From Minisyncoccota bacterium (GTDB taxonomy: Bacteria; Patescibacteriota; Minisyncoccia; Phycocordibacterales; GWA1-40-21), in the NCBI GenBank assembly GCA_041663045.1, contig JBAZRH010000001.1, positions 148,403 through 212,402 on the forward strand: DNA of 64,000 nt, given 5' to 3'. Within the stretch, counting starts at the first letter, position 1, and each line of letters begins with the position of its first letter. Shown here one piece after another: positions 1 to 64,000 of this stretch. A program made the position numbers and the translations under genes. The notes under the pieces were generated by a model, which was given only the letters and a program-made list of their open reading frames with translations, did not search any database and was not told the DNA's origin.

Positions 1-19
1 GTGCTTTGTCTCTGTCATA

Positions 20-370
20 TTATTCCGTAATTATTAAATTCTTTATAATTTTTGACTTAAGTTTATTGTGTGGAATCATGCCGGAAATGGCTAGCTTCAA
101 AATACCAGCTTTTCCGTGCTTTTCTATAATCTGTGACATGCTTTTCTCATGAAGACCCCCTGGATATCCAGAGTATCTTGTATAAACAGTGTTGAGTTTA
201 TTTTCGGCTATATCAAGCTTGTCGGCGTTTGTTATTTTAACTTCAACATTGAAGACCACGTTTCTGGCATAAGTGGTTGAGTTTTTACCTATAAGTAAGA
301 CAACTGCTTTACTAGCAATTCTTCCTAGCTTACCCCCCGCTGCATCTATTGTGTAAATTTTCTTTTCCAT
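20..370 (-). CDS. rplM: 50S ribosomal protein L13
   Basis: 116 aa; N-terminal ...YTIDAAGGKLGRIASKAVVLL... and overall length/charge pattern match L13; lies downstream of rplQ as in many bacteria. Confidence 0.8.
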   Translation of the reverse strand: MEKKIYTIDAAGGKLGRIASKAVVLLIGKNSTTYARNVVFNVEVKITNADKLDIAENKLNTVYTRYSGYPGGLHEKSMSQIIEKHGKAGILKLAISGMIPHNKLKSKIIKNLIITE

Positions 371-378
371 ATAATTTT

Positions 379-726
379 CTATATAAATTCTATTACCGCC
401 ATTTCTGCGCCGTCCGCGAGTCTTCTTTCAAGCTTTGTAACTCTTGTGTATCCGCCGGTTCTCTCTTTGTATTTTGGTGCTATTTCTTTTATCATCTTTT
501 TAGCAGAAGAAACACCGATCCTTGAAGCTACAAGCCTCATCGCTGCGAGAGTACCAGGTCTTGCTTTTGTAACAAGCTTTTCAATAAATGTTCTTAAAAC
601 CTTGGCTTTTGTTGTTGTCGTCGTGATCTTACCATCTCTCACAAGAGATACAGCAAGAGTCTTCACGAGCGCGTTCCTCTGATTTCTCTTTCTGCCTAGT
701 TGTTTGTTTTTGTTGCTGTGTATCAT
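379..726 (-). CDS. rplQ: 50S ribosomal protein L17
   Basis: 115 aa; KNKQLGRKRNQRNALVKTLAVSLV...RTGGYTRVTKLERRLADGAEMAVIEFI matches the L17 family end to end; follows rpoA. Confidence 0.9.
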   Translation of the reverse strand: MIHSNKNKQLGRKRNQRNALVKTLAVSLVRDGKITTTTTKAKVLRTFIEKLVTKARPGTLAAMRLVASRIGVSSAKKMIKEIAPKYKERTGGYTRVTKLERRLADGAEMAVIEFI

Positions 727-736
727 GATTGATTTT

Positions 737-1693
737 CTACTTTAATATAACCCCAAAATTCCCCAAAACCTTCTTGATTTCTTGGATACCCTTTGCCCCA
801 AGACCCTCTACATCATCAAGATCCTTTTCTTTCTTTCTGGCAAGACCACCGACGGTTCTGATGTTTGCTCCTGTAAGTGCATTGATTGTTCTTACCGAAA
901 GGTCCAATGTCTCTATTCTAGTTTTTAAGAATTCTGAGTCGACTTCTTTTTCGTCTGTGCTTTCTTCTTTCTTTGTTTCTTCTTTTTCTTCTACTGGTTC
1001 TTCAAAACCCACTATGGCTTTGAGTTGTTCTATCATTATGAAGATCGATTTCTCTAAAGTTTCATTTGGCGATATTGAGCCATCTGTTTCCAAAGAAATT
1101 TTAAGTTTATTGAAGTCTGTTCTGTCGCCGACACGCATATTCTCAACCTCATAGTTGACTCTCTTTACTGGGGTAAAGATTGCATCCAAAGCAATCATGC
1201 CGATATCCACTCTTTCCTTCTGGTGTTCTTCTTTTTGTATAAATCCTAGACCCTTCTGAATTCTCATCTCTATATCAAGGGTTGTAGCTTTATCTGTGAT
1301 AGAAGCGATGTGTTGCTCCGGGTTTAGTACCTCTACTTGACCAGGGACTTTTATATCGCCGGCAGTAACATCTTTAATGCCTTTTACTTTAAGCTCGATT
1401 GTTTGAGGTTCATCTGTGAGCATCTTTATTCTAACCTTCTTTAGGTTTAAAATAATATTTATAACATCTTCTTTGATACCGCTTATCGTTGAAAATTCAT
1501 GCTGAACACCGTCTATCTTTATAGATGTTATAGCAACACCAGGGATAGAAGAAAGAATAATCCTTCTCAAAGAATTTCCTAGTGTGTGGCCATATCCTGG
1601 ATAAAGACCGTCTATCTCATAAACACCAGAAAAACCTTCTTCCTTGATTATCTTTGGTTTTGATGGCAATAGTATTTTGTATTGATCAGGCAT
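737..1693 (-). CDS. rpoA: DNA-directed RNA polymerase alpha subunit
   Basis: 318 aa; alpha N-terminal dimerisation domain (LRRIILSSIPGVAITSIKIDGVQHEFSTI) and C-terminal alpha-CTD; canonical position between rpsD and rplQ. Confidence 0.9.
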   Translation of the reverse strand: MPDQYKILLPSKPKIIKEEGFSGVYEIDGLYPGYGHTLGNSLRRIILSSIPGVAITSIKIDGVQHEFSTISGIKEDVINIILNLKKVRIKMLTDEPQTIELKVKGIKDVTAGDIKVPGQVEVLNPEQHIASITDKATTLDIEMRIQKGLGFIQKEEHQKERVDIGMIALDAIFTPVKRVNYEVENMRVGDRTDFNKLKISLETDGSISPNETLEKSIFIMIEQLKAIVGFEEPVEEKEETKKEESTDEKEVDSEFLKTRIETLDLSVRTINALTGANIRTVGGLARKKEKDLDDVEGLGAKGIQEIKKVLGNFGVILK

Positions 1694-1737
1694 ATTTTTA
1701 TTTAAATTAATAATTTATAAAAAGTTTTTTAATTATT

Positions 1738-2343
1738 TTATCTGCTGTAATATTGAAATATGGCCGAAATATCAAACGAGAATTCTGCTGGATTTATCTT
1801 TGGAGCACCTTGAACTTTTGCTTCTTTTTTAATTACATCAAGAGCAAGCCACGAAGGAACCCTTGCTTCTTTTAATTTTTCATTTAAATCCTTAAAGATT
1901 GGTTTTGCTTTGCTAGATTCTCTGATTGTTATTACATCACCTATCTTTACTTGGAAAGAAGGAATAGAATGTCTCTTGCCGTTTACATCTATATGACCAT
2001 GGTTAACCATTTGTCTTGAAGCTTGTCTTGTTTTTGCAAATCCAAGTCTATAGACTACATTGTCCAATCTTTTCTCAAGGCTTTGTACTAGAGCTTCATT
2101 TATATTTGTTGCTTTTTGACTTCCCGCGTTTTTAACATAGTTTTTGAACTGCCTTTCGCCGATGCCATATGTAAATCTAGCTTTTTGCTTTTCAATAAGT
2201 TGCATACCAAAATCCGACTTTGCTCTTCCTTTTGGAGCGAAATCTTTCTTTTGGTTTCTTAGGGCGAATTTCTGGGATTGTGTCTTCTCAAAAATACTTG
2301 GCCCTAATCTTCTTGCTATTTTATATCTTGGTCCTGTTATCAT
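1738..2343 (-). CDS. rpsD: 30S ribosomal protein S4
   Basis: 201 aa; MITGPRYKIARRLG... N-terminus and S4 domain; conserved synteny. Confidence 0.9.
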   Translation of the reverse strand: MITGPRYKIARRLGPSIFEKTQSQKFALRNQKKDFAPKGRAKSDFGMQLIEKQKARFTYGIGERQFKNYVKNAGSQKATNINEALVQSLEKRLDNVVYRLGFAKTRQASRQMVNHGHIDVNGKRHSIPSFQVKIGDVITIRESSKAKPIFKDLNEKLKEARVPSWLALDVIKKEAKVQGAPKINPAEFSFDISAIFQYYSR

Positions 2344-2355
2344 AATTTTTTAATT

Positions 2356-2787
2356 TTAAACTCTTCTTGGTTTCTTTGGCTTTGGTCCATTGTGTGGTAC
2401 CGGTGTTTCGTCTTTGATATTTGTAATATTGAAACCTTTTGAAATAAAGCCTCTTATAGCGGATTCTCTTCCTGAACCAACTCCTTTTACGATCACATCT
2501 ATTTCTTTGAGTCCAAGATCGGCTGCTTTTTCACCCAACACTTCTCCGACTTTGGCAGCCGCAAATGGGGTACCCTTCTTTGCACCCTTGAATCCAAGAG
2601 CTCCTGCGGAAGATGCCATAAGGGCATTGCCTTTTTTATCAGTCAAAAGAACCATCGTATTATTATACGTAGATTGTATATGCAAAGTACCAGACTCAAC
2701 TCTTTTCTTTGAGCTTGCCTTTTGCTGTGTTTGCACTTTCTTATCACCAGCTTTTTCGTCTGTTTTTACAATTCTTTTCTTACCCAT
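2356..2787 (-). CDS. rpsK: 30S ribosomal protein S11
   Basis: 143 aa; ...SSAGALGFKGAKKGTPFAAAKVGEVLGEKAADLGLKEIDVIVKGVGSGRESAIRG... diagnostic of S11. Confidence 0.9.
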   Translation of the reverse strand: MGKKRIVKTDEKAGDKKVQTQQKASSKKRVESGTLHIQSTYNNTMVLLTDKKGNALMASSAGALGFKGAKKGTPFAAAKVGEVLGEKAADLGLKEIDVIVKGVGSGRESAIRGFISKGFNITNIKDETPVPHNGPKPKKPRRV

Positions 2788-2807
2788 TGTTCGTTTTGAT
2801 TATTTAA

Positions 2808-3188
2808 TTATTTTTTATCAGCCGCTTTTCTTCCAGTTCCCATAGTCTTTCTTGTATTACCTCTAAGTGTTCTTGAATTGGTTTTTGTCCTTTGACCTCT
2901 TGCTGGGAGCTTTCTTGCGTGTCTTCCACCTCGGTAGCTTTTGATATCTTTGAGTCTCTTTATGTTTGCGCCGACTTCTCTCTTCAAGTCACCTTCAATT
3001 TTTAGCTTTTCAATAGATTTCTTTATCTTAGCTTCTTCATCTACTGTGATCTCTGCTGGTTTTTTTTCTGGATCAACGCCGGCTTCTTTCAAGATTATTT
3101 TGGCACGTGGTTGAGCGATGCCGTAAAGCACCGTTAGGCCTATTTTTAATCTTTTATTGTCTGGTATTGTTATTCCTACTATACGCAT
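2808..3188 (-). CDS. rpsM: 30S ribosomal protein S13
   Basis: 126 aa; MRIVGITIPDNKRLKIGLTVLYGI... S13 N-terminus and basic C-terminal tail. Confidence 0.9.
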   Translation of the reverse strand: MRIVGITIPDNKRLKIGLTVLYGIAQPRAKIILKEAGVDPEKKPAEITVDEEAKIKKSIEKLKIEGDLKREVGANIKRLKDIKSYRGGRHARKLPARGQRTKTNSRTLRGNTRKTMGTGRKAADKK

Positions 3189-3238
3189 ATAAAAATTTAT
3201 AGAAGTGCTAGAATAGCATTTCTTGATGAAAAAATCAA

Positions 3239-3355
3239 CTACCCTTGTCTTTGCTTGTGTCGAGGGTTCGATGTACAGGTTACATAAACTCGACCCTTTC
3301 TTCTAACGGTCTTACATTTTGCACAAATCTTTTTTACTGATGCTTTTACTCTCAT
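3239..3355 (-). CDS. rpmJ: 50S ribosomal protein L36 (absent from the ORF track; below its length cutoff)
   Basis: Reverse-complement translation gives [38 protein letters not shown] (38 aa). C-x2-C...C...H zinc-ribbon L36 signature; sits exactly between infA and rpsM as expected. Confidence 0.75.
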
Positions 3356-3367
3356 TTTTTATTTTGA

Positions 3368-3586
3368 TTAAAATCTCCTTGTTATTCTTCCCTTTCCGCC
3401 ATATTCGTCGAGTACTACCTCAACTTTATCGCCTATAAGTATTCTGATTCTGTGCATTCTCATCTTGCCGGCTAAATAAGCAAGAACCTCTCCTTTTTCT
3501 CCTTCCAAATTTACTTTAAAAAGAGTGTTCGGAAAGGCCTCTATAACCGTACCTATGGCAGAGGGCTTAATTTTTTGATTCTGCAT
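3368..3586 (-). CDS. infA: translation initiation factor IF-1
   Basis: 72 aa; S1-like OB fold, ...[33 protein letters not shown] matches IF-1. Confidence 0.9.
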
Positions 3587-3646
3587 TTTTAATAAACAAC
3601 GCTTCGTATGATATCAGAAAACAGTTAAGAGTCAAGCCATTAAATG

Positions 3647-5017
3647 TTAATTACTCGTTGTTATATTTCTGATTGAGTCAAATATCTTTATTTTACTGGC
3701 TTTTTCTGGAAAAGTCTGTTTGAACTGTGGTCTTATAGAAGCTTTAATACTTTCAATCGAGTCTTTGAATGTATTATTTACTAATTCATTTATTACATTT
3801 TTATTTTGGCCGATAATCATATCTAGAATAGCTGTTGAGTCGTAATTCCACACAATTTCTATCTTCCCTGTAAATTTAAATTTGAGTGATTCTTCCGTCC
3901 ATGGGCTTGCAGTATTCGATATTATAATTGATGAAATATTTTCTGGAGAAAGGATGCTAACATCTTTATCGTTGAAATCTTTAATTTTATTTTTTGCGAA
4001 TATTTTTGCGAGCTCCGTCTTATCAAACATAATTGCATTTATTGTACCTGTTTCTGTTATTATATATTTTGCACCACTTTCCTGACTATTATTACCTTCT
4101 GTATAATTTATAAAATAATTATCTTTCAAAATTAAGAATTGCTCAGGTTTCTGTATATACAAGTCTTTTAAAAGCCCTGTCTTCAGTGAATCTTTTAACT
4201 CATTCCTTCCTGCCATTAGTCTTTCCTCAGAGACTTTTTTCACCTTTCCTATAAAACCACCAGTTATATCAGTGCTAAGTCTTCCATAAAAAGCGGTATA
4301 TTTTGGACTACCTTTAAATCCTGGAATCTTGAAATCGCCCTTAAGGTCTGAAATCTTCATATTGTATTTGTCTCCTGCTACATCAGCGATGATCTCTACC
4401 TCGATACTCCCAGGGACTTTTGTTCCACTTACGATTTTATATCCAGGCACATCTACAGATTCTCTTATCTTGTATATAAGCCCGTTTGTAGTTTCAAGCC
4501 GAGTATTGTTTATTAACCTTTGAACAGTCTGGCTATAGTTATTGTATATAATTGCCTTACCCACAGCCTTTCTTTCTACATCTTCCTCCCCATCCGTATC
4601 GAGCGTCTTAGATTCTGATTTATTTATTGACATAACCTGAAAATGTAAGCCACTAGTGTTTTGTTTTGATGTTGCTTGATAAGTATCGTCTATGGTTATG
4701 GTTTTATTTTTTGGAGTGACAGTGATACTTGCTGTAGAAAAGAATGATGATGCAAGAAAAATAAGTGCCGCTAGAGAGACGGCTGATATTATCCACAAAA
4801 ATATTTGAGAGTTTTTTGAGATCTTTTCTGGTTCCTCGTTGCTTGTATCTATCTCATTCTTTATTATTGGAGGTAACTTTCTTATGGGAATCTTTGTTTG
4901 TTCCTTTTTCTCTGGAATCGGTCTCTCTTCCTTTGTCTTTGCCATAGATGAAAAACGCACACTTCTTGTCCTTATCTTTTTGTCGACTATTATGTCCTGT
5001 ATCAATTTTTTAGGCAT
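3647..5017 (-). CDS. hypothetical membrane-anchored protein (single N-proximal TM helix, large Thr/Lys-rich extracytoplasmic domain)
   Basis: 456 aa; hydrophobic segment IFLWIISAVSLAALIFLASSFF; no recognisable catalytic motif; start overlaps the upstream gene by 8 nt. Confidence 0.4.
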   Translation of the reverse strand: MPKKLIQDIIVDKKIRTRSVRFSSMAKTKEERPIPEKKEQTKIPIRKLPPIIKNEIDTSNEEPEKISKNSQIFLWIISAVSLAALIFLASSFFSTASITVTPKNKTITIDDTYQATSKQNTSGLHFQVMSINKSESKTLDTDGEEDVERKAVGKAIIYNNYSQTVQRLINNTRLETTNGLIYKIRESVDVPGYKIVSGTKVPGSIEVEIIADVAGDKYNMKISDLKGDFKIPGFKGSPKYTAFYGRLSTDITGGFIGKVKKVSEERLMAGRNELKDSLKTGLLKDLYIQKPEQFLILKDNYFINYTEGNNSQESGAKYIITETGTINAIMFDKTELAKIFAKNKIKDFNDKDVSILSPENISSIIISNTASPWTEESLKFKFTGKIEIVWNYDSTAILDMIIGQNKNVINELVNNTFKDSIESIKASIRPQFKQTFPEKASKIKIFDSIRNITTSN

Positions 5018-6218
5018 ATAAAGGTTTTTGTTTATCCAATTTATCTAACAGAATGATATCCATCTTTATAAATGGTTGTTTCTTGAATATCTTTCCATTT
5101 ATAATGAAATTATTAAATGTCCCCTCAGAGATTTGTGTAATGCTTGGCTTTTTACCGTATATCCTCACGGGATGGTTGTAGTTTTCTTGCTTGATTCTAC
5201 CAACGAAAAGATTTAATAGATCGCTATTAGTTATGATGAAAATCTCAAATGGTACGTCTTTTTCAAGGCAAATCTTTGGTATTGATTCGTTGAATTTTTC
5301 CACCCACATACTCAGACCATCATCTATAATATTATTGACTTTTCTCTCGGATTCTTCGTCGCACTTACCATGAGATTTAATATTTATAAGTGATTGAATT
5401 ATTTCCTTTGTCAGACCCTCTTTCTTTGAGACAGATTCTATTATGGCGTCCTCTCCAAATGGAAAAGATGAAATACCATGTATTATGTCTTCTCTTACGA
5501 CGTAGATATCGGTAATCTTTTTACCAATATCTATATAAATAAAATTGTTTCTATTGGGAAAGAGATCTCTCATAAAAGTAAATGAAGAAAGGGTCTGAGA
5601 GTGAGAATGCTGATCAGTTTTTTGGCCAAATTTTTCTTCTATATATGAATTCAGTTTGTTTATAATTTCTTTTGGAATGAATGATGTAAAAAGATGTATC
5701 TCAATATCTTTTGTCTTTCTGTCGTAAATCTTATCCACCTTATAACCATTAAGTTTGGCTTGAATTATCTTTTCTTCCAGTAGTTCCCAACTACCGGACC
5801 CTTGCGTCTCTTCTATATTTTTCTGCCAATTATTCTCTTGGCTTACCAGAATACGTTTGAGAAAAGCATCATCTATTGTGAATTCCTTATCTTTTGTATA
5901 TTTTATATCTTTACTTTGAGAAACAACCCATGGTGAGCCAATAAAGAAGAAAAATTGTCCGATTTCTTCTTTAATACCCATTTTCTGAATAATACTATGC
6001 ATCTCGGTAATCCCTTTATCTAAAGTCTTTAGGAGGGATGCTGTGTATTTTTTATATAAGATGAGTTCTGATTCATCAATCTTGAAATCTTGGCAATATA
6101 GTATCTCTGGTTTTTTATTTTTGTAGATTCTTGTGACAGCGGAGGTGAGGGTGAATTCTCTTATATCGAAGACAACAGTCAAAGAAGATTTCTTTTTAAA
6201 GAAAGAAAAAAGATTCAT
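5010..6218 (-). CDS. actin-like ATPase, FtsA/PilM family (tentative)
   Basis: 402 aa; N-terminal LTVVFDIREFTLTSAV and internal IYIDIGKKITDIYVVREDIIHGISSFPFGEDAI resemble the phosphate-1/phosphate-2 and adenosine motifs of FtsA/PilM; homology only weakly supported by eye. Confidence 0.35.
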   Translation of the reverse strand: MNLFSFFKKKSSLTVVFDIREFTLTSAVTRIYKNKKPEILYCQDFKIDESELILYKKYTASLLKTLDKGITEMHSIIQKMGIKEEIGQFFFFIGSPWVVSQSKDIKYTKDKEFTIDDAFLKRILVSQENNWQKNIEETQGSGSWELLEEKIIQAKLNGYKVDKIYDRKTKDIEIHLFTSFIPKEIINKLNSYIEEKFGQKTDQHSHSQTLSSFTFMRDLFPNRNNFIYIDIGKKITDIYVVREDIIHGISSFPFGEDAIIESVSKKEGLTKEIIQSLINIKSHGKCDEESERKVNNIIDDGLSMWVEKFNESIPKICLEKDVPFEIFIITNSDLLNLFVGRIKQENYNHPVRIYGKKPSITQISEGTFNNFIINGKIFKKQPFIKMDIILLDKLDKQKPLYA

Positions 6219-6307
6219 GGGTTAATTATAACTCGCAAGAGGAGGAGATGCAATGTTTATAAGCGAACAAGATTCGCTCTCCCCACCCCACTTTCTTCAC
6301 TAAAAGC

Positions 6308-6420
6308 TCGCTCAGATATCCAATTTTGAGACCCGCATAATTTTCTGCTGAAAATTTGCTTAAGACTCGCACCGCCGTGCTCCGTAACTCTCAAAATTGA
6401 ATATCCTCGCTCGCTTACTT
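6308..6420. repeat. 113-nt palindromic structured element, copy A
   Basis: CTCGCTC-AGATATCCAATTTTGAGA-(58 nt core with CCGCATAA / TCTGCTGA / TTTGCT)-TCTCAAAATTGAATATC-CTCGCTCGCTTACT. A second copy at 49855-49967 lies in opposite orientation: same flanks and core motifs, but a completely different 17-bp stem that is again perfectly self-complementary. Confidence 0.6.
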
Positions 6421-6431
6421 GCAGAATGATT

Positions 6432-8318
6432 TTAGCTTTCCAAAACCGCTTTTATTCTTCTGACACCTGCACTCGAAGCTTCTTCCTTCACGATTTTGAA
6501 ATGGCCGAGCTCGCCGGTATTTTTGACATGAGGGCCACCGCAGAATTCAGTGCTGAAATCCCCTACTTTATAGACTTTTACAATATCTCCGTATTTTGAA
6601 AGATCGAAAGAAAGCGTGGTGACGATTTTCTTTGCTTCTTCTTTAGGTAATTCTTTCATTTCGACAGGGATTTTTTCGGCAATTTTTTGATTTACTAGAT
6701 TTTCAACTTCTTTCAATTTATCTGTCGGCACTTTTTCCGGCCAATTAAAGTCGAAACGCATCCTCTCGGCGGTGATATTACTTCCTTTTTGCGCGATTTC
6801 GCCTTTCAGCACATGTCTCAATGATGCCAAAAGTAAATGTGTCGCTGTATGATATTTCGTTTCCATTTCTCCTGTGCCAGCAAGCCCGCCTTTGAATTTC
6901 TGTTCGGAACCAGCTTTTGAGATTTCTTGGTGTTTTTTCATCTCTTCATTAAACTGAAATTCGATTTCTTTAAACTCCCAATCTGGAATTATTCTTCCTT
7001 TATTCCTTAATTCTTCAATTGCTAACTCAAATGGGAAACCATTATTCTGGTATAAATCAAAAAAGAATTCACCAGTTAGATTGCACGGCGTAAAACCATC
7101 ACTTACATCAACAGCAGTTAAAGCCTTTCCTGGTATGTAATTTTGCACTGTGATTTCTGTATTTAAAATCTTTAAGCCTTTTTGAAGAGTCTTCCTAAAT
7201 TTCTCATCCTCTTTTTTAATCACATCCAAAATCTCCCCTTCCTTTTCTTTAAGATAAGGATAAGCGTAATTCAATTTATCAATCACTATTTTTGCTAGAT
7301 TCAGAATCTCCTCTTTTGGAATACCTAGTTGATCTATAAATCTTATAGCTCTTCGCATTATTCTTCTCAAAACATATCCTGCCTCGGTATTTGACGGGTT
7401 TACTCCGTCGGCGATTATCATAACAGCCGAACGAATATGGTCTGCGACTATTCTCTCCGCTCTTTCGTCTTTTTTCTGCGCTTTATTTCTTATTTCAGTA
7501 AGGATTTCTTCAAAGATGTCAGTATCAAAAACTGTAGTCTTTCCTTGCATTACAACAGTAGTCCTTTCGAGTCCCATTCCGGTGTCTACATTTGGTTTTG
7601 CGAGTTTTTCGTATTTTCCATCGGCGGCTTTATTGAATTCCATGAAAACATTGTTCCAGATTTCAATGATTCGGCCGGATTTTACTAGGTCGGCAAACTT
7701 GCCGTTTATAGCGCCTTCTTCTGGGCGAGTATCATAAAACATTTCCGTGTCTCCACCGCAAGGGCCGACAGATCCTGCAATCCAAAAATTATCTTCTTTT
7801 CCGAGAGGAATTATCTTTATGTCCCCTTTTATAATTTCATCTGTACCTGCGACTTCGGCTTTGATATTGAATTTTGAGAAATTTTCTTTCCATATTGAAA
7901 TAGAGTCTTCATCGCGCGGTATGCCATCTTCACCTTTGAAAACCGTTACATAAAGCCTTTTCGGATCAAGTCCAAGGCCTTCTTCTCTACTCGTGAGAAA
8001 CTCAAGGCTCCAAGCAATAGATTCTTTTTTAAAATAATCTCCGAGCGACCAATTTCCCATCATTTCAAAAAAAGTAAGATGGCGATTGTCTCCTACCTCG
8101 TCTATATCACCTGTGCGAACGCATTTTTGGACATTTACTAGGCGGTTGCCAGCAGGGTGTTTCTGGCCAAGCAAATACGGCACGAGAGGTTGCATACCTG
8201 CTGTTGTGAATAGTGAAGAAGGGTCATTTTCAGGGATAAGAGATGCTGAAGGGATTATTTTATGTCCCCTTTTTTCAAAAAATTTTAAATATCTTTGTCG
8301 GATATCTGCGGATTTCAT
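6432..8318 (-). CDS. alaS: alanine--tRNA ligase (short form, no C-Ala domain)
   Basis: 628 aa; class II catalytic core (FTTAGMQPLVPYLLG, HLTFFEMMGNWSLGDYFK), plus editing-domain motifs HTATHLL and CGGPHV near the C-terminus; ends before the usual C-Ala domain. Confidence 0.85.
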   Translation of the reverse strand: MKSADIRQRYLKFFEKRGHKIIPSASLIPENDPSSLFTTAGMQPLVPYLLGQKHPAGNRLVNVQKCVRTGDIDEVGDNRHLTFFEMMGNWSLGDYFKKESIAWSLEFLTSREEGLGLDPKRLYVTVFKGEDGIPRDEDSISIWKENFSKFNIKAEVAGTDEIIKGDIKIIPLGKEDNFWIAGSVGPCGGDTEMFYDTRPEEGAINGKFADLVKSGRIIEIWNNVFMEFNKAADGKYEKLAKPNVDTGMGLERTTVVMQGKTTVFDTDIFEEILTEIRNKAQKKDERAERIVADHIRSAVMIIADGVNPSNTEAGYVLRRIMRRAIRFIDQLGIPKEEILNLAKIVIDKLNYAYPYLKEKEGEILDVIKKEDEKFRKTLQKGLKILNTEITVQNYIPGKALTAVDVSDGFTPCNLTGEFFFDLYQNNGFPFELAIEELRNKGRIIPDWEFKEIEFQFNEEMKKHQEISKAGSEQKFKGGLAGTGEMETKYHTATHLLLASLRHVLKGEIAQKGSNITAERMRFDFNWPEKVPTDKLKEVENLVNQKIAEKIPVEMKELPKEEAKKIVTTLSFDLSKYGDIVKVYKVGDFSTEFCGGPHVKNTGELGHFKIVKEEASSAGVRRIKAVLES

Positions 8319-8346
8319 TGGTCAAATATAACACATTTAGCGGTTT

Positions 8347-9156
8347 TTAGAAGAGAGTACTTCCGGATTTTGTCACCTTTTTCTTCTTTTGCTCATTTGA
8401 AATATCCATAAGTATCTGACCGGCAACTTTTCTATAAGCACAGAATTCACATTTATCTCCCGCTTTCGGCGGAACATCGGCATCGAGGCATTTTTTCATT
8501 TCTATAATAACTTTTTCTATCCAATCGGTATTACCTTTGTAAGGGATAATTGTTACGTCGAATTCTAGCTTACCATCAAAAGCTTTTCTGTCTGTTTTGC
8601 CGTTTACATATACGAAATACCCGGTATCAGAGACTTTAAAATTATTTTGCTTGAAAAGCCACTGATATATTTCCATTTGGCGTTTATAACCGTCTTTCCA
8701 TTCGTCGTCTAAAGTAATCTCCTCATCTTTGCTTGTAGCTTTGTAATCTACTACAATCAACTCACCTGCTTTATTTATCCAAATATCATCTACACCTCCA
8801 CGTAAAATTAGATTTGTTGGCTTGTGAAGACAAGATATTCCCCTTCGCATAGCATCGCGCCACTCCTCCATACGAGGGTCATCGTATGGCACGGCATCTA
8901 TGCCATAAGTTTTCATCAGCGGATGCTGGGTTTTAGCAGATCGGTGAATATCAAACTCTTTTTTCATTAGAAGATCTACCGCATTATTTAGTGTAAATGG
9001 AAAAGAAGCTGGTCTGCCAACTCCATATCTCTGATCCATGTAAAAACACCTTGGGCACTGTACGAAGAGATCTATTTTAGAACGAGAAAGACGAAAAGGC
9101 TCCTTGTCGTTTGGATCATATAAACCTCTTGTCCTTTTCTTGTATTCAAAAGCCAT
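8347..9156 (-). CDS. PD-(D/E)XK nuclease, Cas4/RecB-nuclease-like with Cys cluster
   Basis: 269 aa; N-terminal CPRC and C-terminal CEFCAY cysteines (Fe-S cluster pattern of Cas4-like proteins) flanking a D...VDYK PD-(D/E)XK core. Confidence 0.5.
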   Translation of the reverse strand: MAFEYKKRTRGLYDPNDKEPFRLSRSKIDLFVQCPRCFYMDQRYGVGRPASFPFTLNNAVDLLMKKEFDIHRSAKTQHPLMKTYGIDAVPYDDPRMEEWRDAMRRGISCLHKPTNLILRGGVDDIWINKAGELIVVDYKATSKDEEITLDDEWKDGYKRQMEIYQWLFKQNNFKVSDTGYFVYVNGKTDRKAFDGKLEFDVTIIPYKGNTDWIEKVIIEMKKCLDADVPPKAGDKCEFCAYRKVAGQILMDISNEQKKKKVTKSGSTLF

Positions 9157-10014
9157 TTATTTTTTTGTCTGGATTCTACAGTGTTTACAAAGCTCCTCTA
9201 TTTCCAGATTAATATCTCTGATTTTTTTATCGTCAAAATTCAGATCTTTCAAAAGTTGTTCGTCGAGAAGAGACTTTGAAAGGATGATTCCTCGTGCTAA
9301 AAACATGTTTTTTTCAGCGGTATTGATCGTTGTAAGCGCGGTAAGCGGAATAAGTTCATGTCTTTCTATCATGTTATGTAGGTTATTATTATAAGGATAA
9401 TTCCAACCAACAAGCTTAAGCTGGGGTTGGCACTGGTCATATTGAATTGCCATGGAGCTGAATTTGGTATTTGTAACAATCCAGCCCTCTGTAAGCTCAC
9501 GTTCTTTTCCGCCGAACACATATTTCTGGCCGAAAATATCATCATATCTTGCTTTCACATAGAGAGCTATTTTTAAGTCTGATTTGAGACTAAAATCTGT
9601 GTGGAATTTGGCTTCAGTCATAATAAGCTCACCCTCCTTCCATGCCACAATATCTATCTCATGTTCAACACACTTTCCCTTAACAATCCTATTTGTTTCT
9701 GTCTCATATCCCTCGGCTTTGAATATCTCGGCAATGAATTTTTCAAACGGAAAACCTGTTGGGCCGAGTTGTGCCACGGCTTTTTTGAGAGAATATCGGA
9801 GTGCTGTCGGTCTATGTGTTTTTTTTAAAAAAGAATAGGCCTTTTTATAAATCTCGGCGGTCGTCATGCCGTCTTTTATTTCTGTGCCGATATCGGATAT
9901 TATTTTTCTTACAATTCCATCATCTGCTCCAGATTTTCTAAGAGAAGTTTCGAGTTTTTTATAATCAAAAAGCTCTTTTTCGCCATTTGATTTTACGATG
10001 TATATTTCGGGCAT
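9157..10014 (-). CDS. ATP-cone domain fused to Mrr-like restriction-endonuclease catalytic domain
   Basis: 285 aa. N-terminus IYIVKSNGEKELFDYKKLETSLRKSG...TTAEIYKKAYSFL fits the ATP-cone (NrdR/RNR regulatory) pattern. FEKFIAEIFKAEGYETETNRIVKGKCVEHEIDIVAWKEGELIMTEAKFH fits the Mrr_cat D-(E)-x-K core. Confidence 0.5.
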   Translation of the reverse strand: MPEIYIVKSNGEKELFDYKKLETSLRKSGADDGIVRKIISDIGTEIKDGMTTAEIYKKAYSFLKKTHRPTALRYSLKKAVAQLGPTGFPFEKFIAEIFKAEGYETETNRIVKGKCVEHEIDIVAWKEGELIMTEAKFHTDFSLKSDLKIALYVKARYDDIFGQKYVFGGKERELTEGWIVTNTKFSSMAIQYDQCQPQLKLVGWNYPYNNNLHNMIERHELIPLTALTTINTAEKNMFLARGIILSKSLLDEQLLKDLNFDDKKIRDINLEIEELCKHCRIQTKK

Positions 10015-10047
10015 GACCTTATGATAACATAAAATAGCTTTAAGATA

Positions 10048-11256
10048 CTAGCGGATTATCCCTCCTCCGAGACACACTTCCCCATCATAAATCACGGCAG
10101 ATTGCCCCGGCGTAATAGCTTTTTGGGGATTGGTAAAATACAATTCAAAACCTTCACCACTCTTGACTATCCTGCATTCCTCCAACGGCTGCCTGTATCT
10201 TATTCTTGCTGAATATATTTTTGATAAGTCTGGTGCCTTTTCGTAAATCCAATTTACATTTTTTATATGAACAATTTTTGACTCTTTTTCTTTTATCTTA
10301 TTCTTATCTTGGGAAACTAGTATCGTATTTTTTTCAATATTTTTATCTACTATATAATATGGCGAATCATTTGGAGTTTTCTCTGTAATTTTGAAACCAT
10401 GTCTTTGGCCGATAGTTAGGAAAAAGGCTCCATCATGTTCTCCGATTATCTTCCCCGATTCATTTAAGACTTCCCCACTCTTTTCTTTTATATAATTTTT
10501 CAAAAATTCTTTTATATCTATTTCGCCCAAGAAACACACACCCTGACTATCTTTTTTGTCTGAAGTTGAAAGCCCTAGCCTTTTCGCAATTTCTCTTACT
10601 TCCGGCTTTTCAATATCTCCAACAGGAAAAAGTGTCTTGGAAAGCTGTTTTTGCGTAAGTGTCCAAAGAAAATACGACTGATCTTTATTCTTATCATTCC
10701 CTGCGAGTAGTAATGTCCTATCAAAGGATTCATCTTTGGAGACTTCGCAGGCCGAGTGGGCAGGGTGTCTGCTTTCTGAAGCAGACGAGCGAGGCCGAGA
10801 CTTGAGGGTGGCTTCCCGCTGGGGAGCCAACCCGTGCTCCAAGGATGAGTCCTTTGGTAGGACATATTTAGTTTTTGCATAATGCCCTGTCGCCACAAAA
10901 TCCGTCCCTTGCTCCATAGCCCAATCAAAGAAAGCACCAAATTTTACATATTTATTGCACATTACATCCGGGTTTGGCGTCCTACCGGTTTTGTATTCAG
11001 CTATCATATAGTCGGCCACATCTCTTTTATATTCTTTTTCAAGATCAAGCGTGACAAAAGGAATATCAAGTTTTGCACAAACTCTCATGGCATCAAGTCT
11101 ATCTTCTCGCCAAGTACATTCTACAAAATCCGGATGCCATGTCTTTATAAAGACTCCCGTGACATCATATCCTGCTTTTTTGAGTAGCCCGGCAGAGACA
11201 GAAGAATCTACACCTCCAGATATTCCCACATATACTTTTTTAATATCTCTTTTCAC
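10048..11256 (-). CDS. mnmA: tRNA-specific 2-thiouridylase MnmA (with ~40-aa GC-rich insertion)
   Basis: 402 aa; PP-loop SGGVDSS, ...TGHYA...DQSYFLW...GVCFLGE motifs of MnmA; extra segment between GHYA and DKNKDQSYFL. Confidence 0.85.
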   Translation of the reverse strand: MKRDIKKVYVGISGGVDSSVSAGLLKKAGYDVTGVFIKTWHPDFVECTWREDRLDAMRVCAKLDIPFVTLDLEKEYKRDVADYMIAEYKTGRTPNPDVMCNKYVKFGAFFDWAMEQGTDFVATGHYAKTKYVLPKDSSLEHGLAPQREATLKSRPRSSASESRHPAHSACEVSKDESFDRTLLLAGNDKNKDQSYFLWTLTQKQLSKTLFPVGDIEKPEVREIAKRLGLSTSDKKDSQGVCFLGEIDIKEFLKNYIKEKSGEVLNESGKIIGEHDGAFFLTIGQRHGFKITEKTPNDSPYYIVDKNIEKNTILVSQDKNKIKEKESKIVHIKNVNWIYEKAPDLSKIYSARIRYRQPLEECRIVKSGEGFELYFTNPQKAITPGQSAVIYDGEVCLGGGIIR

Positions 11257-12002
11257 TATGTAAGTTTTATCACAACAGCTGTTCTTTCCGTTCCGTAATC
11301 ATTCTGATTTTGTTTGCTTAATATATCATCTATTCTCTCAAATTCACTTTGCATTTCGCCCATATTACTCTTTTTAAAGATATTTATGAAAGCTTCATTA
11401 TTAAAATGCTTTTCATAACCATCAGTAAACAGTATCAATAAGTCATCCTTTTTATATTCCATTTCGTATACTTGAACAAATTCAGTTAAATCATCGAGCA
11501 AACCCATGTAATTATATTTTTTATTCGGTTCATTTATTTGTCGCCAACTATGAAATTCTGGTGTCTTAAAAACGATTTCTTTATTTCTAATTAAGGCGAA
11601 TCCCGAGTCTATGAAGCGCCCACCGATTATCGTATTTCTTTTTTTAACAACCACAGCAGCAGTAGTACCGAATTCATGTTTGACAGAGTTCCCTCTATAA
11701 TATTTCTTGATATTGTCTAGGGCAAAATTAAAAGTCGAAATTATATCTGTACTAGAAATATTTGGGTAGGCTTTTTCGAGATATTTAATTGATTTATCAC
11801 AAAATATATTAGCTACAATTCTAGGTGGTGTCGGAGCTGTTTTGTCTTCGTAATCTGGTTTACCATCTTTGGTCATGGTTATTCCATCTGCGATAGAATA
11901 GATAGGAAATTTATTACTCAATAAATAAGCATCCTCTGCTCTCCAACATAGTTCGTCAGATATATGAGTGACACAAAAATAATTATTATTCTGGCTTGTC
12001 AT
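11256..12002 (-). CDS. PP2C-family (PPM) Ser/Thr protein phosphatase
   Basis: 248 aa; GTTAAVVVKK, IDSGFALIRN, ILFTDGY metal-binding Asp motifs typical of SpoIIE/PP2C-like phosphatases; 4-nt overlap with ychF and 1-nt with mnmA. Confidence 0.6.
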   Translation of the reverse strand: MTSQNNNYFCVTHISDELCWRAEDAYLLSNKFPIYSIADGITMTKDGKPDYEDKTAPTPPRIVANIFCDKSIKYLEKAYPNISSTDIISTFNFALDNIKKYYRGNSVKHEFGTTAAVVVKKRNTIIGGRFIDSGFALIRNKEIVFKTPEFHSWRQINEPNKKYNYMGLLDDLTEFVQVYEMEYKKDDLLILFTDGYEKHFNNEAFINIFKKSNMGEMQSEFERIDDILSKQNQNDYGTERTAVVIKLT

Positions 12003-13165
12003 ATCTTAAACTCTATGACATCCCCATCTTTTACAATATATTCCTTCCCTTCCGTGCGGATAAGACCTTTTTCACGAGCACTTCCGTGTGAGCCAGCATT
12101 TAGTAAATCTTGCCAGAAAATCACTTCTGCACGGACAAATTTATCTTTGAAATCTTGGTGAATCGCTGTACCGGCAAGGGGTGCCGTCCAGCCCTTTTTG
12201 ATAGTCCAAGCGCGAGTTTCGTCTTCTCCTGTTGTAAAATATGTCAGCAAACCGAGCAAATCATAGCCAGCTTTTATAAGACTATCTATACCATCGTCTT
12301 TTACACCAAGTCCTTCTCTCAATTCTTTTTTATCAGCACCTTCTAGATCTTTGAGTTCTTGTTCAATACCTGCATCTACTATTACATATTTTGAATTTGT
12401 CTCTCTAAAAAACCTCATTAATGCCGTCCAGCGAGGGTCTTCAATCTCACTTGCCCCGAGATCAATTCCTATTGATTTTTCGGGGTCGAGATTTTTCCCC
12501 CCAGCTTTTTTATTCAAAATATACAAAATCGGCTTCATTGTGAGAAGACAAAGTTTTTTGACTTCTACAATTTCCTTTTCACTTGCCCCGTCAAATTGAT
12601 TTTTTATTTGACTGGGGTCAAAGGCTGTACTTGCCAACCTTCCTGCTTCCAAAACAACTTTCAATTTCTCCAATGCACCATTTTCTATTACCGCTTCTTT
12701 ATTTCCCCTTTTTATATCACTTCCGATACTACCGAGCCTTTTCGTGACTGTTTGAAGGTCTGCGAGAATAAGCTCAAGATTTATCGTCTCAATATCCGAA
12801 AGTGGTTCTATTTTATTTGCAACATGGATAATATTGTCATCTTCGAAAATACGCACGACTTCAGCGATAGCATCCGTCTCGCGAATGTTTGTAAGAAATT
12901 TATTGCCAAGCCCTTCACCCGCCGAAGCGCCTTTTACAAGCCCTGCAATATCTACAAACTCAACTGCAGCAGGAATTGTCTTTGCTGATTTTGAGAAAGT
13001 AGAGAGCTTGCCGAGCCTTTCATCCGGCACAGCAACAACACCGACAGATGGATCTATCGTACAAAAAGGATAATTTTCACACGCCACCGCCTTTTTTGTC
13101 AGCGCATTGAAAAGTGTACTTTTCCCGACATTTGGCAAACCTACTATTCCTATTGATAATGACAT
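11999..13165 (-). CDS. ychF: ribosome-binding ATPase YchF (Obg-family GTPase fold + TGS domain)
   Basis: 388 aa; G1 GLPNVGKST, ENYPFCTIDP, C-terminal TGS-like domain. Confidence 0.85.
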   Translation of the reverse strand: MSLSIGIVGLPNVGKSTLFNALTKKAVACENYPFCTIDPSVGVVAVPDERLGKLSTFSKSAKTIPAAVEFVDIAGLVKGASAGEGLGNKFLTNIRETDAIAEVVRIFEDDNIIHVANKIEPLSDIETINLELILADLQTVTKRLGSIGSDIKRGNKEAVIENGALEKLKVVLEAGRLASTAFDPSQIKNQFDGASEKEIVEVKKLCLLTMKPILYILNKKAGGKNLDPEKSIGIDLGASEIEDPRWTALMRFFRETNSKYVIVDAGIEQELKDLEGADKKELREGLGVKDDGIDSLIKAGYDLLGLLTYFTTGEDETRAWTIKKGWTAPLAGTAIHQDFKDKFVRAEVIFWQDLLNAGSHGSAREKGLIRTEGKEYIVKDGDVIEFKI

Positions 13166-13171
13166 ATTTAT

Positions 13172-14194
13172 TTATTTATTAATTATTCTTACGATTCCTT
13201 TATCCGCATCGACTTCTATTAAATCACCGTCTTTAAAAACTTGTGTGGCGATTTTGGTACCTATTATACAAGGTTTCTTTAATTCGCGAGCCACTATTGC
13301 CGCATGGCAAGTAATGCCACCCTCATCTGTGACAAAGCCGGCAGCCTTGAGCATGGCCGGAAGAAAATCTGGAGTAGTCATTGGTGATACAATAATTTCA
13401 TCTTTTTGAATATCTTTTACTTGGTCTCTACGTCGAAGGATTCTGACCTTACCCTGCACTATACCCTTAAAAGCGACTTGACCTTTTACATGCTTAATAT
13501 TTTCTGTTATACGTTCAATATTTAATTTACATTGTTTATACTTTTTTGAAAATTCTTCTTGGCTACCGACGAAAAGAATGTCCCCATCAATTAGTGAAGA
13601 GTTATTCATACGTTTAATAAGCTCGTCTTCAGATGGTAAAGATTCAATCTCTTCAGATAGAATAACGTTTGTATATTTAGCTATTTTGGGGAATAGTTCA
13701 CGAATCGTATTACCTATATAGATATCGTTAGACGCAAAGAAAGTGTCATCTTTCCTTATGTCTAGGATCTCATCTGTAATACGTTTTGGCGTTTTCTCAT
13801 TTGTCACGGTGTAGTACCACAAATTAAAATTGAACATTAATTCTTGTAAGAGAATCAGATATTCCCTAAACTCCTTTATGTCTTTTGCCGATTTATTTTG
13901 CCAATATTCTTTTATAATCGATAATTGGGCTCGATATTCATTAAGAGACGTCTTTAGAAGATCAGGATTACCTAGATTCTGCTCAAGTAGTTTATCCTTA
14001 AGCCACTGTGTCGCAAACTGATTATCCCAAACCTCTACTACACCATCAATCATGTGGTGAATAATTATTGGTAAGAATGGATTCTGCCAGCCAAGTTTTT
14101 CTTTGATTCCTCTCGAGAGTTGTTGTGCCCAAATCTGTTGAATAAGGATCGTTGTATCTCTAGTGTAGCTTTTTTCAAATATATATTTATTCAT
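13172..14194 (-). CDS. PEP-utilising-enzyme swivel (phosphohistidine) domain protein, paralog A
   Basis: 340 aa; C-terminal ...VKGQVAFKGIVQGKVRIL...[76 protein letters not shown]; divergent helical N-terminal ~240 aa. Confidence 0.85.
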   Translation of the reverse strand: MNKYIFEKSYTRDTTILIQQIWAQQLSRGIKEKLGWQNPFLPIIIHHMIDGVVEVWDNQFATQWLKDKLLEQNLGNPDLLKTSLNEYRAQLSIIKEYWQNKSAKDIKEFREYLILLQELMFNFNLWYYTVTNEKTPKRITDEILDIRKDDTFFASNDIYIGNTIRELFPKIAKYTNVILSEEIESLPSEDELIKRMNNSSLIDGDILFVGSQEEFSKKYKQCKLNIERITENIKHVKGQVAFKGIVQGKVRILRRRDQVKDIQKDEIIVSPMTTPDFLPAMLKAAGFVTDEGGITCHAAIVARELKKPCIIGTKIATQVFKDGDLIEVDADKGIVRIINK

Positions 14195-14197
14195 ATA

Positions 14198-15532
14198 CTA
14201 TTTTATAATCTTAACCACCCCCTTATCCGCATCGACTTCTATTAAATCACCGTCCTCAAATATACTTGTAGCATGTTTTGTACCGACAATACAAGGTCTT
14301 TTCAACTCTCTAGATATAATAGCCGCGTGAGATGTTAGACCTCCTTCGTCTGTCACTATTGCAGAAGCGAGGCTCATTATTGGTAAAAATTCTGGGCGAG
14401 TACTTGTTGTTATAAGAATTTCCCCCTTTTGAAATTTTCCGAATTGGTGTTCTTTCAATACAATTTTTGCGATGCCTTGCACGACACCCTTACAGGCGAC
14501 TGTGCCTTTCGCGATTTTATTTTTGTCTTTTGACGTCATCCCTTCTATCACTTCCAGGGCGTTATCTTCTGTAAGTAATTTGGGAGGATTGTACTGTGGC
14601 GATATTAGAAAGACACTTTGTCTCTTACGTTTCAAGATAAAATCATTATCTTTTTTAAGTAATTCAATTTCCTCTGGTCTTGCCCAAATAAGATCATTGT
14701 AAGAGACCCCCTCTGTTTTTGATGCTTCGTGTATTATCGTGCTATAACAAACACTCATCATTTGCATATATACTTTCCTCTCTTCTCTCCACAGAGTGAA
14801 AATCTGAAGAAGATGAATAAGATTTTGCGTTTTTTCACTGAGTTTTGGGAGAAGCATTTGTTGTTCAGCTTCTCTCTTCAAATAATCTGTTGGAACCGGT
14901 TTAGGTAAGAAGTCTGCCCCTAGCATCTTTTCTGTAAGAACTTCTCCGCCAATCCAACTTCCTTTATAGTACCAATATTTTTTGATATATTCTTGTTTCG
15001 TCATCTTCCCTTGAAGAACTAATTCAAAATCAATCGCCGCTTTCTGTGTCCTAGTCGGCTCTATCGTCGCAATCAACCCATGAATATGCTCTTTATCTAT
15101 CCCAACTTTTTCTAACTCTTCGGAGATTTGCTTATCGATTTCTTCAGCGAAAGGATCTAGAGATTCAACAAAGTAAGACTCCATCCAAAACTCTGCAGCA
15201 AGGGTATCTACTTCTTTCCACATCTCTTTCCAGTCTTTTATTGGCTTATTTGTAATATTAAATAAATAATTCTCTTTTTTCTGCCATTTCTCTTTCCAAG
15301 ATATGAATCTTTTTGTTACAAATTCTTTTGAAACGCTTACCCAATATTTCATAAGTCCTTCGCTTGCACGCTTTTCAATAAACCATCTAGAAACCCCATT
15401 ATTGTTTATGACGACGAGTAATGCTTTTGTAACGAGGATTACTCCTATGGAGCAGGAATAATAAAACAATGGTGCTGATTCAGCCGATCCTGTTAGGAAA
15501 AAGTCTTCTTTTTTAAATTTCCATCTATCCAT
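14198..15532 (-). CDS. PEP-utilising-enzyme swivel domain protein, paralog B
   Basis: 444 aa; C-terminal TDEGGLTSHAAIISRELKRPCIVGTKHAT...DADKGVVKIIK; N-domain contains IFTLWREERKVYMQMM motif shared with other paralogs. Confidence 0.85.
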   Translation of the reverse strand: MDRWKFKKEDFFLTGSAESAPLFYYSCSIGVILVTKALLVVINNNGVSRWFIEKRASEGLMKYWVSVSKEFVTKRFISWKEKWQKKENYLFNITNKPIKDWKEMWKEVDTLAAEFWMESYFVESLDPFAEEIDKQISEELEKVGIDKEHIHGLIATIEPTRTQKAAIDFELVLQGKMTKQEYIKKYWYYKGSWIGGEVLTEKMLGADFLPKPVPTDYLKREAEQQMLLPKLSEKTQNLIHLLQIFTLWREERKVYMQMMSVCYSTIIHEASKTEGVSYNDLIWARPEEIELLKKDNDFILKRKRQSVFLISPQYNPPKLLTEDNALEVIEGMTSKDKNKIAKGTVACKGVVQGIAKIVLKEHQFGKFQKGEILITTSTRPEFLPIMSLASAIVTDEGGLTSHAAIISRELKRPCIVGTKHATSIFEDGDLIEVDADKGVVKIIK

Positions 15533-15547
15533 ATTTATTTCGTTATA

Positions 15548-17113
15548 TTAATCTTTTATTATCCTTACGATTCCCTTATCTGCATCCACTTCCACCAAAT
15601 CCCCGTCTTTTAGCACCTTTGTGGCAATCTTTGTGCCTATTATACAAGGAATACCTAGCTCTCTTGAAACAATCGCGGCGTGGCAACTAATACCTCCCTC
15701 ATCCGTGATTATAGCGCCAGCAATTTTCATTGCAGGAACATAGTTTGGCATAGTCATACTCGTCACAAGTATTTCCCCAGCTTCTAATTTACCTATCTCA
15801 TTTGCAGAATGTAATACTTTCACAATACCTTTAACAAGTCCTTTGCATGCAATATTTCCCTTAAATGTATCGACTCTTTCTGTCTTTTTTTCAATTATCT
15901 CTTTTATTTTTTCACCGATTGCTATATCTAATTCGTATATTGTGTCTTTAGTATATATGACAGCATACCCGCCACTTCTTTCAAGGATCTTGTTTAGATT
16001 GATCTTTTCTCCAAGCAAGAAATCTGTGATTTCCCAGAAATTGAATAGGCAGATTTTCTTATGATTATCTAGTCCAGCCCTTTTTCCTATTTCATAAAAT
16101 AGATTTTGAACTTTATAGCACACCTCTTCTAGTTTCTCTACTCTTAGTAAACGAATGTGCGCCAAATCAGATGCCTGATGTGCATAAGTAATAACAACTT
16201 TATTTAATCCAGCCTCTTTTATTATTTGTTTTTTTGCTTTAATAAGTCTTTTCTTTGCTTCTTCAATCTCATTTAGTTTTTTCTGTGGATTTTCTCCGAG
16301 TACCTTTTTTAGGTTATTAATAAAATCAGCAAAGCTCTCATAATTAAATCTAAGTTCGGCGTCTGGAATCCAGGCATATTTTTCATAAACATTTTTGATT
16401 ATCTTTATCTGATTGTCTTTAACACCGCTTAAATTTTCATTTAGTGATTGTACATCTACAAAAGTCGATATTTTTATTGCAAGTTTTATCAAAGATTCCT
16501 CTTTTTCTTGAATAGTTGAAATAGTTTCTGAAGAAGTTAAAAGACGTAAGCTTTCCTGTAGCTCTTCATAATTATTGATTGGATTATATACTTTTGATAG
16601 TTCCTCAGTAATTATTCTTATTAGTCCATCTTCTGCTAAAAGCGGTGGCCATAGGTAGACCAATACATTAAATGAGAAATTAAGATATTTTTCATAATAT
16701 TTAAGTAATTTCTTGTCACACATAACAGAAAAATCTATTTTACTTGTTTTATCTGCCCATGTATCAAATAATTTACATTCTTTATATAACCCTGAAAATA
16801 GTTTATCTAAATACCGATAATCTTCTCTGCACTTCTTTTCAAATAGTACTTTGATTTTATCGGCGTTTTCTTCCTGGGAGTATACGTCGTAGTTTAGAGT
16901 CATTATCTTATCCATTTTATTTTTCAGACCAAAATCTTCCCTATCTGAAACACATCCAACACGGATGAGAGAGTCAAAAAGAGGAGAGTTTAACCTCTTT
17001 AAAACTTTGAACCACTTTTCAGAAGCCAGAGTACCAATTTCTTGTCCAGAGATCGTATTAGTTAAGGTTTTATAATCACCTTCTGATATTTTTATCTTTC
17101 TCGTATTTTTCAT
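15548..17113 (-). CDS. PEP-utilising-enzyme swivel domain protein, paralog C
   Basis: 521 aa; C-terminal [53 protein letters not shown]; 4-nt overlap with next gene. Confidence 0.85.
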   Translation of the reverse strand: MKNTRKIKISEGDYKTLTNTISGQEIGTLASEKWFKVLKRLNSPLFDSLIRVGCVSDREDFGLKNKMDKIMTLNYDVYSQEENADKIKVLFEKKCREDYRYLDKLFSGLYKECKLFDTWADKTSKIDFSVMCDKKLLKYYEKYLNFSFNVLVYLWPPLLAEDGLIRIITEELSKVYNPINNYEELQESLRLLTSSETISTIQEKEESLIKLAIKISTFVDVQSLNENLSGVKDNQIKIIKNVYEKYAWIPDAELRFNYESFADFINNLKKVLGENPQKKLNEIEEAKKRLIKAKKQIIKEAGLNKVVITYAHQASDLAHIRLLRVEKLEEVCYKVQNLFYEIGKRAGLDNHKKICLFNFWEITDFLLGEKINLNKILERSGGYAVIYTKDTIYELDIAIGEKIKEIIEKKTERVDTFKGNIACKGLVKGIVKVLHSANEIGKLEAGEILVTSMTMPNYVPAMKIAGAIITDEGGISCHAAIVSRELGIPCIIGTKIATKVLKDGDLVEVDADKGIVRIIKD

Positions 17114-20100
17114 TTTTTCTTATTTAATAATCTTACCACCCCCTTATCTGCATCCACTTCCACTAAATCTCCATCTTTAAGCACCTGCATAGAGTGTAAA
17201 CAACCGACAATACAAGGGATTTTTAATTCTCTGCTTATTATAGCCGCGTGAGATGTTATACCGCCTTCGTCAGCAATGATGGCAGCCGCTTTTCTCGCTA
17301 TTGCCATCATATTTGGCTGGGTCATACTTGTCACGAGAATTTCACCTTCTTTAAAGTCCTTTATACTTTTTTGTAGCATATCCAAATCTCCAGCTATAAC
17401 CTTCCTGACTTTTCCCGTCGCCTTTCCCAACATAGCAATTTGACCCTTTATTGTATTATCAATATTGATAATTTTCTTAATTTTTTCTTTAAAAAGATTA
17501 TTTGCTTCATCTGCTCCAACAACTCTAAGTTTATTATCACTTATTATAATTGCATAGGATTCTTTTCTGTCTACGATTATTGATTTTATATTTCCACGAT
17601 GTGTTCCATTTAACAATTCAATTGTCTCTGGTGGGGTAACAAAATCTAGCATATCAGATAGAGAGATATTAATTCTCTTTGATACCTCATTTAATAAATG
17701 CCTAGATAAATAATACGATCCTGCCCAATATGATTTTATATTCATCCTCTCGATTGATTGGTATTGTAAAAAGTCGGATAAATATTTTACTTCGTCACTT
17801 TCTGATCCAATTTTTCTGTAAATATTCTCCTGTCCTCTTCTGAGCTTCTCCTTATCTTCTTTTAATTTAGAATATTCTAGTCTATACGTATTTTTTTCAG
17901 ATTTTTTTCTATTCTCAAGAAACTTGAGAGTCCTTTTATCGTCGTATTGGCCGAAGACAAGCCAAGGATACTTTGATAGATGTTTTAGTAAAATCGAGTC
18001 ATCGTGTTTTTTTGATAAAATACTTAGCCAATCTAAATATTCTCTTTGTATATCATCAAGAGAAAGCGGAGTTGATAATATACCAAAAACTCTCGGCCAA
18101 TCATTATTAAAATATTTTCTAATAATCTCTTCTAATCTCTGCTCGGCTTTATAAGTAAATTCTGTCCTAGTGCTTCCAAAATATGCTATCGAATCTTTAG
18201 CGTGATCAATAAAAGAATTATAATCTTTAATTATTTGCCCATTTGTATATCTCGAAAAATCTACCGATTCGATTTTTCTCACCCAATTCCACCATTTCTT
18301 TGCTGCTACCCTATACTTAGATTTGTATTTATTGAAATATTTCTCGTCTAGGTATTTTTCTCCAATTTCTTTGAATTTATCTAGCTGTTTTTTAGGCATA
18401 TAAGTTGTGATCACCGATCCATCAAAATAACAGAATATTTCACCCTCTCCATATATATCCCCGTGAGTTATCAAGGCCTCTGAAGTAGTCCATGATGCTG
18501 GCATTATAGGAGTCGTACTCCACATAAAGACCCATTCATCGTTATTTTTTTCTGATATTCCAACCTCTTTTTTAAGTATCTTTATTACTCCCTTATCCGC
18601 ATCGACTTCCACCAGATCTCCATCTTTGAAAACTTGCGTGGCGATTTTGGTACCGACAATACATGGGATTTTTAATTCCCTGGAAATAATTGCCGCGTGG
18701 CAAGTTAAACCCCCTTCATCTGTAACAATAGCTGCGGCATTTTTTAAATAAGGGACAATTTGAGGGTTGGTCATACCAGAAACTAATATTGTACCGGGAG
18801 GAATATCGGCTCCATTCATAAGACTAAGATGTATTTTGACTGGACCTATCGCTTTTCCATGAAAAGCGATATTTCCTTTTACTTCAGCAACGTTTTGGGG
18901 TTCCAAGATTTTTTTCCAGGACAAATATTCGTTACCAGTTAAAAGATCGTTGCTTACCTTTCTGTATGGTAACAATGCCAAACCATTCATCCTCTCATTA
19001 AGCTCGTCCTTGTTTGGCACTCTTTGTCCATACAAGATCTCTTCTATTTCACAACTTCTAAGCGAGAAAGCTTGATTTAACGTAATGTGATGTTTATCAG
19101 CTAATCCCTGCATAAAATCAGTGAGGATCTCAAATAACGGACCAAGAGAGTTGTGTATTTTGAATTTCAATTCACCGAGTTTTATTAATCTGTTCAAAAT
19201 AGATTTTTGTTGTTTATTGAATTTTAATTTCGTAGCATAAGTTGAATCGTGTAATGCTTTTATTAAATTACTTTCTGTTTTAGCTGCTTTTATTATAATG
19301 TTTTCCAACGCTACCAGAACAGGTTGTTCACAGTATAAATATAGATTGCCTATTTTATCAAATAAATTTTCTATTATTTTCCATCGAGATATTTTATCTT
19401 TATCTGAAACTTTATCTAATTTGGTCTGAAGAGACTCTGGCTTTAACTCTTCGGCCAATTTTTTTAACTCTTTTATTTTTTGATTAGCAAATTTGTCATT
19501 TAAGAGTTTTTCTCCAAGATCAAATGCTTGTCTTTGGCCTTCTTTACTCAGATATCCAGCGATATGATCGTCTTTCTGTAAGACAACATAATCAATTTGG
19601 CCATAATTTTTTGGACGAAAAGCTATATCTGTGAAAATAAAAGGAAAATCTGTTTGACGAAAATGAAGTATATAAGAGTCTCTTTCTTCACTGTTTTTAT
19701 CTTTCAAAATCTTAATCACGCCTTTGTCTGCATCCACCTCGATTTCATCACCATCTTTGATAATTTGAGTGGCAATTTTTGTATCTATAATACATGGCTT
19801 ATGAATTTCTCTCGAGACTATGGCGGCATGACATAATAATCCACCTATATCTGTGATTATGGCAGAAGCCTGTTGCATCAAGATAACAAAATCTGGCGTT
19901 GTCATTGTGGACACTAGAATATCTCCAGCTTTCATTTTATGAAATTCATCTCTATTTATAACAACTCTAGCAATTCCTCGGACTTTTCCAGGATATGCTA
20001 CTACGCCTTTTGTTTCCTTCGCGTCTTTATCGGCATGAGGCAACATCTTGTCTTTTAAGTATTCAATATCTTCTTTATCCTCAATAACAATAGAATTTTC

Positions 20101-20766
20101 TTCCTTGTTGGCAAATAGAAACCAGTTTAAATCTCTCCTCCTTATTCCTCGTTTTTTTAGTTCATCTTTTTCAATTTCTCCTTTTAGTCCGGAAAGTATT
20201 TCAGTTGGAGAAAGCATTGTAAATTGACGATATTCTAGATTCAACTCTTTCGCTACAGCATGAAATAGCGGATATGCTTTGGCTGAAAGCATTGAAAAAT
20301 ATTCCGTAGAAACTTGTTTTACATAACCACAAGCGTGCATACACTCTGCACAAAATTCTAGTTTTTTAGAAACTTTCGGTAAAACCTTTTTTGTATGTAC
20401 CCCAGCATCTTTCGAATGAATTATTTGCTCATAAAGTCTGTCAACGGTTAATAATTCACCCACGAAGTTCAAGACTTCAATCCACTCATATTTTTCTGCA
20501 TGTTCCTCAAGCTTCTTTAATAGTGTTTTATTTTTCTTAACTTCTTTAAGGGTTTTGTTTCCGATTAACTTTTTAAGTTTCAAAACTTCTTGTTGTTGGA
20601 TTGTCAGTGGCGAAATAACCTGAGGTATTAAATCAGGTACAAGATCGGCTGGAAACTTTTCTTTGACGACTATATCCGCTAAAACTTCTTCAGATGCTTC
20701 AACAAGAAAAGTCGCACCCAGAAGCCATATAAAATTTAGCTTTCTAATTTCACCGAAAAGTTCCAA
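17110..20766 (-). CDS. triple-module PEP-utilising swivel domain protein (three N-domain + swivel units in one ORF), paralog D
   Basis: 1218 aa from the TTG/first-Met call. Swivel domains at approx nt 19712-19990 ([25 protein letters not shown]), 18585-18850 ([25 protein letters not shown]) and 17113-17400 ([25 protein letters not shown]). The reading frame stays open upstream to nt 21129 with no ATG. Confidence 0.8.
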   Translation of the reverse strand: MELFGEIRKLNFIWLLGATFLVEASEEVLADIVVKEKFPADLVPDLIPQVISPLTIQQQEVLKLKKLIGNKTLKEVKKNKTLLKKLEEHAEKYEWIEVLNFVGELLTVDRLYEQIIHSKDAGVHTKKVLPKVSKKLEFCAECMHACGYVKQVSTEYFSMLSAKAYPLFHAVAKELNLEYRQFTMLSPTEILSGLKGEIEKDELKKRGIRRRDLNWFLFANKEENSIVIEDKEDIEYLKDKMLPHADKDAKETKGVVAYPGKVRGIARVVINRDEFHKMKAGDILVSTMTTPDFVILMQQASAIITDIGGLLCHAAIVSREIHKPCIIDTKIATQIIKDGDEIEVDADKGVIKILKDKNSEERDSYILHFRQTDFPFIFTDIAFRPKNYGQIDYVVLQKDDHIAGYLSKEGQRQAFDLGEKLLNDKFANQKIKELKKLAEELKPESLQTKLDKVSDKDKISRWKIIENLFDKIGNLYLYCEQPVLVALENIIIKAAKTESNLIKALHDSTYATKLKFNKQQKSILNRLIKLGELKFKIHNSLGPLFEILTDFMQGLADKHHITLNQAFSLRSCEIEEILYGQRVPNKDELNERMNGLALLPYRKVSNDLLTGNEYLSWKKILEPQNVAEVKGNIAFHGKAIGPVKIHLSLMNGADIPPGTILVSGMTNPQIVPYLKNAAAIVTDEGGLTCHAAIISRELKIPCIVGTKIATQVFKDGDLVEVDADKGVIKILKKEVGISEKNNDEWVFMWSTTPIMPASWTTSEALITHGDIYGEGEIFCYFDGSVITTYMPKKQLDKFKEIGEKYLDEKYFNKYKSKYRVAAKKWWNWVRKIESVDFSRYTNGQIIKDYNSFIDHAKDSIAYFGSTRTEFTYKAEQRLEEIIRKYFNNDWPRVFGILSTPLSLDDIQREYLDWLSILSKKHDDSILLKHLSKYPWLVFGQYDDKRTLKFLENRKKSEKNTYRLEYSKLKEDKEKLRRGQENIYRKIGSESDEVKYLSDFLQYQSIERMNIKSYWAGSYYLSRHLLNEVSKRINISLSDMLDFVTPPETIELLNGTHRGNIKSIIVDRKESYAIIISDNKLRVVGADEANNLFKEKIKKIINIDNTIKGQIAMLGKATGKVRKVIAGDLDMLQKSIKDFKEGEILVTSMTQPNMMAIARKAAAIIADEGGITSHAAIISRELKIPCIVGCLHSMQVLKDGDLVEVDADKGVVRLLNKKK

Positions 20767-21110
20767 TATATTATTAAAGGAGGCACTCTTATCTTTTAGT
20801 GTACCCGCATATTCTATCGCACCTTTGCATACTGAATCGCAAACTTTTTTTGCATTATCAAAAAAAACTTTATCCCCATTAATAATTTTATTTTTAATCT
20901 GACCTTGTACAAATGTGGCTAAAGATTTTTTAACAATAAAATTACCCCCCGCAAGCGAGCTCGTCCCTGTTTCCGGTATATTTAGCCCTAGTCTATCTGC
21001 TATCTCTTTATTATAACAATCTTCCCAAAAACAAGATGATAAAATATCATTTTTCCATAGACCATAAAATTTCTGATCATCTACATTAAAACTAGCTAAT
21101 TCAGGAGAGT

Positions 21111-22106
21111 TTAGTTTTTTTTTACTTCTTCAGCTTTTGCCTCTGCTCTTATTGAATCTTTATTTGTCAGCGTAGTGATGGGCCTGCTTTGTACTATATA
21201 AAATTTTCCTTTTTCAAAAGCCCATTCTATATCGCAAGGGAAACCATAATGATTCTCGATTTTCATTATTAAATCTGCGAATTCAAAGATTTGTTTTTCA
21301 GTGAGTACTTGAGATGATGCTTTTGGTTCAGAAATATCGATCCACTCATTGCCACCAGTTGAAACTCTATATAAACCTCTTGCTTGTGTTGAAATATTTG
21401 TATCGATAATTCTTCTCGGATCCTTCTCGACAACATATGAATCTGGTGTTATCTGTCCAGACACTATGGCTTCCCCAAGACCAAATCCAGCTTCTATAAT
21501 CATCTGATTTCTGTCTTCGGTAACAGGATGTACAGAGAAAGCTATACCGGAAACTTCAGAATTTACCATTTTTTGTATGACGACAGCGACTGAAATCTTT
21601 GTCTCGTGTAAATCTTTTTCAAATCTATAAAAAATAGCTCTCGGAGTGAAAAGTGATGCCCAGCAATGCTGAACTTTTTCTAAAACATTTTTCTCTTTAG
21701 TATTTAAATATGAATCAAGTTGTCCTGCCCAAGCGTTTTCTGCGCCGTCTTCTGCGGTGGCGGACGAACGGACGGCTACGAATTCGGTATCTAACTTTTT
21801 AAACTGCGACATTATCTCTTTCGCAATATTTTCTGGCATATCGGCGTTTTTGATAAGACTTTGAATTTTCTCTGAAGCGACTTCAACACTATTTATATCT
21901 TTGTGATTTACTGTATGTAAAACAGTATCTATTTCTTCAGAAAGATTTGCACCTTTTACGAATTCATCGAAAGTAGTTGAGAGGACGACAAAACCCGGCG
22001 GCACTGGTATTCCTGCCTGTGTCATTTCTCCAAGTGAGGCGCCTTTTCCACCGGCAATATCGGCATTGCTTTTATTCAATTCTCTGAAATGCAACGTTAA
22101 TTTCAT
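21111..22106 (-). CDS. PEP synthase / pyruvate-phosphate dikinase N-terminal ATP-grasp (nucleotide-binding) domain protein, stand-alone
   Basis: 331 aa; IAGGKGASLGEMTQAGIPVPPGFVV ... VAVRSSATAEDGAENAWAGQLDSY ... CDIEWAFEKGKFYIVQSRPIT covers Pfam PPDK_N end to end; no swivel or TIM-barrel domain; stop codon sits inside an A9 run. Confidence 0.85.
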   Translation of the reverse strand: MKLTLHFRELNKSNADIAGGKGASLGEMTQAGIPVPPGFVVLSTTFDEFVKGANLSEEIDTVLHTVNHKDINSVEVASEKIQSLIKNADMPENIAKEIMSQFKKLDTEFVAVRSSATAEDGAENAWAGQLDSYLNTKEKNVLEKVQHCWASLFTPRAIFYRFEKDLHETKISVAVVIQKMVNSEVSGIAFSVHPVTEDRNQMIIEAGFGLGEAIVSGQITPDSYVVEKDPRRIIDTNISTQARGLYRVSTGGNEWIDISEPKASSQVLTEKQIFEFADLIMKIENHYGFPCDIEWAFEKGKFYIVQSRPITTLTNKDSIRAEAKAEEVKKN

Positions 22107-22165
22107 ACTGGAAACTATAACAAATTATATATCACTTGGGAAGCTTATTTTTAGTGATAAAAGTG
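22107..22165 (-). promoter_or_regulatory. candidate extended -10 promoter for the PPDK_N gene
   Basis: minus-strand TGATATATAAT ~22 nt upstream of the ATG at 22106; weak -35. Confidence 0.3.
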
Positions 22166-22191
22166 AATAAAACATAGCTCAATTTTGCCTA

Positions 22192-22220
22192 TTGACTTTT
22201 ATATCTAAGTATGCTATCCT
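22192..22220 (+). promoter_or_regulatory. candidate sigma70-type promoter of the GC-rich island gene 1
   Basis: TTGACT-17 nt-TATCCT followed by AAGGAGG Shine-Dalgarno 7 nt before ATG at 22288. Confidence 0.3.
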
Positions 22221-22287
22221 TTCAGGCAGGATACAGGATTGGTACCTGTATGTGTAGAAAACGAAAACAACAGAAGGAGGCGTCAAA

Positions 22288-22923
22288 ATGACGCACAGCA
22301 AACGTAAACTGGTGGCGGTGTTTCAGAGACATGGTGCCACAAACAAAGCGCAAGCGGGTCAGCATGATCTTACCCGCACGCTAAGCGAGGAAGGACGGAA
22401 GCAGGCGGCGTTGATTGGGTCAAAGATCGGTTACAAAATTGACCTTATCATCTCGTCTGCTGCTGGGCGCGCGGTGGAAACAGCATGTATCACGGCACGG
22501 GCGGCGGGTCAGCTCCCGGATGGGGTTCAGCACTTCGCCGAAGATGTGCTTTATCCGCACGAGCATACCTATCCGATTTTGGACGCAGCGTTCAAGAAAA
22601 TCGGGTATGCGCCGCTCGCGAGCTATCTCCTCGACCCAAATGTGGTAAAGGAGACCGCAGCTTACGCGATACGTGCAATGGGCAGGATATGGGAAATCAT
22701 CAACGAGGCCGACTCCGGTCTCGAAGATGAAAAGCAGCCGTTTGTTGTGTTAATAACCTCACACGCCGTCTGCGCCAATATCCTGGCACGGAATATGCAA
22801 CTCGGTACCGACGCGACGCTTGAGGACCTCGTCCTTGTCGGCAGTACGTCAATGGATGCCGGGTCAGCGATCGTGATTGAGCTCGAGGATGACAAGTCCT
22901 CGGCCAAATATATTACGCCGTGA
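22288..22923 (+). CDS. histidine-phosphatase-superfamily protein, SixA-like (phosphohistidine phosphatase-like)
   Basis: 211 aa; RHG motif (VFQRHGAT), LISSAAGRAVETA and LITSHAV second-His motif in the order/spacing of E. coli SixA; strong AAGGAGG RBS; GC-rich codon usage unlike neighbours. Confidence 0.6.
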   Translation: MTHSKRKLVAVFQRHGATNKAQAGQHDLTRTLSEEGRKQAALIGSKIGYKIDLIISSAAGRAVETACITARAAGQLPDGVQHFAEDVLYPHEHTYPILDAAFKKIGYAPLASYLLDPNVVKETAAYAIRAMGRIWEIINEADSGLEDEKQPFVVLITSHAVCANILARNMQLGTDATLEDLVLVGSTSMDAGSAIVIELEDDKSSAKYITP

Positions 22924-22945
22924 TCTGAATATACGGCAAAAAAGA

Positions 22946-23004
22946 CCTCGTTTTGACGAGGCATGGCGGGGGGAACACAATGTTGTGAACCCCGCCTTTT
23001 TATT
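22946..23004 (+). terminator. rho-independent terminator (two hairpins + T-run)
   Basis: CCTCG-ttttga-CGAGG then GGCGGGGGGAACACAA-tg-TTGTGAACCCCGCC followed by TTTTTATT. Confidence 0.6.
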
Positions 23005-23056
23005 ACCCAAATATTCATATTTATAGGCATATTCTTATATAATCTCTATTATGTGC

Positions 23057-23084
23057 TTGACAAGTACTATAAAAGGTGTATAAT
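23057..23084 (+). promoter_or_regulatory. consensus sigma70 promoter
   Basis: TTGACA - 16 nt - TATAAT, perfect consensus hexamers, ~58 nt upstream of GTG start at 23143. Confidence 0.6.
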
Positions 23085-23142
23085 GGGATGGGTAGATGTT
23101 AATTTGAAATAAAACGGTAAAAACCGTGGAAAGAGGTGAAAA

Positions 23143-23616
23143 GTGAGTGCAAATACAAAGCGGATTCTATGTGTGTGCTACGGCAACAGCGACAGGAGTC
23201 CGGCGATGGCGGCGGTACTCAACATGTATCTCAAGAACGCCGGGTACAAGACTTATTGTGAAAGTGCCGGCGTCGGGGAAAATGCTGCGAAAGGCGGTTC
23301 GGCTGCAAAGTTTGCGATTGACGCCTGTAGTCAGATTGGTCTCAATATCTCGGGTCACGACAAGCGTCGGACGACGACGCTCGATCTTAACAGCTACGAT
23401 CTTGTCGTCTGTGCAGACTGTTTGGTCGCCGAGATGCTCATCAAGCAAGGTTGCGACATCGGCAAGATATACAATGCCGAGATTCCCAATCCATGGCCGG
23501 TGAAGTTCAAAGCACAGTACACCGAGACATTCCAGCGAATCCTCGCCGCAATGTATCTCGTCGTGGACCGATACTTCGTCAACATGAATGAAGTGGACGG
23601 TCCGCAAGGTGGTTAA
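23143..23616 (+). CDS. low-molecular-weight protein phosphatase family protein (LMW-PTP / ArsC / YwlE-like)
   Basis: 157 aa; N-terminal P-loop ILCVCYGNSDRSPAMAA = C-x5-R-(S) signature of LMW-PTP/ArsC family; GC-rich. Confidence 0.6.
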   Translation: MSANTKRILCVCYGNSDRSPAMAAVLNMYLKNAGYKTYCESAGVGENAAKGGSAAKFAIDACSQIGLNISGHDKRRTTTLDLNSYDLVVCADCLVAEMLIKQGCDIGKIYNAEIPNPWPVKFKAQYTETFQRILAAMYLVVDRYFVNMNEVDGPQGG

Positions 23617-23637
23617 GCTAAAGAGCTGAAACCGCCG

Positions 23638-23673
23638 GAGCCCAACTGTAAAAAGTTGGGCTCTATTTTTTTT
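23638..23673 (+). terminator. rho-independent terminator
   Basis: GAGCCCAACT-gtaaaa-AGTTGGGCTC followed by TATTTTTTTTAT. Confidence 0.65.
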
Positions 23674-25114
23674 ATATTATTCTTATAATTCCCTTTTCGG
23701 CGTCTAGCTCTACTTTGTCGCCATCTTTCAATACTTTAGTTGCTATTTTTGTACCGATAATGCAAGGAATATTTAATTCACGAGAGATTATAGCGGCATG
23801 GCAAGTGATTCCGCCTTCATCTGTGATTATTCCCCCAGCACGTTTAATAAGAGGTGCAAAATCAGGAGTCGTCATACCTGTGACAATAATATCTCCATTA
23901 TCAAAATTATTCACATGAGAACTTTTTAGTACACGTACCTTCCCTACCACTTTTCCTTTATTCGCAACTTGTCCATGAATTTCCTTTATATCTTTATGAT
24001 CGGTTTTCCACGGCACATTTAACTTTATTAGAAGTTTTCTAGCATTGGAACCTTCATGATATGTACTTCCTTTATCAGAATTTGTTTCTATCACAATATC
24101 CATTCTGTTTTTTATATTTATGCTTATATCCTTTCCAGATATTGCGAGCCTTGCCAGTCTCGGGTCAAGATACCTTGCTTCATCTAAAGTCAGATTTAAT
24201 TTTGAAGCGGCCCATTTAAGGATTATATCATTGAAATAATAACAGATTTGGGCACTAAGCATCTTTCTGTCGTCCTGCATCAAAGACAGGTTTCTCATTA
24301 TCTTGAATAAATAGTTTGTCTCTTCAGAGAATTTATATTTCTCCTGATACTCTTCTTGTAGCAAAACAATATCAATGTTTTGTGAAGTTTTATTATATTC
24401 TTTTGATACCAAAGTTTCTTCAACTCTTTTTGATACAGTTTCTTCTGTCCAGACTATAGGTCCCACATATTCATATGGAAACCAGAAGTATTTATCAGAG
24501 AATATCTTTATGGCTTCTTTAGTATTGATATTTTCTAATCCATTGGACTTGGCTATTTTTAGCAGATTTTTAAATTCCTCTTCTTCTATCTGGCTATATG
24601 ATTTTTCTTGATGACTGACCATTATAGGTAATATTTTATGTGCCTCATCTATGCCGTATTCTTTAAGATGATTTAGTAATTGTCTTTCGGCCTCGGCTCC
24701 ACCAAAAAGCCACAGAATCATATTTTTACGCATCAATTCTTGATAAGTGATTATGAATTTATCAAAGAAATCTGGGAAGCTTTCAATATCTCTGTTTACA
24801 CAAGTATCGGCGAATTCTTTACATAAATCCACCGCTTTTTGCCCGGCTTCTATGCCCTCTTTTCTTATCTTCTCAAGATTATCTTTATTTTCCCAAAGTA
24901 TTTTAAAAGCCCCTTCATTTCTGTCTTTTGAGAATTCTTTTTCAACTACTGCTGTGAAGTGACCGTTTTCCCATATCTCTAGAGATATCCCTCTTTTAAT
25001 TTTTAAATATTCGCCAAGAGGCCAAGAAAAATATGCTGACAAAGGAAAAAGAGCTGGTATATACCTAGTACGCACCATTATCCAGTCTTCTGGTTTATAT
25101 TTCTTTTCAGGCAT
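23672..25114 (-). CDS. PEP-utilising-enzyme swivel domain protein, paralog F
   Basis: 480 aa; C-terminal [51 protein letters not shown]. Confidence 0.85.
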   Translation of the reverse strand: MPEKKYKPEDWIMVRTRYIPALFPLSAYFSWPLGEYLKIKRGISLEIWENGHFTAVVEKEFSKDRNEGAFKILWENKDNLEKIRKEGIEAGQKAVDLCKEFADTCVNRDIESFPDFFDKFIITYQELMRKNMILWLFGGAEAERQLLNHLKEYGIDEAHKILPIMVSHQEKSYSQIEEEEFKNLLKIAKSNGLENINTKEAIKIFSDKYFWFPYEYVGPIVWTEETVSKRVEETLVSKEYNKTSQNIDIVLLQEEYQEKYKFSEETNYLFKIMRNLSLMQDDRKMLSAQICYYFNDIILKWAASKLNLTLDEARYLDPRLARLAISGKDISINIKNRMDIVIETNSDKGSTYHEGSNARKLLIKLNVPWKTDHKDIKEIHGQVANKGKVVGKVRVLKSSHVNNFDNGDIIVTGMTTPDFAPLIKRAGGIITDEGGITCHAAIISRELNIPCIIGTKIATKVLKDGDKVELDAEKGIIRII

Positions 25115-25128
25115 ATCTTTTGAGTCTC

Positions 25129-26001
25129 CTATCCTTGAGCTATTTGTTCCACAACAGAGAGATCAATTTCTTCATCAATACTAAAATCATTTAGAGGTGT
25201 ATCGCTCTTTTTGCTATATTTCAAGTGTAATGTAGGTTTTTCTGATCCAGCTTTTGTAATAACATCCAATTCAAATCCTTCCGTTACATCAAAACCGGTA
25301 TTTTTTAATGCTTTTATAAGTTTATTTCTCTCCTCGATGCCTTTTGTCATTTCTACAACTTTCATCAAGAAACTTTCTGCAATACCTTGATGGGTAGCAA
25401 AGAATCTTTTCATTTCTGGTTCATATTTATCACTTTTTTCTTCGACGAGCTTATTCCATCTTGGAGCAATATTAAAATATTTTAAGACAATTTCCGCTAC
25501 GCCTTTTGCTTGACGAGAATATGTTAGCTGTCCTTCAAAACCTTGTTCTTTTGCCAGTGTGTCGCTTTGATCTGCCAAAAATTCCATGAATTTTCCTTTA
25601 GTGAAAGCGTCTATCGCTTGTTTTTCATACTCTGTCTTTCCAATAGAAAAGTCGAGACGTGAATCTACATTGAATTTTGAGCCGTAAGCCAAATCTTTAT
25701 CAATCTTAGTTTTTAGTTCTTCCAATGTCTCGTTACCGGTTATTTCGTCTTCTCCTCCAGCCATCACAAAACCTGCTGTTTCCCAGGTGCGTTCTTTTGT
25801 AGAGACGAAAGCCACAGATTGATCTATATCACTTCCCTTTTCAGCCTTGTTTTTAGCTTGCATACGGCCTCCTGGAGTAAGTCGGATTTGTTCATCTGTC
25901 TTTGTTTTATCTTTCTCTTTTTCGCCATGGCGGAAGAAGTTTAGAATTATTTCTGATTGATATTCTCTTATTGCCTCCGGACTTTTGATTTGTGATTCCA
26001 T
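25129..26001 (-). CDS. histidine-phosphatase-superfamily (PGAM/SixA-like) protein, native composition
   Basis: 290 aa; FFRHGEKE (RHG catalytic motif) near N-terminus and ATHQGIAE second His motif near C-terminus. Confidence 0.5.
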   Translation of the reverse strand: MESQIKSPEAIREYQSEIILNFFRHGEKEKDKTKTDEQIRLTPGGRMQAKNKAEKGSDIDQSVAFVSTKERTWETAGFVMAGGEDEITGNETLEELKTKIDKDLAYGSKFNVDSRLDFSIGKTEYEKQAIDAFTKGKFMEFLADQSDTLAKEQGFEGQLTYSRQAKGVAEIVLKYFNIAPRWNKLVEEKSDKYEPEMKRFFATHQGIAESFLMKVVEMTKGIEERNKLIKALKNTGFDVTEGFELDVITKAGSEKPTLHLKYSKKSDTPLNDFSIDEEIDLSVVEQIAQG

Positions 26002-26004
26002 ATT

Positions 26005-26865
26005 TTATTTATTATTTAATTTTTTACTATTAATCCAAGCTGCTAACCACTTAACATGAAAAGAAAAATCTTTTTCATTTCTACTATTGTCTTCGTATGG
26101 CCTTTTGCACACCACTCTCGGCGCTGCCATTATCCTTCCTCCAGAGAGCAGGATCGCTCTAAAGAGTTGATTTCCTACCATACCATTTACTGGAACAATG
26201 ACATTTGCACCGTCTTCTACGGCTAAGTCCAAATCAATAGACCAATTCTTTGCATCGTAACCGAGTTTCTTGAGTTCGGAGACAATCCACTCAGTATCTT
26301 CATATGTTTTATTTAAAATTCCTACAACACCATCTTTAATGTCTTTTTTCCTTTTATATGTCTCATGGCGTACGCCGGTGAAGACAGCTATTTTCGGTTC
26401 AACTCCCCACTTCTTTGTAAATTCTGCTATACCTTTTGCTATTTCAAATCTCTCTTCTTTATTCCAACCCTCTGGATTACTACAAAGGCCACAAAAGAGT
26501 TGATCTCCTTTTGGTGTTTCCATTAGGCCAGGATTAAGATCGAAGTGCTCACCCGTTATCTTTTTATAAGCATCGGCTGTTTTAAAATCATCAATTGTTC
26601 CTCTGATTATTCCCTCAACTTCATCGCTAGCCAGCATAGAGGCGATTTTTTGTTCAGGATTTTCATCAATAACTAATTTAAAGCCCTTTACGTCTTTTAT
26701 TGCGCCTGGGCCTACCAAAGTAATGTCTGCATACTCACTCATCTTGCTTAGGCAATCCAATATCTCTTTATCTGGAGTTGCCAAGCCAAAAGCAATATTT
26801 ACCCTGCCCTTCGCTGCAAGTTCTTCTACTTTTTTTGTGAAAGCCCCAAGTTTCTTCGTCGTCAT
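26005..26865 (-). CDS. PTA/PTB-family (phosphate acyltransferase-like) protein
   Basis: 286 aa; ADITLVGPG, SDEVEGIIRGTIDDFKTAD, LFCGLCSNPEG, EPKIAVFTG, VIVPVNGMVGNQLFRAILLSGGRIMAAP align motif-by-motif with the Pta/Ptb/PlsX fold. Confidence 0.45.
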   Translation of the reverse strand: MTTKKLGAFTKKVEELAAKGRVNIAFGLATPDKEILDCLSKMSEYADITLVGPGAIKDVKGFKLVIDENPEQKIASMLASDEVEGIIRGTIDDFKTADAYKKITGEHFDLNPGLMETPKGDQLFCGLCSNPEGWNKEERFEIAKGIAEFTKKWGVEPKIAVFTGVRHETYKRKKDIKDGVVGILNKTYEDTEWIVSELKKLGYDAKNWSIDLDLAVEDGANVIVPVNGMVGNQLFRAILLSGGRIMAAPRVVCKRPYEDNSRNEKDFSFHVKWLAAWINSKKLNNK

Positions 26866-26866
26866 A

Positions 26867-27946
26867 TTATTGCTTTGTTTGTCCTTTTAATAATTGGTCA
26901 ATATCAAGACAGGTTTTTTCTATGAGAGAATGCATAATAGCCATCTTTTGTTCATTATAAGAAAAATCTTTCCAATCACCGCTTTTTGGTCTATCCATAT
27001 AAGCCCTTTCATTGCATTCAATCTGAAGCGCATTTACGCCCATATTTCTACCTGCTCCACCCCAGAATTTGACATTGTGAACACCTTTCATATAATAATT
27101 TCTGATAAATAATTCACCCTTAATATCCTCTGAAATTAATTTCTTTTCATCTTCCGGTAAAGATTCATAGTTTGTTTTCAGGGCTTTTTCAAACGCTTCT
27201 ATAATATCGTCATCGCAACCTTCTCCATCTCTCGTGCCCAAAATAAACATTGGCATCATCTCTGGATCAGGAATACCATAGTGATCATACCAAGTCTTTG
27301 TATCAGCTGTAACAGGAAAAGAATGTCCATCTACAAGAAGAATCCTCTCCTCTTTTCTATTCTGCCTTTTATCTGCCATAGCTCCGACAGCACCCATAAC
27401 AGTATTGTAATAAGGCAGATAATATCTCTCCGCCCAATTCTCTGCTTCTTCTGCGGTCGGTTGCATATCTTCTTTGTACATAGGGCCGAATTTTGCACCC
27501 TTTGTCCAAAGTATTGTGCCCGGAGCTTTCCCCTTCTCATACTTTTTATCCAAATCAAATTCTGGTGCTCTGTTTGGGTCGACGACAAACCTAGATATAC
27601 CAAACTTTACCCAAGGTATTGTCTTGCTTTTAAATATTTCGGGTGTTCCAAGATCTGTAAGCGCAAGAGTTTCTGTGCCTTCTTCTGTCAGCCTATCTTT
27701 TAAGCTTTCTGGAGCATACTCTCCGGCGTGTGGTAATCCAATAATAACATTTGGACAGCCGTCTCTTGCTATCGGGCTAGTATCACTTTCTACCGCTTCA
27801 TTACCAGTTATCTCTTCTTGCCTCATTTCTGGACGAGACGGTAAACCCAAAGCTTCAAGTGTATTGTAAACTTTTTCGAGTTTTTCTCTTCTTTCTGTTC
27901 GAGAGTCCGTATCTGCGAAAGGAAATTTTGGAGGATGTTCGGTCAT
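26867..27946 (-). CDS. N-formylglutamate amidohydrolase (FGase)-family zinc hydrolase-like protein
   Basis: 359 aa; GLPHAGEYAP, LLVDGHSFP, LQIECNERAYMD correspond to the three conserved FGase blocks. Confidence 0.45.
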   Translation of the reverse strand: MTEHPPKFPFADTDSRTERREKLEKVYNTLEALGLPSRPEMRQEEITGNEAVESDTSPIARDGCPNVIIGLPHAGEYAPESLKDRLTEEGTETLALTDLGTPEIFKSKTIPWVKFGISRFVVDPNRAPEFDLDKKYEKGKAPGTILWTKGAKFGPMYKEDMQPTAEEAENWAERYYLPYYNTVMGAVGAMADKRQNRKEERILLVDGHSFPVTADTKTWYDHYGIPDPEMMPMFILGTRDGEGCDDDIIEAFEKALKTNYESLPEDEKKLISEDIKGELFIRNYYMKGVHNVKFWGGAGRNMGVNALQIECNERAYMDRPKSGDWKDFSYNEQKMAIMHSLIEKTCLDIDQLLKGQTKQ

Positions 27947-28005
27947 ATTTTTAAATTATTTAATAATGTCAATTATATCACTATTTTTATCCATCTCAAT
28001 AGACA

Positions 28006-29697
28006 CTAGCTCAGAATTCTCACCGTCCCGTGATTTGCTCTTACTTCTATGAGATCTCCATCTTTGATCATTTGTGTAGCTCTTTGTGTACCGATAATGC
28101 AAGGTTTACCAAGTTCTCGTGAGACAATCGCCGCGTGACAGGTGATACCACCTTCATTTGTGACAATTGCGGAAGCTTTTTTCATAAGCTGGATAAATTC
28201 TGGACGAGTCATACCCGTGACCAATATTTCTCCCTCATTAAATTTGTGAAAGTCTTCTTGACCAAGAATGATACGGGCGATACCTTTTACATAACCCTGA
28301 CAAGCCACTTGTCCAGACAAAATCTTTTCCGGTGCTTGCCCGAGTATTCTCTTTTCCATTTCATCGGATATTGATTGAGCCTCGGCTCCCTCTATTATCT
28401 TATAACCGCCACCGACTGTGGAGATCATCATTCCGTGCTCGTATCTTTTCTTTAATTGATTTAAAGATATAAGTCCTTTGAGTACATTTGGCACTTCATC
28501 AAATACTATATGTTTAAGATATTCATAAGGAATACTGGCTTTTATCTCAATTGCTTTCAAGACATAGTGCATTGAGTGAATACCCATAAGGTTAATCTGT
28601 TTTCTATATTCTCTCCAAAAGACCAATTTCTGAAAGAAAAATAGTGGATTCTGTTTTAAATTGTGTTTCTTAAGAACAGCGTCGATATTAGCTTTAACCG
28701 TTTTTTCATATCTCTTAATTTCTTCACACTTCTTTTTCCAGTCTTTGTCGCAGAGACATTGTTCTACTTCGTCAAATATCTCATCTAGCGTTATGTGATT
28801 CATATGAGCGTAGTTTGATTTATAGTAATCAAAGTCCAATATATATTTAGCTACATCTTTTGATCTTGAGAGATATTCTTTTATCTTTGCCGGTTTCTGT
28901 TGGAGTTTATTTTTAATTATCTTTTTTACTATTTCATAAAGTTTCAATAGACGTTCATTGTTGAAAGTCATAACTTCAGGTGTGGTAAGTGTAGAGACTT
29001 CTTCTGCGGTAAGTGCAAATTGTCTTTTTATTTCCTCTGTCTTTTTTACATCAAAACCGGCGTCGAATGAATCTATAAACAAACTCATTTGCCAGAAGCC
29101 GGCATAAGCATCAAATATTTCTTTCGTAAAGCTGACGATTTCTTCCGCAGAATAATTTAATATTTCATCGGCAGAATGTGAGAGATATATATTCTTTATA
29201 GCGTTCGCGTGTATATTGAATTCATCGAATAATTTTTCTAACTCTTTTTTGTCATTATATCTTTTGTATACCTGCTTTGAGAAATCAAGCATTATCTTTT
29301 TGTCCCAATAGACTTTCATATAATTTCTCTTGAAGAAACCTAAGTGATGGGTAGTAAAATCGCCAAACCAGTCGGTTGGTTGACTTTCAAATCCTAAGAA
29401 TGCCGGAATAGCTGTAAAAGGGATAATGTCACCCTCTTGTCTATAAGGTTCGTAAAATGCTGTTGTAAGATCATGTGACGTCTGCACTTTCTTTTCTTCA
29501 GTTGAAATTTTGAAAAGGTCAGCGGGCTGTATTTTGTATTTTGAACAAAGCTTTTCTAATGTATCAAATTTGATGCCATCAATTTTATTGTGAAAAATAG
29601 CTGTGATGGTATTACGATTGAGACCAGTTTCCCTCGCAATGTCGGATATACTCTTGCCCATTTTCTCGGCTATCTCTTTTAATTTGATTGTTATCAT
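28006..29697 (-). CDS. HTH (XRE-family) DNA-binding domain fused to PEP-utilising swivel phosphohistidine domain
   Basis: Start re-set to MITIKLKEIAEKMGKSISDIARETGLNRNTITAIFHNK (classic XRE helix-turn-helix). C-terminal [30 protein letters not shown] swivel. Shared WREYRK motif in the middle domain. Confidence 0.75.
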   Translation of the reverse strand: MITIKLKEIAEKMGKSISDIARETGLNRNTITAIFHNKIDGIKFDTLEKLCSKYKIQPADLFKISTEEKKVQTSHDLTTAFYEPYRQEGDIIPFTAIPAFLGFESQPTDWFGDFTTHHLGFFKRNYMKVYWDKKIMLDFSKQVYKRYNDKKELEKLFDEFNIHANAIKNIYLSHSADEILNYSAEEIVSFTKEIFDAYAGFWQMSLFIDSFDAGFDVKKTEEIKRQFALTAEEVSTLTTPEVMTFNNERLLKLYEIVKKIIKNKLQQKPAKIKEYLSRSKDVAKYILDFDYYKSNYAHMNHITLDEIFDEVEQCLCDKDWKKKCEEIKRYEKTVKANIDAVLKKHNLKQNPLFFFQKLVFWREYRKQINLMGIHSMHYVLKAIEIKASIPYEYLKHIVFDEVPNVLKGLISLNQLKKRYEHGMMISTVGGGYKIIEGAEAQSISDEMEKRILGQAPEKILSGQVACQGYVKGIARIILGQEDFHKFNEGEILVTGMTRPEFIQLMKKASAIVTNEGGITCHAAIVSRELGKPCIIGTQRATQMIKDGDLIEVRANHGTVRILS

Positions 29698-29725
29698 AAA
29701 AATACTAATGCTTATAATAAGCACA

Positions 29726-29777
29726 AGTATAGCATATCCACATATAATTGCAAGTAGTTGCCTAGTGTACTAGGCAA
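29726..29777 (-). promoter_or_regulatory. candidate promoter (TTGCAA-16-TATACT) with adjacent 9-2-9 palindromic operator TTGCCTAGT-GT-ACTAGGCAA
   Basis: minus-strand -35 at 29748-29753, -10 at 29726-29731; perfect palindrome 29758-29777 immediately upstream of -35 and immediately downstream of the preceding gene stop. Confidence 0.4.
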
Positions 29778-29784
29778 ATCATAC

Positions 29785-30531
29785 TTATCTCTTTATTCTT
29801 TTTCCCTCTACAGAGTCATCGATTCCCTTATGATCTATGATAAATTCTCTCAATCTAACTTCAGCATCTACGGCGTTATTATATGCTTTTCTAACTTCCG
29901 CGGCTATCAATGGATTTTTAGGTGCAGATAATTTTGTACTACCATCTAGCAACTCAGCATAACTTCTTTGACCTCTGGCTTCAGATTTGAGTTGCAGATA
30001 TTCTTTTTCATCATCTGTAAAACCAACATACCTTGACTCTGGATTTAGAAAGTTAATAAAACTAGTCATCTCTTTTACCGCCTCTTTCAATATTTTATCG
30101 TCTCTTTGCTTAAGCTCCTCTTCAGAGAAATTGTATATCATCTTTTCGTTTATAAAGTCTTGCAATTTTTTCTCTGCATTTTGTAAATCGACTTTAAGAT
30201 TTTCAGCGTCTTCTGGTGATCCGCCAGAAGAGAGGTGGGCCAGGATAACACCTTCTGCGTCTTCTACTTCCTGTGATAATTTATCGAACTCTGTTCTTAA
30301 CTCGTCGGCATGCTTATCGATCTTTTTGTTGAACCACTTTAAAGACATTTCACTAACCCATTTGTTGTATTTAGCCAACAGACGAATACCTTTATATATT
30401 ATAGCCTCAGAAAAGCCTTCTGCTGTCTCAATATCTCTATCTAGTTCAGGTATATACTTCACAGCCTCATCATGGATCGTAGCCATTTCCTGATAATCTC
30501 TTTTTATCTTATTTTGATCAAATGATTCCAT
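29785..30531 (-). CDS. hypothetical coiled-coil protein
   Basis: 248 aa; heptad-rich, E/K-rich; no motif recognised; embedded in the array. Confidence 0.4.
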   Translation of the reverse strand: MESFDQNKIKRDYQEMATIHDEAVKYIPELDRDIETAEGFSEAIIYKGIRLLAKYNKWVSEMSLKWFNKKIDKHADELRTEFDKLSQEVEDAEGVILAHLSSGGSPEDAENLKVDLQNAEKKLQDFINEKMIYNFSEEELKQRDDKILKEAVKEMTSFINFLNPESRYVGFTDDEKEYLQLKSEARGQRSYAELLDGSTKLSAPKNPLIAAEVRKAYNNAVDAEVRLREFIIDHKGIDDSVEGKRIKR

Positions 30532-30535
30532 AATA

Positions 30536-31615
30536 TTAATTATTAATGATTTTTATTATACCATTGTTGGCATCAACCTCTACCATATCCCCGTCTTTTA
30601 ATACCTTTGTGGCAATCTTGGTACCAATGACACAGGGTTTTTTGAGTTCTCTTGAGATAATTGAGGCGTGGCACATTATTCCTCCTTCATCAGTGATTAA
30701 AGCGGAACATTTTACTATAGCTGGCATTATCGCTGGGCTTGATTGAAAAGATACGAGAATATCTCCTTCGTTAAACTTTTTCATATCATCTATAGAATTC
30801 ACAACCTTTACTCTACCTCGAGCCGTGCCAGCAAAAGCGACATTACCTCTTATCTCTTTTATATCTTTATCAATTTTTTCAGATAGTAGTGATGGATAAT
30901 TGTCTGTAGTATAGTCGAATTTCACCAGCAGTGGGTTTTTATCTAGTGTCATTGCACACCATTTTGCTCTTCTCTCCAACTCTGTTTTATCTACAGACTT
31001 CTCTCCATTAATAATCTTTCTTAATTCTTCTGGGTGTATACATTCTGCAAGCTCTTCAGAGATATTCAGTGTTTTTATTGCTGCATCGAGATATTTACTA
31101 ATTACGTTTTTTACTATTTGCGGGTAGCGAGTTTCTTTCTTTAATTCCTCGTACATCTCTAGTGTCTTACCAAACACTTCTCTATTTTCGCCATTTTCCA
31201 AAGAAGTATTAATCGCATACAATACCCAAAAAGGTAATATAGTGCAGTAACCTAGATTCTCATTAAGTATTTCCATAACCTCATTGTAAGAATGTATATC
31301 TAGTTTAACTTTGTCATCAATATGTTTTAATAAAAGTTCATCTGCTTTCGTATTCAGTCTCTTGGCTTTTTCATACCAAGCTGTAAATGGTTTATTGTTT
31401 TTCTTGATCTGATTTAAAATATTTAATACAACTGCATCAATATTACTTTTTGTGGCGCTAAGGATACAAATACTATCTCTGTAAGCAAAAACAGATTCAG
31501 TAAAACCTATTCCTGTGGTGTTTTCTAAACATGTTTTGTGCTGCCAAATTGAGACAATTAAAGCAAAAAGCGTCATCTTCCTTTCAGCAAATATCTTTAA
31601 ATCTTGATTTTTCAT
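30536..31615 (-). CDS. PEP-utilising-enzyme swivel domain protein, paralog H
   Basis: 359 aa; [53 protein letters not shown]. Confidence 0.85.
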   Translation of the reverse strand: MKNQDLKIFAERKMTLFALIVSIWQHKTCLENTTGIGFTESVFAYRDSICILSATKSNIDAVVLNILNQIKKNNKPFTAWYEKAKRLNTKADELLLKHIDDKVKLDIHSYNEVMEILNENLGYCTILPFWVLYAINTSLENGENREVFGKTLEMYEELKKETRYPQIVKNVISKYLDAAIKTLNISEELAECIHPEELRKIINGEKSVDKTELERRAKWCAMTLDKNPLLVKFDYTTDNYPSLLSEKIDKDIKEIRGNVAFAGTARGRVKVVNSIDDMKKFNEGDILVSFQSSPAIMPAIVKCSALITDEGGIMCHASIISRELKKPCVIGTKIATKVLKDGDMVEVDANNGIIKIINN

Positions 31616-31616
31616 C

Positions 31617-33098
31617 TTATTTTATAATCTTAATCACACCGTTATTTGCATCCACTTCCACCGTATCACCGCTTTTTAAGACTTTAGAAGCGAATTTTGT
31701 ACCTATTATACAGGGTTTCTTTAGCTCCCTTGCCACAATAGCCGCGTGGCAAGTGACGCCACCCTCATCTGTGACAAAAGCTGCGGCCTTTTTCATAAGG
31801 CTTAGAAAGTCTGGGCGAGTCATACCTGTAACTAGAATATCCCCTTCATTAAACTCTCCTGGGTTATGTGCGTCCATAACTACCCTGACAATACCTTTTA
31901 CAAAACCCTTTTGTGCTACCGTACCTTTGATCTCTTTTGTGTCTTTTAAGTTTTCAATTTTAGGATTGATTTTTTCCCAGAGTTTTTCTGCCTCTTCACC
32001 ATAATACATCTTTTCTTGCCCCAGAATATCATAGAAATAAATACACTCTTCCTTTCTTCCGTTAATATTAAAGTCATCTATATTTTTATTTCCTTCTACT
32101 ATCTTGTCTAATTCCCAAGGTAGTAATAAAGAAGCGTCGTCGTATTTTAGATTATATTTATCGCATAACCATTCCAAGTGAGCACCGAGATAATGATTTG
32201 CAATTAGATTGTACTCTTTCCTCCTATCTACCCACCAAGCGATTTTACCCAGCCAAAGTATTTTCTCATAGTCTTCCGGATCGAGTATATTCTTAATCTT
32301 AATATCCTCACACTCTTTTTGATGTACTTTTGCATAGTTTTCAAGTTCCTCAAGATTTTCTTTGGGGTTGAGTTTTATATCCTTCAGAATTTCAAGCAAT
32401 TGTTGAGCGAAGAATTCAATAGACAAAGCCGAAACGTTTTTATAATTATTTTGTATCCAGTGAAAAGACTTTTGAATCTTTGTCAGACCTTTCACAATCT
32501 TTGAATCAGTCAAAATGTCTTCCAGAGATGTATGGCCGTCTCGATTACAAGATAGTGCAAGTTTAAACAATTCTTGCCTGTAACGATTCAGAAAAGTCTC
32601 CCCATATGGTTCAATTAATATTCGTAAGGATTTTTCTTGGTCAGGATATTTTTTCAACATTTCGTTGAAGAAAGTCTCACCATATACAAGCACCCCGTCT
32701 ATAACTACAGCCGAAATGTACTCGGCATCATAGACCTTAATAAAATTATTAAAATTATTATGTAAATATTCCTCACCTTCTCTCTGTATATCTTCAATAA
32801 AGTCCTTAAAATCTTTCTCATCCTTTAAAAAATCTTTGTATACTTTGTCTAAAATATCTCTATTATTTATAACCTTCTCAAACGATTTATGATATTCATT
32901 TTGATCTGCCAAAAACTGTGCTTCGGCACCAGATTTTGTAATCCTTCCTCCACAAAAGCTTATCAAATAGTACCCCGGGTATCTTTCATAGGTACCTTTT
33001 GTCCATTGTTTGAGTGCATAGCCTATAATATATGGCGAGATTCCACTATTTAGTATCAGCCACTCTTTTACACTTTTAATTCTTTGATCAATTTCCAT
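31617..33098 (-). CDS. PEP-utilising-enzyme swivel domain protein, paralog I
   Basis: 493 aa; [52 protein letters not shown]; WWVDRRKEY motif. Confidence 0.85.
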   Translation of the reverse strand: MEIDQRIKSVKEWLILNSGISPYIIGYALKQWTKGTYERYPGYYLISFCGGRITKSGAEAQFLADQNEYHKSFEKVINNRDILDKVYKDFLKDEKDFKDFIEDIQREGEEYLHNNFNNFIKVYDAEYISAVVIDGVLVYGETFFNEMLKKYPDQEKSLRILIEPYGETFLNRYRQELFKLALSCNRDGHTSLEDILTDSKIVKGLTKIQKSFHWIQNNYKNVSALSIEFFAQQLLEILKDIKLNPKENLEELENYAKVHQKECEDIKIKNILDPEDYEKILWLGKIAWWVDRRKEYNLIANHYLGAHLEWLCDKYNLKYDDASLLLPWELDKIVEGNKNIDDFNINGRKEECIYFYDILGQEKMYYGEEAEKLWEKINPKIENLKDTKEIKGTVAQKGFVKGIVRVVMDAHNPGEFNEGDILVTGMTRPDFLSLMKKAAAFVTDEGGVTCHAAIVARELKKPCIIGTKFASKVLKSGDTVEVDANNGVIKIIK

Positions 33099-33099
33099 A

Positions 33100-34440
33100 T
33101 TATGAAATTATACGAATGATTCCAACATTTGCATCGACTTCTACCAGATCGCCATCTTTAAAAACTTGTGTAGCTATCTTTGTGCCTATTATACAAGGTT
33201 TTTTCATTTCTCTGGCAACAATTGCAGCGTGAGAAGTGATTCCTCCTTGATTAGTGACGAATGCAGCCGCCTTTTTCATTCCAACAATATAATCTGGCAT
33301 TGTCTCTGGAGATACGATAACATCTCCCTCATTTATTTTCTTTAGGTCATTAATGTCCTCTATAATTTTTACAAAACCTTTAACCTTTCCTTTAAATGCA
33401 ATGTTGCCGTGAACTATCTTTTGATCTGTAGTTAATTTTGGTTCAAATATTTTTAATACTTGCTTAAGTTCATCTCCAAAATATAGCTCAGAGACACCAT
33501 TTATGTATGATACTCCACTACATTCAAGACCGTTCTGATCCAGACGTTTTTTTGTATCTATTGGTAAAATATTTTTTTCTGTAAGATAGATTATTTCTTC
33601 CGGAGTTAGAACACCCAAATCTTCCCGTCTTAGGCTATGTCTTAATGCTACATTGTCTAGAGCCGCCCACTGATAATAAACCATTTTACCCGCAAGCTCT
33701 GCGTGAAGAGATCTAAAATAAATAAGTTTTTGTAAGATAATTATTTTTGATTTAATCTCTTTATCCAATGATTTAATATCTATATTTGGCGCACTTTCTT
33801 TGTCCATTGTCTTCCGTAATTCTTTCTGTATATCAAGTATAGTCAATCCATTTCCCGATAGACGTCCAGTTCCAAACCATTCAAAATCTTTTATAAAATC
33901 GTCAATACTAATCTTACTCATTTTTAGCTGATAAAGAGCCTCCTTATATTGCATTGTATATGTGTGTTTAAATGGAATAAGAATTTTTGCAAATTGATCT
34001 GCTGTCAAGCCGCTTTGAGCCGCGATCTCCGGGACAAGTTTTTCTAGACCTTTGTCACAAAAATGTATTAACATTGTAATACATCCGTTGTCTTTAAGTA
34101 ATTTCATACAGGAAACTACATCCCCATCTCTTTTCAGATTATTAGCTAGATATTCAATTTTTTCTGCGAGATTAAAGAGCTTATCAAACCAGGAACTGTC
34201 ATTAAGGAATTTGTCTATAATAAATTTGTCAAAGATTCTGTGGTCAGCATCGCGAGTGTATAAATATCCATCTACACTTAAATACCAATCTCTAAACTCG
34301 GGTGGTAATGATAAATCTTTGAATATCTGTGTTAGAGAAAAACCGGAATATTGGGCATTACAAAAGACATTACTCTTCCATCTACCCCAGAATCTCCACT
34401 CACTAAAATCTGGAATTGAACTATGCATATCCTTTATCAT
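33100..34440 (-). CDS. PEP-utilising-enzyme swivel domain protein, paralog J
   Basis: 446 aa; [52 protein letters not shown]. Confidence 0.85.
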   Translation of the reverse strand: MIKDMHSSIPDFSEWRFWGRWKSNVFCNAQYSGFSLTQIFKDLSLPPEFRDWYLSVDGYLYTRDADHRIFDKFIIDKFLNDSSWFDKLFNLAEKIEYLANNLKRDGDVVSCMKLLKDNGCITMLIHFCDKGLEKLVPEIAAQSGLTADQFAKILIPFKHTYTMQYKEALYQLKMSKISIDDFIKDFEWFGTGRLSGNGLTILDIQKELRKTMDKESAPNIDIKSLDKEIKSKIIILQKLIYFRSLHAELAGKMVYYQWAALDNVALRHSLRREDLGVLTPEEIIYLTEKNILPIDTKKRLDQNGLECSGVSYINGVSELYFGDELKQVLKIFEPKLTTDQKIVHGNIAFKGKVKGFVKIIEDINDLKKINEGDVIVSPETMPDYIVGMKKAAAFVTNQGGITSHAAIVAREMKKPCIIGTKIATQVFKDGDLVEVDANVGIIRIIS

Positions 34441-34442
34441 AA

Positions 34443-35534
34443 TTACTTTATTATTCTAACCACCCCCTTATCCGCATCTACTTCCACCATATCTCCGTCT
34501 TTTAATACCTGCGTAGCGATTTTTGTTCCTATAATGCAAGGCTTCCTCATCTCGCGAGCTACTATTGCGGCATGGCTTAATATTCCCCCCTCGTCTGTAA
34601 TTATCGCAGAACTTTCTTTTATTATATAGATATCGTCAGGGTGTGTCATACTAGTAACTAGTATGTAACCTTTCTCTACAAGATGGTCTGAATTATTTCC
34701 TTGTATCTTATTAAATACTCTACCTTTAACTATCCCTTTGTATGCAGGGAAACCGTTAAGCTCTTTCTTTATGTCTTTTACTAAATAAAACTCTTCATAT
34801 ATTTTTCCAATCAAGTCTTTATCTGTCGAAGTCTCTTCGTATCCATCTATCGTCAATAAATAAAGATATTTCTCTCTTCTTAAATTTAAGACCTTTAGTA
34901 TGTCTATAATATTAAGTCTATTTCCAAGATAATCACCCATTTCCTTTTGCGTCAGATATCTCAGTAAATCTCCGTCAAAATTATTCATTTCCCCTATTTT
35001 GTGAGTGTATTCCTTTATCTTACTTTCTACTTTAGGATAAAATTTAGCAACGATATCTCTTTGTCTTGAAATAGATTCCACATCGATTGTCGTTAGTTTC
35101 CCTTTACTTGCTTCATTACCGATATATCTCCAGAAGCAATTATATATTCCAATACATGTCATATAATTAGAATATATGTTATTTATTAATTTCAAACTTA
35201 ATACTGGATCGTTATCATCCATCTTTTTAAATCTCTCTAAACATTCATTGAATGTGTTTATTGATGGTGTAAATACTATATCTCCAAGGTCTTTATAATT
35301 ATTATCAATGAATTCGCCGGTTTTTTGAGCGATCATCTCTTCATTAAAGAGTGTATGAAATTTTCCATCGCCCCCTATTCCGCAAACTGCATCATACGAA
35401 TATCCTAGTATTTTATACATTGGTTTTGTATATCCATAGAAAATACATGAAAGTGAATAAAGAGGCATCTCCCTTTGAGAAGTTGGTTTTAAACCTTTAT
35501 CTTTGATAATCTTTTCTATTTTAAAGAAATCCAT
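34443..35534 (-). CDS. PEP-utilising-enzyme swivel domain protein, paralog K
   Basis: 363 aa; [52 protein letters not shown]. Confidence 0.85.
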   Translation of the reverse strand: MDFFKIEKIIKDKGLKPTSQREMPLYSLSCIFYGYTKPMYKILGYSYDAVCGIGGDGKFHTLFNEEMIAQKTGEFIDNNYKDLGDIVFTPSINTFNECLERFKKMDDNDPVLSLKLINNIYSNYMTCIGIYNCFWRYIGNEASKGKLTTIDVESISRQRDIVAKFYPKVESKIKEYTHKIGEMNNFDGDLLRYLTQKEMGDYLGNRLNIIDILKVLNLRREKYLYLLTIDGYEETSTDKDLIGKIYEEFYLVKDIKKELNGFPAYKGIVKGRVFNKIQGNNSDHLVEKGYILVTSMTHPDDIYIIKESSAIITDEGGILSHAAIVAREMRKPCIIGTKIATQVLKDGDMVEVDADKGVVRIIK

Positions 35535-35537
35535 TTA

Positions 35538-36977
35538 TTATAATATCTTAACCACCCCCTTATCCGCATCTACTTCGACCAGATCTCCATTCTTTAGCAA
35601 TCTGGTAGCATTTTTTGTACCTATTATGCAAGGGATATTTAATTCACGAGAGACGATAGCCGCGTGGCAAGTGACGCCACCCTCATCAGTAATTATAGCG
35701 ACAGACTTTTTCATAATAGGCACAAATTCTGGGCGAGTCATTGAAGTTACGAGTACAGATCCTGGAATGAATTTAGAAAAGTCTTTTTCATTTAGTATTA
35801 TATTTACTTTTCCTTCTGCTTTTCCTTTGCAACCGATATTACCTTTTATTTCTTTGACTTCTCCGTCTGCCTTATCGATATGGGCATAAATATTCTCTTT
35901 AGTCTTTTTATAATCTTTTGTAGAGATTACCCAGCCATCTTTATTGTAATAAACCCAAACACCACTTTTTCTCTTTTGTAATTCATCTGTAAACCCTTTC
36001 TCTAAATATTTTCCTGAAAATAATTCATGTGGAAATGAAAACACTAAGTCTTCTATCTTTAGACCTGCTCTTTTGAATAGAATTCGTGCAATATTATTTA
36101 AGATTGTAAGAGTTTGTTGTATCCCTTCTTTTCTTGAATCACGCACTTCCATTGCGAGTTGAACATAATCCAATAAAGTTTGTTCTTCTCCCGACAAGCT
36201 CTCTCTAAATTTCTCTAGATTTTTTCTGTGCTCGTCTATTTCATCTGAGAACTTCTTTAATTCACTCAATATAGCTTCTGCACCGCCCTTTTCGTCTATT
36301 GTCTGTTTTACTCTCGCCTTTATCTCCGATATATCCGGTGTTATATAGTAATTTGAGAAAACCCATTGAGCCGGATAACAATCACTGTCTTTATTTATCT
36401 CAAGTAAAGTTTTGTCATATCTTGTTACGAAAGATTCAAAAGTCGGCTGGGTTGCCGTCTTTATAAAGGTCTCAAAGTCAATCGTTTTATCTTTTAATGC
36501 TTCGTAGAGTGATTTAATCATTGCTTCGTCCATTGATTCTGAAAATACGGTTGTGACGAATAACTCCACCTCTAATTCAAAAGCTTCTTTTAGGATTTCA
36601 AAAAGTTGATTGTTATCTTTACTCTCAAGTATTTCCGGATTACTTTTGTCGTATTTATCTTGAATTTCAACTCTGACTTTTCTATAGCCGTTAAATTCCG
36701 GTACATTTTTTATACCTAACTTTATCAAGCGATTATAGGAATGTATCGTCATTTGTTGATATGCGGGTAGATTGAAGAAAATGCCGCCGTATTTTTCTTC
36801 AGCAAAAAACAAGAAAGATATAAAATCGAAGTCATAGTATCGATTTATAAATGGAGGAAAGCCAAGCGGTAGTATGCTTCCATATGAAAAACTAGAAAAA
36901 GTCCCTTCTTGAGAAGTAATCTTCCCTGCCATTTCTTTCTTAAACTTTTCAGCCAATTCTAAAGCACTTTTCTGCAT
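35538..36977 (-). CDS. PEP-utilising-enzyme swivel domain protein, paralog L
   Basis: 479 aa; [51 protein letters not shown]; EVRDSRKEG motif. Confidence 0.85.
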   Translation of the reverse strand: MQKSALELAEKFKKEMAGKITSQEGTFSSFSYGSILPLGFPPFINRYYDFDFISFLFFAEEKYGGIFFNLPAYQQMTIHSYNRLIKLGIKNVPEFNGYRKVRVEIQDKYDKSNPEILESKDNNQLFEILKEAFELEVELFVTTVFSESMDEAMIKSLYEALKDKTIDFETFIKTATQPTFESFVTRYDKTLLEINKDSDCYPAQWVFSNYYITPDISEIKARVKQTIDEKGGAEAILSELKKFSDEIDEHRKNLEKFRESLSGEEQTLLDYVQLAMEVRDSRKEGIQQTLTILNNIARILFKRAGLKIEDLVFSFPHELFSGKYLEKGFTDELQKRKSGVWVYYNKDGWVISTKDYKKTKENIYAHIDKADGEVKEIKGNIGCKGKAEGKVNIILNEKDFSKFIPGSVLVTSMTRPEFVPIMKKSVAIITDEGGVTCHAAIVSRELNIPCIIGTKNATRLLKNGDLVEVDADKGVVKIL

Positions 36978-36979
36978 AT

Positions 36980-38416
36980 CTATTTATTAATTATTCTTAT
37001 TATACCTTTATTTGCATCCACTTCCACCATATCTCCATCTTTTAGCACTTTAGTGGCGATTTTAGTATCTACTATACAAGGGATGCCTAATTCTCTCGAT
37101 ACAATTGCGGCGTGAGAGGTTAATCCTCCAGTATCCGTGACAATAGCGACACTTTTCTTCATAAGGAATATATATTCTGGGCTTGTCATAGGCGCTACAA
37201 GTATTTCTCCTTTATTAAAGACCGTAAGGTGGTCTTTTGGATCCAAGACAATTTTTATTTTACCTTGGACTATCGGCTTTTTACCGGTACTAGCCACAAT
37301 ACCTTTTATCTCTTGGATATTATCTGATATTTTCTCTTCGGCATATTTTTCCCAGCAAAGCATGCTTTCGTCGGTAGACAGTACTTTCTTTGATGGATTC
37401 ATAAAATATCCAACAGCTTTTTCTCTTCTATGTGATATTGTCGAAAAATCTTGTCTCTGTAAGGCCGATAATATTTCCTCTGCACTATAGTCTTTTAAAA
37501 TATCGATATCAATATTAAATCTTTCCGCGACTTCTCTGAGTAGCAATTCTTTATAGTGTAAATATACAAAGACATGTTTCTTCCTATTATCTTGCCAAAT
37601 TATCGCATCACAAAGCCCTTCCGCTATATTTACAATCTCATTTGATAGTTTGTATTTTTCAACAACTCTCTTTTTATTATTCTTTGCATCTATAATCCTT
37701 TCTGTCGTTTTCTTTTCTATATTTATGTCTATTTTACTTTTTCTATCCAGGAAAAAACTTTCGTTTAGTACTTCAACTCCGTCATAACTATTTTTAAGCC
37801 AAAAATAATCCTTCGTATGTTCTTTAATATCTTTTGATTTTACTAGATCAATCTCTTCCTTCTGGAAAAATGATGGCTCTTCTGGGGTGGTAAGAATTTC
37901 CATAATGGAAGATAATTCTTTCTCGGGCTTTACGTATCTTTTGAGTTTTTCTTCAAGCAATCTATCCGAACCGTAATTTCCAAGTTCTACAGGTATTGTT
38001 GGCAGCCAAAAAGATATTACTAAATCATAGAATTCTCTCGAAATATCATACAACTCTTTATTGTTGAGCCTTTTTAATAATTCCTTACTTATCTTTGCCT
38101 CTATTTTTTCTAGACTTTTGACATCTTTCTTCCACCTATCCATCAAAACTTTTCTTCCCTCTTTATTTAAGATGTATTTTATGAAGATTTTTCTACCAAT
38201 TTCTCTTAATTCACTAAAATCATTTAGCCATAGGATTTTACCATCCTTAAATAAAAGCAATGACTTTGGCCAAATATCACCCTCATATTCTTTTGGAAAA
38301 TCATTAAATATTGCATTGTCGAATTCGGAAACATAAAAAAGACGGGCTGGAATAGGTCCCCAACGAAACATCTCTGTATTATCAGAAAACGGCTTAAAAT
38401 CTACTGTATTTTTCAT
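36980..38416 (-). CDS. PEP-utilising-enzyme swivel domain protein, paralog M
   Basis: 478 aa; [53 protein letters not shown]; IWQDNRKKH motif. Confidence 0.85.
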   Translation of the reverse strand: MKNTVDFKPFSDNTEMFRWGPIPARLFYVSEFDNAIFNDFPKEYEGDIWPKSLLLFKDGKILWLNDFSELREIGRKIFIKYILNKEGRKVLMDRWKKDVKSLEKIEAKISKELLKRLNNKELYDISREFYDLVISFWLPTIPVELGNYGSDRLLEEKLKRYVKPEKELSSIMEILTTPEEPSFFQKEEIDLVKSKDIKEHTKDYFWLKNSYDGVEVLNESFFLDRKSKIDINIEKKTTERIIDAKNNKKRVVEKYKLSNEIVNIAEGLCDAIIWQDNRKKHVFVYLHYKELLLREVAERFNIDIDILKDYSAEEILSALQRQDFSTISHRREKAVGYFMNPSKKVLSTDESMLCWEKYAEEKISDNIQEIKGIVASTGKKPIVQGKIKIVLDPKDHLTVFNKGEILVAPMTSPEYIFLMKKSVAIVTDTGGLTSHAAIVSRELGIPCIVDTKIATKVLKDGDMVEVDANKGIIRIINK

Positions 38417-38483
38417 GCAACTTATAAGTAATATATTAACTCATTTTTGAGCTATTGTGAAGTGGGCTGTCGTATAGAGTTTT

Positions 38484-40013
38484 TTACTGTTTTACAATCT
38501 TAACCACACCGTTATTTGCATCCACTTCCACCATATCTCCATCCTTCAACATCTTGGTGGCGATTTTAGTATCTATGATGCAGGGAATCTTAAGTTCACG
38601 AGAAACGATAGCTGCGTGGCATGTAATACCACCCTCATCGGTAACGATTGCACCAGCTTTTCTAATTGCTGGCATTAGAAAAGGTCTCGTCTGACCAGCC
38701 ACAAGAATATCGCCTTCTTTCATCATCTCCATCTTCTTGTTTAATTCTTTCTCTATCCATGAGAACTTTACTACACGACCGATAACTTTACCTTTGCACG
38801 CAATAGTACCCTTTATGCCGCCTTTAGAAGAAGCAACTTCTGTAAAAAGTTCGTTCATTTTTTCTACCGCTGCCTTTCCAGAGTAGAAATGTACCTTATC
38901 TCCATAATCACTGATTAAATTTTTAGAGAGAAATAGATATGCTTCTTCTCTATTCTTTAATTCCTCCTCGGAAAGATATTTGTTGTATTTTACGGCATTT
39001 TCTAATTCATCTAATCTATATTGAACAATAGAATCTTTATTGATTCTCTGATCTACACTCTTTTCAGCTAATTCACTAGTGATTAGACCGAGCACATAAG
39101 CAGATTTCGTCCATGCAAAACGTATTTGCAGTCTAATAAGGCCAATTCTTGACAGATTATTACAAATGTCGACGATTTTTTTACTCAGTTTATACTTGTC
39201 TATTATTTTATCTTTTCTGTCTTTAGAGTCTTTCTGTTTGTCTATTAAGTCGATATAATCTTCGTCGAAATTACTTTTTATATCTCTATTAAGTCTCCTA
39301 ATATAATAGTCAAAATTCCAAGGATTGTTTGTCTCTACTGTGCCCAAGTATATATATTTACGGGAATGGTTTTCTATTTTGATTGTCTCTTCTTTTGTCA
39401 GGTTTTTTTCGGTAAAAACTTTTTCTTGAGAATATTTATCTTTCAACTCTTTTACAATTTGAAGCCACTCCAAGTGTTCTGAAGACAATGAATCTAATTC
39501 ATCCGAAAGTAATAGGGTTGAATATATATTGTCAGTCAAATCTTTGCCATATCTCTCTTCCAATATGCCTTGTACATATTTCTCTATATTTCTAACATAT
39601 TGAGGTTGGCAAGCGTGATAAATAGAATATGACTCTTCATAAGCCCGGAGCTTTTCCTTATATAGTTTAAATAAATCTTGAAAAGTAAGGCTCTTTATGT
39701 TTATTTTAAGAAAGTCATTATAAGAATTATCAGAAATTTCGATAGCTTTCTTTGAATCTTCTATATATTTTTGAGTTTTTGTTTTGTTTGTAAAGCGTTT
39801 GAAACCAAAATCTGCTGCCTCTTCCATTTCCGAGACTTCAAAATAAAACTGTGTACCAACGCTTTTTTCAAAGTAAAATAAAGCATTTTTTTCAACAACA
39901 CCACAATGTTTTTTTAACTTTGTATTATGAGAAAAATTATAAGAGATGGCTTGCTCACCGACGCCAGCACCCATAATACCGGCAGACCACATTTTTTGAA
40001 ATTTTAAAGACAT
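38484..40013 (-). CDS. PEP-utilising-enzyme swivel domain protein, paralog N
   Basis: 509 aa; [53 protein letters not shown]. Confidence 0.85.
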
Positions 40014-40018
40014 ATTAT

Positions 40019-41491
40019 TTAAAGTCTTCTGACAATACCTTTATCCGCGTCAACTTCTACTAAGTCTCCGTCTTTTAATACTTGAGTAGCAATTTTCGTG
40101 CCTATTATGCAAGGAATTCCGAGCTCACGAGAGACAATAGCAGCATGACAAGTGATACCTCCTTCGTCCGTAATGATCGCCGAGGCTATTTTCATAAGTG
40201 GAACATATTCTGGTCGAGTCATGCCAGTTACAAGGATTTCACCTTTCTTAAATTTACCCTTTTCTTCTTCAAAATTATTTAATACTTTGACGATACCACG
40301 CACCAGCCCTTTTGACCCAGTATGCCCTTTGATGACAGATTTCTTTGTATTATCTGTGTGTAATTTCTTATATTGTTCATTGAAATATTTAATAATATCT
40401 TTTTTGTTCTTTTCGAAATCATTATATTCTTCAATACGGGTATTATCACCACTGATTAGGATTATGTATCCTTTTTCTCTTTTCTTTATCAATCTTAAAT
40501 TATCTTTTAGATATTTAATACCCTTTTTAATTTCAGGAATACTCCAGAAATAAATACCGGATTTTTCGACTCCTGCTTCAGAGAAAAGCTTTTCACCAAT
40601 ACGATAGAAAATCGTTGTGGCTTTCATCAAGAAGTCCTTTCTCTCATCTCTTAAAGCAATGATAAATTGCATAAAAGTAACGAATTCTACTTCTTCTTTT
40701 GTAATCTTGCTAAGCCACTTATTGTATTTCTCTTCTCTTGCTTTGATAAGAGTAAGTTCTTTTCCTATTAACTTTTCTGCCCGTTTAATATCTATATGAG
40801 AGTATTCTTTTATAAGGTGTTCTTTAACTTCAGACAGTGGAAATATCTTGGCATAACTTGTTAAGAAGTATTGGCATAATTCAGATATTTTGTCCCAGCT
40901 AGTTCCGTCTTTAATAAGGCTCCATATATAAAGTGTCCTTCTTTTTTCAAAAGAGATTCCATTTGGTGTGATTGCTTTGTCCCAGATTTTATTAAGCCTA
41001 TCCTCGGATATATTAATACTTAGTTCGCGCACAAGTTCTGTGGCGATTTGCTTATCAAAATAAATACTAAAAAATACCAGGGCATTTAGATTCCATATTG
41101 TACTTTCGAATTTGTTAAATGTTGCTAAACAGGTAGGAAAAGTATTTTCCGAAAGATATTTATAATTAAATGACTGGTATAGCCTATCTAATTCTGTTCC
41201 CAATGAGTTAAATTCCTTTTTTATTTTTGTAAGAGTATTATCATCTTTCCAGTATTTTCTAAATACTTCTTTAGCTAAAGCTTTTTCCTTAGAAAGAGGT
41301 AAATATAACATCCCCCCACTGCCTTTAACTAAAAGAAGAAGTGTGTAAGGTAGCTTGTCTTCATAGTATTTAGAGAAATATTGAGAAGTCTGCCATCCCG
41401 CAGCCTGTACAAAGACTCTTGAATCCGTGATCGCGGGCCTTAATTCTTGTCCGTCCAGTTCATCTATAAATCTTTCAATGATATTGGTCAT
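40019..41491 (-). CDS. PEP-utilising-enzyme swivel domain protein, paralog O
   Basis: 490 aa; [51 protein letters not shown]; ALRDERKDF motif. Confidence 0.85.
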
Positions 41492-41496
41492 AAAAT

Positions 41497-42552
41497 CTAT
41501 TTAATAATCCTAATCACTCCTTTATCTGCATCCACCTCTACTATATCTCCGTCTTTTAGCACTTTTGTGGCATTTTTGACCTGAGTAAGCGTAATAATAC
41601 CGAATTCTCTTGAGAAAATAGCGGCGTGGCATAGTAAGCCGCCTTCTTCAGTGACAATAGCTTTAACATCTTTGAGAACATTATTCATAGATGTAGTCGT
41701 CATACTGATCACAACTATTTTGTCTTTTAATTGTTTATCCTTAAAATCTGCTTGAGAGACTACAATCACTTCTCCTGTAATTTTACCTTTTGTCACCGGT
41801 ATACCACTAAGCTCTTTTATCTCCTGTTTTTCTATAGATTTCTCTTCAATCTCTCTCCAATATTTATCAGTATTTAAATCAGTGATTTTCTCTTTGCCTT
41901 TATTATTTTCATATACATACTCGGCTTTTCTTCTTTCCTGAAGTCTATTTATTTTATCTGGGTTTATTTTGCCTTCAAGATATGAGACTATCTCGTAAAA
42001 TGTCAAAAATCTTAAATCTCCCCTTTCTATCTTGTCTTCTCCTGTTGCCGCCAGACATAATTTATCTAAATATTCAAAAAACTCTAAAAATATCAACTTC
42101 CTTTTCTCGTGAAATTCACCAAGTTCTTTTAATTGCTTTTCTGTCAAATCCTTGCCCATACTTCCCACCCTATGAGTGAATTCTAAAAAGCTAGAAAATC
42201 TTACCCATTCATCTCTAGCTTCTTCTAGTCTTTTGATTGTCTCTTCCTTACTTATAAAGTCAGTGGCTCTTTTACAAAGTCTCAGCAAATCGTCGGAGAC
42301 TTTAATACCGAGTTCTAGGCCGCTTTCAATATAATTTTTATCTTTAGCTAGTGCATTTGCTATTCGTTGCGTATTATCTTCATTGTCTTTTGGTTGTATA
42401 TAAACATCCACAACACCGTCATGTCTATGCTCTATCGTCGCTGTATAAAATATTTCTTTTATCGTACCCTTTTTTAACAGAGCGTAGACTATCATTGACC
42501 TGTCTCTCAATGAATAATCTCTTGTTATATATTTTATAAAACTATTTTTCAT
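41497..42552 (-). CDS. divergent/degenerate swivel domain protein, paralog P
   Basis: 351 aa; [52 protein letters not shown]. His retained but the PC(I/V)(I/V)G block is replaced. Confidence 0.75.
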   Translation of the reverse strand: MKNSFIKYITRDYSLRDRSMIVYALLKKGTIKEIFYTATIEHRHDGVVDVYIQPKDNEDNTQRIANALAKDKNYIESGLELGIKVSDDLLRLCKRATDFISKEETIKRLEEARDEWVRFSSFLEFTHRVGSMGKDLTEKQLKELGEFHEKRKLIFLEFFEYLDKLCLAATGEDKIERGDLRFLTFYEIVSYLEGKINPDKINRLQERRKAEYVYENNKGKEKITDLNTDKYWREIEEKSIEKQEIKELSGIPVTKGKITGEVIVVSQADFKDKQLKDKIVVISMTTTSMNNVLKDVKAIVTEEGGLLCHAAIFSREFGIITLTQVKNATKVLKDGDIVEVDADKGVIRIIK

Positions 42553-42554
42553 TT

Positions 42555-43874
42555 TTATTTTATTATTCTCACTATTCCCTTATCCGCATCTACTTCCACC
42601 ATATCTCCGTCTTTCAATACGTGCGTGGCGTTTTTAGTGCCTATGATACACGGTTTTTTCATTTCTCTGGCTATAATAGCCGCGTGACAAGTAATGCTGC
42701 CTTCGTCTGTCACAAAAGCGGCTGATTTTTGCATTGCCGAAATAAAAGATGGGAAAGTCATTTGAGCGATTAAAATATCACCTTCTTTGACCTTATCAAT
42801 GTCATTTGAGTGGGTTACTATCCTTGCAATGCCTCGTACGACCCCTTTAAATGCGGTTCTGCCTTTTACCTCATCACTTTTATGTTTTTTGAAATCCGAA
42901 ATTAATGGTTCATTTGAGACAATATATTTATTATCTATCAGTCCGTAACTGAAGTTTTTATTATATCTCTTTGGTTGACCTGTAATAATGGAATTCGCAT
43001 CATAATCAGCAAGATCTTTAAAACTTACTCCGATATGTTTAGCGGTTTCTTCAAAAAGCGGTCTTGCTATGCCATGAAATTCATAAAACTTGTCCGTCCT
43101 ATCAGTCCTAAAAAAATTCAATTCTTTAAGCTCTTTCGCTAAATCTTTTAATTCTTCCGGAATAATAACTTCATGCTTTTGCGGCTCCTTAAAACCCCTC
43201 TTTATCTCTTCAAAATCTTCTTCAGTATAAAAATCAGTAAAACCATCTCTCGATCTCATCCAGCCATACTTGTTTTTTATCTCTTTTATAGGGACCCCGG
43301 ACATTAATTCTTCCAACATTAAGACATATGCATTTTTCTTAGTCGGTATACACATATCACCCACGAATCTTGAATAGTCTCCCTGAATATATTTTGGTAC
43401 TTCTGTCGCTATTCTCTTGTTAAAATATTCTTCCAGATTAGGGATGACATTTAAATAAAATAAGTAGTCTTTAACCATATCTGACACAAGAGCAATCTTC
43501 TGTGGTATTGTTTTGTTATTATCATTTATAATCTCTCCAAGACTTACTACGTGGCGTTTGTGAGTGATATCTAAGATATTAGACAGATCTGACATTTTGT
43601 GTGACTTGAAATAATTATCAAAGAAAGTAACACCTTTTTCATAAAACTTAACGTCATAATATATATCAGGAAATTGATAGAGATAGTTATCAGCTCCTAA
43701 ACCGTGAAGCCCGCTTCTTGAATAAAACTTTTCCCTTACTCCCTCCCAACATATTGTTGCCATAAAGACAGAATATGGGCGATTAAGCCAATGTGTCCAC
43801 TCTATCTTCTTCAATTCCTTAATAAAGGAATCTCTGTCTTCGGCAAATCTTATATCATTAATTATGTCTTTCAT
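42555..43874 (-). CDS. PEP-utilising-enzyme swivel domain protein, paralog Q
   Basis: 439 aa; [52 protein letters not shown]; 4-nt overlap with next gene. Confidence 0.85.
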   Translation of the reverse strand: MKDIINDIRFAEDRDSFIKELKKIEWTHWLNRPYSVFMATICWEGVREKFYSRSGLHGLGADNYLYQFPDIYYDVKFYEKGVTFFDNYFKSHKMSDLSNILDITHKRHVVSLGEIINDNNKTIPQKIALVSDMVKDYLFYLNVIPNLEEYFNKRIATEVPKYIQGDYSRFVGDMCIPTKKNAYVLMLEELMSGVPIKEIKNKYGWMRSRDGFTDFYTEEDFEEIKRGFKEPQKHEVIIPEELKDLAKELKELNFFRTDRTDKFYEFHGIARPLFEETAKHIGVSFKDLADYDANSIITGQPKRYNKNFSYGLIDNKYIVSNEPLISDFKKHKSDEVKGRTAFKGVVRGIARIVTHSNDIDKVKEGDILIAQMTFPSFISAMQKSAAFVTDEGSITCHAAIIAREMKKPCIIGTKNATHVLKDGDMVEVDADKGIVRIIK

Positions 43875-45352
43875 TTTATTATTTTAACAATTCCTTTATT
43901 TGCATCAACTTCCACCATATCGCCGTCTTTTAATACCTTGGTGGCATTTTTTGTACCGACAATACAAGGTTTTTTTAACTCACGTGACACTATCGCTGCG
44001 TGGGACAAAAGCCCGCCCTCGTCTGTTATGATGGCTAATGCTTTTTCCATAAGTGGCACAAAATCTGGTCTTGTAGCACTAGATACGAGTATGTCTCCTT
44101 TTTTAAACTTAAGAAAATCACTATTACTTAGAACAATAGAAACTCTGCCAGAAACATTACCTTTTGCAACTCCCGTACCTTTTAACTCTTTTATTGTCTC
44201 CTCTTTGTGTAGACTGTTATCGATTAACTGTAATTCGTCTCTATCAGTAACAACGATAATTTTGTCATTTTCACAGAAGTACAGACTATTTTGCTGTCTT
44301 AAGTCTAGTGTCTCTCTCGAGATAACTGATTTCCCTTCAAGTATGGAAGATTTAATCTCGGATTCATTTAAGAAAAGTGTCTGATCGAGTGTTAATTTTA
44401 TTTTTTTAGCAATTCTCTCGAATAGAGGTTTAACATAATATCCGCCCTTATCTCTAATATATGGTTTTTTATCTTTAAGATATGAATAAGATACAAACAT
44501 ATTTAAGAGTATAAATACTTCCTCATTTTCTTTATACTGATTCAATGTTCTATCAGAAATTTTACGTCTTTCTATATACTTATTCTCAAGGTTATTTAGT
44601 TCACCCCTTAAAACTTCTCTGTCTTTTTTAAGCAGTTCGCTCAACCTTTCCGTATAGTATTTCGGTTTATTAGGCTCATAATTTATATCGTACATTGGCA
44701 TATAACAGTATTCTTCAATGTGAGCAATTAAGTGCTTCTCCATAATATCTTTGTCTAATAGTGCAATTTTGTAGAGAGATATTAACTCCATTTCAAGAGG
44801 ATTTGGATATATAGGTTCAGAGATTATGTGAAGAATGTTATCAGCTTCTGTCTCCGACACATTTATCAAAGCAAGGTGTTGTCTAATAGCTTTACCGAGG
44901 GCATGTTCCACATCGTTAAAAAGTATCCAGAAATCGGCAGATATATTTCTTTCAAATGAATAATATCTTTCTAAAATATCAATTAAATCTGCGTCACTAA
45001 TATCATTAGCGATAAATGGTTTGAGTGTATGTAGGAAAGATAGATAATTATCGAAGTCGTTGATAATATTTTTTGCCAATGTCGTCACTACATTTTTTAT
45101 AAAATTAGAATCAGTAAACTTTTTGATAGCCATACTCTCGAATGATTCAATTTCATCTTTAGCTAAATATGTTTCCATATTACCGCTCTTAACCCTGAAA
45201 CATTCATATTTCTGTTTTACGCCGAAGAGCTTCGAAAAGGTATTCCAATAACCATAATGATACAAGCGAATTTTTTGATATGTCATTCTGCGTGTAAAAC
45301 TATAAACCCAATCTCCTTTATAAAACTCTTTTATGTCTAACATCTTATTCAA
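43871..45352 (-). CDS. PEP-utilising-enzyme swivel domain protein, paralog R
   Basis: 493 aa; [52 protein letters not shown]. Confidence 0.85.
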   Translation of the reverse strand: MNKMLDIKEFYKGDWVYSFTRRMTYQKIRLYHYGYWNTFSKLFGVKQKYECFRVKSGNMETYLAKDEIESFESMAIKKFTDSNFIKNVVTTLAKNIINDFDNYLSFLHTLKPFIANDISDADLIDILERYYSFERNISADFWILFNDVEHALGKAIRQHLALINVSETEADNILHIISEPIYPNPLEMELISLYKIALLDKDIMEKHLIAHIEEYCYMPMYDINYEPNKPKYYTERLSELLKKDREVLRGELNNLENKYIERRKISDRTLNQYKENEEVFILLNMFVSYSYLKDKKPYIRDKGGYYVKPLFERIAKKIKLTLDQTLFLNESEIKSSILEGKSVISRETLDLRQQNSLYFCENDKIIVVTDRDELQLIDNSLHKEETIKELKGTGVAKGNVSGRVSIVLSNSDFLKFKKGDILVSSATRPDFVPLMEKALAIITDEGGLLSHAAIVSRELKKPCIVGTKNATKVLKDGDMVEVDANKGIVKIIK

Positions 45353-46433
45353 TTACCTTTACTATTCCCTTATCCGCATCCACCTCTACCATATCTCCAT
45401 CTTTGAAAACTTTGGTGGCATTTTTTGTACCTATAATACAGGGTTTTTTAAGTTCTCGTGCGACGATAGCAGCATGACATGTGATTCCACCTTCATCGGT
45501 AACAAAAGCCGCAGATTTATGCATTGCAGGGAGATATTCTGGTGTTGTCATTGCAGTTATCAGAATTTCACCATCTTCTAAAGTTCCGATATCTTTTTTA
45601 CTCATAATAATCCTTACTTTTCCTCTAACCTTACCGCCACAGGCTACTTGACCTTTTAGCTCTTTGATATTGCCGTGTTTTTTTACAACAAAATCATAAC
45701 CTATTCCGTTTATTACTTTTCTAAAATTTTCTGTAGTATTGTCAGTCAAAATTATCCCCTTCTTTGAATATACAAAACCCTTTATCCTCTCTTTAAGTTC
45801 TTCAGTATCTGGTCTTATGCCACCAATTAAATAATCTGTTAATTCTTCACCAGATAATACCCTGAGAATATGGTTGTCGATTTTGGTTTCTTTTGAAACC
45901 CTAGAAAGAATTTTATTAGTTAGTTCAGCTCCTCCAGGAAACAAATGCTCCGTCTTTTTTCTGTATGCAATAGCAATCTCTATTTCTTTTGCATATTTTT
46001 CTTTTCTCACTATATCGTTTTCTAACCAAACAGGAAGCCAAAACATAACCACAAAAGGACACATTGCACAACTTATATAGTCGACATACTTTTTATAGAT
46101 TTGAGCAATTTCAGGATCAGGTGCTTCATCAATTTTTCTATTTGATTCATCAAAGAAAACATAAATCTCTTTTACAAGATTATCAAATCTATCTGATTCT
46201 TTACCAAACCAATTCTCATCAGAATCGATCTTTGAAAAAACCTTATCTCTAAAACCAATCAGGTGTTCTTCTGGTGGCCTCATTATTTCTGTATATCCAT
46301 CGTGTATATAAAAAACCGAGTCAGAATATGACCAACCCAGCCATTTTTGCATTCCTGTAGTATAGCCACTATGCCAAGCCCTTATGTCTATTAATGAGAG
46401 GTCTCTGGTTATTGTTGTTTCAATTTTCTTCAT
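45345..46433 (-). CDS. PEP-utilising-enzyme swivel domain protein, paralog S
   Basis: 362 aa; [52 protein letters not shown]; 8-nt overlap with upstream gene. Confidence 0.85.
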   Translation of the reverse strand: MKKIETTITRDLSLIDIRAWHSGYTTGMQKWLGWSYSDSVFYIHDGYTEIMRPPEEHLIGFRDKVFSKIDSDENWFGKESDRFDNLVKEIYVFFDESNRKIDEAPDPEIAQIYKKYVDYISCAMCPFVVMFWLPVWLENDIVRKEKYAKEIEIAIAYRKKTEHLFPGGAELTNKILSRVSKETKIDNHILRVLSGEELTDYLIGGIRPDTEELKERIKGFVYSKKGIILTDNTTENFRKVINGIGYDFVVKKHGNIKELKGQVACGGKVRGKVRIIMSKKDIGTLEDGEILITAMTTPEYLPAMHKSAAFVTDEGGITCHAAIVARELKKPCIIGTKNATKVFKDGDMVEVDADKGIVKVIE

Positions 46434-46434
46434 A

Positions 46435-49425
46435 TTATTTTATTATTTTAACAATTCCTTTATCCGCGTCCACCTCTACTATATCACCATCTTTTAAAAC
46501 TTTAGTGGCATTTTTTGTACCTATTATACAGGGTATATGTAACTCCCTTGATACAATGGCCGCATGGCAAGTGATACCTCCCTCATCTGTTATTATAGCA
46601 CCGGCTATTTTCATAGCAGGTACATAATCCGGCGTGGTCATAGAAGCAACCAAAATATCCCCCTTATTAATCTTAACAATATCTTTTGAAGATGAACATA
46701 CTTTTACAATTCCGGTTGTGATTCCAGAAGAAGCAGATCTACCTTTTAATTCTTTAACATTATCGCTTGATACAATAAGGTTGTATTTTTTAGCAAAAGC
46801 GATAGCTTTATCCCCAACAATCCATTCATATTTATGATCGTGAGATATTAGAATAGAATCTTTTGCTCTTTCTGATAACTCACCTTTAAGTCTATTATCC
46901 AAAACACCTGTTATGAGACTATCTTTAATTTCAAGTGGAGTAAGGAAATTAAAATGATCAGGGCTAATATCTAATCTCTTAGAAATCTCTGGTATAACCA
47001 CTAGTTGTAAGTGTGGGTGACTTTTTGTTTGAAATACTTTCTTTAAGTCTTGTAAATAGCCTAATTTGTGTGCAATATCTATAATTTTCTTTAATCTAGG
47101 TTCAAGATTTAATTTTATTAGTAATTCTTTTTGTCTTTGTCTTTTAAGTTTTAATTCGGCTGATCTTCTCTTTAATTCTTTTTCTGGGTCACCTTTTGAT
47201 AAGATATTTTTTATTTTATTTATAAAGTATTTTTTATCCCACAATACGCCCGTATTATATCCAAATGGTATTGATGAATATTCTTTAACATGTTTATCTA
47301 GCAATTTATCTATATTTGCAGGGATCTTTTTCAGAGAAATATTACCAGTCTTTTTAATCTTGTTAGAAATCTTTAGTATTTCTTCTTCCTCTTTACTTAA
47401 ATCATATGCATATGATAAAGATTCTATTAGAACAATCAGGTCATCCTTAGATATCTTCCTTTTTTCAACAGCGTCATCAAGCTCTTTTTCTAATGTAGGC
47501 ATTCCTACCCACCAGACAGGACAATTCTTTAAATGGAAATTTATATATCTCTCACAATATTCCGTATACTTCTCGGCGATGTATTTATTTGTTAGAGAAG
47601 AGAGTTTGTCTTTTGGAAAAGATCTTTCTATAAAGACCATTAGCGTGTCTTTCTGTTTTTCTGACCACTTTACTAGGTCATTTAACCACCCCTTTTCATC
47701 TAAACATTTATTGAGTATGATCTTTCCAATTGTTTCAAATTCACACTGAGAGTCTGTGGCCGTGGCGATATCTTCTCCTATCCAAGTATATATAGCCGAA
47801 TGAGCTCTTGCACCATACTCTTTTCTCATCTCATCTGTCCCGATATATTCTTGTGTAAAATTTGCAGGAAAAATCAGACAGGTCTTTTTAGGTCTTGCTC
47901 TTGAATTCAGTAGTTCACCGGATGGTTCGTATATATTATCTTCAGAAGCACTTACTAATCTTATCATTCCAGTATTTGCATCCACTTCCACCATATCGCC
48001 GTCTTTTAGTGTTTTGGATGCTGTTTGGGTGCCAATTATGCAAGGGATTTTCATTTCCCTTGATATAACAGAAGCATGACTCAATACGCCACCTTCATCC
48101 GTTATTATTGCAATGGCCTTTTGTAATAATGGCACATAGTCTGGTGTTGTTGAATGTGATACAAGAATATCTCCGCTTTGCATTTTTGGAAAATCTGTCT
48201 TTCTGTGTATTATACAGGCTTTTCCTGTAACTTTGCCTGGATAGGCTGTTTGGCCTTTTATTATCTTTGAATCATTTTCAACGTTTATGAGTTTAATCTT
48301 TTCTTTTGCTAATTTGATTATCGAACCGGAATATATTTCGGTACTCTTACCATCCGCATACATAATATAGCCAAGCTTTCTATCTTCTATAGTTTGTGAA
48401 TTCGCTCTAGTTGAAGTGTTTAACAAATTTATAATTTCCTTCGGTAAAAGATAGAAGATGTCTGCATGATTACTCAATCCGAGTCTTTTTGAAAGCTCTG
48501 TAAGAAAATCTTGAAGATATTGTGTATTTCTATAAAATCTTTCTGTTCTCCAGCTTCTAAAAAAGATAGCTTCCTGTAATATATTTATTAGATTTGGGAT
48601 TTTTGAATCTTCTCTTCCAAGGATTTCCTTGTATTTCTTTATTGACTCCGTTACCTTCTTTCTTTCATCTTTTATCTCCTTAAGCTTAGACTCTGGTTTT
48701 ATCTTAATCGCTGCCTCTACTTTTTCTAAGATTTCACTGGAAGAATAATACTGACCATCCATTGAAGCATTTTTTAGCCAACCAAACTCTAATATATGCT
48801 TTTCAATATCATCTTTAATATCTTTACCATCTCTTTTTTTAATTGCTATTTTAAGAATACTAATCTCCTCACTCTGTGAGGAACTCTGTTTCTCTGATGT
48901 GGAAATGACTTGAATAGCTTCGCTAGACTCTTGAGGGAGGACTTTGCGAATATTTGTAAAGATAGTATCTTCCAGATATTTCTCCATAGCCATCGGTAGT
49001 ATCATAAACGCCGAAGATTTCATTTGCTCTGAAGAGTAATCATCAAATAATTCTGCTAATTTTTTATCTTTTAATTCTGTAAAATTAGTTGTATTTATTT
49101 TCTTAATAATTTTCTCAATATTTGAATTAAGTTTGTAAGCTTTTTCAAACATCTCAATTATAAATTCTGGTCGTTTTTTGAATTCATTTAAAGATTTAAC
49201 AAGATTCTTATCCCAAGTGCTTTTCTCAAAAGCTAACTCTTGATCCAAATATATTATAGGGCTCATCTCATATGGAAAATCTAAGTCTTTGTTTGTATGG
49301 TGAGACAAACCTTCCCATAGCATATAAGTAAAAAGAGGAGTTCTGCTTCTCTTATGTATGAAATGCCACTTGAATTTTCCGAGCTTATCCAAGTCAAAAT
49401 TACCCTTATTTGCCGGCTCTATCAT
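46435..49425 (-). CDS. double-module PEP-utilising swivel domain protein (two N-domain + swivel units), paralog T; first gene of the array
   Basis: 996 aa; internal swivel approx nt 47960-48240 (ITDEGGVLSHASVISREMKIPCIIGTQTAS) and C-terminal swivel approx 46440-46720 ([30 protein letters not shown]). Confidence 0.8.
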   Translation of the reverse strand: MIEPANKGNFDLDKLGKFKWHFIHKRSRTPLFTYMLWEGLSHHTNKDLDFPYEMSPIIYLDQELAFEKSTWDKNLVKSLNEFKKRPEFIIEMFEKAYKLNSNIEKIIKKINTTNFTELKDKKLAELFDDYSSEQMKSSAFMILPMAMEKYLEDTIFTNIRKVLPQESSEAIQVISTSEKQSSSQSEEISILKIAIKKRDGKDIKDDIEKHILEFGWLKNASMDGQYYSSSEILEKVEAAIKIKPESKLKEIKDERKKVTESIKKYKEILGREDSKIPNLINILQEAIFFRSWRTERFYRNTQYLQDFLTELSKRLGLSNHADIFYLLPKEIINLLNTSTRANSQTIEDRKLGYIMYADGKSTEIYSGSIIKLAKEKIKLINVENDSKIIKGQTAYPGKVTGKACIIHRKTDFPKMQSGDILVSHSTTPDYVPLLQKAIAIITDEGGVLSHASVISREMKIPCIIGTQTASKTLKDGDMVEVDANTGMIRLVSASEDNIYEPSGELLNSRARPKKTCLIFPANFTQEYIGTDEMRKEYGARAHSAIYTWIGEDIATATDSQCEFETIGKIILNKCLDEKGWLNDLVKWSEKQKDTLMVFIERSFPKDKLSSLTNKYIAEKYTEYCERYINFHLKNCPVWWVGMPTLEKELDDAVEKRKISKDDLIVLIESLSYAYDLSKEEEEILKISNKIKKTGNISLKKIPANIDKLLDKHVKEYSSIPFGYNTGVLWDKKYFINKIKNILSKGDPEKELKRRSAELKLKRQRQKELLIKLNLEPRLKKIIDIAHKLGYLQDLKKVFQTKSHPHLQLVVIPEISKRLDISPDHFNFLTPLEIKDSLITGVLDNRLKGELSERAKDSILISHDHKYEWIVGDKAIAFAKKYNLIVSSDNVKELKGRSASSGITTGIVKVCSSSKDIVKINKGDILVASMTTPDYVPAMKIAGAIITDEGGITCHAAIVSRELHIPCIIGTKNATKVLKDGDIVEVDADKGIVKIIK

Positions 49426-49534
49426 TGGTTTTAATGGTACCAGAAAACACCTTGTTTGAAAAGCCAGATTATTTAGAGGTTGCGTACGTTTATATTTATA
49501 GAAAACGTATATTGTTTAAAATCTTCAGTTCTGA

Positions 49535-49768
49535 TTAACCCTGCATTATCTTCCTCAATTCGTCCTGGTGTTCACGCATAACCTCCATAGCGGCAGAAGT
49601 CTGATCTTTTCCTTCTTTTTGTTTTTGCTCGATTTTCTTGGCGATATCCTCAAAGAATTGCGGATTCTTTTCTATTGCAGAAATTATTTTTTCTTGCTGT
49701 TCCGGCGGAACGCCTTTCATCTGCGACTTCAACATCTGCTTCATCATTAAATTTTTGAAAAATCCCAT
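49535..49768 (-). CDS. small hypothetical protein (77 aa, Met/Lys/Gln-rich)
   Basis: intact ORF with helical, charged sequence; no family recognised. Confidence 0.35.
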   Translation of the reverse strand: MGFFKNLMMKQMLKSQMKGVPPEQQEKIISAIEKNPQFFEDIAKKIEQKQKEGKDQTSAAMEVMREHQDELRKIMQG

Positions 49769-49854
49769 AAAATAAGTTAAAAGTTATTAAGTTGTAAAGC
49801 TCATAAAGTTTACGATGAAAATATCTAAAAAGCAAATTAGTGTCTTTCTGCAAA

Positions 49855-49967
49855 GTAAACGAGCGAAGGCACAGCTTTTAAAAAGCATTGCACAGGCCGA
49901 CGGGCCGAGCATAGCAAAAAGTCAGCAGACTTTTATGCGCGGTTTTTAAAAGCTGTGCCGAGCGAGT
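49855..49967. repeat. 113-nt palindromic structured element, copy B (inverted relative to copy A)
   Basis: Reverse complement reads CTCGCTC-GGCACAGCTTTTAAAAA-(core with CCGCGCATAA / TCTGCTGA / TTTGCT)-TTTTTAAAAGCTGTGCC-TTCGCTCGTTTACT. Same architecture as 6308-6420, with a different but internally complementary stem. Confidence 0.6.
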
Positions 49968-49969
49968 CT

Positions 49970-51208
49970 TTATTCGTACCTGAGTGCCTCCATCGGACTC
50001 TTTTTTGAAGCTTGTCTTGCCGGATATATTCCGAATATAAGCCCGACCAAACTCGCTACAAGCAAACCGAGTATTGCTGCGCCTATTGGGAAAGTATATT
50101 GCCAGTTTAGCCCACCGACATTTTTTATCAATACCGTGGCGATTATTGAAAGCACTGAACCGAGTATTATTCCTATCAAACCTCCTGTTGCGGTAAGTAT
50201 CACAGCTTCAAGCAAGAATTGAGTGAGAATATCTTTATTTGTCGCTCCGATGGCTTTTCTCAAACCGATTTCTTTTGTCCTTTCGGTCACGGATACAAGC
50301 ATAATATTCATAATTCCAATACCTCCGACCACCAGTGAAATCGCCGCGACTGCCGACAAGAAAATCGTCAGCGTATTGAATACCGTGCCGAGTTTTTCCG
50401 CCACTTCCGCCGGAGTTGAGACATAAAAGTCGTCTTTTGTCGGATCGGTAATATTGTGCAAATTTCTCAAAGTGATTCTTATATCACTCGAGGTCTTTTC
50501 CAAATTAACTTCGGAATCCGTCTCGACTATAAGTCTATTAAAATATTTTGTGCCGGTCAGATATCTCTGGGCTGTGGTGTATGGTGTGAGAGCAGCTTCA
50601 TCGAAGCTTATAAAAGACGAGCTGCCCTTCTTTGGTAAAACCCCGATGACCTTGAATGTTGTGTTCTTAATCCTAATCTTCTGTCCAACAGCTTCGTCAT
50701 TTCCAAATAGCTTGTCTTTGGCTTTGTAGCCGAGGACGACCACAGTCGCTCCGCTTCGGACATCGTCGTCTGTATAGAAGACCCCTTTCTCTGGTTGCGC
50801 ATCGAATATTTTTTCTAAAAGCTCTGTACCACCAAAAATAGAAATGCCATATTTTTCATTTTGATATATGGCGTTTGCTGAACCGAAAACCACAGGCATT
50901 ACATATTGAGCGTTTGGAACATTTGTCTTTTGTTTTAGTGCATTCATTTCTCTCTCCTTCAATGAATCTGAAAATAAAGTCGATAGATCACTCATGCCCG
51001 ACGGTTCTTTACCAGGCAAAATAGCGATAGTTTTTGCACCAAGACCTTGTATTTGACCGATAATCAAATCTTTGGCTCCTTGCCCCAAAGACATTATCAA
51101 AATAATGGAGGTAATGCCGATCACTATACCGGTAATAGTAAGAGCCGAACGAGATTTATGCGTTCGTAGCCCTGTTATCGCTGTTTTTAAACTGAATTTT
51201 AATTTCAT
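49970..51208 (-). CDS. ABC transporter permease, MacB/FtsX-like
   Basis: 412 aa; N-terminal TM, large periplasmic domain, C-terminal FtsX-type 3-TM bundle (GIGIMNIMLVSVTERTKEIGLRKAIGA). Confidence 0.8.
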   Translation of the reverse strand: MKLKFSLKTAITGLRTHKSRSALTITGIVIGITSIILIMSLGQGAKDLIIGQIQGLGAKTIAILPGKEPSGMSDLSTLFSDSLKEREMNALKQKTNVPNAQYVMPVVFGSANAIYQNEKYGISIFGGTELLEKIFDAQPEKGVFYTDDDVRSGATVVVLGYKAKDKLFGNDEAVGQKIRIKNTTFKVIGVLPKKGSSSFISFDEAALTPYTTAQRYLTGTKYFNRLIVETDSEVNLEKTSSDIRITLRNLHNITDPTKDDFYVSTPAEVAEKLGTVFNTLTIFLSAVAAISLVVGGIGIMNIMLVSVTERTKEIGLRKAIGATNKDILTQFLLEAVILTATGGLIGIILGSVLSIIATVLIKNVGGLNWQYTFPIGAAILGLLVASLVGLIFGIYPARQASKKSPMEALRYE

Positions 51209-51220
51209 TCTATTATAAGA

Positions 51221-51940
51221 TTATTTAACGAACTCATCTTTGTGAGTCCTTCTGTTTTCTACTTTTATATCGCTTTCAACTTGCCCATCCATAAGTCTTA
51301 TAATTCTCTCTGCATATTCTGCGGTATATGTTTCGTGCGTGATAAGGATAATAGTGTGGCCGAGCTCTTTATTTAATTTCTGTATTATTTCGATAATAGA
51401 CTTTCCGGATTTTGAGTCCAAGTTTCCGGTCGGTTCATCGGCAAAAATAACTTCCGGAGAGTTGACCAAGGCGCGAGCGATAGCCACCCTCTGCTTTTCA
51501 CCTCCAGAGAGCTGGGTCGCCTCGTGATTCATCCTGTGTTCAAGCCCGACAGCTATGACCGCATTTCTCGCAAGGGTTTCCCATTCTTTTTCCGGCTTAT
51601 CAGAATATACAAGGGGGAGTTTGACATTTTCTAGCACCGTAGCCCTCGGCAAAAGATTGAAGGATTGAAAGACAAAACCCATTTCTTTATTTCTCATCTT
51701 CGCCACCTCTTCCTGATTGTATTTTTTGATATCTTTATCAAGGAAAATGTATGTGCCAGTAGTGTGGTCATCGAGAAGCCCGAGTATTTGCAAAAGTGTG
51801 GATTTGCCTGAACCGGATGGCCCCATAATCGCCACAAATTCACCCTTTTTGATATCAAGAGATACACCGCATAAGGCCTCGGTTTTAACCCCGTCATTTT
51901 CATAGACTTTCCACAGGTTTTCTATTTTTATGAAGGACAC
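51221..51940 (-). CDS. ABC transporter ATP-binding protein (MacB/LolD-type)
   Basis: 239 aa; Walker [10 protein letters not shown], signature [15 protein letters not shown], Walker [13 protein letters not shown]. Confidence 0.85.
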
Positions 51941-51949
51941 GATTTAAGA

Positions 51950-53527
51950 TTAAATACTTGGAGAAGCGACGACTTTTTCCCCATCAGTGATTCCGGAAAG
52001 GATTTCTATATATCCATCCACCCCACGCAGACCCGTCTTGACTTCCCTTTCCGTAATATTTTTAGGATTTTGTGGATCGACGATATTTACAAACTTTTTA
52101 TTGTCGAGCGCGTAGACAGACCTTGTCGGGACAGACAAAACAGATTCTTTTTGACCGGTGATTATGTCGAGGTTGGCTGTCATGCCGGATTTTATGCGAT
52201 CGTCTTTTGTTACAAACTTGAATGTGACTTTATAAGTTGAAACACCGTCTATAGTGGTTTCAGCTGGATCTATTTTTATTACAGTAGTATCGAAAAAAGT
52301 ATCAGAACCGTAGGCATCGAGCGTGGTAGAAGCCATATCCCCTATTTCTATTTTTGCTATATCAGCTTCGGCGACAAAAGATTCAACTTCGTATTCTCCG
52401 TATGAGATGACGGAGATTGCTGTCTTGCCTGCTTGTATGACTTCGCCGACTTTTGCGGGAATACTGGTTATTATACCGTTTATAGGCGATCTGATTACGG
52501 ATTTTGCCAATTGGGCATATGCATTGTCGAGGACGGATTTGGCTTGATCCACAAGGGCTTCTTTTGACGATATTTCTTCGGAAGTTGCGCTGGACTTTGT
52601 AAGTATGAGCTGGTTTTCAGCGATTTTGAGAGCAGACTCCGAGATTTTATATTGATTTACAGAAGATGCCAAAGCACTTATCGCTGTGCTTATAGCTGTC
52701 CTTGCAGTTGAGACCGCACTTTTATATGTGTCTATACTTGTCTGTGTCAGGCTTGAATCGGCTGTACTTAAACTATTTACAGCGAGAGCTACTTTATCTA
52801 AAAAGCCTTTTATAGTGTTGAGATTGTCTTTTGCCAATTTTGATTTTCCATCAACAGAAATATTTTGATCGGTGAGTGAATTATCCCATGAGGTTAGCAA
52901 AGCTTCTGTATTCGCTCTGCCCTGTTCAATATCTATTTTCAATTGGAAATTGTTTATATTGAATTTGAGCTCAACATTCTGTGCGCGCGGATTATCAAAA
53001 ATCTGATCGATTTTGTTTCTGATAGAGTCGTCTGATTTTGTGTATGAATCTATAGAAGTATCATTTAATGCTTTTTCACTTTCGATTAAGTCGATTTTTG
53101 TCTTCTCTACCTGGGATTCTTGCAGAGCGATCTGTTCCGGAGTCGAGCCTTTCATGGTTGCACTCAGATTGGCCTCGGCGTTTTTCAAACCAGCTTTTGC
53201 TTGCTCTACTTGTGCGAGAAGATCCCCATTTGACACAGAAGCCAAATATTGAGAGTCGTATACCCTATCTCCTACCGATACTGAAATATCGCTCACTCTG
53301 CCGGTTGTTTCAAAAGATAAATCAACATCGGAAAACGGCTTTACATTGCCTGTTGTGCTTACAACCTCTTTGATATTGTGTCTCTCGACGACGACTGTTT
53401 CTATCGGGGTCGTTTTTGATTTTGCAAATATAATTATAAGGATAATAACTACCACCACCGAGACAGCAATGGCCCACCATTTATTGGATAATATAAAGCT
53501 CTTAACTTTAGTAAAAATATTTTTCAT
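51950..53527 (-). CDS. periplasmic adaptor subunit (HlyD/MacA-like membrane fusion protein)
   Basis: 525 aa; N-terminal TM anchor, long coiled-coil segment, C-terminal beta-barrel-like region; directly upstream of ABC ATPase/permease. Confidence 0.65.
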   Translation of the reverse strand: MKNIFTKVKSFILSNKWWAIAVSVVVVIILIIIFAKSKTTPIETVVVERHNIKEVVSTTGNVKPFSDVDLSFETTGRVSDISVSVGDRVYDSQYLASVSNGDLLAQVEQAKAGLKNAEANLSATMKGSTPEQIALQESQVEKTKIDLIESEKALNDTSIDSYTKSDDSIRNKIDQIFDNPRAQNVELKFNINNFQLKIDIEQGRANTEALLTSWDNSLTDQNISVDGKSKLAKDNLNTIKGFLDKVALAVNSLSTADSSLTQTSIDTYKSAVSTARTAISTAISALASSVNQYKISESALKIAENQLILTKSSATSEEISSKEALVDQAKSVLDNAYAQLAKSVIRSPINGIITSIPAKVGEVIQAGKTAISVISYGEYEVESFVAEADIAKIEIGDMASTTLDAYGSDTFFDTTVIKIDPAETTIDGVSTYKVTFKFVTKDDRIKSGMTANLDIITGQKESVLSVPTRSVYALDNKKFVNIVDPQNPKNITEREVKTGLRGVDGYIEILSGITDGEKVVASPSI

Positions 53528-53577
53528 ACTTTTATTCTAACACAAAAAAGATGTTTGATAAGCATGTACTAATTTTG

Positions 53578-53651
53578 TGGGCAATACAGGGTTCGAACCT
53601 GTGACCTCACGAATGTGAATCGTGCGCTCTAACCAACTGAGCTAATTGCCC
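53578..53651 (-). tRNA. tRNA-Val (anticodon CAC)
   Basis: Minus-strand GGGCAAT TA GCTC AGTTGGTTA GAGC G CACGA TTCACAT TCGTG AGGTC ACAGG TTCGAAC CCTGT ATTGCCC A. Clean cloverleaf; CCA not encoded. Confidence 0.8.
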
Positions 53652-53730
53652 GTACGATAATTTATATCACAAAAGGCTTCTAAATTCTATTTTGATTTTT
53701 AGTATTAAATAAGCTATACTCCTCCGAGTT

Positions 53731-53803
53731 GGGCCGCTAGCTCATTTGGTAGAGCGCATCCATGGCATGGATGAGGCGACCGGTTCGATCCCGGTGCGGT
53801 CCA
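53731..53803 (+). tRNA. tRNA-Ala (anticodon GGC)
   Basis: GGGCCGC/GCGGTCC acceptor stem with G3:U70 Ala identity pair; anticodon arm CATCC-ATGGCAT-GGATG; T-arm ACCGG TTCGATC CCGGT. Confidence 0.8.
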
Positions 53804-53992
53804 CAAGCAAAAATCATTATCGATTTTTGTGGACCGCAGCAAGCAAACTGCTTTGCTTGCGACCGGGATCGAAAGGATTTTTTAATATTTTTTAGAAATT
53901 CTGATTTTTAAAAAATCAAGAAATCACCCGCTGCGGTAGGCAGAGATACCCGGTGCAGTTCACATTTCGTGATACACAAGATACGTTTATTT

Positions 53993-54063
53993 GGGCCTAT
54001 AGTCTAGTGGTACGACGCGTCATTCGCATTGACGAAGCGGCGGTCCGACTCCGCCTAGGTCCA
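53993..54063 (+). tRNA. tRNA-Ala (anticodon CGC), 71 nt
   Basis: GGGCCTA/TAGGTCC acceptor with G3:U70; anticodon arm CGTCA-TTCGCAT-TGACG; T-arm GGCGG TCCGACT CCGCC; D-arm slightly irregular. Confidence 0.65.
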
Positions 54064-54229
54064 CAAAGGTTAAAAATCGCAACTGCTTGCGATTTTTTAC
54101 ACTTTGTGGAAGACGCAGCTATATTTTTGTTTTATGTAATAAAGGCGAAAATAGCGAGCCGGGGTCGCGAGATTTTTCTGTCAGGAAAAATACTTGTGAC
54201 CACAAGATTGTGATACAATATCGATCATA

Positions 54230-54303
54230 CGGGGTGTCGTATAGTGGTAGTATACACGTTTCGGGTACGTGAAGCCTGAGTTCGATTCTCAGCACCCCGA
54301 CCA
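54230..54303 (+). tRNA. tRNA-Pro (anticodon CGG), CCA encoded
   Basis: CGGGGTG/CACCCCG acceptor with C1:G72 (bacterial Pro identity), anticodon arm CACGT-TTCGGGT-ACGTG, T-arm CTGAG TTCGATT CTCAG, 3' ACCA. Confidence 0.7.
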
Positions 54304-54328
54304 ATTTAAAGAATATCTAAGGTCTTTT

Positions 54329-54514
54329 TTATTTACCCTTTTTCGTCTTTCTTTTTGATGTTAACTCTTCCTTGTTTTCTTGTATAAATTTTTTACCTCT
54401 ATCACAATAAATACAAGGACCACCATCTTGGCAGTACTGGCACTGGTCTTTTTCTTGCACTGGGATATTTTGACTCCCTATTTCAAATTCTGGTAAAAAT
54501 GGTTGATTTTCCAT
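54329..54514 (-). CDS. small Cys-rich protein (zinc-ribbon-like, 61 aa)
   Basis: CQYCQDGGPCIYCDRGKK: four Cys in CxxC...CxxC arrangement, basic C-terminal tail. Confidence 0.4.
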   Translation of the reverse strand: MENQPFLPEFEIGSQNIPVQEKDQCQYCQDGGPCIYCDRGKKFIQENKEELTSKRKTKKGK

Positions 54515-54554
54515 AAAATTAAAACAAATACTTATAACTGCTTGTATTATAACA

Positions 54555-54588
54555 CAAAAAATTGGGCGCGAACTAAAGGTTCGCGCCC
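54555..54588 (-). terminator. rho-independent terminator for the 54608-54892 gene
   Basis: perfect 10-bp stem GGGCGCGAAC-taaag-GTTCGCGCCC; on the minus strand followed by a U-run. Confidence 0.55.
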
Positions 54589-54607
54589 GTAAATACCTTC
54601 CTCCTTA

Positions 54608-54892
54608 TTATTTCGCCATCTCCATAATCAGTCGGCCATTGCCACCCTTCAGATAAAATTTCCTTGAACCGATGTAGATATGTTCGTATAGACTACGAAT
54701 CTCTATCCACACCCGTTCTGATATACGAGGATGGGCGCCCGCACCGCTTTGTGCCACATCAATGGCCATAATTAATACAGACTTATGGTCATCTTTTACC
54801 GTGGGCGATGCTTGTACTTCCGTCTTGAAATCTTTTTCAGAAAACGAAAGTACAGTTCTTGGCTTCAACTCGACACGGACTTTTTCTGCCAT
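54608..54892 (-). CDS. hypothetical protein (94 aa; start re-set to MAEKVRVEL preceded by AAAGGAG RBS)
   Basis: ORF-track Met is 12 codons upstream, but a strong SD (AAAGGAG) sits 6 nt before the internal ATG at 54892. Confidence 0.45.
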   Translation of the reverse strand: MAEKVRVELKPRTVLSFSEKDFKTEVQASPTVKDDHKSVLIMAIDVAQSGAGAHPRISERVWIEIRSLYEHIYIGSRKFYLKGGNGRLIMEMAK

Positions 54893-54980
54893 ACCTACTC
54901 CTTTGTTGAGGTTAGGATCAAAGAACAATTCTAGGATCCTTTTATACTTTACAAGATGTTAAAATAAAGTCAAACATATT

Positions 54981-55775
54981 TTAAATGATGAAGTACCTGA
55001 TTATTATAAACAGTATGATTATAACGAAAAGTGTTATTTGCCAATTTCTAACAATCATACTGAAAAAATCTATCATTTTATTATAAATATTTGTAACTAT
55101 TGGATATTTGAATAAGCCACCGGAGCTTGAAGCTTGGTATTTTGTCTCTGCCCCAAGGACCTGCCCGACCATTTCACTGTTTGTCTTGGTCGTTGCTGTT
55201 TGTCCGGTTGAAGGATCACTTGCTACAACACTTTGACTAGCTACTTCTGGCTTTTTATATGTTTCAATCTTATCAGCCAAAGCATTCGCAACTACATCTA
55301 TTTTCTGCACCACATTTTCCGCTATCTTTTGAGTATTTTCTTTTACGACTTCCAATGTTATTGGTTTTGTTATAGAGAGAGATGTTCTATCACTTTCAAA
55401 GGAAAGAAGTGAACTTGTACTTACGCCGTTTATCTCCGTAATCTTTATTTGTACTGAATGTCGGCCCTCCAAAGCTTTCCACGGTCCACTTATTTCTAAC
55501 AAGCTATCTTTTGTAGATGTAAAATTTACTTTCGAATTTAATTCATCATCTACGAAGATAGATGCGATGCCAGAAAAAGTAATGTCAGAATGATTTTGTA
55601 TAGCTCCAAATATTTTCACCAAATCTTGATCATTTATATTGATAGATGAATACCAAACACTCGATAAGATACCAGCATTTATTTGATTTGTGTTTGCAAA
55701 AACCTCTCTTGTAAGAAAAATAATAGAGATGAACCAAATGTATAATAAAGCCCTTTTCATTTTATTCGGATTCAA
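54981..55775 (-). CDS. secreted/membrane-anchored hypothetical protein (N-terminal signal peptide, C-terminal TM helix)
   Basis: 264 aa; MKRALLYIWFISIIFL signal-like N-terminus, Ser/Thr-rich middle, C-terminal hydrophobic ITLFVIIILFIII. Confidence 0.45.
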   Translation of the reverse strand: MNPNKMKRALLYIWFISIIFLTREVFANTNQINAGILSSVWYSSININDQDLVKIFGAIQNHSDITFSGIASIFVDDELNSKVNFTSTKDSLLEISGPWKALEGRHSVQIKITEINGVSTSSLLSFESDRTSLSITKPITLEVVKENTQKIAENVVQKIDVVANALADKIETYKKPEVASQSVVASDPSTGQTATTKTNSEMVGQVLGAETKYQASSSGGLFKYPIVTNIYNKMIDFFSMIVRNWQITLFVIIILFIIIRYFII

Positions 55776-56598
55776 TAGGAATTATAATCGCGTCTTCTGA
55801 AGAATAATTTGTACTACTTGCCATAAATGTTCTCTCTTTAAACACAAGCTGATATATGATATAAGCCCCAAGCGCTATCGCTAAAATTACAAGAAGGGCA
55901 TTTAAGAATGCTGGGTGTTTTTTACTATATTTTATTGTAAACCTAATCAAGAAGAACAAGATGGTTATTGCTATTAATACAGAGACAATAATAATTACAA
56001 TTTTCTTTGTATTTGTGTTATTAGCAAATTGAGTCATAGCTCCCAAGACTTTTGTGCCTGTCGATGTCGGAATATTATTTGAGATATTTTCAGATTCAGA
56101 AACTTTTTCTACTCTAGGACTTGCATAATCTTGAACGATAAAAATCCCCTCTTTGCCTTTATAAGTACCAGAGGCAATACCCGTACCCATTTCTGTATAT
56201 GAATTTTTTAAAAGATTTTCCCTGTGCGTCGGCGAATTCATCCATGCGTCTGTCACTTCTTTTGACTCGTTAAAGTTAATCGCCAAATTTTCTCCTGCAT
56301 AATCATATTTATAACCGACAAGCTCAAGCCAATACCATGGGGTCTTGCCATCTGGACTTACATGAGAAAAATATTGATTGCCCGCCATATCCTCGGCTTT
56401 CATCTGTGCGGCTTTTGATAAGAGCGAATCTACCTTTAACACAGCCAAATTGTTTTGTTGTCTTTCTTGATTTGTTAGGTCTGAGAGTGCACTGACGAGG
56501 ACTGTTGCGGGCTGAAAAGACCCATTCATAAATCCCCCGATTAAAATCAGTAATTCAACACAGAGGACTATTGTCGCAATTTTTCTTAGATTGTTCAT
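55762..56598 (-). CDS. CAP-domain (SCP/PR1-like, YkwD-type) extracytoplasmic protein with C-terminal TM segments
   Basis: 278 aa; ...YFSHVSPDGKTPWYWLELVGYKYDYAGENLAINF...WMNSPTHRENLLKNSYTEMGTGIASG matches CAP-domain conserved blocks. Confidence 0.6.
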   Translation of the reverse strand: MNNLRKIATIVLCVELLILIGGFMNGSFQPATVLVSALSDLTNQERQQNNLAVLKVDSLLSKAAQMKAEDMAGNQYFSHVSPDGKTPWYWLELVGYKYDYAGENLAINFNESKEVTDAWMNSPTHRENLLKNSYTEMGTGIASGTYKGKEGIFIVQDYASPRVEKVSESENISNNIPTSTGTKVLGAMTQFANNTNTKKIVIIIVSVLIAITILFFLIRFTIKYSKKHPAFLNALLVILAIALGAYIIYQLVFKERTFMASSTNYSSEDAIIIPIESE

Positions 56599-56696
56599 AC
56601 TATGTATAGATTATAACATAAGTATTTTTTTATAAAATCAATCAATGTTGATTGAAGTAAAATATTTTTTATGCTAATCTATCCCGAGTTAGATAA

Positions 56697-56769
56697 GGGC
56701 CTGTAGCTCATCTGGTAGAGCGCCTCATTTGCAATGAGGAGGTAAGCGGTTCGAGCCCGCTCAGGTCCA
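56697..56769 (+). tRNA. tRNA-Ala (anticodon TGC)
   Basis: GGGCCTG/CAGGTCC acceptor with G3:U70; anticodon arm CCTCA-TTTGCAA-TGAGG; T-arm AGCGG TTCGAGC CCGCT. Confidence 0.8.
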
Positions 56770-56843
56770 CAAGCGTTAAGAAAATCCGCACTTCTCTGTC
56801 TTAACCCGAAGTAATAGGGCTTACCTGAATAGCCTAGAACAGG

Positions 56844-56883
56844 AGAGCACACAAACCGTAGGGAATGTGTGCTCTTTTTTATT
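56844..56883 (+). terminator. rho-independent terminator after tRNA-Ala(TGC)
   Basis: AGAGCACACA-(12 nt)-TGTGTGCTCT followed by TTTTTTATT. Confidence 0.55.
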
Positions 56884-57087
56884 GTCTTTATTGAATTTGT
56901 ATTTTTGTCTTTTGTCCGCCCTGAATTCCGAAAAGAAATGTGAAGCGAATCCCGCCCGCATTTCTTTCAAAAAAGGTTCGCGCAAATGCTAAAATAACAC
57001 CACTATCGTTTTTAAATCTCTTTTTTTGTAGAAAATTATTGATTTTTCTGATACTATGTAATTAATCAAAATAATAACCAATATTTT

Positions 57088-58527
57088 ATGAAAATTACCG
57101 ATATTAAAAATGACGAGCTTAAATATATGGTTGAGAGGATTGAGCCATATTTTGCTTCGTCTATTATAATTAGAGGGATGGTTGATAAGAAAAACGTCGA
57201 GAATATTCTTGAATGGAGAGCTGGAGTAAGATGGTTATATACTAATAATTATTTTTTTGCTAAAACGAGTGATCAAAAGATTGCTAAGGAAGATTTACAA
57301 AATAAATTCAAAAAAGGAGGGAATATTTATACTGGTAATCTAATAAAGAAATGTTTTGAACTTGGCAATCAACTAATTGAAGTCGCAAAGTCCATTGAGG
57401 TAATTACAAGTAAAGAAAACTTAGCCACCGAAGAAATGTATGATTGTCTAAAAAGATACTTGGATTCTGCTAGTAATTATATGATTTTTCAAAATCTGGT
57501 TTTGTTTGAAGACCCAATCTCGGAATTAGCCCGCAATACAGTAAAGAAATATGCAAAAAGTGAAAAGGAAGAAAATGAACTTCTTGGACTTATAACTACT
57601 GCTAGCCATCTAACTGGCGGGGAAAAAGAGCAGGATGATTTTCTAAGATTAGGTATTAAGAAAGCCACTGATAAGGAAATTGACGAACATGCTAGAAAAT
57701 ATGGTTGGCTAGCAATAAGATTCTTTGTTGGGGAACCGTGGACTAAAAATGATGTACTAGGGCGACTTTCTAGAACTGATTCTGTATCTGCTGAGATAGA
57801 ACTCAAAAAAAGGATTGAGTATCGGGAAGGAATTGAGAAAAAAATCATAAAGGCGATAGATGTTTTTAGCAAAGAAGACAAAGATATTGTTCAGCTCATT
57901 AGAGATGTTGTATATCTACGTACCCAGAGGACAGACTTCTTTCAGGAGTCGTCGTATTACGTACAAACTTTAGTAAAGGAAATTGCTATTAATTTTGGCG
58001 TTTCTTATTACGATCTTCTCTATTTGAGTGTACCAGAAGTCTTACAAGCACTGAAGGATAAGTTCAATGTAATAGGAAGCATTGAGAAAAGAAAGAAAGG
58101 CTTTGTCGTTTTTTTTGATTACGATGAAGATCATATTCTTGAAGGATCTGAAGCAAAAAAATTCGTCGATGAAAGACCGATATTAAATCATAGAACTTTG
58201 GAGGTGAAGGAATTGAAGGGCAGTATTGGATATAAAGGCAAGGCAAAAGGAAGCGTATGTATTGTTAAAACGGCCCATGACAATTCTAAAGTTAAAGAGG
58301 GGGATATTATTGTTGCGATTATGACTACGCCCAACTTTATCCCAGCATTAGAAAAAGCATCTGCATTTATTACTGATGAAGGCGGAATTACTTGTCATGC
58401 TGCAATTATAGCTCGGGAAATGAAAAAGCCCTGTATTATTGGTACTAAAAATGCTACCCAAGTTTTAAAAGATGGAGATTTGGTTGAGGTGGATGCTGAT
58501 AAGGGGGTGGTGAGAATAATTAAATAA
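57088..58527 (+). CDS. PEP-utilising-enzyme swivel domain protein, outlying paralog U
   Basis: 479 aa; C-terminal [52 protein letters not shown]; VYLRTQRTDFF motif in N-domain. Confidence 0.85.
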   Translation: MKITDIKNDELKYMVERIEPYFASSIIIRGMVDKKNVENILEWRAGVRWLYTNNYFFAKTSDQKIAKEDLQNKFKKGGNIYTGNLIKKCFELGNQLIEVAKSIEVITSKENLATEEMYDCLKRYLDSASNYMIFQNLVLFEDPISELARNTVKKYAKSEKEENELLGLITTASHLTGGEKEQDDFLRLGIKKATDKEIDEHARKYGWLAIRFFVGEPWTKNDVLGRLSRTDSVSAEIELKKRIEYREGIEKKIIKAIDVFSKEDKDIVQLIRDVVYLRTQRTDFFQESSYYVQTLVKEIAINFGVSYYDLLYLSVPEVLQALKDKFNVIGSIEKRKKGFVVFFDYDEDHILEGSEAKKFVDERPILNHRTLEVKELKGSIGYKGKAKGSVCIVKTAHDNSKVKEGDIIVAIMTTPNFIPALEKASAFITDEGGITCHAAIIAREMKKPCIIGTKNATQVLKDGDLVEVDADKGVVRIIK

Positions 58528-58544
58528 ATTAATGGTTAAAATTT

Positions 58545-59156
58545 ATGAGAAAAGAGATTGTCATTTTTGATTTTGACGGAGTAATAGTTAATAGCTTAGA
58601 ATTGGGTTATTCGATTAATAAAGAGATGATGCCTGATTTGAAATACGAAGAATGGGCTGGTTGGTTTGAAGGTAATTTATACAAGAATATAAGAAAAGAA
58701 CATGCAAATGATAAGTCTCAAAATGATTTCCATCAGCAATATTCAGCCAGAGTAAATAATTGTTTATTAGTCGAAGGTATTACCGAGACAATCAAAGAGC
58801 TTTCGAGAAGATTTGATTTAATAATTATTAGTTCATCGACGAGTATAGGCATTCGTAATTTCTTAGAAAAACACAATCTCATATCTTACTTTAAGGAAAT
58901 TCTTGGTGCGGACATTCATCGCAGTAAAATTGAAAAATTTAAAATGGTTTTATTGAAATATAATATAAAGCCCGAAGAGACCCTTATTATTACAGACTCT
59001 GTTGGAGATATAAAAGAAGCAAAGAATGTTGGTGTTAAGACAGTGGCAGTTACATGGGGAATACACGATATTAAAAAATTAAAAAATGAAGAACCAGACT
59101 CTATTGTGAAAAGACCAAGTGAAGTGGTTGGTAGTGTTTTTAAGGTGTTGTCTTAA
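58545..59156 (+). CDS. HAD-superfamily hydrolase (phosphatase/beta-phosphoglucomutase-like)
   Basis: 203 aa; motif I FDFDGVIVNS, motif IV ITDSVGDIKEAKNVGV; starts 17 nt after the swivel gene. Confidence 0.7.
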   Translation: MRKEIVIFDFDGVIVNSLELGYSINKEMMPDLKYEEWAGWFEGNLYKNIRKEHANDKSQNDFHQQYSARVNNCLLVEGITETIKELSRRFDLIIISSSTSIGIRNFLEKHNLISYFKEILGADIHRSKIEKFKMVLLKYNIKPEETLIITDSVGDIKEAKNVGVKTVAVTWGIHDIKKLKNEEPDSIVKRPSEVVGSVFKVLS

Positions 59157-59157
59157 T

Positions 59158-60126
59158 TTACTTCTCTTCAATAGCAATCGTGAGCAAATGATCCAGAAAA
59201 TCAGGGAATGAACAGCCAATAGCTTTCAGCGATTTTGGCATAAGAGACTCGCTTGTAAGGCCAGGCAAAGTATTTACTTCCAAGATATAAACCCCTCTTC
59301 TCGGCGTGACGATAAAATCTGAGCGAGAATAATGCTTGAGCCCGAGGGCCTTGTGCGCCTCCTCAGCCATACGCTGGATTTCTTCTTTTTCCTTTATGCT
59401 GAATATTCCTGGGCAGATTTCTTCCGACTTGCCATTATATTTTGAATTAAAATCAAAAAATTCGGCATCTTTTGGCTTCTTTATTTCTATCGGCAAAAGT
59501 GAATAGACATCTTTGCCACGGAATTTGTCTATCACCCCGCATGTCGCTTCCCTACCTTTTATAAATTCTTCTATAAGCACAGTGTCCGAATGTTTGAATG
59601 CTTCAGCGATACCTTTTTCTATGCCAGCTATCGTGCTTGCTATCGTCACCCCAAGAGATGAACCGCTATTGTTTGGTTTGATGACGACAGGTATGGGGAA
59701 TGATTTGAAAAGCCTTTTTGAAAAATCGTGTATTTCTTCGCCGAGCGAGATCGTCGTATGAAGTGGAGTTTTGATGCCGTGTTGTTTGAAAATCTGTTTG
59801 GAAAGGATTTTGTTCATACCGATGGCCGAAGCGAGTGCGCCAGAGCCGGTGAAAGGGATTCCAAAATGCTCCAAAAGCTGTTGGACTTTGCCGTCTTCGC
59901 CATAAGTGCCGTGCATTGCATTGAAGACGACATGCGCATCGGCAAATACTTTTTCTGGTTTTACGGGAGCGCCATCTATATGCCAGACACCTTTTTTATC
60001 TATATAAACATCTATCGGAATATATTTATGTGGTAGATTTTCCATCACCGACTTTCCAGTCTTCAAAGAGACTTCATGCTCGCCACTAGTGCCCCCGCGT
60101 AATATTGCAACTTTTACTCGATTCAT
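59158..60126 (-). CDS. ddl: D-alanine--D-alanine ligase
   Basis: Start re-set to MNRVKVAILRGGTSGEHEVSLKTGKSV (ORF-track upstream extension lacks a signal). ATP-grasp Ddl motifs throughout. Extended -10 TGATATAAT 7 nt upstream of the ATG. Confidence 0.85.
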   Translation of the reverse strand: MNRVKVAILRGGTSGEHEVSLKTGKSVMENLPHKYIPIDVYIDKKGVWHIDGAPVKPEKVFADAHVVFNAMHGTYGEDGKVQQLLEHFGIPFTGSGALASAIGMNKILSKQIFKQHGIKTPLHTTISLGEEIHDFSKRLFKSFPIPVVIKPNNSGSSLGVTIASTIAGIEKGIAEAFKHSDTVLIEEFIKGREATCGVIDKFRGKDVYSLLPIEIKKPKDAEFFDFNSKYNGKSEEICPGIFSIKEKEEIQRMAEEAHKALGLKHYSRSDFIVTPRRGVYILEVNTLPGLTSESLMPKSLKAIGCSFPDFLDHLLTIAIEEK

Positions 60127-60175
60127 ACTGAAGATTATATCAAATAATGTAAAATTTGGGAAAAGAAAAAGTCCG

Positions 60176-60213
60176 CCCACATAGCAATTGCTAGGGGCGG
60201 ATAGCTTGGGAAA
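60176..60213 (-). terminator. rho-independent terminator on the minus strand (end of uvrC transcript or of a candidate ncRNA)
   Basis: TCCGCCC-(CTAGCAATTGCTAG palindromic loop)-GGGCGGA stem, followed on the minus strand by CTTTTTCTTTTCCC. Confidence 0.45.
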
Positions 60214-60465
60214 AGTATGATGTTGAGGAGAGCGATCGTGAGCTCCTTGTCCGTACTCTGCGAGGTGTCAGATGCATGTCAGGCCAGATAGCTACCAGCA
60301 GTGGATCCACCTGACGGAATCCAGGCTCTGCTGTTCAGCAATTCTGTTTTGCCTTAACCCGTCATGAATCGCTCGACAGCACGATAAAAGCAAGCATGCT
60401 CACGACCGCTATCCCTCAACATCAAAAGATCTGCTCTTTATAAAATAGCATAATAAATATTGTCG

Positions 60466-61827
60466 TCAAACCAAGGACTTTTTGGCGAGGGTTTTGCGAT
60501 GATATTTGATGGCAAATCTATGAGCTTCGTTATTTGCGAGTAGAATGTCGTTTGAATATTTGGAAGTGATAGTTTTATCCCCCAATATCGCCTTTGGCCT
60601 ATGTCTTTCATCTTTAAGTACCGAAACCACCTCCAACTTGGCTATACGATAGCCAAGTAAACGAGATACGACTTCCCTAGCGACTTTGATCTGGGCTTTT
60701 CCTCCATCCACAACTATTATTTGTGGAAAAGCCCATTCTTCATGAGCGAGTCTTCTCTCCAATATTTCTTTTAGACCGGCAATATCATTTTGCTTACTTT
60801 CTCTTATTTTGAATTTTCTATATCCATTTTTTGCTGGCTCGCCGTCTTCTAGCACTACCATAACGCCGACATTGGCTGTGCCACTGATGTGGGCAATGTC
60901 GTAGGCTTCGATACGGAGGATTTTTCTTTCCTCAAGGTTCGACCTTTCTTGGGATTTAAGGTCGAACCTTTTCCCAGAGAAATCCTCCGCTTTTAGGAGA
61001 GCGACATCCTGAATATGATTTAATGCGAAAATTGTCTTTTTAATTTCTCCAGCTTTTTCAAATTTTTGCTCTTTCGCCAAGGCCTTCATCTCTTTTTCAA
61101 GATTTTTTATGATTTTTGTCTTTTTACCTTCAAAAAATAAAATAATATTTTTAATTATTTTTTTATAATCAACTTTTGAAATGCTCCCGTCGCAAGCTCC
61201 GGGGCAAAGTCCGATTTGTTTATTGAAGCAAGGCTCGCCTTGGTTTGGAGTGCATCTATCACGAAATGGAAAAATTTTGCGAACAATTTTCACAGCTTCT
61301 TTGAGTTGGGTGCTGTGTGGAAAAGGTCCAAAAATACGCTGGACTGGCTCCTCAAGGTTCGACCTTTTTTGAGATTTAAGGTCGAACCTTTTCCAGCTAG
61401 TCATATTTGATTTATCAAGGAGAGACCTTGGATCTGCAAAAAGGTCTCTCCTTGGAAAATCTAAACTTCTTCCTCTTTCTATCAAAACTCTTGGAAAGTC
61501 CTCTTTTGTAATAATGACAAAATTATAACTTTTATCATCTTTTTCTTTTGTATTGTATTTCGGTTTATGTTTTTTTATAAGTTCGGCTTCTAGGATAAGT
61601 GCTTCAAGGATAGAGTCAGTCTTTTGAAAAGTGATTTTGTCCGCCTTAAAAACCATATCTACAATAAGCGGACCGCGAGTGGCGATAAGATCATTACTAA
61701 AATAGCTTTTTACCCTATCGCGAAGAGATGTCGCTTTTCCAATATAAAAAATCTCCCTCCCCTTTTTGAAGAAATAAATGCCAGGCGTATCGGGTAGTTT
61801 GTGTTTTTTTAAATCTTGACTTTGCAT
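60466..61827 (-). CDS. uvrC: excinuclease ABC subunit C (short form, GIY-YIG + endonuclease core) carrying two in-frame palindromic repeat insertions
   Basis: 453 aa; GIY-YIG N-terminus (GIYFFKKGREIFYIGKATSLRDRV), IFGPFP, RIEAYDIAHISG endonuclease motif. Confidence 0.8.
   Translation of the reverse strand: MQSQDLKKHKLPDTPGIYFFKKGREIFYIGKATSLRDRVKSYFSNDLIATRGPLIVDMVFKADKITFQKTDSILEALILEAELIKKHKPKYNTKEKDDKSYNFVIITKEDFPRVLIERGRSLDFPRRDLFADPRSLLDKSNMTSWKRFDLKSQKRSNLEEPVQRIFGPFPHSTQLKEAVKIVRKIFPFRDRCTPNQGEPCFNKQIGLCPGACDGSISKVDYKKIIKNIILFFEGKKTKIIKNLEKEMKALAKEQKFEKAGEIKKTIFALNHIQDVALLKAEDFSGKRFDLKSQERSNLEERKILRIEAYDIAHISGTANVGVMVVLEDGEPAKNGYRKFKIRESKQNDIAGLKEILERRLAHEEWAFPQIIVVDGGKAQIKVAREVVSRLLGYRIAKLEVVSVLKDERHRPKAILGDKTITSKYSNDILLANNEAHRFAIKYHRKTLAKKSLV
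60931..60974. repeat. 44-nt palindromic repeat inside uvrC, copy 1
   Basis: CTCAAGGTTCGACCTTTCTTGGGATTTAAGGTCGAACCTTTTCC; internal inverted repeat AAGGTTCGACCTT / AAGGTCGAACCTT; translated in frame as KRFDLKSQKRSNLEE. Confidence 0.7.
61351..61394. repeat. 44-nt palindromic repeat inside uvrC, copy 2 (exactly 420 nt from copy 1)
   Basis: CTCAAGGTTCGACCTTTTTTGAGATTTAAGGTCGAACCTTTTCC, 3 mismatches to copy 1; translated in frame as KRFDLKSQERSNLEE. Confidence 0.7.
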
Positions 61828-61884
61828 GTCTATTGTGATTACATACTAGCAGAAAGAACAAACAATTCAATAAGGAGAGGAAAA

Positions 61885-62109
61885 ATGAAGTTGAAAGATG
61901 TTTTGATCGGTTCTTTGTTTGCTGGCGTTATCGCTTTTTGTATCGCCTTCTGGCAAGTCGATGCAAAATTCACAAATGCCCTATGGACATTTGGCATCAC
62001 ATTCATTGTCTCACCGTTTGTGATCGGATACCTCTATCTTAACAATGACGGATGGTACAATGACAATAATAGTAGTGTCCCTGAAATAGAGATGGGGATG
62101 GAGCTTTAG
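61885..62109 (+). CDS. small membrane protein (74 aa, 2 predicted TM helices)
   Basis: start re-set to MKLKDVLIGSLFAGVIAF preceded by AAGGAGAGG RBS; hydrophobic helices. Confidence 0.45.
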   Translation: MKLKDVLIGSLFAGVIAFCIAFWQVDAKFTNALWTFGITFIVSPFVIGYLYLNNDGWYNDNNSSVPEIEMGMEL

Positions 62110-62138
62110 ACAATACAAACAAAAGGAAGGAGATTACG

Positions 62139-62333
62139 ATGATTATAAAGGTCTTTGCTTGGTCTATCTTTGTGGTCGGGGCAATCATTATTGTACTTGG
62201 CCTCATAGACTTTCTTTTCTACGGGGGCAAGTTCAGTAGGTTGTCGTTTTTCAGAAAAATGATGCCACTGGGTTTATGGATGTTGTTTCTGGCAGCTTGT
62301 TTTGCCTTACTTCTGTCTACAAAGGTAAAATGA
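62139..62333 (+). CDS. small membrane protein (64 aa, 2 predicted TM helices)
   Basis: AAGGAGA RBS 6 nt upstream of ATG; MIIKVFAWSIFVVGAIIIVLGLIDFLFYGG hydrophobic. Confidence 0.45.
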   Translation: MIIKVFAWSIFVVGAIIIVLGLIDFLFYGGKFSRLSFFRKMMPLGLWMLFLAACFALLLSTKVK

Positions 62334-62374
62334 ATTGTCTCACAAAGGAGTACAGTACACTACTGTTCTCCTTT

Positions 62375-64000
62375 TTATTTTTTAAGAACTTTCTTCAAAT
62401 AATGCCCAGTATACGATTTGTTATTATTGGCGACATCCTCTGGCGTTCCCTTTGCCACTATTTCCCCGCCTTTGTCGCCTCCTTCGGGGCCAATATCGAT
62501 AATATAGTCGGAGGATTTTATGAGATCCATATTGTGTTCTATCACGACGACGGTGTTTCCAGCATCTACAAGTTTTTGTAAAATTTCAATAAGCTTTTTT
62601 ACATCTTCATAATGAAGTCCGATGGTCGGCTCGTCCAAAAGATACATTGTTCTGTGCAGATTTGGCCTGTAAAGTTCGGTAGAGATTTTTACCCTTTGTG
62701 CCTCACCTCCAGAAAGCGTCGTGGCACTCTGACCAAGTTTCAAATATCCAAGACCGACTTCATTCATCTCATGCAAGCGGTCAAAAATCGCAGGAATGTC
62801 CTCAAAGAATTTGAGTGCTTCTTCCACAGTCATCTCAAGCACCTGATGAACATTTTTGCCTTTGTATTTCACCTCCAGCGTTTCCTTTGTGAACCTTTTG
62901 CCATTGCAGACATCGCAGGGGACGTAAACTGTCGGCAAGAAATGCATTTCCACAGCGATAGTGCCATTCCCCTCGCAAGCTTCGCATCTGCCACCTTTTA
63001 CATTGAAAGAAAAACGATTTGATTTCCATCCCCTTTCACGCGCTTCCGTAGTTGCCGAAAACATATCTCTTATATGAGTCCATGCGCCGGTGTATGTGGC
63101 AGGGTTTGACCTTGGCGTTCTGCCTATCGGCGACTGATCTATCATAATAGTCCTCCCGACATATTCTGAACCAGTGAAAGATGCGCAGTGGTGAGTTTCA
63201 TTTGTCCTGTATTTTCTATCAACTCTCGCCTGCAAGTTTTTATGCAATATTTCATAAACAAGAGATGATTTGCCCGAGCCAGATACGCCAGTGACACAGA
63301 CGAATTTACCAAGCGGAATATCAATATTCATATTTTTAATATTAAATATTTTTCCACCACGGATCTTTATCGCACCTTTGTCTTGGTCGCGCCTTTTCTT
63401 CGGCTTTTCTATTTTCTTCTCACCACGCAAATATGCGAGAGTAAGTGAATCACTTTTATTGTCTTTTGCTGTGAGAAGCTCCTCCAAGTATCCAGAGACC
63501 ACGACTTCCCCACCGTGCACTCCAGCGCCCGGGCCGATGTCTATGATATAGTCTGAAGAATACATAGTGTCTTCATCATGTTCCACCACAATAATAGTAT
63601 TTCCCAAATCACGGAGATTTGTAAGGGTCTTTATAAGGCGGTCATTGTCGCGTTGATGCAGACCGATAGTCGGCTCATCCAAGACATATAAAGCGCCAAC
63701 AAGGCCAGAGCCAAGCTGTGATGCGAGGCGTATCCTCTGTGCCTCTCCGCCAGAAAGTGTATAAGCCTTTCTTTCAAGTGAAAGATAATCTATACCGACA
63801 TCTATCATAAATTGCAGTCTCGCATCTATTTCTTTGACTACGACTTTGCAAATTTCTTTTTCGACTTCTGTGAGTTTGAGATTTTCTATAAAGTGTTTCG
63901 CGTCTTTTATTGATTTGCCGACAAAATCCACAATACTTATGCCACCAAGAAGCACATGTAGAGCTTCTTCACGAAGTCTTGCACTGTGGCAAGTGTCGCA
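62375..64000 (-). CDS. uvrA: excinuclease ABC subunit A (C-terminal ~540 codons in window; gene continues past window end)
   Basis: Second ABC ATPase module of UvrA: Walker A GVSGSGKSSL, zinc-finger CEACEGNG...CDVCNGKRF, signature LSGGEAQR, Walker B YLLDEPT. Frame stays open to nt 64000. Confidence 0.85.
   Translation of the reverse strand, partial: CDTCHSARLREEALHVLLGGISIVDFVGKSIKDAKHFIENLKLTEVEKEICKVVVKEIDARLQFMIDVGIDYLSLERKAYTLSGGEAQRIRLASQLGSGLVGALYVLDEPTIGLHQRDNDRLIKTLTNLRDLGNTIIVVEHDEDTMYSSDYIIDIGPGAGVHGGEVVVSGYLEELLTAKDNKSDSLTLAYLRGEKKIEKPKKRRDQDKGAIKIRGGKIFNIKNMNIDIPLGKFVCVTGVSGSGKSSLVYEILHKNLQARVDRKYRTNETHHCASFTGSEYVGRTIMIDQSPIGRTPRSNPATYTGAWTHIRDMFSATTEARERGWKSNRFSFNVKGGRCEACEGNGTIAVEMHFLPTVYVPCDVCNGKRFTKETLEVKYKGKNVHQVLEMTVEEALKFFEDIPAIFDRLHEMNEVGLGYLKLGQSATTLSGGEAQRVKISTELYRPNLHRTMYLLDEPTIGLHYEDVKKLIEILQKLVDAGNTVVVIEHNMDLIKSSDYIIDIGPEGGDKGGEIVAKGTPEDVANNNKSYTGHYLKKVLKK

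Follow-up and report, generated by a model that had tools for sequence, protein, structure and literature searches.

Dispersed rod-like palindromic repeats with a conserved branched tip in genomes of Patescibacteria

Introduction

Two intergenic copies of a short element lie 43 kb apart in a 64,000-nucleotide stretch of a Minisyncoccota bacterium contig (hereafter the window), and they raise the question why the two arms of their long stem differ in sequence between the copies yet stay paired in each, i.e. whether the structure is that of an RNA kept by its host or of a piece of DNA that moves. A preliminary description, made from the letters of the window, took the covariation as the mark of a structured RNA (a terminator or attenuator module, or a small RNA), named as further options a DNA site recognised by its shape and a mobile palindromic element family that diversifies its arms, and proposed a covariance-model search and folding of each copy as checks. 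The setting lends weight to the question, as the ultra-small CPR bacteria (Patescibacteria) represent a large share of bacterial diversity, their non-coding DNA is almost unexplored and, to our knowledge, very few mobile elements are known from these organisms. The repeat described here is undescribed and missing from Rfam.

Results

The two window copies and their gene setting

Both copies were recovered within one base of the positions first assigned to them, copy A at 6304-6416 (+) and copy B at 49854-49969 (-), with a conserved core common to both. In copy A, the 5' base motif AAGCTCGCTC (6304-6313, +) faces its partner at 6406-6416; the minus strand here reads GAGCGAGCUU, in which G-C pairs alternating with tandem G.A pairs are possible. 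It is followed by the 5' arm of the long stem P1, AGATATCCAATTTTGAGA (6314-6331, +), the P2 hairpin CGCAUAAUUUUC UGCU GAAAAUUUGCU (6334-6360, +; one U is bulged and UGCU forms the loop), the P3 region (6361-6388, +) and the 3' arm of P1, TCTCAAAATTGAATATC (6389-6405, +). P3 comprises P3a (6365-6366 with 6384-6385), then an internal loop UC/UCC, and P3b (6369-6372 with 6377-6380) with the loop CGCC. The 3' base motif CTCGCTCGCTT and the adjoining ACTTGCAGAATG take up 6406-6428 (+), and the latter stretch is also found with copy B and with the copy at locus L028. Copy B, read on the minus strand, has the same order: 5' base motif AGACTCGCTC (49960-49969) directly behind the macB stop codon, P1 5' arm GGCACAGCTTTTAAAAA (49943-49959), P2 hairpin CGCAUAAAAGUC UGCU GACUUUUUGCU (49913-49939), P3 region AUGCUC GGCC CGUC GGCC UGUGCAAUGC (49885-49912), P1 3' arm TTTTTAAAAGCTGTGCC (49868-49884), and 3' base motif TTCGCTCGTTTACT with the shared tail TTGCAGAAAGAC (49842-49867). 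The heptamer CTCGCTC occurs at 6307-6313 and 6406-6412 (+) and at 49960-49966 (-). Aligned, the copies have the core motifs CGCATAA, TCTGCTGA, TTTGCT and CTCG in common, and outside the long stem they conserve CTCGCTC on the 5' side and YTCGCTCGYTTACTTTGCAGAA on the 3' side.

P1 indeed differs between the copies while being paired in both; the perfect complementarity that had been ascribed to each is confined to copy B (17/17), as the arms of copy A contain one C.A mismatch on the plus strand, equivalent to a G.U pair on the minus strand. P2 and P3, two further covarying helices missing from the preliminary description, have likewise changed and remained paired, with AAUUUUC/GAAAAUU in A vs AAAAGUC/GACUUUU in B around the same UGCU loop, and GCAC-CGCC-GUGC in A vs GGCC-CGUC-GGCC in B. 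Overall, the two copies are 58% identical over the modelled 81-86 columns. Folding gave z = -4.9 and -5.1, with 0/200 shuffles equal for each copy, and the folds of the copies have stabilities of -33 to -51 kcal/mol. A 20-base core pattern is found twice in the window against 0.01 expected by chance, and a covariance model run with filters off scored A at 102 bits (E 1e-27) and B at 54 bits (E 2e-13), with no third copy in the window, the next match (16 bits) being the opposite strand of A. A coding role was rejected, as manual small-ORF reading of A and B led to unrelated peptides with a frame shift between the copies. A 16-codon ORF (MFISEQDSLSPPHFLH*) at 6254-6304 (+), preceded by AGGAGGAG, enters the 5' base of A; all neighbouring genes are on the other strand, and the ORF is probably due to chance.

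Both copies lie behind the stop codons of minus-strand genes, as had been noted. The alanyl-tRNA synthetase gene (628 aa, 6432..8318, -) adjoins copy A with its stop codon, its ORF ending at 6432, about 12-15 nt from the rod; a protein of a Candidatus Paceibacterota MAG matches its product at 100% identity. The gene for a MacB/FtsX-type ABC permease (412 aa, 49970..51208, -) ends in a stop codon at 49970-49972, 3 nt from copy B. The copies are in opposite orientations though both neighbours of each are minus-strand genes, and between them neither gene direction nor GC skew changes. The gaps that hold them, 213 and 201 nt, are among the largest in this very compact genome. At A and B, no promoter or terminator consensus was matched beyond chance, and terminator-like sites (stem plus U-tract) number 0. 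Transposase families were absent among 16 window ORFs tested; ten of these, away from the copies' immediate gene setting, were all ordinary, with no transposase, recombinase or reverse transcriptase. Rfam 15 at its gathering threshold returned five tRNAs and nothing else over the whole window.

A family across Patescibacteria genomes

A scan of GTDB species genomes with the 20-base core pattern, all stems being left free, yielded at least 120 loci. Among the matches listed, nearly all are in Patescibacteria/CPR MAGs, the exceptions being four chance matches and one Nitrospira-titled contig; the titles listed cover Paceibacterota, Nomura-, Kaiser-, Yanofsky-, Zambryski-, Taylor-, Vogel- and Wildermuthbacteria, WWE3, Minisyncoccia and many Saccharibacteria. 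Carriage by phages was rejected, as the five viral-contig matches are false positives in a coding gene without arms and without P3. Nearly every listed match has its own complementary arms around the core, of 12 to more than 40 pairs. We note that one 'TPA_asm: uncultured Candidatus Saccharibacteria' record (L018) encodes a PNPase closest to those of named Paceibacterota relatives; the Saccharibacteria label of such MAG records may hence be unreliable, and the taxonomic spread of the repeat needs re-derivation from marker genes.

The covariance-model search detected 116 copies in 766 kb of the loci listed, with 2-3 copies at several loci. In carrier genomes the repeat is common, at about one copy per 30-40 kb in the loci seen here. 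It also recovered copies that deviate from the exact pattern, in which P2 has GGA/UCC or ACA/UGU for GCA/UGC. The stems are kept: in the alignment of the 116 copies, which was itself fitted to the structure and in which the scan pattern had fixed 20 core bases, standard pairs make up 93.7% of cells vs 44-55% when partners are slid. The conserved structure thus extends beyond the two window copies, as all 28 of the 28 modelled pairs display double changes at values reached by no shuffle, although these counts are not independent events since the copies are related by descent. A plain MAFFT alignment, in which the arms were out of register, allowed RNAalifold to recover P2 alone, and was replaced by the model with its hand-set structure. 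Rfam searches gave noise matches only for A and B (E up to 10) and tRNA and rRNA only for eleven variant loci, and searches of full-text literature, among them one for the core sequence, yielded no description of the repeat.

Copy A is 83% identical to the L054 and L028 copies and copy B 85% identical to that of L043, vs 58% between A and B, and therefore the window copies belong to different old subfamilies shared between genomes. It had been argued that a transposed miniature element (MITE) would have identical arms. This objection falls away, since identical-arm copies exist in other genomes: near-identical 155-nt copies occur at several loci (L033, L041 and L064, contigs of one MAG, and also L093 and L095). 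Elements of different subfamilies also stand as inverted pairs about 30 nt apart (L009 2451-2665); further inverted pairs of this kind were observed at L005 882-1074, L074 175-373, L086 182-413 and L087 1425-1608.

Anatomy of the family and its variants

Elements are 85-155 nt long and encode nothing. Conservation is concentrated in a branched tip of 57 nt, where P1, P2 and P3 meet in a three-way junction; here, P2 has the consensus GCA-U-AANNNUC UGCU GANNNUU-UGC with the bulged U and UGCU loop, and P3 reads CUC-[4-5 GC-rich pairs, loop CGUC]-U(N)CG with a short outer helix and an internal loop. P1, the long stem, is often extended by further helices; in many subfamilies, an internal loop followed by an extra outer helix lengthens the rods to about 155 nt. 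Helix boundaries repeatedly show a mismatch motif, which in the orientation of the preliminary description (hereafter the reading orientation) is CUC[helix]U(N)CG and flanks P3b and in several subfamilies the P1 base too; the CTCGCTC flanks of A and B are this motif. Its opposite strand, CG(N)A[helix]GAG, allows tandem G.A pairs. Some subfamilies share outer ends (GAATTACGAAA...TTTCGTAATTC and TCTTTCAAAAGTC...GACTTTTGAAAGA), while family-wide the outer arms are least conserved.

Some copies contain an additional hairpin, or a domain of roughly 110 nt, in P3. In a long form seen at L003 6457-6660, L038, L052 and L112, the P1 inner arms, P2 and the junctions are unchanged and P3 is replaced by a conserved domain of about 110 nt (...CAAGAAAACAA...CCGCAAACUCG...CCUCAAACAGUGCU...).

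A tRNA-linked variant was found at seven loci, where tRNA 3'-end sequence follows the reverse-complement strand of the element; it extends from the T-loop over the acceptor strand and mostly reaches CCA. In two of these (L094 744-859 and L109 3101-3261), an intact tRNA gene about 20-55 nt upstream, the element and a 21-nt direct repeat follow each other, the repeat being the tRNA 3' end from C56 of the T-loop to CCA. Here, the T-loop and stem recur in inverted form as the 5' arm of the element (GGGATTCG with tRNA-Arg, GGACTCG with tRNA-Leu), which demonstrates that arms can be matched to local sequence. tRNA-end sequences also abut the L049, L070, L084 and L098 copies, with no tRNA gene in the sequence covered (730 nt for L070; the L084 and L098 copies are at locus ends). 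A different small insert, without the P2/P3 core, follows tRNA-Lys at L094 1084-1205 and is in turn followed by a duplicate tRNA 3' end (GTCCCAGGCGACTCACCA). That the element is itself a tRNA or tmRNA gene was rejected: ARAGORN calls none at any element, and the stems are too long for such a gene, despite the likeness of the P2 loop CUGCUGA to an anticodon loop. Similarly, the 'GGGATTCGGTCA' subtype was considered as a tmRNA 5' end; ARAGORN and Rfam returned nothing, and the sequence is the complement of the duplicated tRNA 3' end.

Filled and empty sites

The element has been inserted: relatives lack it at the corresponding sites. At the macB site of L212 and L213 (MacB 90% identical, same downstream 76-aa gene), a 72-nt gap reads TAA-gaaacc-TTTACTTT, with neither a hairpin nor CTCGCTC; in L211 (96% identical), TTTACATTT is preceded by a plain hairpin of 14 bp with UUCG as its loop, and the window reads TAA-aga-[CTCGCTC...rod...TTCGCTCG]-TTTACTTT. 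From these states, the entire 113-nt rod including its flanks is extra DNA in the window; the CTCGCTC flanking repeats, absent from the empty macB site, recur at other loci. The relatives of the window reach protein identities of at most 96% and have intergenic DNA that is hardly alignable, so the comparison of the A and B sites is one of gap content and not base by base. Plain hairpins of similar sequence were observed at different loci of two relatives, L211 3726-3757 and L212 20303-20357 (GGGTGGATTTTGCC-ttcg-GGCAAAATCCACCC and AAGGGTGGTTTGC-gaag-CAAACCACCCTT); these may be related to the rods but lack the core, or may form a simple palindromic repeat of their own.

A conserved position after alaS was rejected, since the model finds 0 copies in 478 kb around the alaS genes of 80 metagenome relatives (AlaRS 45-72% identical). 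In L206, the closest relative with a long contig (AlaRS 78%), the order of alaS, a 403-aa gene and a 459-aa gene is kept and a 130-aa ORF takes the slot held by copy A in the window, and L212 has a 33-nt gap after alaS. In L207, a 79% relative, the start of an element is present some 60 nt behind alaS; its orientation matches that in the window, its base motif is similar, and the contig end truncates it.

Downstream of pnp, the relatives L208 and L210 (PNPase 88% identical to that of L018) have terminators with A-run/stem/T-run architecture, AAAAATAGCCAT-ttaa-ATGGCTATTTTT and AAAAACCTCCGGAA-ta-TTCCGGAGGTTTTT. L018 reads AAAAAAGCGCAGTAAC-[element]-GTTACTGCGCTTTTTT, with the element where the loop would be; its outer hairpin has the terminator architecture of the relatives and a stem sequence of its own. 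At the same place, L209 (PNPase 90%) carries a copy of a different subfamily with the outer arm AAAAATCCCTGG. Hence, at this one traceable locus, and not family-wide, the element sits at the tip of a terminator-like hairpin. Homologous arms including outer ends recur between unrelated genes in different genomes.

Genomic placement

The typical site is an intergenic gap a few bases behind a stop codon, in either orientation, with the copy nearer the upstream stop than the downstream start and gaps to both neighbours often under 15 nt. Between co-directional genes, 38 copies are sense and 25 antisense in the reading orientation; 16 copies lie between convergent and nine between divergent genes. 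The 150 flanking ORFs fall into 157 Pfam families of at most three members each, with ordinary housekeeping functions; there is no enrichment that would point to an associated gene, and no transposase, integrase/recombinase or reverse transcriptase among them. Six copies of one subfamily have well-defined ends, and these show no direct repeat indicative of a target-site duplication.

Outer arms as terminators in general were also rejected. Terminator-like A/T runs at the outer ends occur in about a fifth of copies, and the excess of outer 3' T-runs is weak (19/88 family members vs 12/88 control windows); a terminator origin of the outer arms is borne out at the pnp locus and is not a rule. Together with the lack of a stem and U-tract at A and B, this weighs against the terminator or attenuator first suggested.

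Origin of the arm differences

Two causes of the arm differences emerge, based on the insertion seen at the tip of a hairpin and on subfamily divergence with pairing kept. Firstly, the outer arms can be a locus-specific stem of the host: in one subfamily (L018, L030, L063), the inner ~13 nt of the arms are nearly identical while the outer arms have nothing in common, yet are perfectly paired. A host-stem origin is not the whole story, as A and B carry their own conserved base motif and A/T-run ends are seen in the above fifth of copies only. Secondly, element-borne arms have visibly diverged between subfamilies while staying paired. Among A, L028 and L054, 3-4 of 8 middle arm positions differ, with matching changes in the partner arm, and L041 vs L033 shows an identical 2-nt indel in both arms, for which arm-to-arm copying appears an easier explanation than two independent mutations. 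In replication, quasi-palindrome correction copies one arm from the other.

Strand and pairing evidence

The covariation demonstrates a kept hairpin and is not proof of an RNA function. Arm-to-arm copying, or selection on a DNA hairpin, explains it as well as selection on RNA does. The generic standard for structured RNAs is compensatory change that preserves helices and passes through G.U intermediates on the strand that is transcribed; here, compensation is strong, G.U pairs amount to 0-3% and there is no link to the direction of transcription, in a set of copies that are not independent lineages. Specifically, G.U pairs number 0-3 per pair among about 100 sequences, with none in P2. A comparison of G.U vs A.C pairs by transcription (28:16 vs 9:10) was discarded as not significant and biased by arm calling.

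The reverse complement of the reading orientation folds better for 60 of the 71 whole elements, and for the arms alone, with the core replaced by a tetraloop, that strand is better in 70 vs 18 elements. The preference is the same regardless of the direction of the flanking genes (26/31 one way and 14/18 the other), and consequently the fold belongs to one strand of the element rather than to the host message. This argues against a cis-acting RNA role in the host as the reason for conservation, and fits a strand-specific single-stranded stage, of DNA or RNA, in the element's own propagation. With few G.U pairs, paired indels and a better-folding strand that ignores host transcription, the initial equation of covariation with structured RNA is not supported in that form. 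A replication-strand bias as in IS200/IS605 was rejected, with copies distributed 51:32 against GC skew and A and B opposite within one skew domain; a bias this weak does not clearly favour a single-stranded DNA route tied to replication.

Discussion

Based on the family-wide structure, the empty sites and the strand preference, we propose that A and B are non-autonomous, inserted, imperfect-palindrome rod elements dispersed in CPR genomes, and that they would spread via a folded strand, a reading to which we assign roughly even chances. Of the three options originally named, the mobile palindromic family with diversifying arms is thus the best fit. The element would spread, or would once have spread, as a folded single strand, with the conserved tip recognised by a putative enzyme supplied in trans. 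The active strand would be the reverse complement of the reading orientation, where the imperfections are G.A and G.U, not C.U and A.C. The needs of the tip-recognition step may keep the arms paired, possibly together with arm-to-arm copying in replication. Once inserted, a rod would be co-transcribed with its neighbours, and the upstream message would gain a highly stable hairpin at its 3' end, which may serve as a 3' barrier or processing site, probably as a by-product and not the cause of conservation.

Certain observations count against this proposal. No transposase, recombinase or reverse transcriptase adjoins any copy or appears among the ten window ORFs, target-site duplications are not seen at well-defined ends, the A and B sites have no filled/empty counterpart at nucleotide level, and A/T runs like those of terminators flank about a fifth of copies. 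The extra hairpins and the 110-nt domain in P3 are what would be expected of a functional RNA, and the copy after alaS in L207 could mean long retention and therefore a benefit to the host. The strong tip conservation across distant MAGs could also reflect a host function; it is partly a matter of ascertainment, as the scan pattern fixed 20 core bases. In a bolder version, which we consider speculative and doubtful, the repeat is a gene-less mobile element moving as a folded strand, whose three-way-junction tip is read by a putative CPR enzyme and which inserts at the tips of hairpins, terminators among them, and nests. The mobile unit would then be whatever is paired, so that captured host stems would be carried onward and the element would grow by nesting; the recurrence of CUC[helix]U(N)CG boundaries in layer after layer would follow from such growth.

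The principal alternative, which we regard as unlikely, is a cis-acting RNA kept by the host, i.e. a terminator, a barrier to 3' exonucleases or an RNase III site that punctuates operon transcripts. The placement of copies a few bases behind stops and nearer the upstream stop would suit such a role, as would the very stable folds (z about -5), the L018 element within a hairpin of pnp-terminator architecture, the presence of a copy after alaS both in the window and in the 79% relative L207, and the added stems of some copies, which are also found in functional RNAs. However, orientation relative to transcription is nearly random (38:25), so the conserved terminal and internal loops would be complemented in about 40% of transcripts, the better-folding strand is indifferent to host direction, the U-tract is absent at A and B and in most of the family, G.U pairs are almost absent, and the same sites in relatives lack the element.

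Quite improbable, in our assessment, are genes for trans-acting small RNAs, or an RNA stage of retro type, produced from the reverse-complement strand, with a protein-binding tip and variable arms that would serve just to close the molecule. Tandem G.A and G.U pairs do lie on one strand in every context, the three-way junction is conserved and has variable extra domains, and in the tRNA-linked copies the reverse-complement strand runs with the tRNA gene, L094 and L109 ending in a tRNA 3'-end with CCA. Nevertheless, the copies fill their gaps to within a few bases of both neighbours, leaving no room for a promoter, which also speaks against the discrete small RNA gene of the preliminary description; there is no reverse transcriptase among the 150 neighbours, and 30-40 near-perfect arm pairs are unusual for a small RNA.

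Finally, we consider it very improbable that the rods are recombination sites that act as folded single strands, as integron attC sites do, or other targets of site-specific recombination: structure kept over stem sequence, asymmetric unpaired bases, a length in the attC range and the two tRNA-linked copies flanked by the 21-nt tRNA 3'-end repeat, as in integrative elements, are reminiscent of such sites, yet RYYYAAC/GTTRRRY is missing (the ends read CTCGCTC.../...TCGCTCG), the tip is conserved here and variable in attC, copies occur singly and in both orientations between housekeeping genes, at a distance of 43 kb in the window, and form no cassette arrays, and no integrase adjoins them. For reference, attC sites are defined by R''/R' core sites (RYYYAAC ... 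GTTRRRY), have a variable tip and form cassette arrays of one orientation. L208 and L209 do have Phage_integrase ORFs, but this gene usually lies next to rpsO, whether or not the element is there.

Comparison to known repeats places the rods next to several families. REP units are 20-40 nt long with a conserved 5' GTAG and a conserved stem, REPINs have a variable tip, the associated RAYT proteins are Y1 HUH transposases, and REPs are thought to move as single-stranded hairpins via an enzyme encoded elsewhere. The rods resemble them as short non-coding palindromes dispersed in intergenic regions after gene ends, in either orientation and with compensatory hairpins; they differ by a conserved branched 57-nt tip, variable stems and the lack of a GTAG-type head, and no RAYT gene was seen among the flanking and window ORFs. 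ERIC/IRU sequences of enterobacteria, imperfect palindromes of about 127 nt in transcribed intergenic regions, have in common with the rods both orientations, a conserved centre, internal insertions in some copies and species-specific positions, whereas sequence and host group are unrelated. We know of no transposase for ERIC, nor of any description of a three-way-junction tip or of nesting into terminator hairpins there. A MITE is recognised by conserved terminal inverted repeats, by target-site duplications and by a parent IS. Correia/NEMIS of Neisseria and RPE of Rickettsia resemble the rods as non-autonomous, multi-copy elements of 100-160 nt that form long hairpins and are transcribed together with adjacent genes, RPE also occurring in reduced genomes; unlike MITEs, the rods have no target-site duplication (six copies) and no parent IS among neighbouring ORFs. 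IS1397 and ISKpn1 target the loops of REP units, and class C group II introns insert just after terminators. This landing at palindromes or terminators is similar to the pnp locus, with two subfamilies at one site, but those elements are autonomous, 1.4-2 kb long and carry their own enzymes, unlike the rods with 85-155 nt and no gene. The best-supported classification is accordingly that the rods are comparable to REP/REPIN, ERIC and MITEs and have the defining features of none. What is unusual about them is the conserved branched tip, the strand-specific imperfections and the insertion at a terminator tip at at least one locus.

The repeat is a concrete case for separating 'structure kept' from 'RNA functional', and it can mislead searches for RNA motifs, because its very strong covariation comes without proof of an RNA function. 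In metagenome bins, it can furthermore mark lineages and recent changes of the genome, and a tip-recognising factor, if found, could reveal a mechanism of hairpin-targeting insertion.

Further features of the window

Additional observations concern other parts of the window. Pyruvate phosphate dikinase-like domains are spread over three ORFs (21111-22106, 46435-49425 and 57088-58527), one with PPDK_N and two with the PEP-utilisers mobile domain. Five tRNA genes are clustered at 53578-56769, and at about 54-58 kb the GC skew changes sign and the genes are no longer uniformly on the minus strand. Two adjacent hairpins at 61342-61464, inside the span of a UvrC-like ORF (60466..61827), have the common frame CAAGG-NNNNN-ACCTT ... 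AAGGT-NNNNN-CCTTG with the middles TTCGA vs AGAGA, a second two-copy case in the window of stems that have changed but remained paired.

Follow-up and report, generated by a model that had tools for sequence, protein, structure and literature searches.

What could a bacterium do with a long series of genes that all end in the same phosphohistidine domain, and with one candidate kinase among them? The question is raised by a locus on a 428,695-bp contig of a tiny-genome Paceibacterota (CPR) bacterium, of which 64 kb (the window) was analysed; kinase and partner counts apply to this window. Nineteen minus-strand ORFs at 13172-49425 (translation table 11) all carried a C-terminal PF00391 swivel in Pfam searches, as expected from the shared block noted in a preliminary description of this DNA, and the plus-strand paralog recorded there was likewise confirmed (Table 1). 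The nineteen ORFs had been called consecutive, which is not strictly so, since seven non-module genes, two of them on the plus strand, break up the series: PPDK_N, two His_Phos_1, LMWPc, Mmp4/MtxX-like, FGase-family and one unknown gene. The tight packing was found as described, most array neighbours being spaced by -8 to +15 nt. Counting by ORF, however, gave too few modules. Because ORF 17110-20766(-) (1218 aa) is an in-frame fusion of three complete modules and ORF 46435-49425(-) (996 aa) of two, the array holds 22 modules and not 19, and the window 23. The array lies in the core chromosome, with ychF on one side and macB-type genes on the other.

Table 1. Modules and other genes of the window (hhalign, comparison of N-domain profiles)
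Position	Strand	Feature	Evidence and remarks
47938..49425	-	Fusion module 1, residues 1-496, RIF-BD-like + swivel	PF00391 x2 in ORF, E 1.8e-51; against 57088 profile, hhalign E 2.6e-80
46435..47937	-	Fusion module 2, residues 497-996 of ORF 46435-49425	hhalign E 7e-46; ortholog in locus L060, N-domain identity 54%
45345..46433	-	Short-form module, 362 aa	
43871..45352	-	Long-form module, 493 aa	PF00391 E 2.2e-26; hhalign E 5.1e-49, 359 columns
42555..43874	-	Long-form module, 439 aa	PF00391 E 3.4e-26; hhalign E 5.4e-33; >100-bit relatives in 18 loci
41497..42552	-	Short-form module, 351 aa	PF00391 E 2.7e-19, most divergent swivel; hhalign last 93 columns only, probability 93.6%
40019..41491	-	Long-form module, 490 aa	PF00391 E 3.5e-26; LRDERK at RPH Arg666 position
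38484..40013	-	Long-form module, 509 aa	PF00391 E 5.7e-24; hhalign E 1.2e-22
36980..38416	-	Long-form module, 478 aa	PF00391 E 3e-27; hhalign E 9.8e-37; NCBIfam RPH-type matches reach residue 234
35538..36977	-	Long-form module, 479 aa	PF00391 E 6.4e-26; motif VRDSRK
34443..35534	-	Short-form module, 363 aa	PF00391 E 2.6e-24; hhalign last 95 columns, probability 94.5%
33100..34440	-	Long-form module, 446 aa	PF00391 E 7.3e-26; hhalign E 5.5e-36
31617..33098	-	Long-form module, 493 aa	PF00391 E 1.7e-25; motif WVDRRK
30536..31615	-	Short-form module, 359 aa	PF00391 E 8e-21; hhalign last 60 columns only, probability 83.5%
29785..30531	-	Unknown gene, 248 aa, in array by position only	No Pfam or NCBIfam family reaches threshold; not related to N-domains (hhalign probability 1.3%)
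28006..29724	-	XRE-type helix-turn-helix + module, 572 aa	HTH_26 E 2e-13, residues 14-74; PF00391 E 6.6e-24; residues 101-455 fit N-domain profile, hhalign probability 99.7%; motif WREYRK (RPH counterpart YREYPK)
26867..27946	-	FGase-family (N-formylglutamate amidohydrolase-like), in array by position only	PF05013 E 1.2e-28; arrays of the other loci compared have no homolog nearby
26005..26865	-	Mmp4/MtxX-like, in array	TIGR03270 E 1.9e-21, below cut-off; one array-adjoining homolog, in L017
25129..26001	-	His_Phos_1 (histidine phosphatase superfamily), 290 aa	PF00300 E 2.8e-08; close homologs adjoin arrays in L062, L043, L004
23672..25114	-	Long-form module, 480 aa	PF00391 E 6.7e-25; hhalign E 4.8e-33
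23143..23616	+	Low-molecular-weight phosphatase (LMWPc)	PF01451 E 6e-12; close homologs adjoin arrays in L082, L058
22288..22923	+	His_Phos_1, 211 aa, divergent from ATP-grasp gene	PF00300 E 2.7e-10; weak SixA-like match, E 3.3e-05, below cut-off
21111..22106	-	Stand-alone ATP-grasp (PPDK_N), 331 aa, proposed shared kinase ('I' component)	PF01326 E 3e-99
19690..20766	-	Fusion module 1, residues 1-359, short form	PF00391 x3 in ORF 17110-20766, E 1.2e-71; hhalign E 2.1e-46 to reference positions 122-373
18559..19689	-	Fusion module 2, residues 360-736 of ORF 17110-20766, short form	hhalign last 73 columns, probability 92.2%
17110..18558	-	Fusion module 3, residues 737-1218 of ORF 17110-20766, long form	hhalign E 3.2e-48
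15548..17113	-	Long-form module, 521 aa	PF00391 E 2e-24; hhalign E 5.9e-68; NCBIfam RedH match, residues 268-520
14198..15532	-	Long-form module, 444 aa	PF00391 E 1.6e-24; motif WREERK; hhalign probability 94.8%, 185 columns
13172..14194	-	Short-form module, 340 aa, array's last gene, 6 nt from ychF	PF00391 E 3.2e-26; weak N-domain homology to the family, hhalign probability 44%
57088..58527	+	Outlying long-form module, 479 aa, structure modelled	PF00391 E 5.6e-27
58545..59156	+	HAD-family hydrolase, 18 nt downstream of outlying module	PF00702/PF13419 on identical gene in L005, same genome; tie to module system by position only
59158-60180		Ddl-type ATP-grasp gene	

The block at the C-terminus had been correctly identified as the phospho-His swivel. 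PF00391 (PEP-utilizers, mobile domain) scored 69-97 bits in the single-module ORFs (E 2.7e-19 to 6.1e-28; cut-off 23.1 bits), the motif GG-x-x-[CS]-H-A-[AS]-[IV] was present in 23 of 23 modules, and in alignments its His fell on the phosphorylated His of PEP synthase and on His825 of rifampin phosphotransferase (RPH), an antibiotic-inactivating enzyme to which the modules are related. Mean swivel identity within the window was 55%. As previously stated, the modules are without ATP-grasp and TIM barrel, no match to PF01326 or PF02896 being found by Pfam in any of the 20 module ORFs. The earlier statement that the array contains the only ATP-grasp was true of the PPDK_N type and not in general, since a Ddl-type gene is also present. 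The PPDK_N protein aligned with residues 5-317 of the RPH-Lm ATP-grasp (E 1.6e-62) and retained the equivalents of Lys22, Arg117 and Glu297, with Thr136 replaced by Ser. Its 119 closest 90%-identity clusters among the matches listed were all stand-alone, mostly of about 315 aa, with 69-85% identity.

The N-terminal regions (233-466 aa) were, as supposed, mostly helical, judged from two AlphaFold2 models, and highly divergent, with a mean pairwise identity of 16% within the window. They do not represent a different domain in each gene, as had been thought: hhalign probabilities were 98.8% or higher, with 285 or more columns aligned, in 15 of 22 profile-profile comparisons, and by these profiles the N-domains are a single homologous fold in divergent versions. 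In four short modules the family profile aligned only with the last 60-95 N-domain residues. The whole module matched the rifampin-binding domain plus swivel of RPH, the closest solved structure, and the other PDB matches covered the swivel only. A profile of 61 orthologs aligned with RPH residues 602-866, placing an invariant R278 on Arg666 and the His on His825; Arg666 and Glu667 are required for the second phosphotransfer of RPH (PMC4844700). R-[ED]-x-R-K-type motifs at equal spacing from the His were found in about half of the window modules, and inspection revealed no obvious Arg666-type motif in several short-form ones. The four most conserved charged positions aligned between long and short orthogroups.

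A search of other CPR genomes for similar arrays had been suggested, and these proved common there and also in DPANN archaea, with as many as 17 modules in 22 kb. PPDK_N lay within 10 kb in 30 of the compared loci and never exceeded one per locus, even at up to 17 swivels. Single ORFs in other genomes joined one PPDK_N to 1, 2, 5 or 8 modules, the larger forms, of 2714 aa (L042, five PEP-utilizers) and 3768 aa (L068, eight), being confirmed by Pfam. Such fusions support a dikinase with one kinase and many acceptors. The same split, into an ATP-grasp protein and a RIF-BD-like/swivel protein, occurs in HpeHI, CreHI and PpsAB, experimentally characterised two-component RPH-type dikinases (PMC12167813). 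The preliminary description knew of no such locus, which therefore holds for the arrays themselves, not found described in a literature search, and not for the two-component enzymes. Relatives closer than any in the window were found in other genomes for 18 of the 23 modules, the N-domains being 31-67% identical to those in other CPR/DPANN genomes and in-window paralogs at most 27%, one partial 34% match excepted. Swivels tracked the orthogroups, and 25 of 54 multi-member clusters had mixed archaeal- and bacterial-labelled membership. By sequence comparison the window paralogs are ancient orthogroups and not recent duplicates, conserved between phyla and, going by record labels, also between domains. 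Between the window and other genomes ATP-grasp identity averaged 58% and that of the best same-locus N-domain 31%, the former being higher in 26 of 27 loci.

Taken together, the locus is probably a split, one-to-many version of an RPH-family dikinase. One kinase with about 20 modules had been proposed from the outset, and the match to both RPH domains, the retained Arg666-type position and ATP-grasp residues, and the PPDK_N fusions with 1-8 modules all argue for it. The 21111-22106 protein would bind ATP and phosphorylate the swivel His in each of the 23 acceptor modules (ATP -> AMP + Pi + His~P, the chemistry known from RPH, PEP synthase and HpeHI). The charged swivel would return to dock on the rifampin-binding-domain-like helical domain of its own module, where the conserved Arg and an acidic or basic neighbour (equivalents of RPH Arg666/Glu667/Lys670) could position the phosphoryl group for a hydroxyl-bearing compound in that module's own pocket. 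Since the pockets are only about 16% identical and fall into separate orthogroups of ancient conservation, a different acceptor may be expected for each module; conservation of swivel and ATP-grasp would be explained by the need of every module to dock on one kinase. The adjoining phosphatases (two His_Phos_1, LMWPc, HAD) may strip phosphate from the product or reset the carrier.

The modules could instead form an arsenal for detoxification or antibiotic inactivation, each phosphorylating a different toxin of host or competitor as RPH does rifampin. RPH being the closest solved structure, the rph-like matches in a survey of the CPR resistome (PMC8651080), and the many paralogs with divergent pockets, suited to many ligands, would agree with this explanation, which had been offered earlier and which we consider rather unlikely. 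It is weakened because the paralogs are ancient conserved orthogroups, neither patchy nor of fast turnover, with relatives elsewhere for 18 of 23 N-domains, swivels that follow the orthogroups and clusters shared between archaeal- and bacterial-labelled records; the core-chromosome setting and an RPH equivalog score of 55.8 bits against a cut-off of 999 also speak against it. A phospho-His relay is possible and has little support. As a signalling network, with N-domains as ligand sensors, swivel His~P as the signal and His_Phos_1 as a SixA-like reset, the locus could use the XRE-type HTH of one module as a read-out, and Thr at His-2, the regulatory site of PEP synthase/PPDK, is present in 16 of 23 modules. 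This HTH suits a regulator better than an enzyme and counts against the dikinase reading. However, an output domain is seen in just one of the 23 modules, the 64-kb window yielded no partner of the receiver, HPr or EIIA type, and the substrate-transfer residues of RPH are kept in both orthogroup profiles. His_Phos_1 recurred near arrays (17 of 40 loci with at least four swivels, 4 of 43 others), but the association was not significant at equal locus length (10/25 against 3/20, p = 0.10), and the SixA-like match of the 22288 gene was below cut-off. We regard signalling as unlikely.

Pieces of a split gluconeogenic PEP synthase (pyruvate, water dikinase) in redundant copies would accord with the source annotations, which use this name, and with the swivel and ATP-grasp, which are nearer to PEP synthase than to RPH and whose top-scoring models and structures are those of PEP synthase. 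This is very improbable: the PEP/pyruvate-binding TIM barrel PF02896 is absent from modules and neighbours, a domain content that contradicts the identity, the equivalog score is 115 bits against a cut-off of 598, and the rifampin-binding fold of the N-domain, shared with RPH, is lacking in PEP synthase. The array might be suspected of being an artefact of assembly, or a recent and functionless selfish tandem amplification, from its swivel-coding DNA, where a 281-nt repeat recurs in twenty copies of like orientation at roughly gene-length spacing. We give this practically no credence, since DNA identity between the copies is only 61-73%, no ORF is broken, catalytic motifs are conserved, and every individual module has orthologs in other genomes; similar arrays are also present in many assemblies made independently, among them the 1,217,328-bp single-record genome CP064975. 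With 18 of 23 modules closer to other genomes, the artefact was rejected.

Batteries of such modules are common in ultra-small bacteria and archaea and have apparently gone undescribed. For the split dikinase our best guess is a role in phosphorylating, for capture or activation, a broad and conserved set of small molecules, those handled by metabolically reduced episymbionts, rather than in niche antibiotic resistance.

Nineteen ORFs on the minus strand, between positions 13172 and 49425, end in the PF00391 swivel domain (E 2.7e-19 to 6.1e-28 per single domain), and a twentieth, the outlying long-form module 57088, lies apart from them on the plus strand. Since two of the array ORFs are fusions of three and two modules, the array holds 22 modules and the window 23. 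The domain was found in all 23, single-module ORFs scoring 69-97 bits against a gathering cut-off of 23.1. The array of swivel-ended paralogs claimed in the preliminary description, with its outlying member, was thus borne out, PF00391 being present at every C-terminus. The count of 19 ORFs also stood; the strictly consecutive run did not, as seven other genes break it. The gaps between most array genes are -8 to +15 nt. The motif GG-x-x-[CS]-H-A-[AS]-[IV], including the His, is kept in 23 of 23 modules, and in the profile of the 57088 orthogroup this His aligns with its catalytic counterpart in PEP synthase and with His825 of rifampin phosphotransferase (RPH), which agrees with the phospho-acceptor position assigned to it earlier. 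Neither a PF02896 TIM barrel nor PPDK_N was found by Pfam in any of the 20 swivel ORFs, as had been supposed, and PF02896 was also absent from the other window genes scanned. The Thr at His-2, where PEP synthase and PPDK are phosphorylated for regulation, is retained in 16 of the 23 window modules, and the other 7 have Leu, Met or Ser there; the window showed no gene for a DUF299-type regulatory kinase. Altogether the modules occupy ~31 kb of coding sequence, ~7% of the 428,695-bp contig, and the array is flanked by ordinary chromosomal genes (rpoA, rpsD, alaS, mnmA, ychF, a MacB-type ABC transporter, tRNAs and uvrC).

Features of the window and giant module ORFs of other loci (L numbers)
Feature	Position	Strand	Remarks
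Overlapping ORFs	3647-5017; 5010-6218	-	456 aa; 402 aa
Nuclease-type genes	8347-10014	-	PD-(D/E)XK/Cas4-like; ATP-cone/Mrr_cat restriction-endonuclease-like
Weak PP2C_2-like match	11256-12002	-	20.8 bits, below cut-off; two genes downstream of array, ychF between
3-module fusion ORF	17110-20766	-	1218 aa, in frame; three complete N-domain + swivel units
Stand-alone PPDK_N ATP-grasp	21111-22106	-	E 3e-99; interrupts array
His_Phos_1 gene	22288-22923	+	interrupts array
Second His_Phos_1 gene			interrupts array
LMWPc phosphatase gene	23143-23616	+	interrupts array
HTH module	28006-29724	-	N-terminal XRE/Cro-type HTH (HTH_26, E 2e-13), full RIF-BD-like domain, swivel
Gene without assigned function	29785-30531		interrupts array
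Mmp4/MtxX-like gene			interrupts array
FGase-family gene			interrupts array
2-module fusion ORF	46435-49425	-	996 aa, in frame; N-domain + swivel twice
Five tRNA genes	53577-56770		Val-CAC, Ala-GGC, Ala-CGC, Pro-CGG, Ala-UGC
Two membrane or unknown ORFs	54981-56598		predicted
Outlying 20th swivel ORF (57088)	57088-58527	+	PF00391
HAD-family hydrolase gene	58545-59156	+	starts 18 nt past outlying module
Giant ORF, L068	122-11425
Giant ORF, L014	4973-17575
Giant ORF, L076	1-9213
Giant ORF, L042	4145-12286
Giant ORF, L024	2619-9746

The N-domains, 233-466 aa in length, share a mean pairwise identity of 16% as against 55% for the swivel block, and each had been taken for a different domain. This was not upheld by profile-profile comparison, which places them in one family despite the low identity: 15 of the 22 other N-domains align over at least 285 columns to the 57088 profile with a probability of at least 98.8%. 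One further N-domain aligns across its C-terminal two-thirds, the alignment of several short ones is restricted to the last 60-95 residues, and that of module 13172 is weak. Short-form modules lack ~120 residues of the helical domain. The gene without assigned function and other unannotated ORFs were rejected as degenerate modules (hhalign probability <=5%). A Foldseek search with a model of an N-domain and its swivel, as the preliminary description had proposed, was run with an AlphaFold2 model of module 57088 built from 61 orthologs (mean pLDDT 92.6). Its only whole-length matches in the PDB were RPH structures (5fbt/5fbu/5hv1: E ~1e-15, query TM 0.60), all non-RPH matches being confined to the swivel, and the substrate domain of the modules is predicted to have the fold of the rifampin-binding domain (RIF-BD). 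The 57088 ortholog profile aligns with RPH residues 602-866, placing its invariant R278 on Arg666 and its His on His825 with an identical spacing of 159 residues. The Arg666-type Arg is nearly invariant in the short orthogroup as well. At this position about half of the window modules carry an R-[ED]-x-R-K-like motif (WREYRK, WREERK, LRDERK, VRDSRK; the RPH counterpart is YREYPK), some others have a looser R/K-rich stretch, and several short ones have no clear motif. The equivalent of Glu667 is frequently replaced. In RPH, Arg666 and Glu667 are needed when His~P passes its phosphate to rifampin, the second phosphotransfer, and are dispensable for the first (PMC4844700).

The proposed shared kinase is a 331-aa PPDK_N protein containing PF01326 only. 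It aligns to the ATP-grasp of RPH (E 1.6e-62) with the equivalents of Lys22, Arg117 and Glu297 retained and Thr136 changed to Ser, residues which are among those mutated or discussed in the RPH study (PMC4844700), and it also matches 9goj_A, the structure of a 387-aa stand-alone ATP-grasp (E 2.5e-51). Its relatives in a 5.8-billion-protein collection are, among the matches listed, all stand-alone PF01326 proteins, mostly of ~315 aa. The best 119 90%-identity clusters (query left out) are 69-85% identical to it, which is striking for fast-evolving lineages; among those matches listed, few have a source name, and the labels are CPR or unclassified bacteria. Between the window and other genomes the mean identity of the ATP-grasp is 58%, compared with 31% for the best N-domain of the same locus, and in 26 of 27 loci the ATP-grasp is conserved more than the best-matching N-domain. 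The conservation of the parts that must interact is hub-like.

Other CPR genomes were searched for similar arrays, a step suggested at the outset, and module arrays are common among the CPR and DPANN loci sampled. Relatives of one module defined 80 loci in species-representative genomes, and three came from metagenome or genome records; the sample was picked by similarity to that one module, with up to 10 kb per flank, and ORFs outside the window are stop-to-stop reads. The 45 loci that span at least 18 kb had a median of 5 swivels and a maximum of 17, and 17 of these loci had at least 8; the densest 22 kb of the window has 15. More than one PPDK_N was seen in none of the sampled loci. One PPDK_N was present within 10 kb in 30 loci, stand-alone in 19 and fused to modules in 11. 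The single-ORF fusions carry the most weight: in them one ATP-grasp is followed by one module (L001, L079), two (L022, L063), five (L042, 2714 aa) or eight (L068, 3768 aa), and Pfam confirmed one PPDK_N with eight PEP-utilizers domains in L068 and with five in L042. In DPANN-labelled genomes, 5-8 modules are strung together in giant ORFs without interruption, giving proteins of 2376 to 4201 aa. The full-length ATP-grasp of these ORFs is N-terminal in L068 and L042 and C-terminal in L024, and in L014 the ATP-grasp match is partial, of 72 residues only. As Rosetta-stone evidence, the ATP-grasp/module fusions lend indirect support to a single ATP-grasp working with several acceptor modules.

An assembly artefact, a possibility raised in the preliminary description, is excluded because the copies of the swivel-coding DNA repeat are only 61-73% identical, too far apart for a collapsed or duplicated repeat. 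A recent tandem duplication, or an arms-race arsenal, was also considered. Of the 23 window N-domains, 18 have a relative at 31-67% identity over their length in another CPR or DPANN genome, whereas N-domain paralogs in the window are at most 27% identical, usually over a part only, the exception being a partial 34% match over 143 residues. The archaeal and bacterial labels spanned by the N-domain clusters also argue against it, and this explanation was rejected. That the swivels evolve in concert with the local ATP-grasp was likewise ruled out, as they have a mean identity of 71% to those of their orthologs, compared with 56% (65% maximum) to in-window paralogs, and in 17 of 19 cases the swivel of the ortholog is nearer than that of the closest paralog within the window. 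The array is therefore not a recent amplification.

The 380 N-domains of the sampled loci fall into 129 clusters, the 23 window modules being spread over 22 of them, and 25 of the 54 multi-member clusters mix archaeal- and bacterial-labelled records. These counts follow record labels, some of which perhaps stem from binning errors, and exclude TPA labels judged unreliable, such as 'uncultured Gammaproteobacteria' and 'Methanosarcinales'. The mixed clusters suggest either that genes have passed across the domains, between CPR and DPANN, or that contigs were mis-binned; the best matches of several window modules are DPANN-labelled loci (L024, L076, L031). A phmmer search with the N-domain only against 1.84 billion 50%-identity representatives gave 743 clusters at E <=1e-3. 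The named sources of the family are Paceibacterota, other Patescibacteria groups, Woesearchaeota, Nanoarchaeota, Pacearchaeota and Micrarchaeota, under the names 'PEP-utilizing enzyme', 'phosphohistidine swiveling domain-containing protein' and 'phosphoenolpyruvate synthase/pyruvate phosphate dikinase'. Carriage of the family by phages was considered, twelve viral contigs of IMG/VR (L086-L097) having a swivel-like segment 40-55% identical to module residues 373-477, and was rejected, as the matches cover only the swivel, at residues 373-459, and no N-domain. An anti-phage defence system was also rejected: PADLOC-DB gave no match for the modules, the ATP-grasp or their neighbours except generic HTH models on the HTH module.

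The split RPH-type dikinase supposed in the preliminary description was largely supported by the RPH fold match, the conserved catalytic positions and the PPDK_N-module fusions elsewhere, and the system would most likely work like a two-component RPH-family dikinase, the architecture of which it shares. The architecture had been thought unprecedented. The two-component split is in fact already known from HpeHI, CreHI and PpsAB, but no description of the arrays was found in the literature outside subscription journals, including the review PMC11665869 for the terms searched in it; a CPR resistome survey only counts rph-like matches (PMC8651080). As in HpeHI, CreHI and PpsAB, where a separate ~330-340-aa ATP-grasp (HpeI/PpsB type) is paired with a protein that joins a RIF-binding-like domain to a C-terminal swivel (PMC12167813), the window has a separate ATP-grasp with intact ATP-site residues and substrate domain-swivel proteins free of ATP-grasp, and the chemistry would be alike, with ATP converted to AMP + Pi, a His~P intermediate and transfer to a hydroxyl. 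The known systems have one ATP-grasp per one ~600-aa acceptor, act on phenolics and occur in free-living Proteobacteria and Actinobacteria (PMC12167813), whereas the window has one ATP-grasp among 23 modules of 340-572 aa, some of them fused head-to-tail, and the hosts are CPR bacteria and DPANN archaea. The PRK08296 models of the PpsA-like acceptor family match the swivel only (e.g. residues 369-479 against model positions 497-607) with 92-105 bits against cut-offs of 578-730.

RPH is the sole solved structure matching the whole module (PDB 5FBS/5FBT/5FBU, 5HV1), and the equivalents of His825 and of its ATP-grasp residues are conserved in the window, that of Arg666 in the 57088 orthogroup. 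In contrast to the separate ATP-grasp gene of the window, RPH is a single 867-aa chain of ATP-grasp, RIF-BD and swivel; no window protein has the three domains in one chain, and single-chain relatives exist in L001, L022 and L068. Identity to RPH in structural alignment is ~12-15% (24% over 206 aa for a short-form module), and the RPH equivalogs NF041857 and NF000283 gave 55.8-65.3 bits against 999 and 35.5-46.7 against 1700. PEP synthase (PpsA) and PPDK are the nearest sequence relatives of the ATP-grasp (8a8e, E 3.6e-77) and of the swivel (3.3e-37), with the motif GG-x-T-[CS]-H-A-A-I, including the Thr, in common, and by sequence both window components resemble archaeal PEP synthase more closely than RPH. 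The window differs from these enzymes in having no TIM barrel, a C-terminal instead of a central swivel and split proteins, and its RPH-like substrate domain has no counterpart in PEP synthase, the equivalog of which scored 115-128 bits against a cut-off of 598. The modules thus fall outside RPH proper, PRK08296 and PEP synthase, far under the curated cut-offs and with matches mostly to the swivel. The prodigiosin and undecylprodigiosin ligases PigC and RedH belong to the same three-part family, and the RedH model matches residues 268-520 of module 15548-17113, extending into the substrate domain; these are, however, single-chain enzymes of pigment biosynthesis, and the window score is 86 against a cut-off of 1350 bits. 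PTS enzyme I has a homologous swivel His domain that passes phosphate on to another partner, but it takes its phosphate from PEP by way of a TIM barrel and donates to HPr, neither of which is within the window. New with respect to the described systems are the one-to-many stoichiometry, the arrays and polyproteins, the short-form and HTH-fused modules and the restriction to CPR/DPANN.

Phosphatase-family genes adjoin the modules (two His_Phos_1, LMWPc, the HAD gene beside the outlying module and the weak PP2C-like match) and suggest a cycle of phosphorylation and dephosphorylation. His_Phos_1 genes recur near arrays in other loci, yet they were rejected as an obligatory partner, their enrichment not being significant among loci of similar length (10/25 vs 3/20, p = 0.10). 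The His_Phos_1 gene at 22288 and the LMWPc gene sit in a stretch of 46% G+C with reversed GC skew (22001-24000), the surrounding array having ~33-38% and the window ranging from 32 to 46%. LMWPc may still belong to the system because its close homologs adjoin arrays in L082 and L058. The HTH module could be a transcription factor under phosphorylation or ligand control; the sampled loci gave no close ortholog, their nearest N-domain being 23% identical. Rfam detected no riboswitch or other known RNA over the leader regions, only the five tRNAs, and a promoter/terminator scan of the 544-nt upstream gap was no better than shuffles. The tRNA cluster, interspersed with the two membrane or unknown ORFs, separates the ABC-transporter genes from the outlying module. 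Towards the other end of the window are the neighbouring nuclease-type genes and the two overlapping ORFs, which have no Pfam family and are unrelated to the module N-domains (hhalign probability <=5%).

Work on RPH, on PEP synthase and on two-component dikinases (HpeHI, CreHI, PpsAB) has established the chemistry of this enzyme class (PMC4844700, PMC12167813). By analogy, the ATP-grasp would split ATP into AMP and Pi, the beta-phosphate staying on the swivel His, and the swivel would then shift to a second site, where a hydroxyl on the bound substrate would receive the phosphate. HpeI (ATP-grasp) and HpeH (substrate domain and swivel) are separate polypeptides, both of which are required, and the His is essential (PMC12167813). 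The window is split likewise, but with one 'I' and 23 'H' components. The single ATP-grasp would charge all modules, and the acceptors would be small molecules, a separate one for each module. Orthogroups that are conserved between phyla, and a location on the core chromosome, favour a standing set of common substrates, and the role may tentatively be sought in capturing or activating metabolites that are scavenged; a niche arsenal against antibiotics is the poorer fit. It is conceivable, though in our estimation doubtful, that all this amounts to a lineage-defining CPR/DPANN 'dikinase battery', in which one highly conserved ATP-grasp hub charges tens of modules (in arrays or in polyproteins of up to eight, with >100 specificity classes) that irreversibly phosphorylate many kinds of host-derived or environmental small molecules, a cytoplasmic metabolite capture and activation replacing the missing conventional kinases.

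The CPR group has minimal genomes with few recognisable metabolic enzymes. A coding investment comparable to that of the window recurs across many CPR and DPANN lineages, with polyproteins of up to 4,201 aa, and the 129 N-domain clusters in 380 sampled make the clade a large reservoir of uncharacterised phosphotransferases. Database labels such as 'PEP synthase/PPDK' or 'PEP-utilizing enzyme' probably distort how the metabolism of these organisms is reconstructed. Should one ATP-grasp indeed serve dozens of modules, swivel-domain dikinases would have a new organisational principle, a hub kinase whose specificity modules are exchangeable, and the hub would offer a testable handle on the small molecules processed by episymbiotic microbes. 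A 'dikinase battery', if true, would help to explain how ultra-small symbionts live on scavenged compounds.

Follow-up and report, generated by a model that had tools for sequence, protein, structure and literature searches.

To our knowledge, the RPH-type dikinases characterised to date each have a single ATP site and a single acceptor site. The RPH mechanism has been described (PMC4844700), and in the Listeria enzyme RPH-Lm (5HV1, 5FBS) an ATP-grasp domain, a large helical acceptor domain and a C-terminal swivel domain with its His lie on one chain, at one module per chain. RPH homologues divided into two cooperating polypeptides have been documented as well: HpeHI, CreHI and PpsAB (phenylphosphate synthase), which belong to aromatic catabolism, have separate ATP-grasp and acceptor-plus-swivel subunits that act in trans, with one ATP-grasp per acceptor subunit, and HpeH by itself is able to transfer phosphate between two substrates (PMC12167813). 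PEP synthase and PPDK combine an ATP-grasp domain with a central swivel domain that is followed by a PEP/pyruvate TIM-barrel (PF02896), and the prodigiosin ligases PigC, RedH and HapC are single-module proteins of the same three-domain superfamily.

We analysed a 64-kb stretch of DNA (the window) from a Candidatus Paceibacterota bacterium with a tiny, reduced genome. Its 20 module genes contain 23 swivel domains, in 23 different modules that occupy about 36 kb, and a single PPDK_N-type ATP-grasp domain accompanies them (tblastn found no second copy). Judged by sequence, each module would pair a helical domain that binds the acceptor (X) with a phosphohistidine swivel domain (S) on its C-terminal side. 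Two of the genes carry fused modules, and we consider it probable (roughly 0.6) that both are genuine multi-module RPH-like small-molecule dikinases, with a head gene of the form ATP-grasp-(X-S)3 and modules charged by the ATP-grasp domain. No description of multi-module or multi-swivel forms was found in the searchable literature, CPR and DPANN included.

The first ORF (positions 17110-20766, minus strand) encodes 1218 aa with no internal stop on translation and contains three PF00391 domains (E 1.2e-71, 236.7 bits against a cut-off of 23.1, in 3 stretches); the second (46435-49425, minus strand) encodes 996 aa and contains two (E 1.8e-51, 172 bits against 23.1). All five catalytic histidines that an earlier note on this DNA had reported are in place: His313 (LLCHAAI), His690 (LTCHAAI) and His1173 (ITSHAAI) in the 1218-aa ORF, and His450 (VLSHASV) and His954 (ITCHAAI) in the 996-aa ORF. 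The swivel His loop has been described as T/S-x-x-G-G-x-x-x-H (PMC12167813), and the corresponding loops read TDIGGLLCH, TDEGGLTCH and ADEGGITSH in the first protein and TDEGGVLSH and TDEGGITCH in the second. Each of the five swivels is preceded, as the note had also stated for the 1218-aa ORF, by its own divergent, mostly helical N-domain; the five measure 263-390 aa. We refer to the modules of the longer ORF as M1 to M3 and to those of the shorter, which is an (X-S)2 chain without an ATP-grasp domain, as 996-M1 and 996-M2.

Table 1. Features of the two fused genes and their surroundings (window positions; X domains are putative acceptor-binding domains)
Feature	Position	Strand	Basis or remark
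ATP-grasp (PPDK_N) gene, annotated as stand-alone, 331 aa	21111..22106	-	Pfam PF01326, E 3e-99
Run of 9 A, meeting point of the ATP-grasp and 1218-aa frames	21115..21123	-	Three-frame translation
X1 (M1)	20032..21114	-	Colinear with AS proteins across the junction
Swivel domain 1	19702..20031	-	His313 codon 19828-19830; PF00391; swivel HMM iE 7.7e-49
M1/M2 linker and X2 (M2)	18898..19701	-	Free-standing orthologues P0222-P0224, AS protein P0030
Swivel domain 2	18571..18897	-	His690 codon 18697-18699; PF00391; swivel HMM iE 4.1e-48
M2/M3 linker and X3 (M3)	17458..18570	-	hhalign 98.4%; orthologues
Swivel domain 3	17122..17457	-	His1173 codon 17248-17250; PF00391; swivel HMM iE 5.6e-44
Stop of the 1218-aa ORF	17110-17112	-	
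996-aa ORF, X domain of module 1	48280..49425	-	hhalign to M1 type 99.6%
996-aa ORF, swivel 1	47953..48279	-	His450 codon 48076-48078; PF00391; swivel HMM iE 5.7e-48
996-aa ORF, linker and X domain of module 2	46765..47952	-	hhalign 98.9%
996-aa ORF, swivel 2	46438..46764	-	His954 codon 46564-46566; PF00391; swivel HMM iE 7.1e-51
Surrounding array: 17 single-module X + swivel genes	13172..46433	-	
Eighteenth single-module gene	57088-58527	+	
Array gene with N-terminal HTH domain (HTH_26) fused to a module	28006-29724		
His_Phos_1 phosphatase	22288-22923	+	Pfam
LMW-PTP	23143-23616	+	Pfam
His_Phos_1 phosphatase	25129-26001	-	Pfam
HAD, outside the 22288..26001 span	58545-59156	+	Pfam
PP2C-like, outside the 22288..26001 span	11256-12002	-	Pfam

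The 1218-aa ORF falls short of a whole gene. Its frame remains open as far as 21129, where the TTG "start" is no more than the earliest start-like codon, and the 121 further open codons upstream contain no start codon; nor is there an obvious Shine-Dalgarno sequence ahead of the three modules. The first ~115 residues of X1 are encoded at 20767-21114, upstream of the ORF as listed, such that M1 is incomplete within 17110-20766: the earlier note's count of three swivels holds for this interval, but its description of three complete modules fails for M1. Directly upstream lies an ATP-grasp gene that the note had left out, whose NCBIfam matches are to the N-termini of PEP synthase, PRK06241 and RPH and whose 331-aa product is on record (MFA6227013.1, Candidatus Paceibacterota MAG) only from the same contig, at NCBI and JGI. 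Its frame meets that of the three modules at a run of nine A and ends right after the run in a TAA stop (21111-21113). Either a single added A or slippage by -1 would bring them into one frame. The note's statement that no frameshift separates the modules is correct between modules, but a frameshift at this A9 run parts the ATP-grasp gene from the 1218-aa ORF.

Adding one A yields a protein of 1665 aa with a single stop, at its end, and only then do ATP-grasp, acceptor domain and swivel lie on one chain; peptide segments of the fused frame across the ATP-grasp/M1 junction are EEVKKKLNSPEL and EEVKKKLNSPELASF. The reconstruction is colinear with the homologues P0013 (64.6% identity over 804 aa), P0025 and P0026, and P0013, the closest of them, has 10 A in frame at the A9 site. 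AlphaFold2 (AF2) modelled the reconstructed ATP-grasp domain plus M1 with a pLDDT of 90.9, including values of 88-98 over residues 331-450, a stretch that the ORF as listed does not contain. Between the ATP-grasp gene and the three-module frame, the minus strand shows neither a promoter-like nor a terminator-like site. The reconstructed protein is not on record by exact look-up, and a genome-contig search with the 1218-aa protein returned no relative. Together, these data suggest that the 331-aa ATP-grasp gene is most likely the first domain, and the 1218-aa ORF most likely the distal part, of a ~1665-aa head gene, ATP-grasp-(X-S)3, which as assembled is most likely interrupted by a poly-A run one base short. 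The length of the run rests on one assembly, as does the M1/M2 junction (~19700); a metagenome-contig search for the region of the run, with 7-12 A accepted, gave no hit, the source contig included. As assembled, the tethered form may not be made, and M1 would then lose its ~115 first residues.

The head gene might instead be truly split or decaying, with a genuine A9 run, a free 331-aa ATP-grasp protein, and a three-module frame that is either untranslated or translated from an internal start with a crippled M1. Poly-A frameshifts accumulate in AT-rich reduced genomes. The 331-aa product appears in both the NCBI and JGI records, and ATP-grasp subunits are known to function as free proteins (PMC12167813), an arrangement that would suit 20 proteins in need of charging in trans. 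We nevertheless think a split gene unlikely: the three-module frame lacks a start codon and an obvious ribosome-binding site, the TTG start would cut ~115 well-folded residues from X1, the 345 nt past the stop are without decay and encode a conserved, confidently folded segment, and the ATP-grasp domain is fused in 113 of the 113 ATP-grasp-containing relatives among the first 221 homologues. Programmed recoding at the run (-1 ribosomal frameshifting or transcriptional slippage on A AAA AAA AAC), which would give free ATP-grasp and full-length protein in a fixed ratio as dnaX gives its two products, appears improbable. The slippery pattern is classical, with a zero-frame stop immediately after it, and the two products would fit the function, the free ATP-grasp acting in trans and the tethered one in cis; however, the nearest orthologue, P0013, simply reads through A10 in frame, and the 93 nt downstream are no more stably folded than shuffled controls (z +0.84), which led us to reject a frameshift-stimulating RNA structure 3' of the run.

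A profile of 47 single-module homologues aligned with RPH over the ATP-grasp, RIF-binding and swivel domains, with family profile positions 409-808 falling on RPH 470-878, the RIF-binding domain. The top PDB fold for the model of ATP-grasp plus M1 was RPH 5HV1 (Foldseek, E 3e-41, full-length alignment), and its ATP-grasp part matched HpeI 9GOJ (E 4e-25). By hhalign, M3, 996-M1 and 996-M2 have X domains homologous to the M1 type along their whole length (probability 98-99.6%; 98.4% over nearly the full length for X3). The X domain of M2 is of a short, divergent type that resembles the others in its last ~90 residues only, and its model (pLDDT 88.5) found RPH as its best PDB fold (E 5e-12, ~410 columns) at a low TM-score of 0.34. 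Profiles and predicted folds thus indicate that each N-domain is homologous to the RPH acceptor-binding domain, M2 being linked by those ~90 residues and the 0.34 fold match. The models cover ATP-grasp plus M1, and M2; a MAFFT alignment for a two-module model, in which all the single-module sequences fell on the second module of the 996-aa ORF, was set aside.

The window proteins share ~17-23% identity with RPH, their fold matches have low TM-scores (0.34-0.37), and they fall short of the RPH equivalogs NF041857 (159.9 vs 999 bits) and NF000283 (127.9 vs 1700 bits); by sequence they are not RPH orthologues, and whereas RPH has one module per chain, two or three are found here and up to six in relatives. 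The best PDB sequence matches came from the PEP synthase and PPDK group (8A8E, 9DAE), and PDB PEP synthases align over the ATP-grasp and swivel domains only; neither PEP synthase nor PPDK has an equivalent of the helical X domain, PF02896 has no match in either long ORF, and the PEP synthase equivalog cut-off was not reached (321 vs 598 and 246 vs 598 bits). NCBIfam matches to PigC, RedH and HapC cover the region before the swivel at scores far under their cut-offs (190 vs 1300 bits), and for PTS Enzyme I the swivel region alone matches (TIGR01417, 95.6 vs 341.7 bits). With scores this far under the RPH, PigC and PEP synthase cut-offs, the sequences are not orthologous to any characterised enzyme. 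In make-up, the 18 single-module genes and the 996-aa ORF are of the HpeH type, without PPDK_N and with one separate PPDK_N ORF in the window; this likeness to the HpeHI, PpsAB and CreHI acceptor subunit is one of domain make-up. Unlike those systems, the window has one ATP-grasp domain for 23 modules, some of them concatenated, and it belongs to a reduced Paceibacterota genome rather than to aromatic catabolism.

By analogy with RPH, HpeHI, PpsAB and CreHI, the ATP-grasp domain would bind ATP and phosphorylate the swivel His with release of AMP and Pi, and the charged swivel would return to its own X domain, where the bound acceptor would receive the phosphate. Charging would take place in cis for tethered modules, and for the 996-aa protein and 18 single-module proteins in trans by the window's sole ATP-grasp domain. 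The 23 X domains all differ in type and diverged long ago, so that a separate acceptor for every one of them is probable. That the modules are catalytically active, that they are charged in trans and that each serves one acceptor are points that we infer from these characterised relatives, and given the RPH-like anatomy the earlier note's suggestion that several substrates are phosphorylated from one polypeptide most likely holds. The phosphate donor of the modules could differ, given one related locus with two free-standing modules and no ATP-grasp gene within 10 kb. A bolder extension makes the ATP-grasp domain a hub that charges all 23 modules, a few of them tethered to it and the majority free, and that would equip this minimal-genome symbiont with ATP-driven kinases for many different small molecules, which might for example trap or activate scavenged metabolites or inactivate toxic ones, with the interleaved phosphatases as the return path; in its sharpest form, recoding or phase variation at the A9 run would set the ratio of free to tethered hub. 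We hold this extension to be tentative, with the odds against it.

Two other roles for the modules seem to us considerably harder to credit than the dikinase reading. As ligand sensors or regulators, they would report or control ligand binding through phosphorylation of the swivel His; one array gene has an HTH_26 domain fused to its module, MerR-fused modules are present in archaea, and many kinds of phosphatase occur in the array, one weakly SixA-like (E 3e-5, below the family cut-off). Yet only 1 of the 20 window module genes has a DNA-binding domain, and the characterised relatives RPH, HpeHI, PpsAB and PigC are all enzymes, which makes a sensory role very improbable. An intramolecular phosphorelay, in which phosphate would pass from swivel His to swivel His and the last module alone would phosphorylate an acceptor, draws on the several His carriers per chain and on the two-substrate shuttling of HpeH, by which reversible transfer is chemically possible (PMC12167813). 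It is poorly compatible with the retention of a full acceptor-binding domain in every module and with the existence of the same modules singly elsewhere, beside an ATP-grasp domain or free-standing; moreover, a fixed relay needs a conserved module order, and the order varies between organisms.

The earlier note had proposed aligning the modules with one another and with neighbouring genes to date the fusions. The N-domains of the fused modules are ~20-34% identical to one another and their swivels 40-79%, and each fused module is closer to orthologues in other organisms, in N-domain and swivel alike; the swivels are 69-85% identical to those of their orthologues, above any other swivel of the window. 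Free-standing orthologues of M2 (P0222-P0224; 381-387 aa, 53-60% identity) have N-termini that align with the M1/M2 linker, M3 has orthologues in module 2 of P0001 and module 3 of P0124, and both modules of the 996-aa ORF have free-standing orthologues (e.g., P0234, P0233), with AS orthologues too for module 1 and, for module 2, P0241-P0244 beside P0233. These comparisons indicate that the cassettes are old and evolve independently, that X and S are inherited together, and that the long ORFs are genuine gene fusions. End-to-end fusion, as the note had proposed, thus agrees with the data; its attribution to the recombination that built the array does not, since the modules show no close paralogy, either among themselves or with neighbouring genes. 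Fusion would have arisen by loss of stops between tightly packed neighbouring genes, and its main effect would be to concentrate modules near the ATP-grasp domain or to set them at a fixed stoichiometry. Concerted evolution, with window swivels homogenised and co-adapted to one ATP-grasp domain, was dropped, as the swivels are nearer to their orthologues. P0005 and P0001, at one point taken as carriers of the M1-M2 or M2-M3 adjacency, were withdrawn after domain-level BLAST and alignment, in which the second module of P0005 and the first of P0001 were not of the M2 type.

In other organisms, the same module types occur free-standing, fused to ATP-grasp or concatenated, in varying positions and without conserved order. 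Written with A for ATP-grasp and S for swivel, the architectures among 221 homologues include AS (70), ASS (54), ASSS (42), SS (23), SSS (10) and ASSSS (6), and one further homologue has six modules. A total of 3867 protein clusters match at E <= 1e-30, a score to which the shared swivel domain contributes. Errors of sequencing or assembly might have erased the stops between separate genes and so created the long ORFs, a reading prompted by the spacing within the minus-strand array (mostly -8 to +5 nt, such that one error could merge two genes) and by the one suspicious homopolymer site. We find it highly implausible. Contigs of an independent Logan assembly of run SRR18595301 match 43435-49749 and 14225-18666 at 100%, covering the entire 996-aa gene and the M2/M3 junction (contig L004) and bearing out, for these parts, the absence of stops between modules that the earlier note, and our translation, had read from the sequence. 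Over 100 homologues found in other samples likewise have several modules, P0033 is 58% identical to the 996-aa ORF across swivel, linker and module 2, and the linkers between fused modules are 5-25 aa of sense sequence with no stop-then-start remnant. The note's other suggestion, a polyprotein cut into single modules after translation, could appeal to the autonomous units and short linkers but is scarcely conceivable, given no protease match in family scans of the ORFs in and around both clusters, no motif common to the linkers, and retention of the fused form in homologues; we know of no bacterial polyproteins of such a kind.

If the modules are active, they represent a way to multiplex a swivelling-domain enzyme, in which strings of modules, on the analogy with RPH, apparently let one ATP-binding domain serve many different acceptors. 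CPR bacteria and DPANN archaea would then also possess a large and so far unexplored repertoire of kinases acting on small molecules, although their metabolism is otherwise considered minimal. The current annotation of such genes as "phosphoenolpyruvate synthase" or "PEP-utilizing enzyme" misleads metabolic reconstruction of these lineages.

An anti-phage defence reading of the variable-domain array was dropped, as PADLOC models gave no match for the ATP-grasp gene, the 1218-aa ORF or the 996-aa ORF. Three phosphatase genes are interleaved with the array over 22288..26001; the likeness of one array phosphatase to SixA is weak, and the His_Phos_1 neighbour is not on record by exact look-up. At the related locus L005, we found a PPase, a PP2C family match that is only faint, and a gene that looks His-phosphatase-like by eye from its RH and SHS motifs, with no family match. 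At another related locus, L002, an LMWPc phosphatase likewise lies near module genes.

The 1218-aa ORF is only part of a gene. Just upstream of it lies an ATP-grasp gene whose PPDK_N domain is the sole one in the window (see table), and the reading frame of the ORF stays open as far as 21129, with no ATG, GTG or TTG between that point and the TTG at 20766, which has no obvious ribosome-binding site ahead of it. The overlap of the two frames includes nine consecutive A (21115-21123), right after which comes the ATP-grasp TAA; adding one A yields a single 1665-aa reading frame. Residues 1-802 of this frame are colinear across the junction with intact proteins consisting of an ATP-grasp domain and one module (64.6% over 804 aa for the homologue P0013, 58% for both P0025 and P0026), and at precisely the corresponding site the P0013 gene carries an in-frame run of ten A. 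AlphaFold2 modeled the reconstructed ATP-grasp domain plus first module (M1; 804 aa) with a mean pLDDT of 90.9, and with 88-98 for the segment encoded by 20767-21114, beyond the listed ORF. No promoter-like or terminator-like site was found on the minus strand between the ATP-grasp gene and the 1218-aa ORF. Together, these observations indicate that the real unit is most likely ATP-grasp-(X-S)3, where X is a helical, predicted acceptor-binding N-domain and S a phosphohistidine swivel domain. The missing A may reflect an assembly error, a genuine mutation or a recoding site. That this head gene is truly split or decaying we consider unlikely. Programmed recoding at the A9 run is more doubtful still: the sequence A AAA AAA AAC is slippery and runs straight into a stop, as would befit a -1 shift, but nothing stands out in the RNA that follows (z +0.84).

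The earlier note had read three complete modules in the 1218-aa ORF (M1 to M3) and two in the 996-aa ORF (996-M1 and 996-M2), each with its catalytic His and unbroken by stops, and Pfam (E 1.2e-71 and 1.8e-51 for the PEP-utilizers mobile domains) and translation bear out the five swivels and the unbroken frames. The His in the T/S-x-x-G-G-x-x-x-H loop is kept in all five swivels (His313, His690 and His1173; His450 and His954), and each is preceded by its own mainly helical N-domain of 263-390 aa. N-domains are ~20-34% identical among themselves and to those of neighboring genes; swivels are 40-79% identical (mean, 55%).

Homology places these proteins in the superfamily of rifampin phosphotransferase (RPH). 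A family profile built from 47 single-module homologues matches RPH (5HV2, 5FBS) over the ATP-grasp domain, and profile positions 409-808 align with RPH 470-878, its RIF-binding domain and swivel, whereas true PEP synthases match only at the ATP-grasp and swivel domains. In Foldseek, RPH ranks first for the ATP-grasp-M1 model (5HV1, E 3e-41, ~910 aligned columns), with low TM-scores (~0.37) that probably stem from differences in how the domains are placed; for the first domain, the top matches include HpeI (9GOJ), an ATP-grasp subunit. In hhalign comparisons, M3, 996-M1 and 996-M2 have N-domains homologous to the M1-type domain over the full length (98.4-99.6% probability), and so do most of the remaining array genes of 330-400 aa. 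The M2 link is the weakest, because its shorter N-domain (263 aa) is common to the others only over the last ~90 residues and its model (pLDDT 88.5, pTM 0.80), although matching RPH best (~410 columns, E 5e-12), reaches a TM-score of just 0.34. Pfam finds no PEP/pyruvate TIM-barrel domain in either ORF, and both score far under the thresholds set for PEP synthase, RPH and PigC; in source databases such proteins carry the label "phosphoenolpyruvate synthase" or "PEP-utilizing enzyme." They are RPH-like superfamily members orthologous to no characterized enzyme.

In RPH, the ATP-grasp domain passes the ATP beta-phosphate to the swivel His, releasing AMP and Pi, and the charged swivel then moves over to the RIF-binding domain, where it phosphorylates the drug (PMC4844700). 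In the two-component dikinases HpeHI, CreHI and PpsAB the chemistry is the same, but the ATP-grasp domain sits on a polypeptide of its own; HpeH is X + S and binds HpeI only in a transient complex (PMC12167813). By analogy, each module would combine an acceptor site and a carrier in one autonomous unit, and the single ATP-grasp domain would charge the modules tethered to it in cis and those that are free, including the ones of the 996-aa protein, in trans. The three-domain RPH-like dikinase and its two-component variants are already known; in the searchable literature we found no description of several complete acceptor-carrier modules behind one ATP-grasp domain, nor of a paralogue array of this scale in a reduced genome.

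One single-module gene (28006-29724, minus strand) has an N-terminal Cro/C1-type HTH (HTH_26, E 2e-13), and MerR-fused modules occur in Woesearchaeota (P0202, P0203, P0208), so a regulatory use of the module is possible. A sensor or regulator role, at which these fusions hint, is nonetheless a long shot, since DNA-binding-domain fusions are a minority pattern. Slightly longer odds attach to the earlier suggestion of a His-to-His relay along the chain, which fits poorly with autonomous, reshuffled modules that each retain an acceptor domain.

The sequence comes from a Candidatus Paceibacterota MAG, on a contig of 428,695 bp. A Logan assembly of SRR18595301 contains contigs identical to 43435-49749 and 14225-18666, in which the complete 996-aa gene and the junction of M2 with M3 are likewise stop-free; for the M1/M2 junction we found no independent assembly cover. 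With these contigs and many multi-module relatives, it is very improbable that an assembly artefact created the fusions. To the polyprotein reading, also raised earlier, we give hardly any credence, having found no support for it.

Relatives commonly carry several modules on one chain: architectures among the first 221 homologues include 70 AS, 54 ASS, 42 ASSS, 23 SS, 10 SSS and 6 ASSSS (A, ATP-grasp; S, module), and an exhaustive search, which gave 3867 clusters (50% identity) at E <= 1e-30, adds one six-module protein. Every module type of both ORFs also occurs in another setting: M1 as the sole module after ATP-grasp (P0013) or as second module (P0002, P0003); M2 after ATP-grasp (P0030) or in free-standing 381-387-aa genes (P0222-P0224, 53-60% identity); M3 as second or third module (P0001, P0124); and 996-M1 and 996-M2 directly after ATP-grasp or in free-standing genes of 470-500 and ~500 aa, respectively. 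The N-termini of free-standing M2 orthologues align at the M1/M2 linker, and P0033 joins an apparent M1-type swivel (typed by eye from the last 86 residues, all that its contig holds) to a 996-M2-type module, with 58% identity through the linker. These findings uphold end-to-end gene fusion. Recent recombination within this array, the proposed source of the fusions, finds no such backing, given N-domains only ~20-34% identical and swivels closer to those of orthologues: where a clear orthologue exists, the swivel is 69-85% identical to the orthologue's and at most 61-72% to any other in the window. This excludes homogenization of the window's swivels and argues that X and S travel together as an old cassette. 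Array genes lie -8 to +5 nt apart, so a lost stop and a small frame adjustment suffice to fuse neighbors. The overall picture is that ancient cassettes have fused and split time and again, with different combinations in different lineages. The six-module relative, P0228, is the longest of all (2648 aa, with an ATP-grasp domain); it has Trp at invariant-Gly sites (e.g., DEGW, WW for GG) and looks like a protein from an organism using code 25 (UGA = Gly; Gracilibacteria or Absconditabacteria) whose UGA codons were read as Trp.

Against the one PPDK_N domain, the window holds 23 modules in 20 genes (13172-58527); ~36 kb of the 64-kb stretch is one paralogue family, with N-domains all of different types. 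Both multi-module genes come first in their codirectional clusters (49425 to 28006 and 22106 to 13172). A similar order is seen in related loci, where a series of single-module genes begins with a multi-module gene that contains an ATP-grasp domain. Five phosphatase-type genes of four superfamilies lie in or beside the array, and the related loci L002 and L005 have LMWPc, His-phosphatase-like, inorganic pyrophosphatase and PP2C-like genes near modules, which hints at phosphorylation/dephosphorylation cycles.

Features of the array and its surroundings
Feature	Position	Strand	Remarks
Cas4-like PD-(D/E)XK nuclease	8347-9156	-	
ATP-cone + Mrr_cat restriction-endonuclease-like protein	9157-10014	-	adjoins Cas4-like nuclease
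PP2C-like	11256-12002	-	beside array
1218-aa ORF	17110-20766	-	1218 codons without stop; three swivels
ATP-grasp PPDK_N gene	21111-22106	-	331 aa; complete domain, E 3e-99
His_Phos_1	22288-22923	+	beside ATP-grasp gene
LMW-PTP	23143-23616	+	within array span
His_Phos_1	25129-26001	-	within array span
Mmp4/MtxX-like protein	26005-26865	-	2e-21, under cut-off; non-module gene inside array
N-formylglutamate amidohydrolase family (FGase)	26867-27946	-	1e-28; non-module gene inside array
996-aa ORF	46435-49425	-	996 codons without stop; two swivels
HAD	58545-59156	+	beside array

The His_Phos_1 protein beside the ATP-grasp gene is weakly similar to SixA, a phosphohistidine phosphatase (E 3e-5, under cut-off). 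L005 (7977-11540; JGI 3300037810, same project as SRR18595301) has two free-standing module genes, one an M2 orthologue, with the His-phosphatase-like gene upstream, the pyrophosphatase downstream and, within 10 kb, no PPDK_N; nearby genes include a transposase and a restriction-modification system. Three ORFs in the window (456, 402 and 264 aa; 3647-6218 and 54981-55775, minus strand) had no match in Pfam, NCBIfam or PADLOC. Between the main array and a lone plus-strand module gene (57088-58527) lies a cluster of five tRNA genes (Val-CAC, Ala-GGC, Ala-CGC, Pro-CGG and Ala-TGC; 53577-54303 and 56697-56770). GC content is 46% at 22001-24000, compared with 32-38% in adjoining 2-kb windows; with two plus-strand phosphatase genes inside it, this segment may be a foreign insertion between two module clusters.
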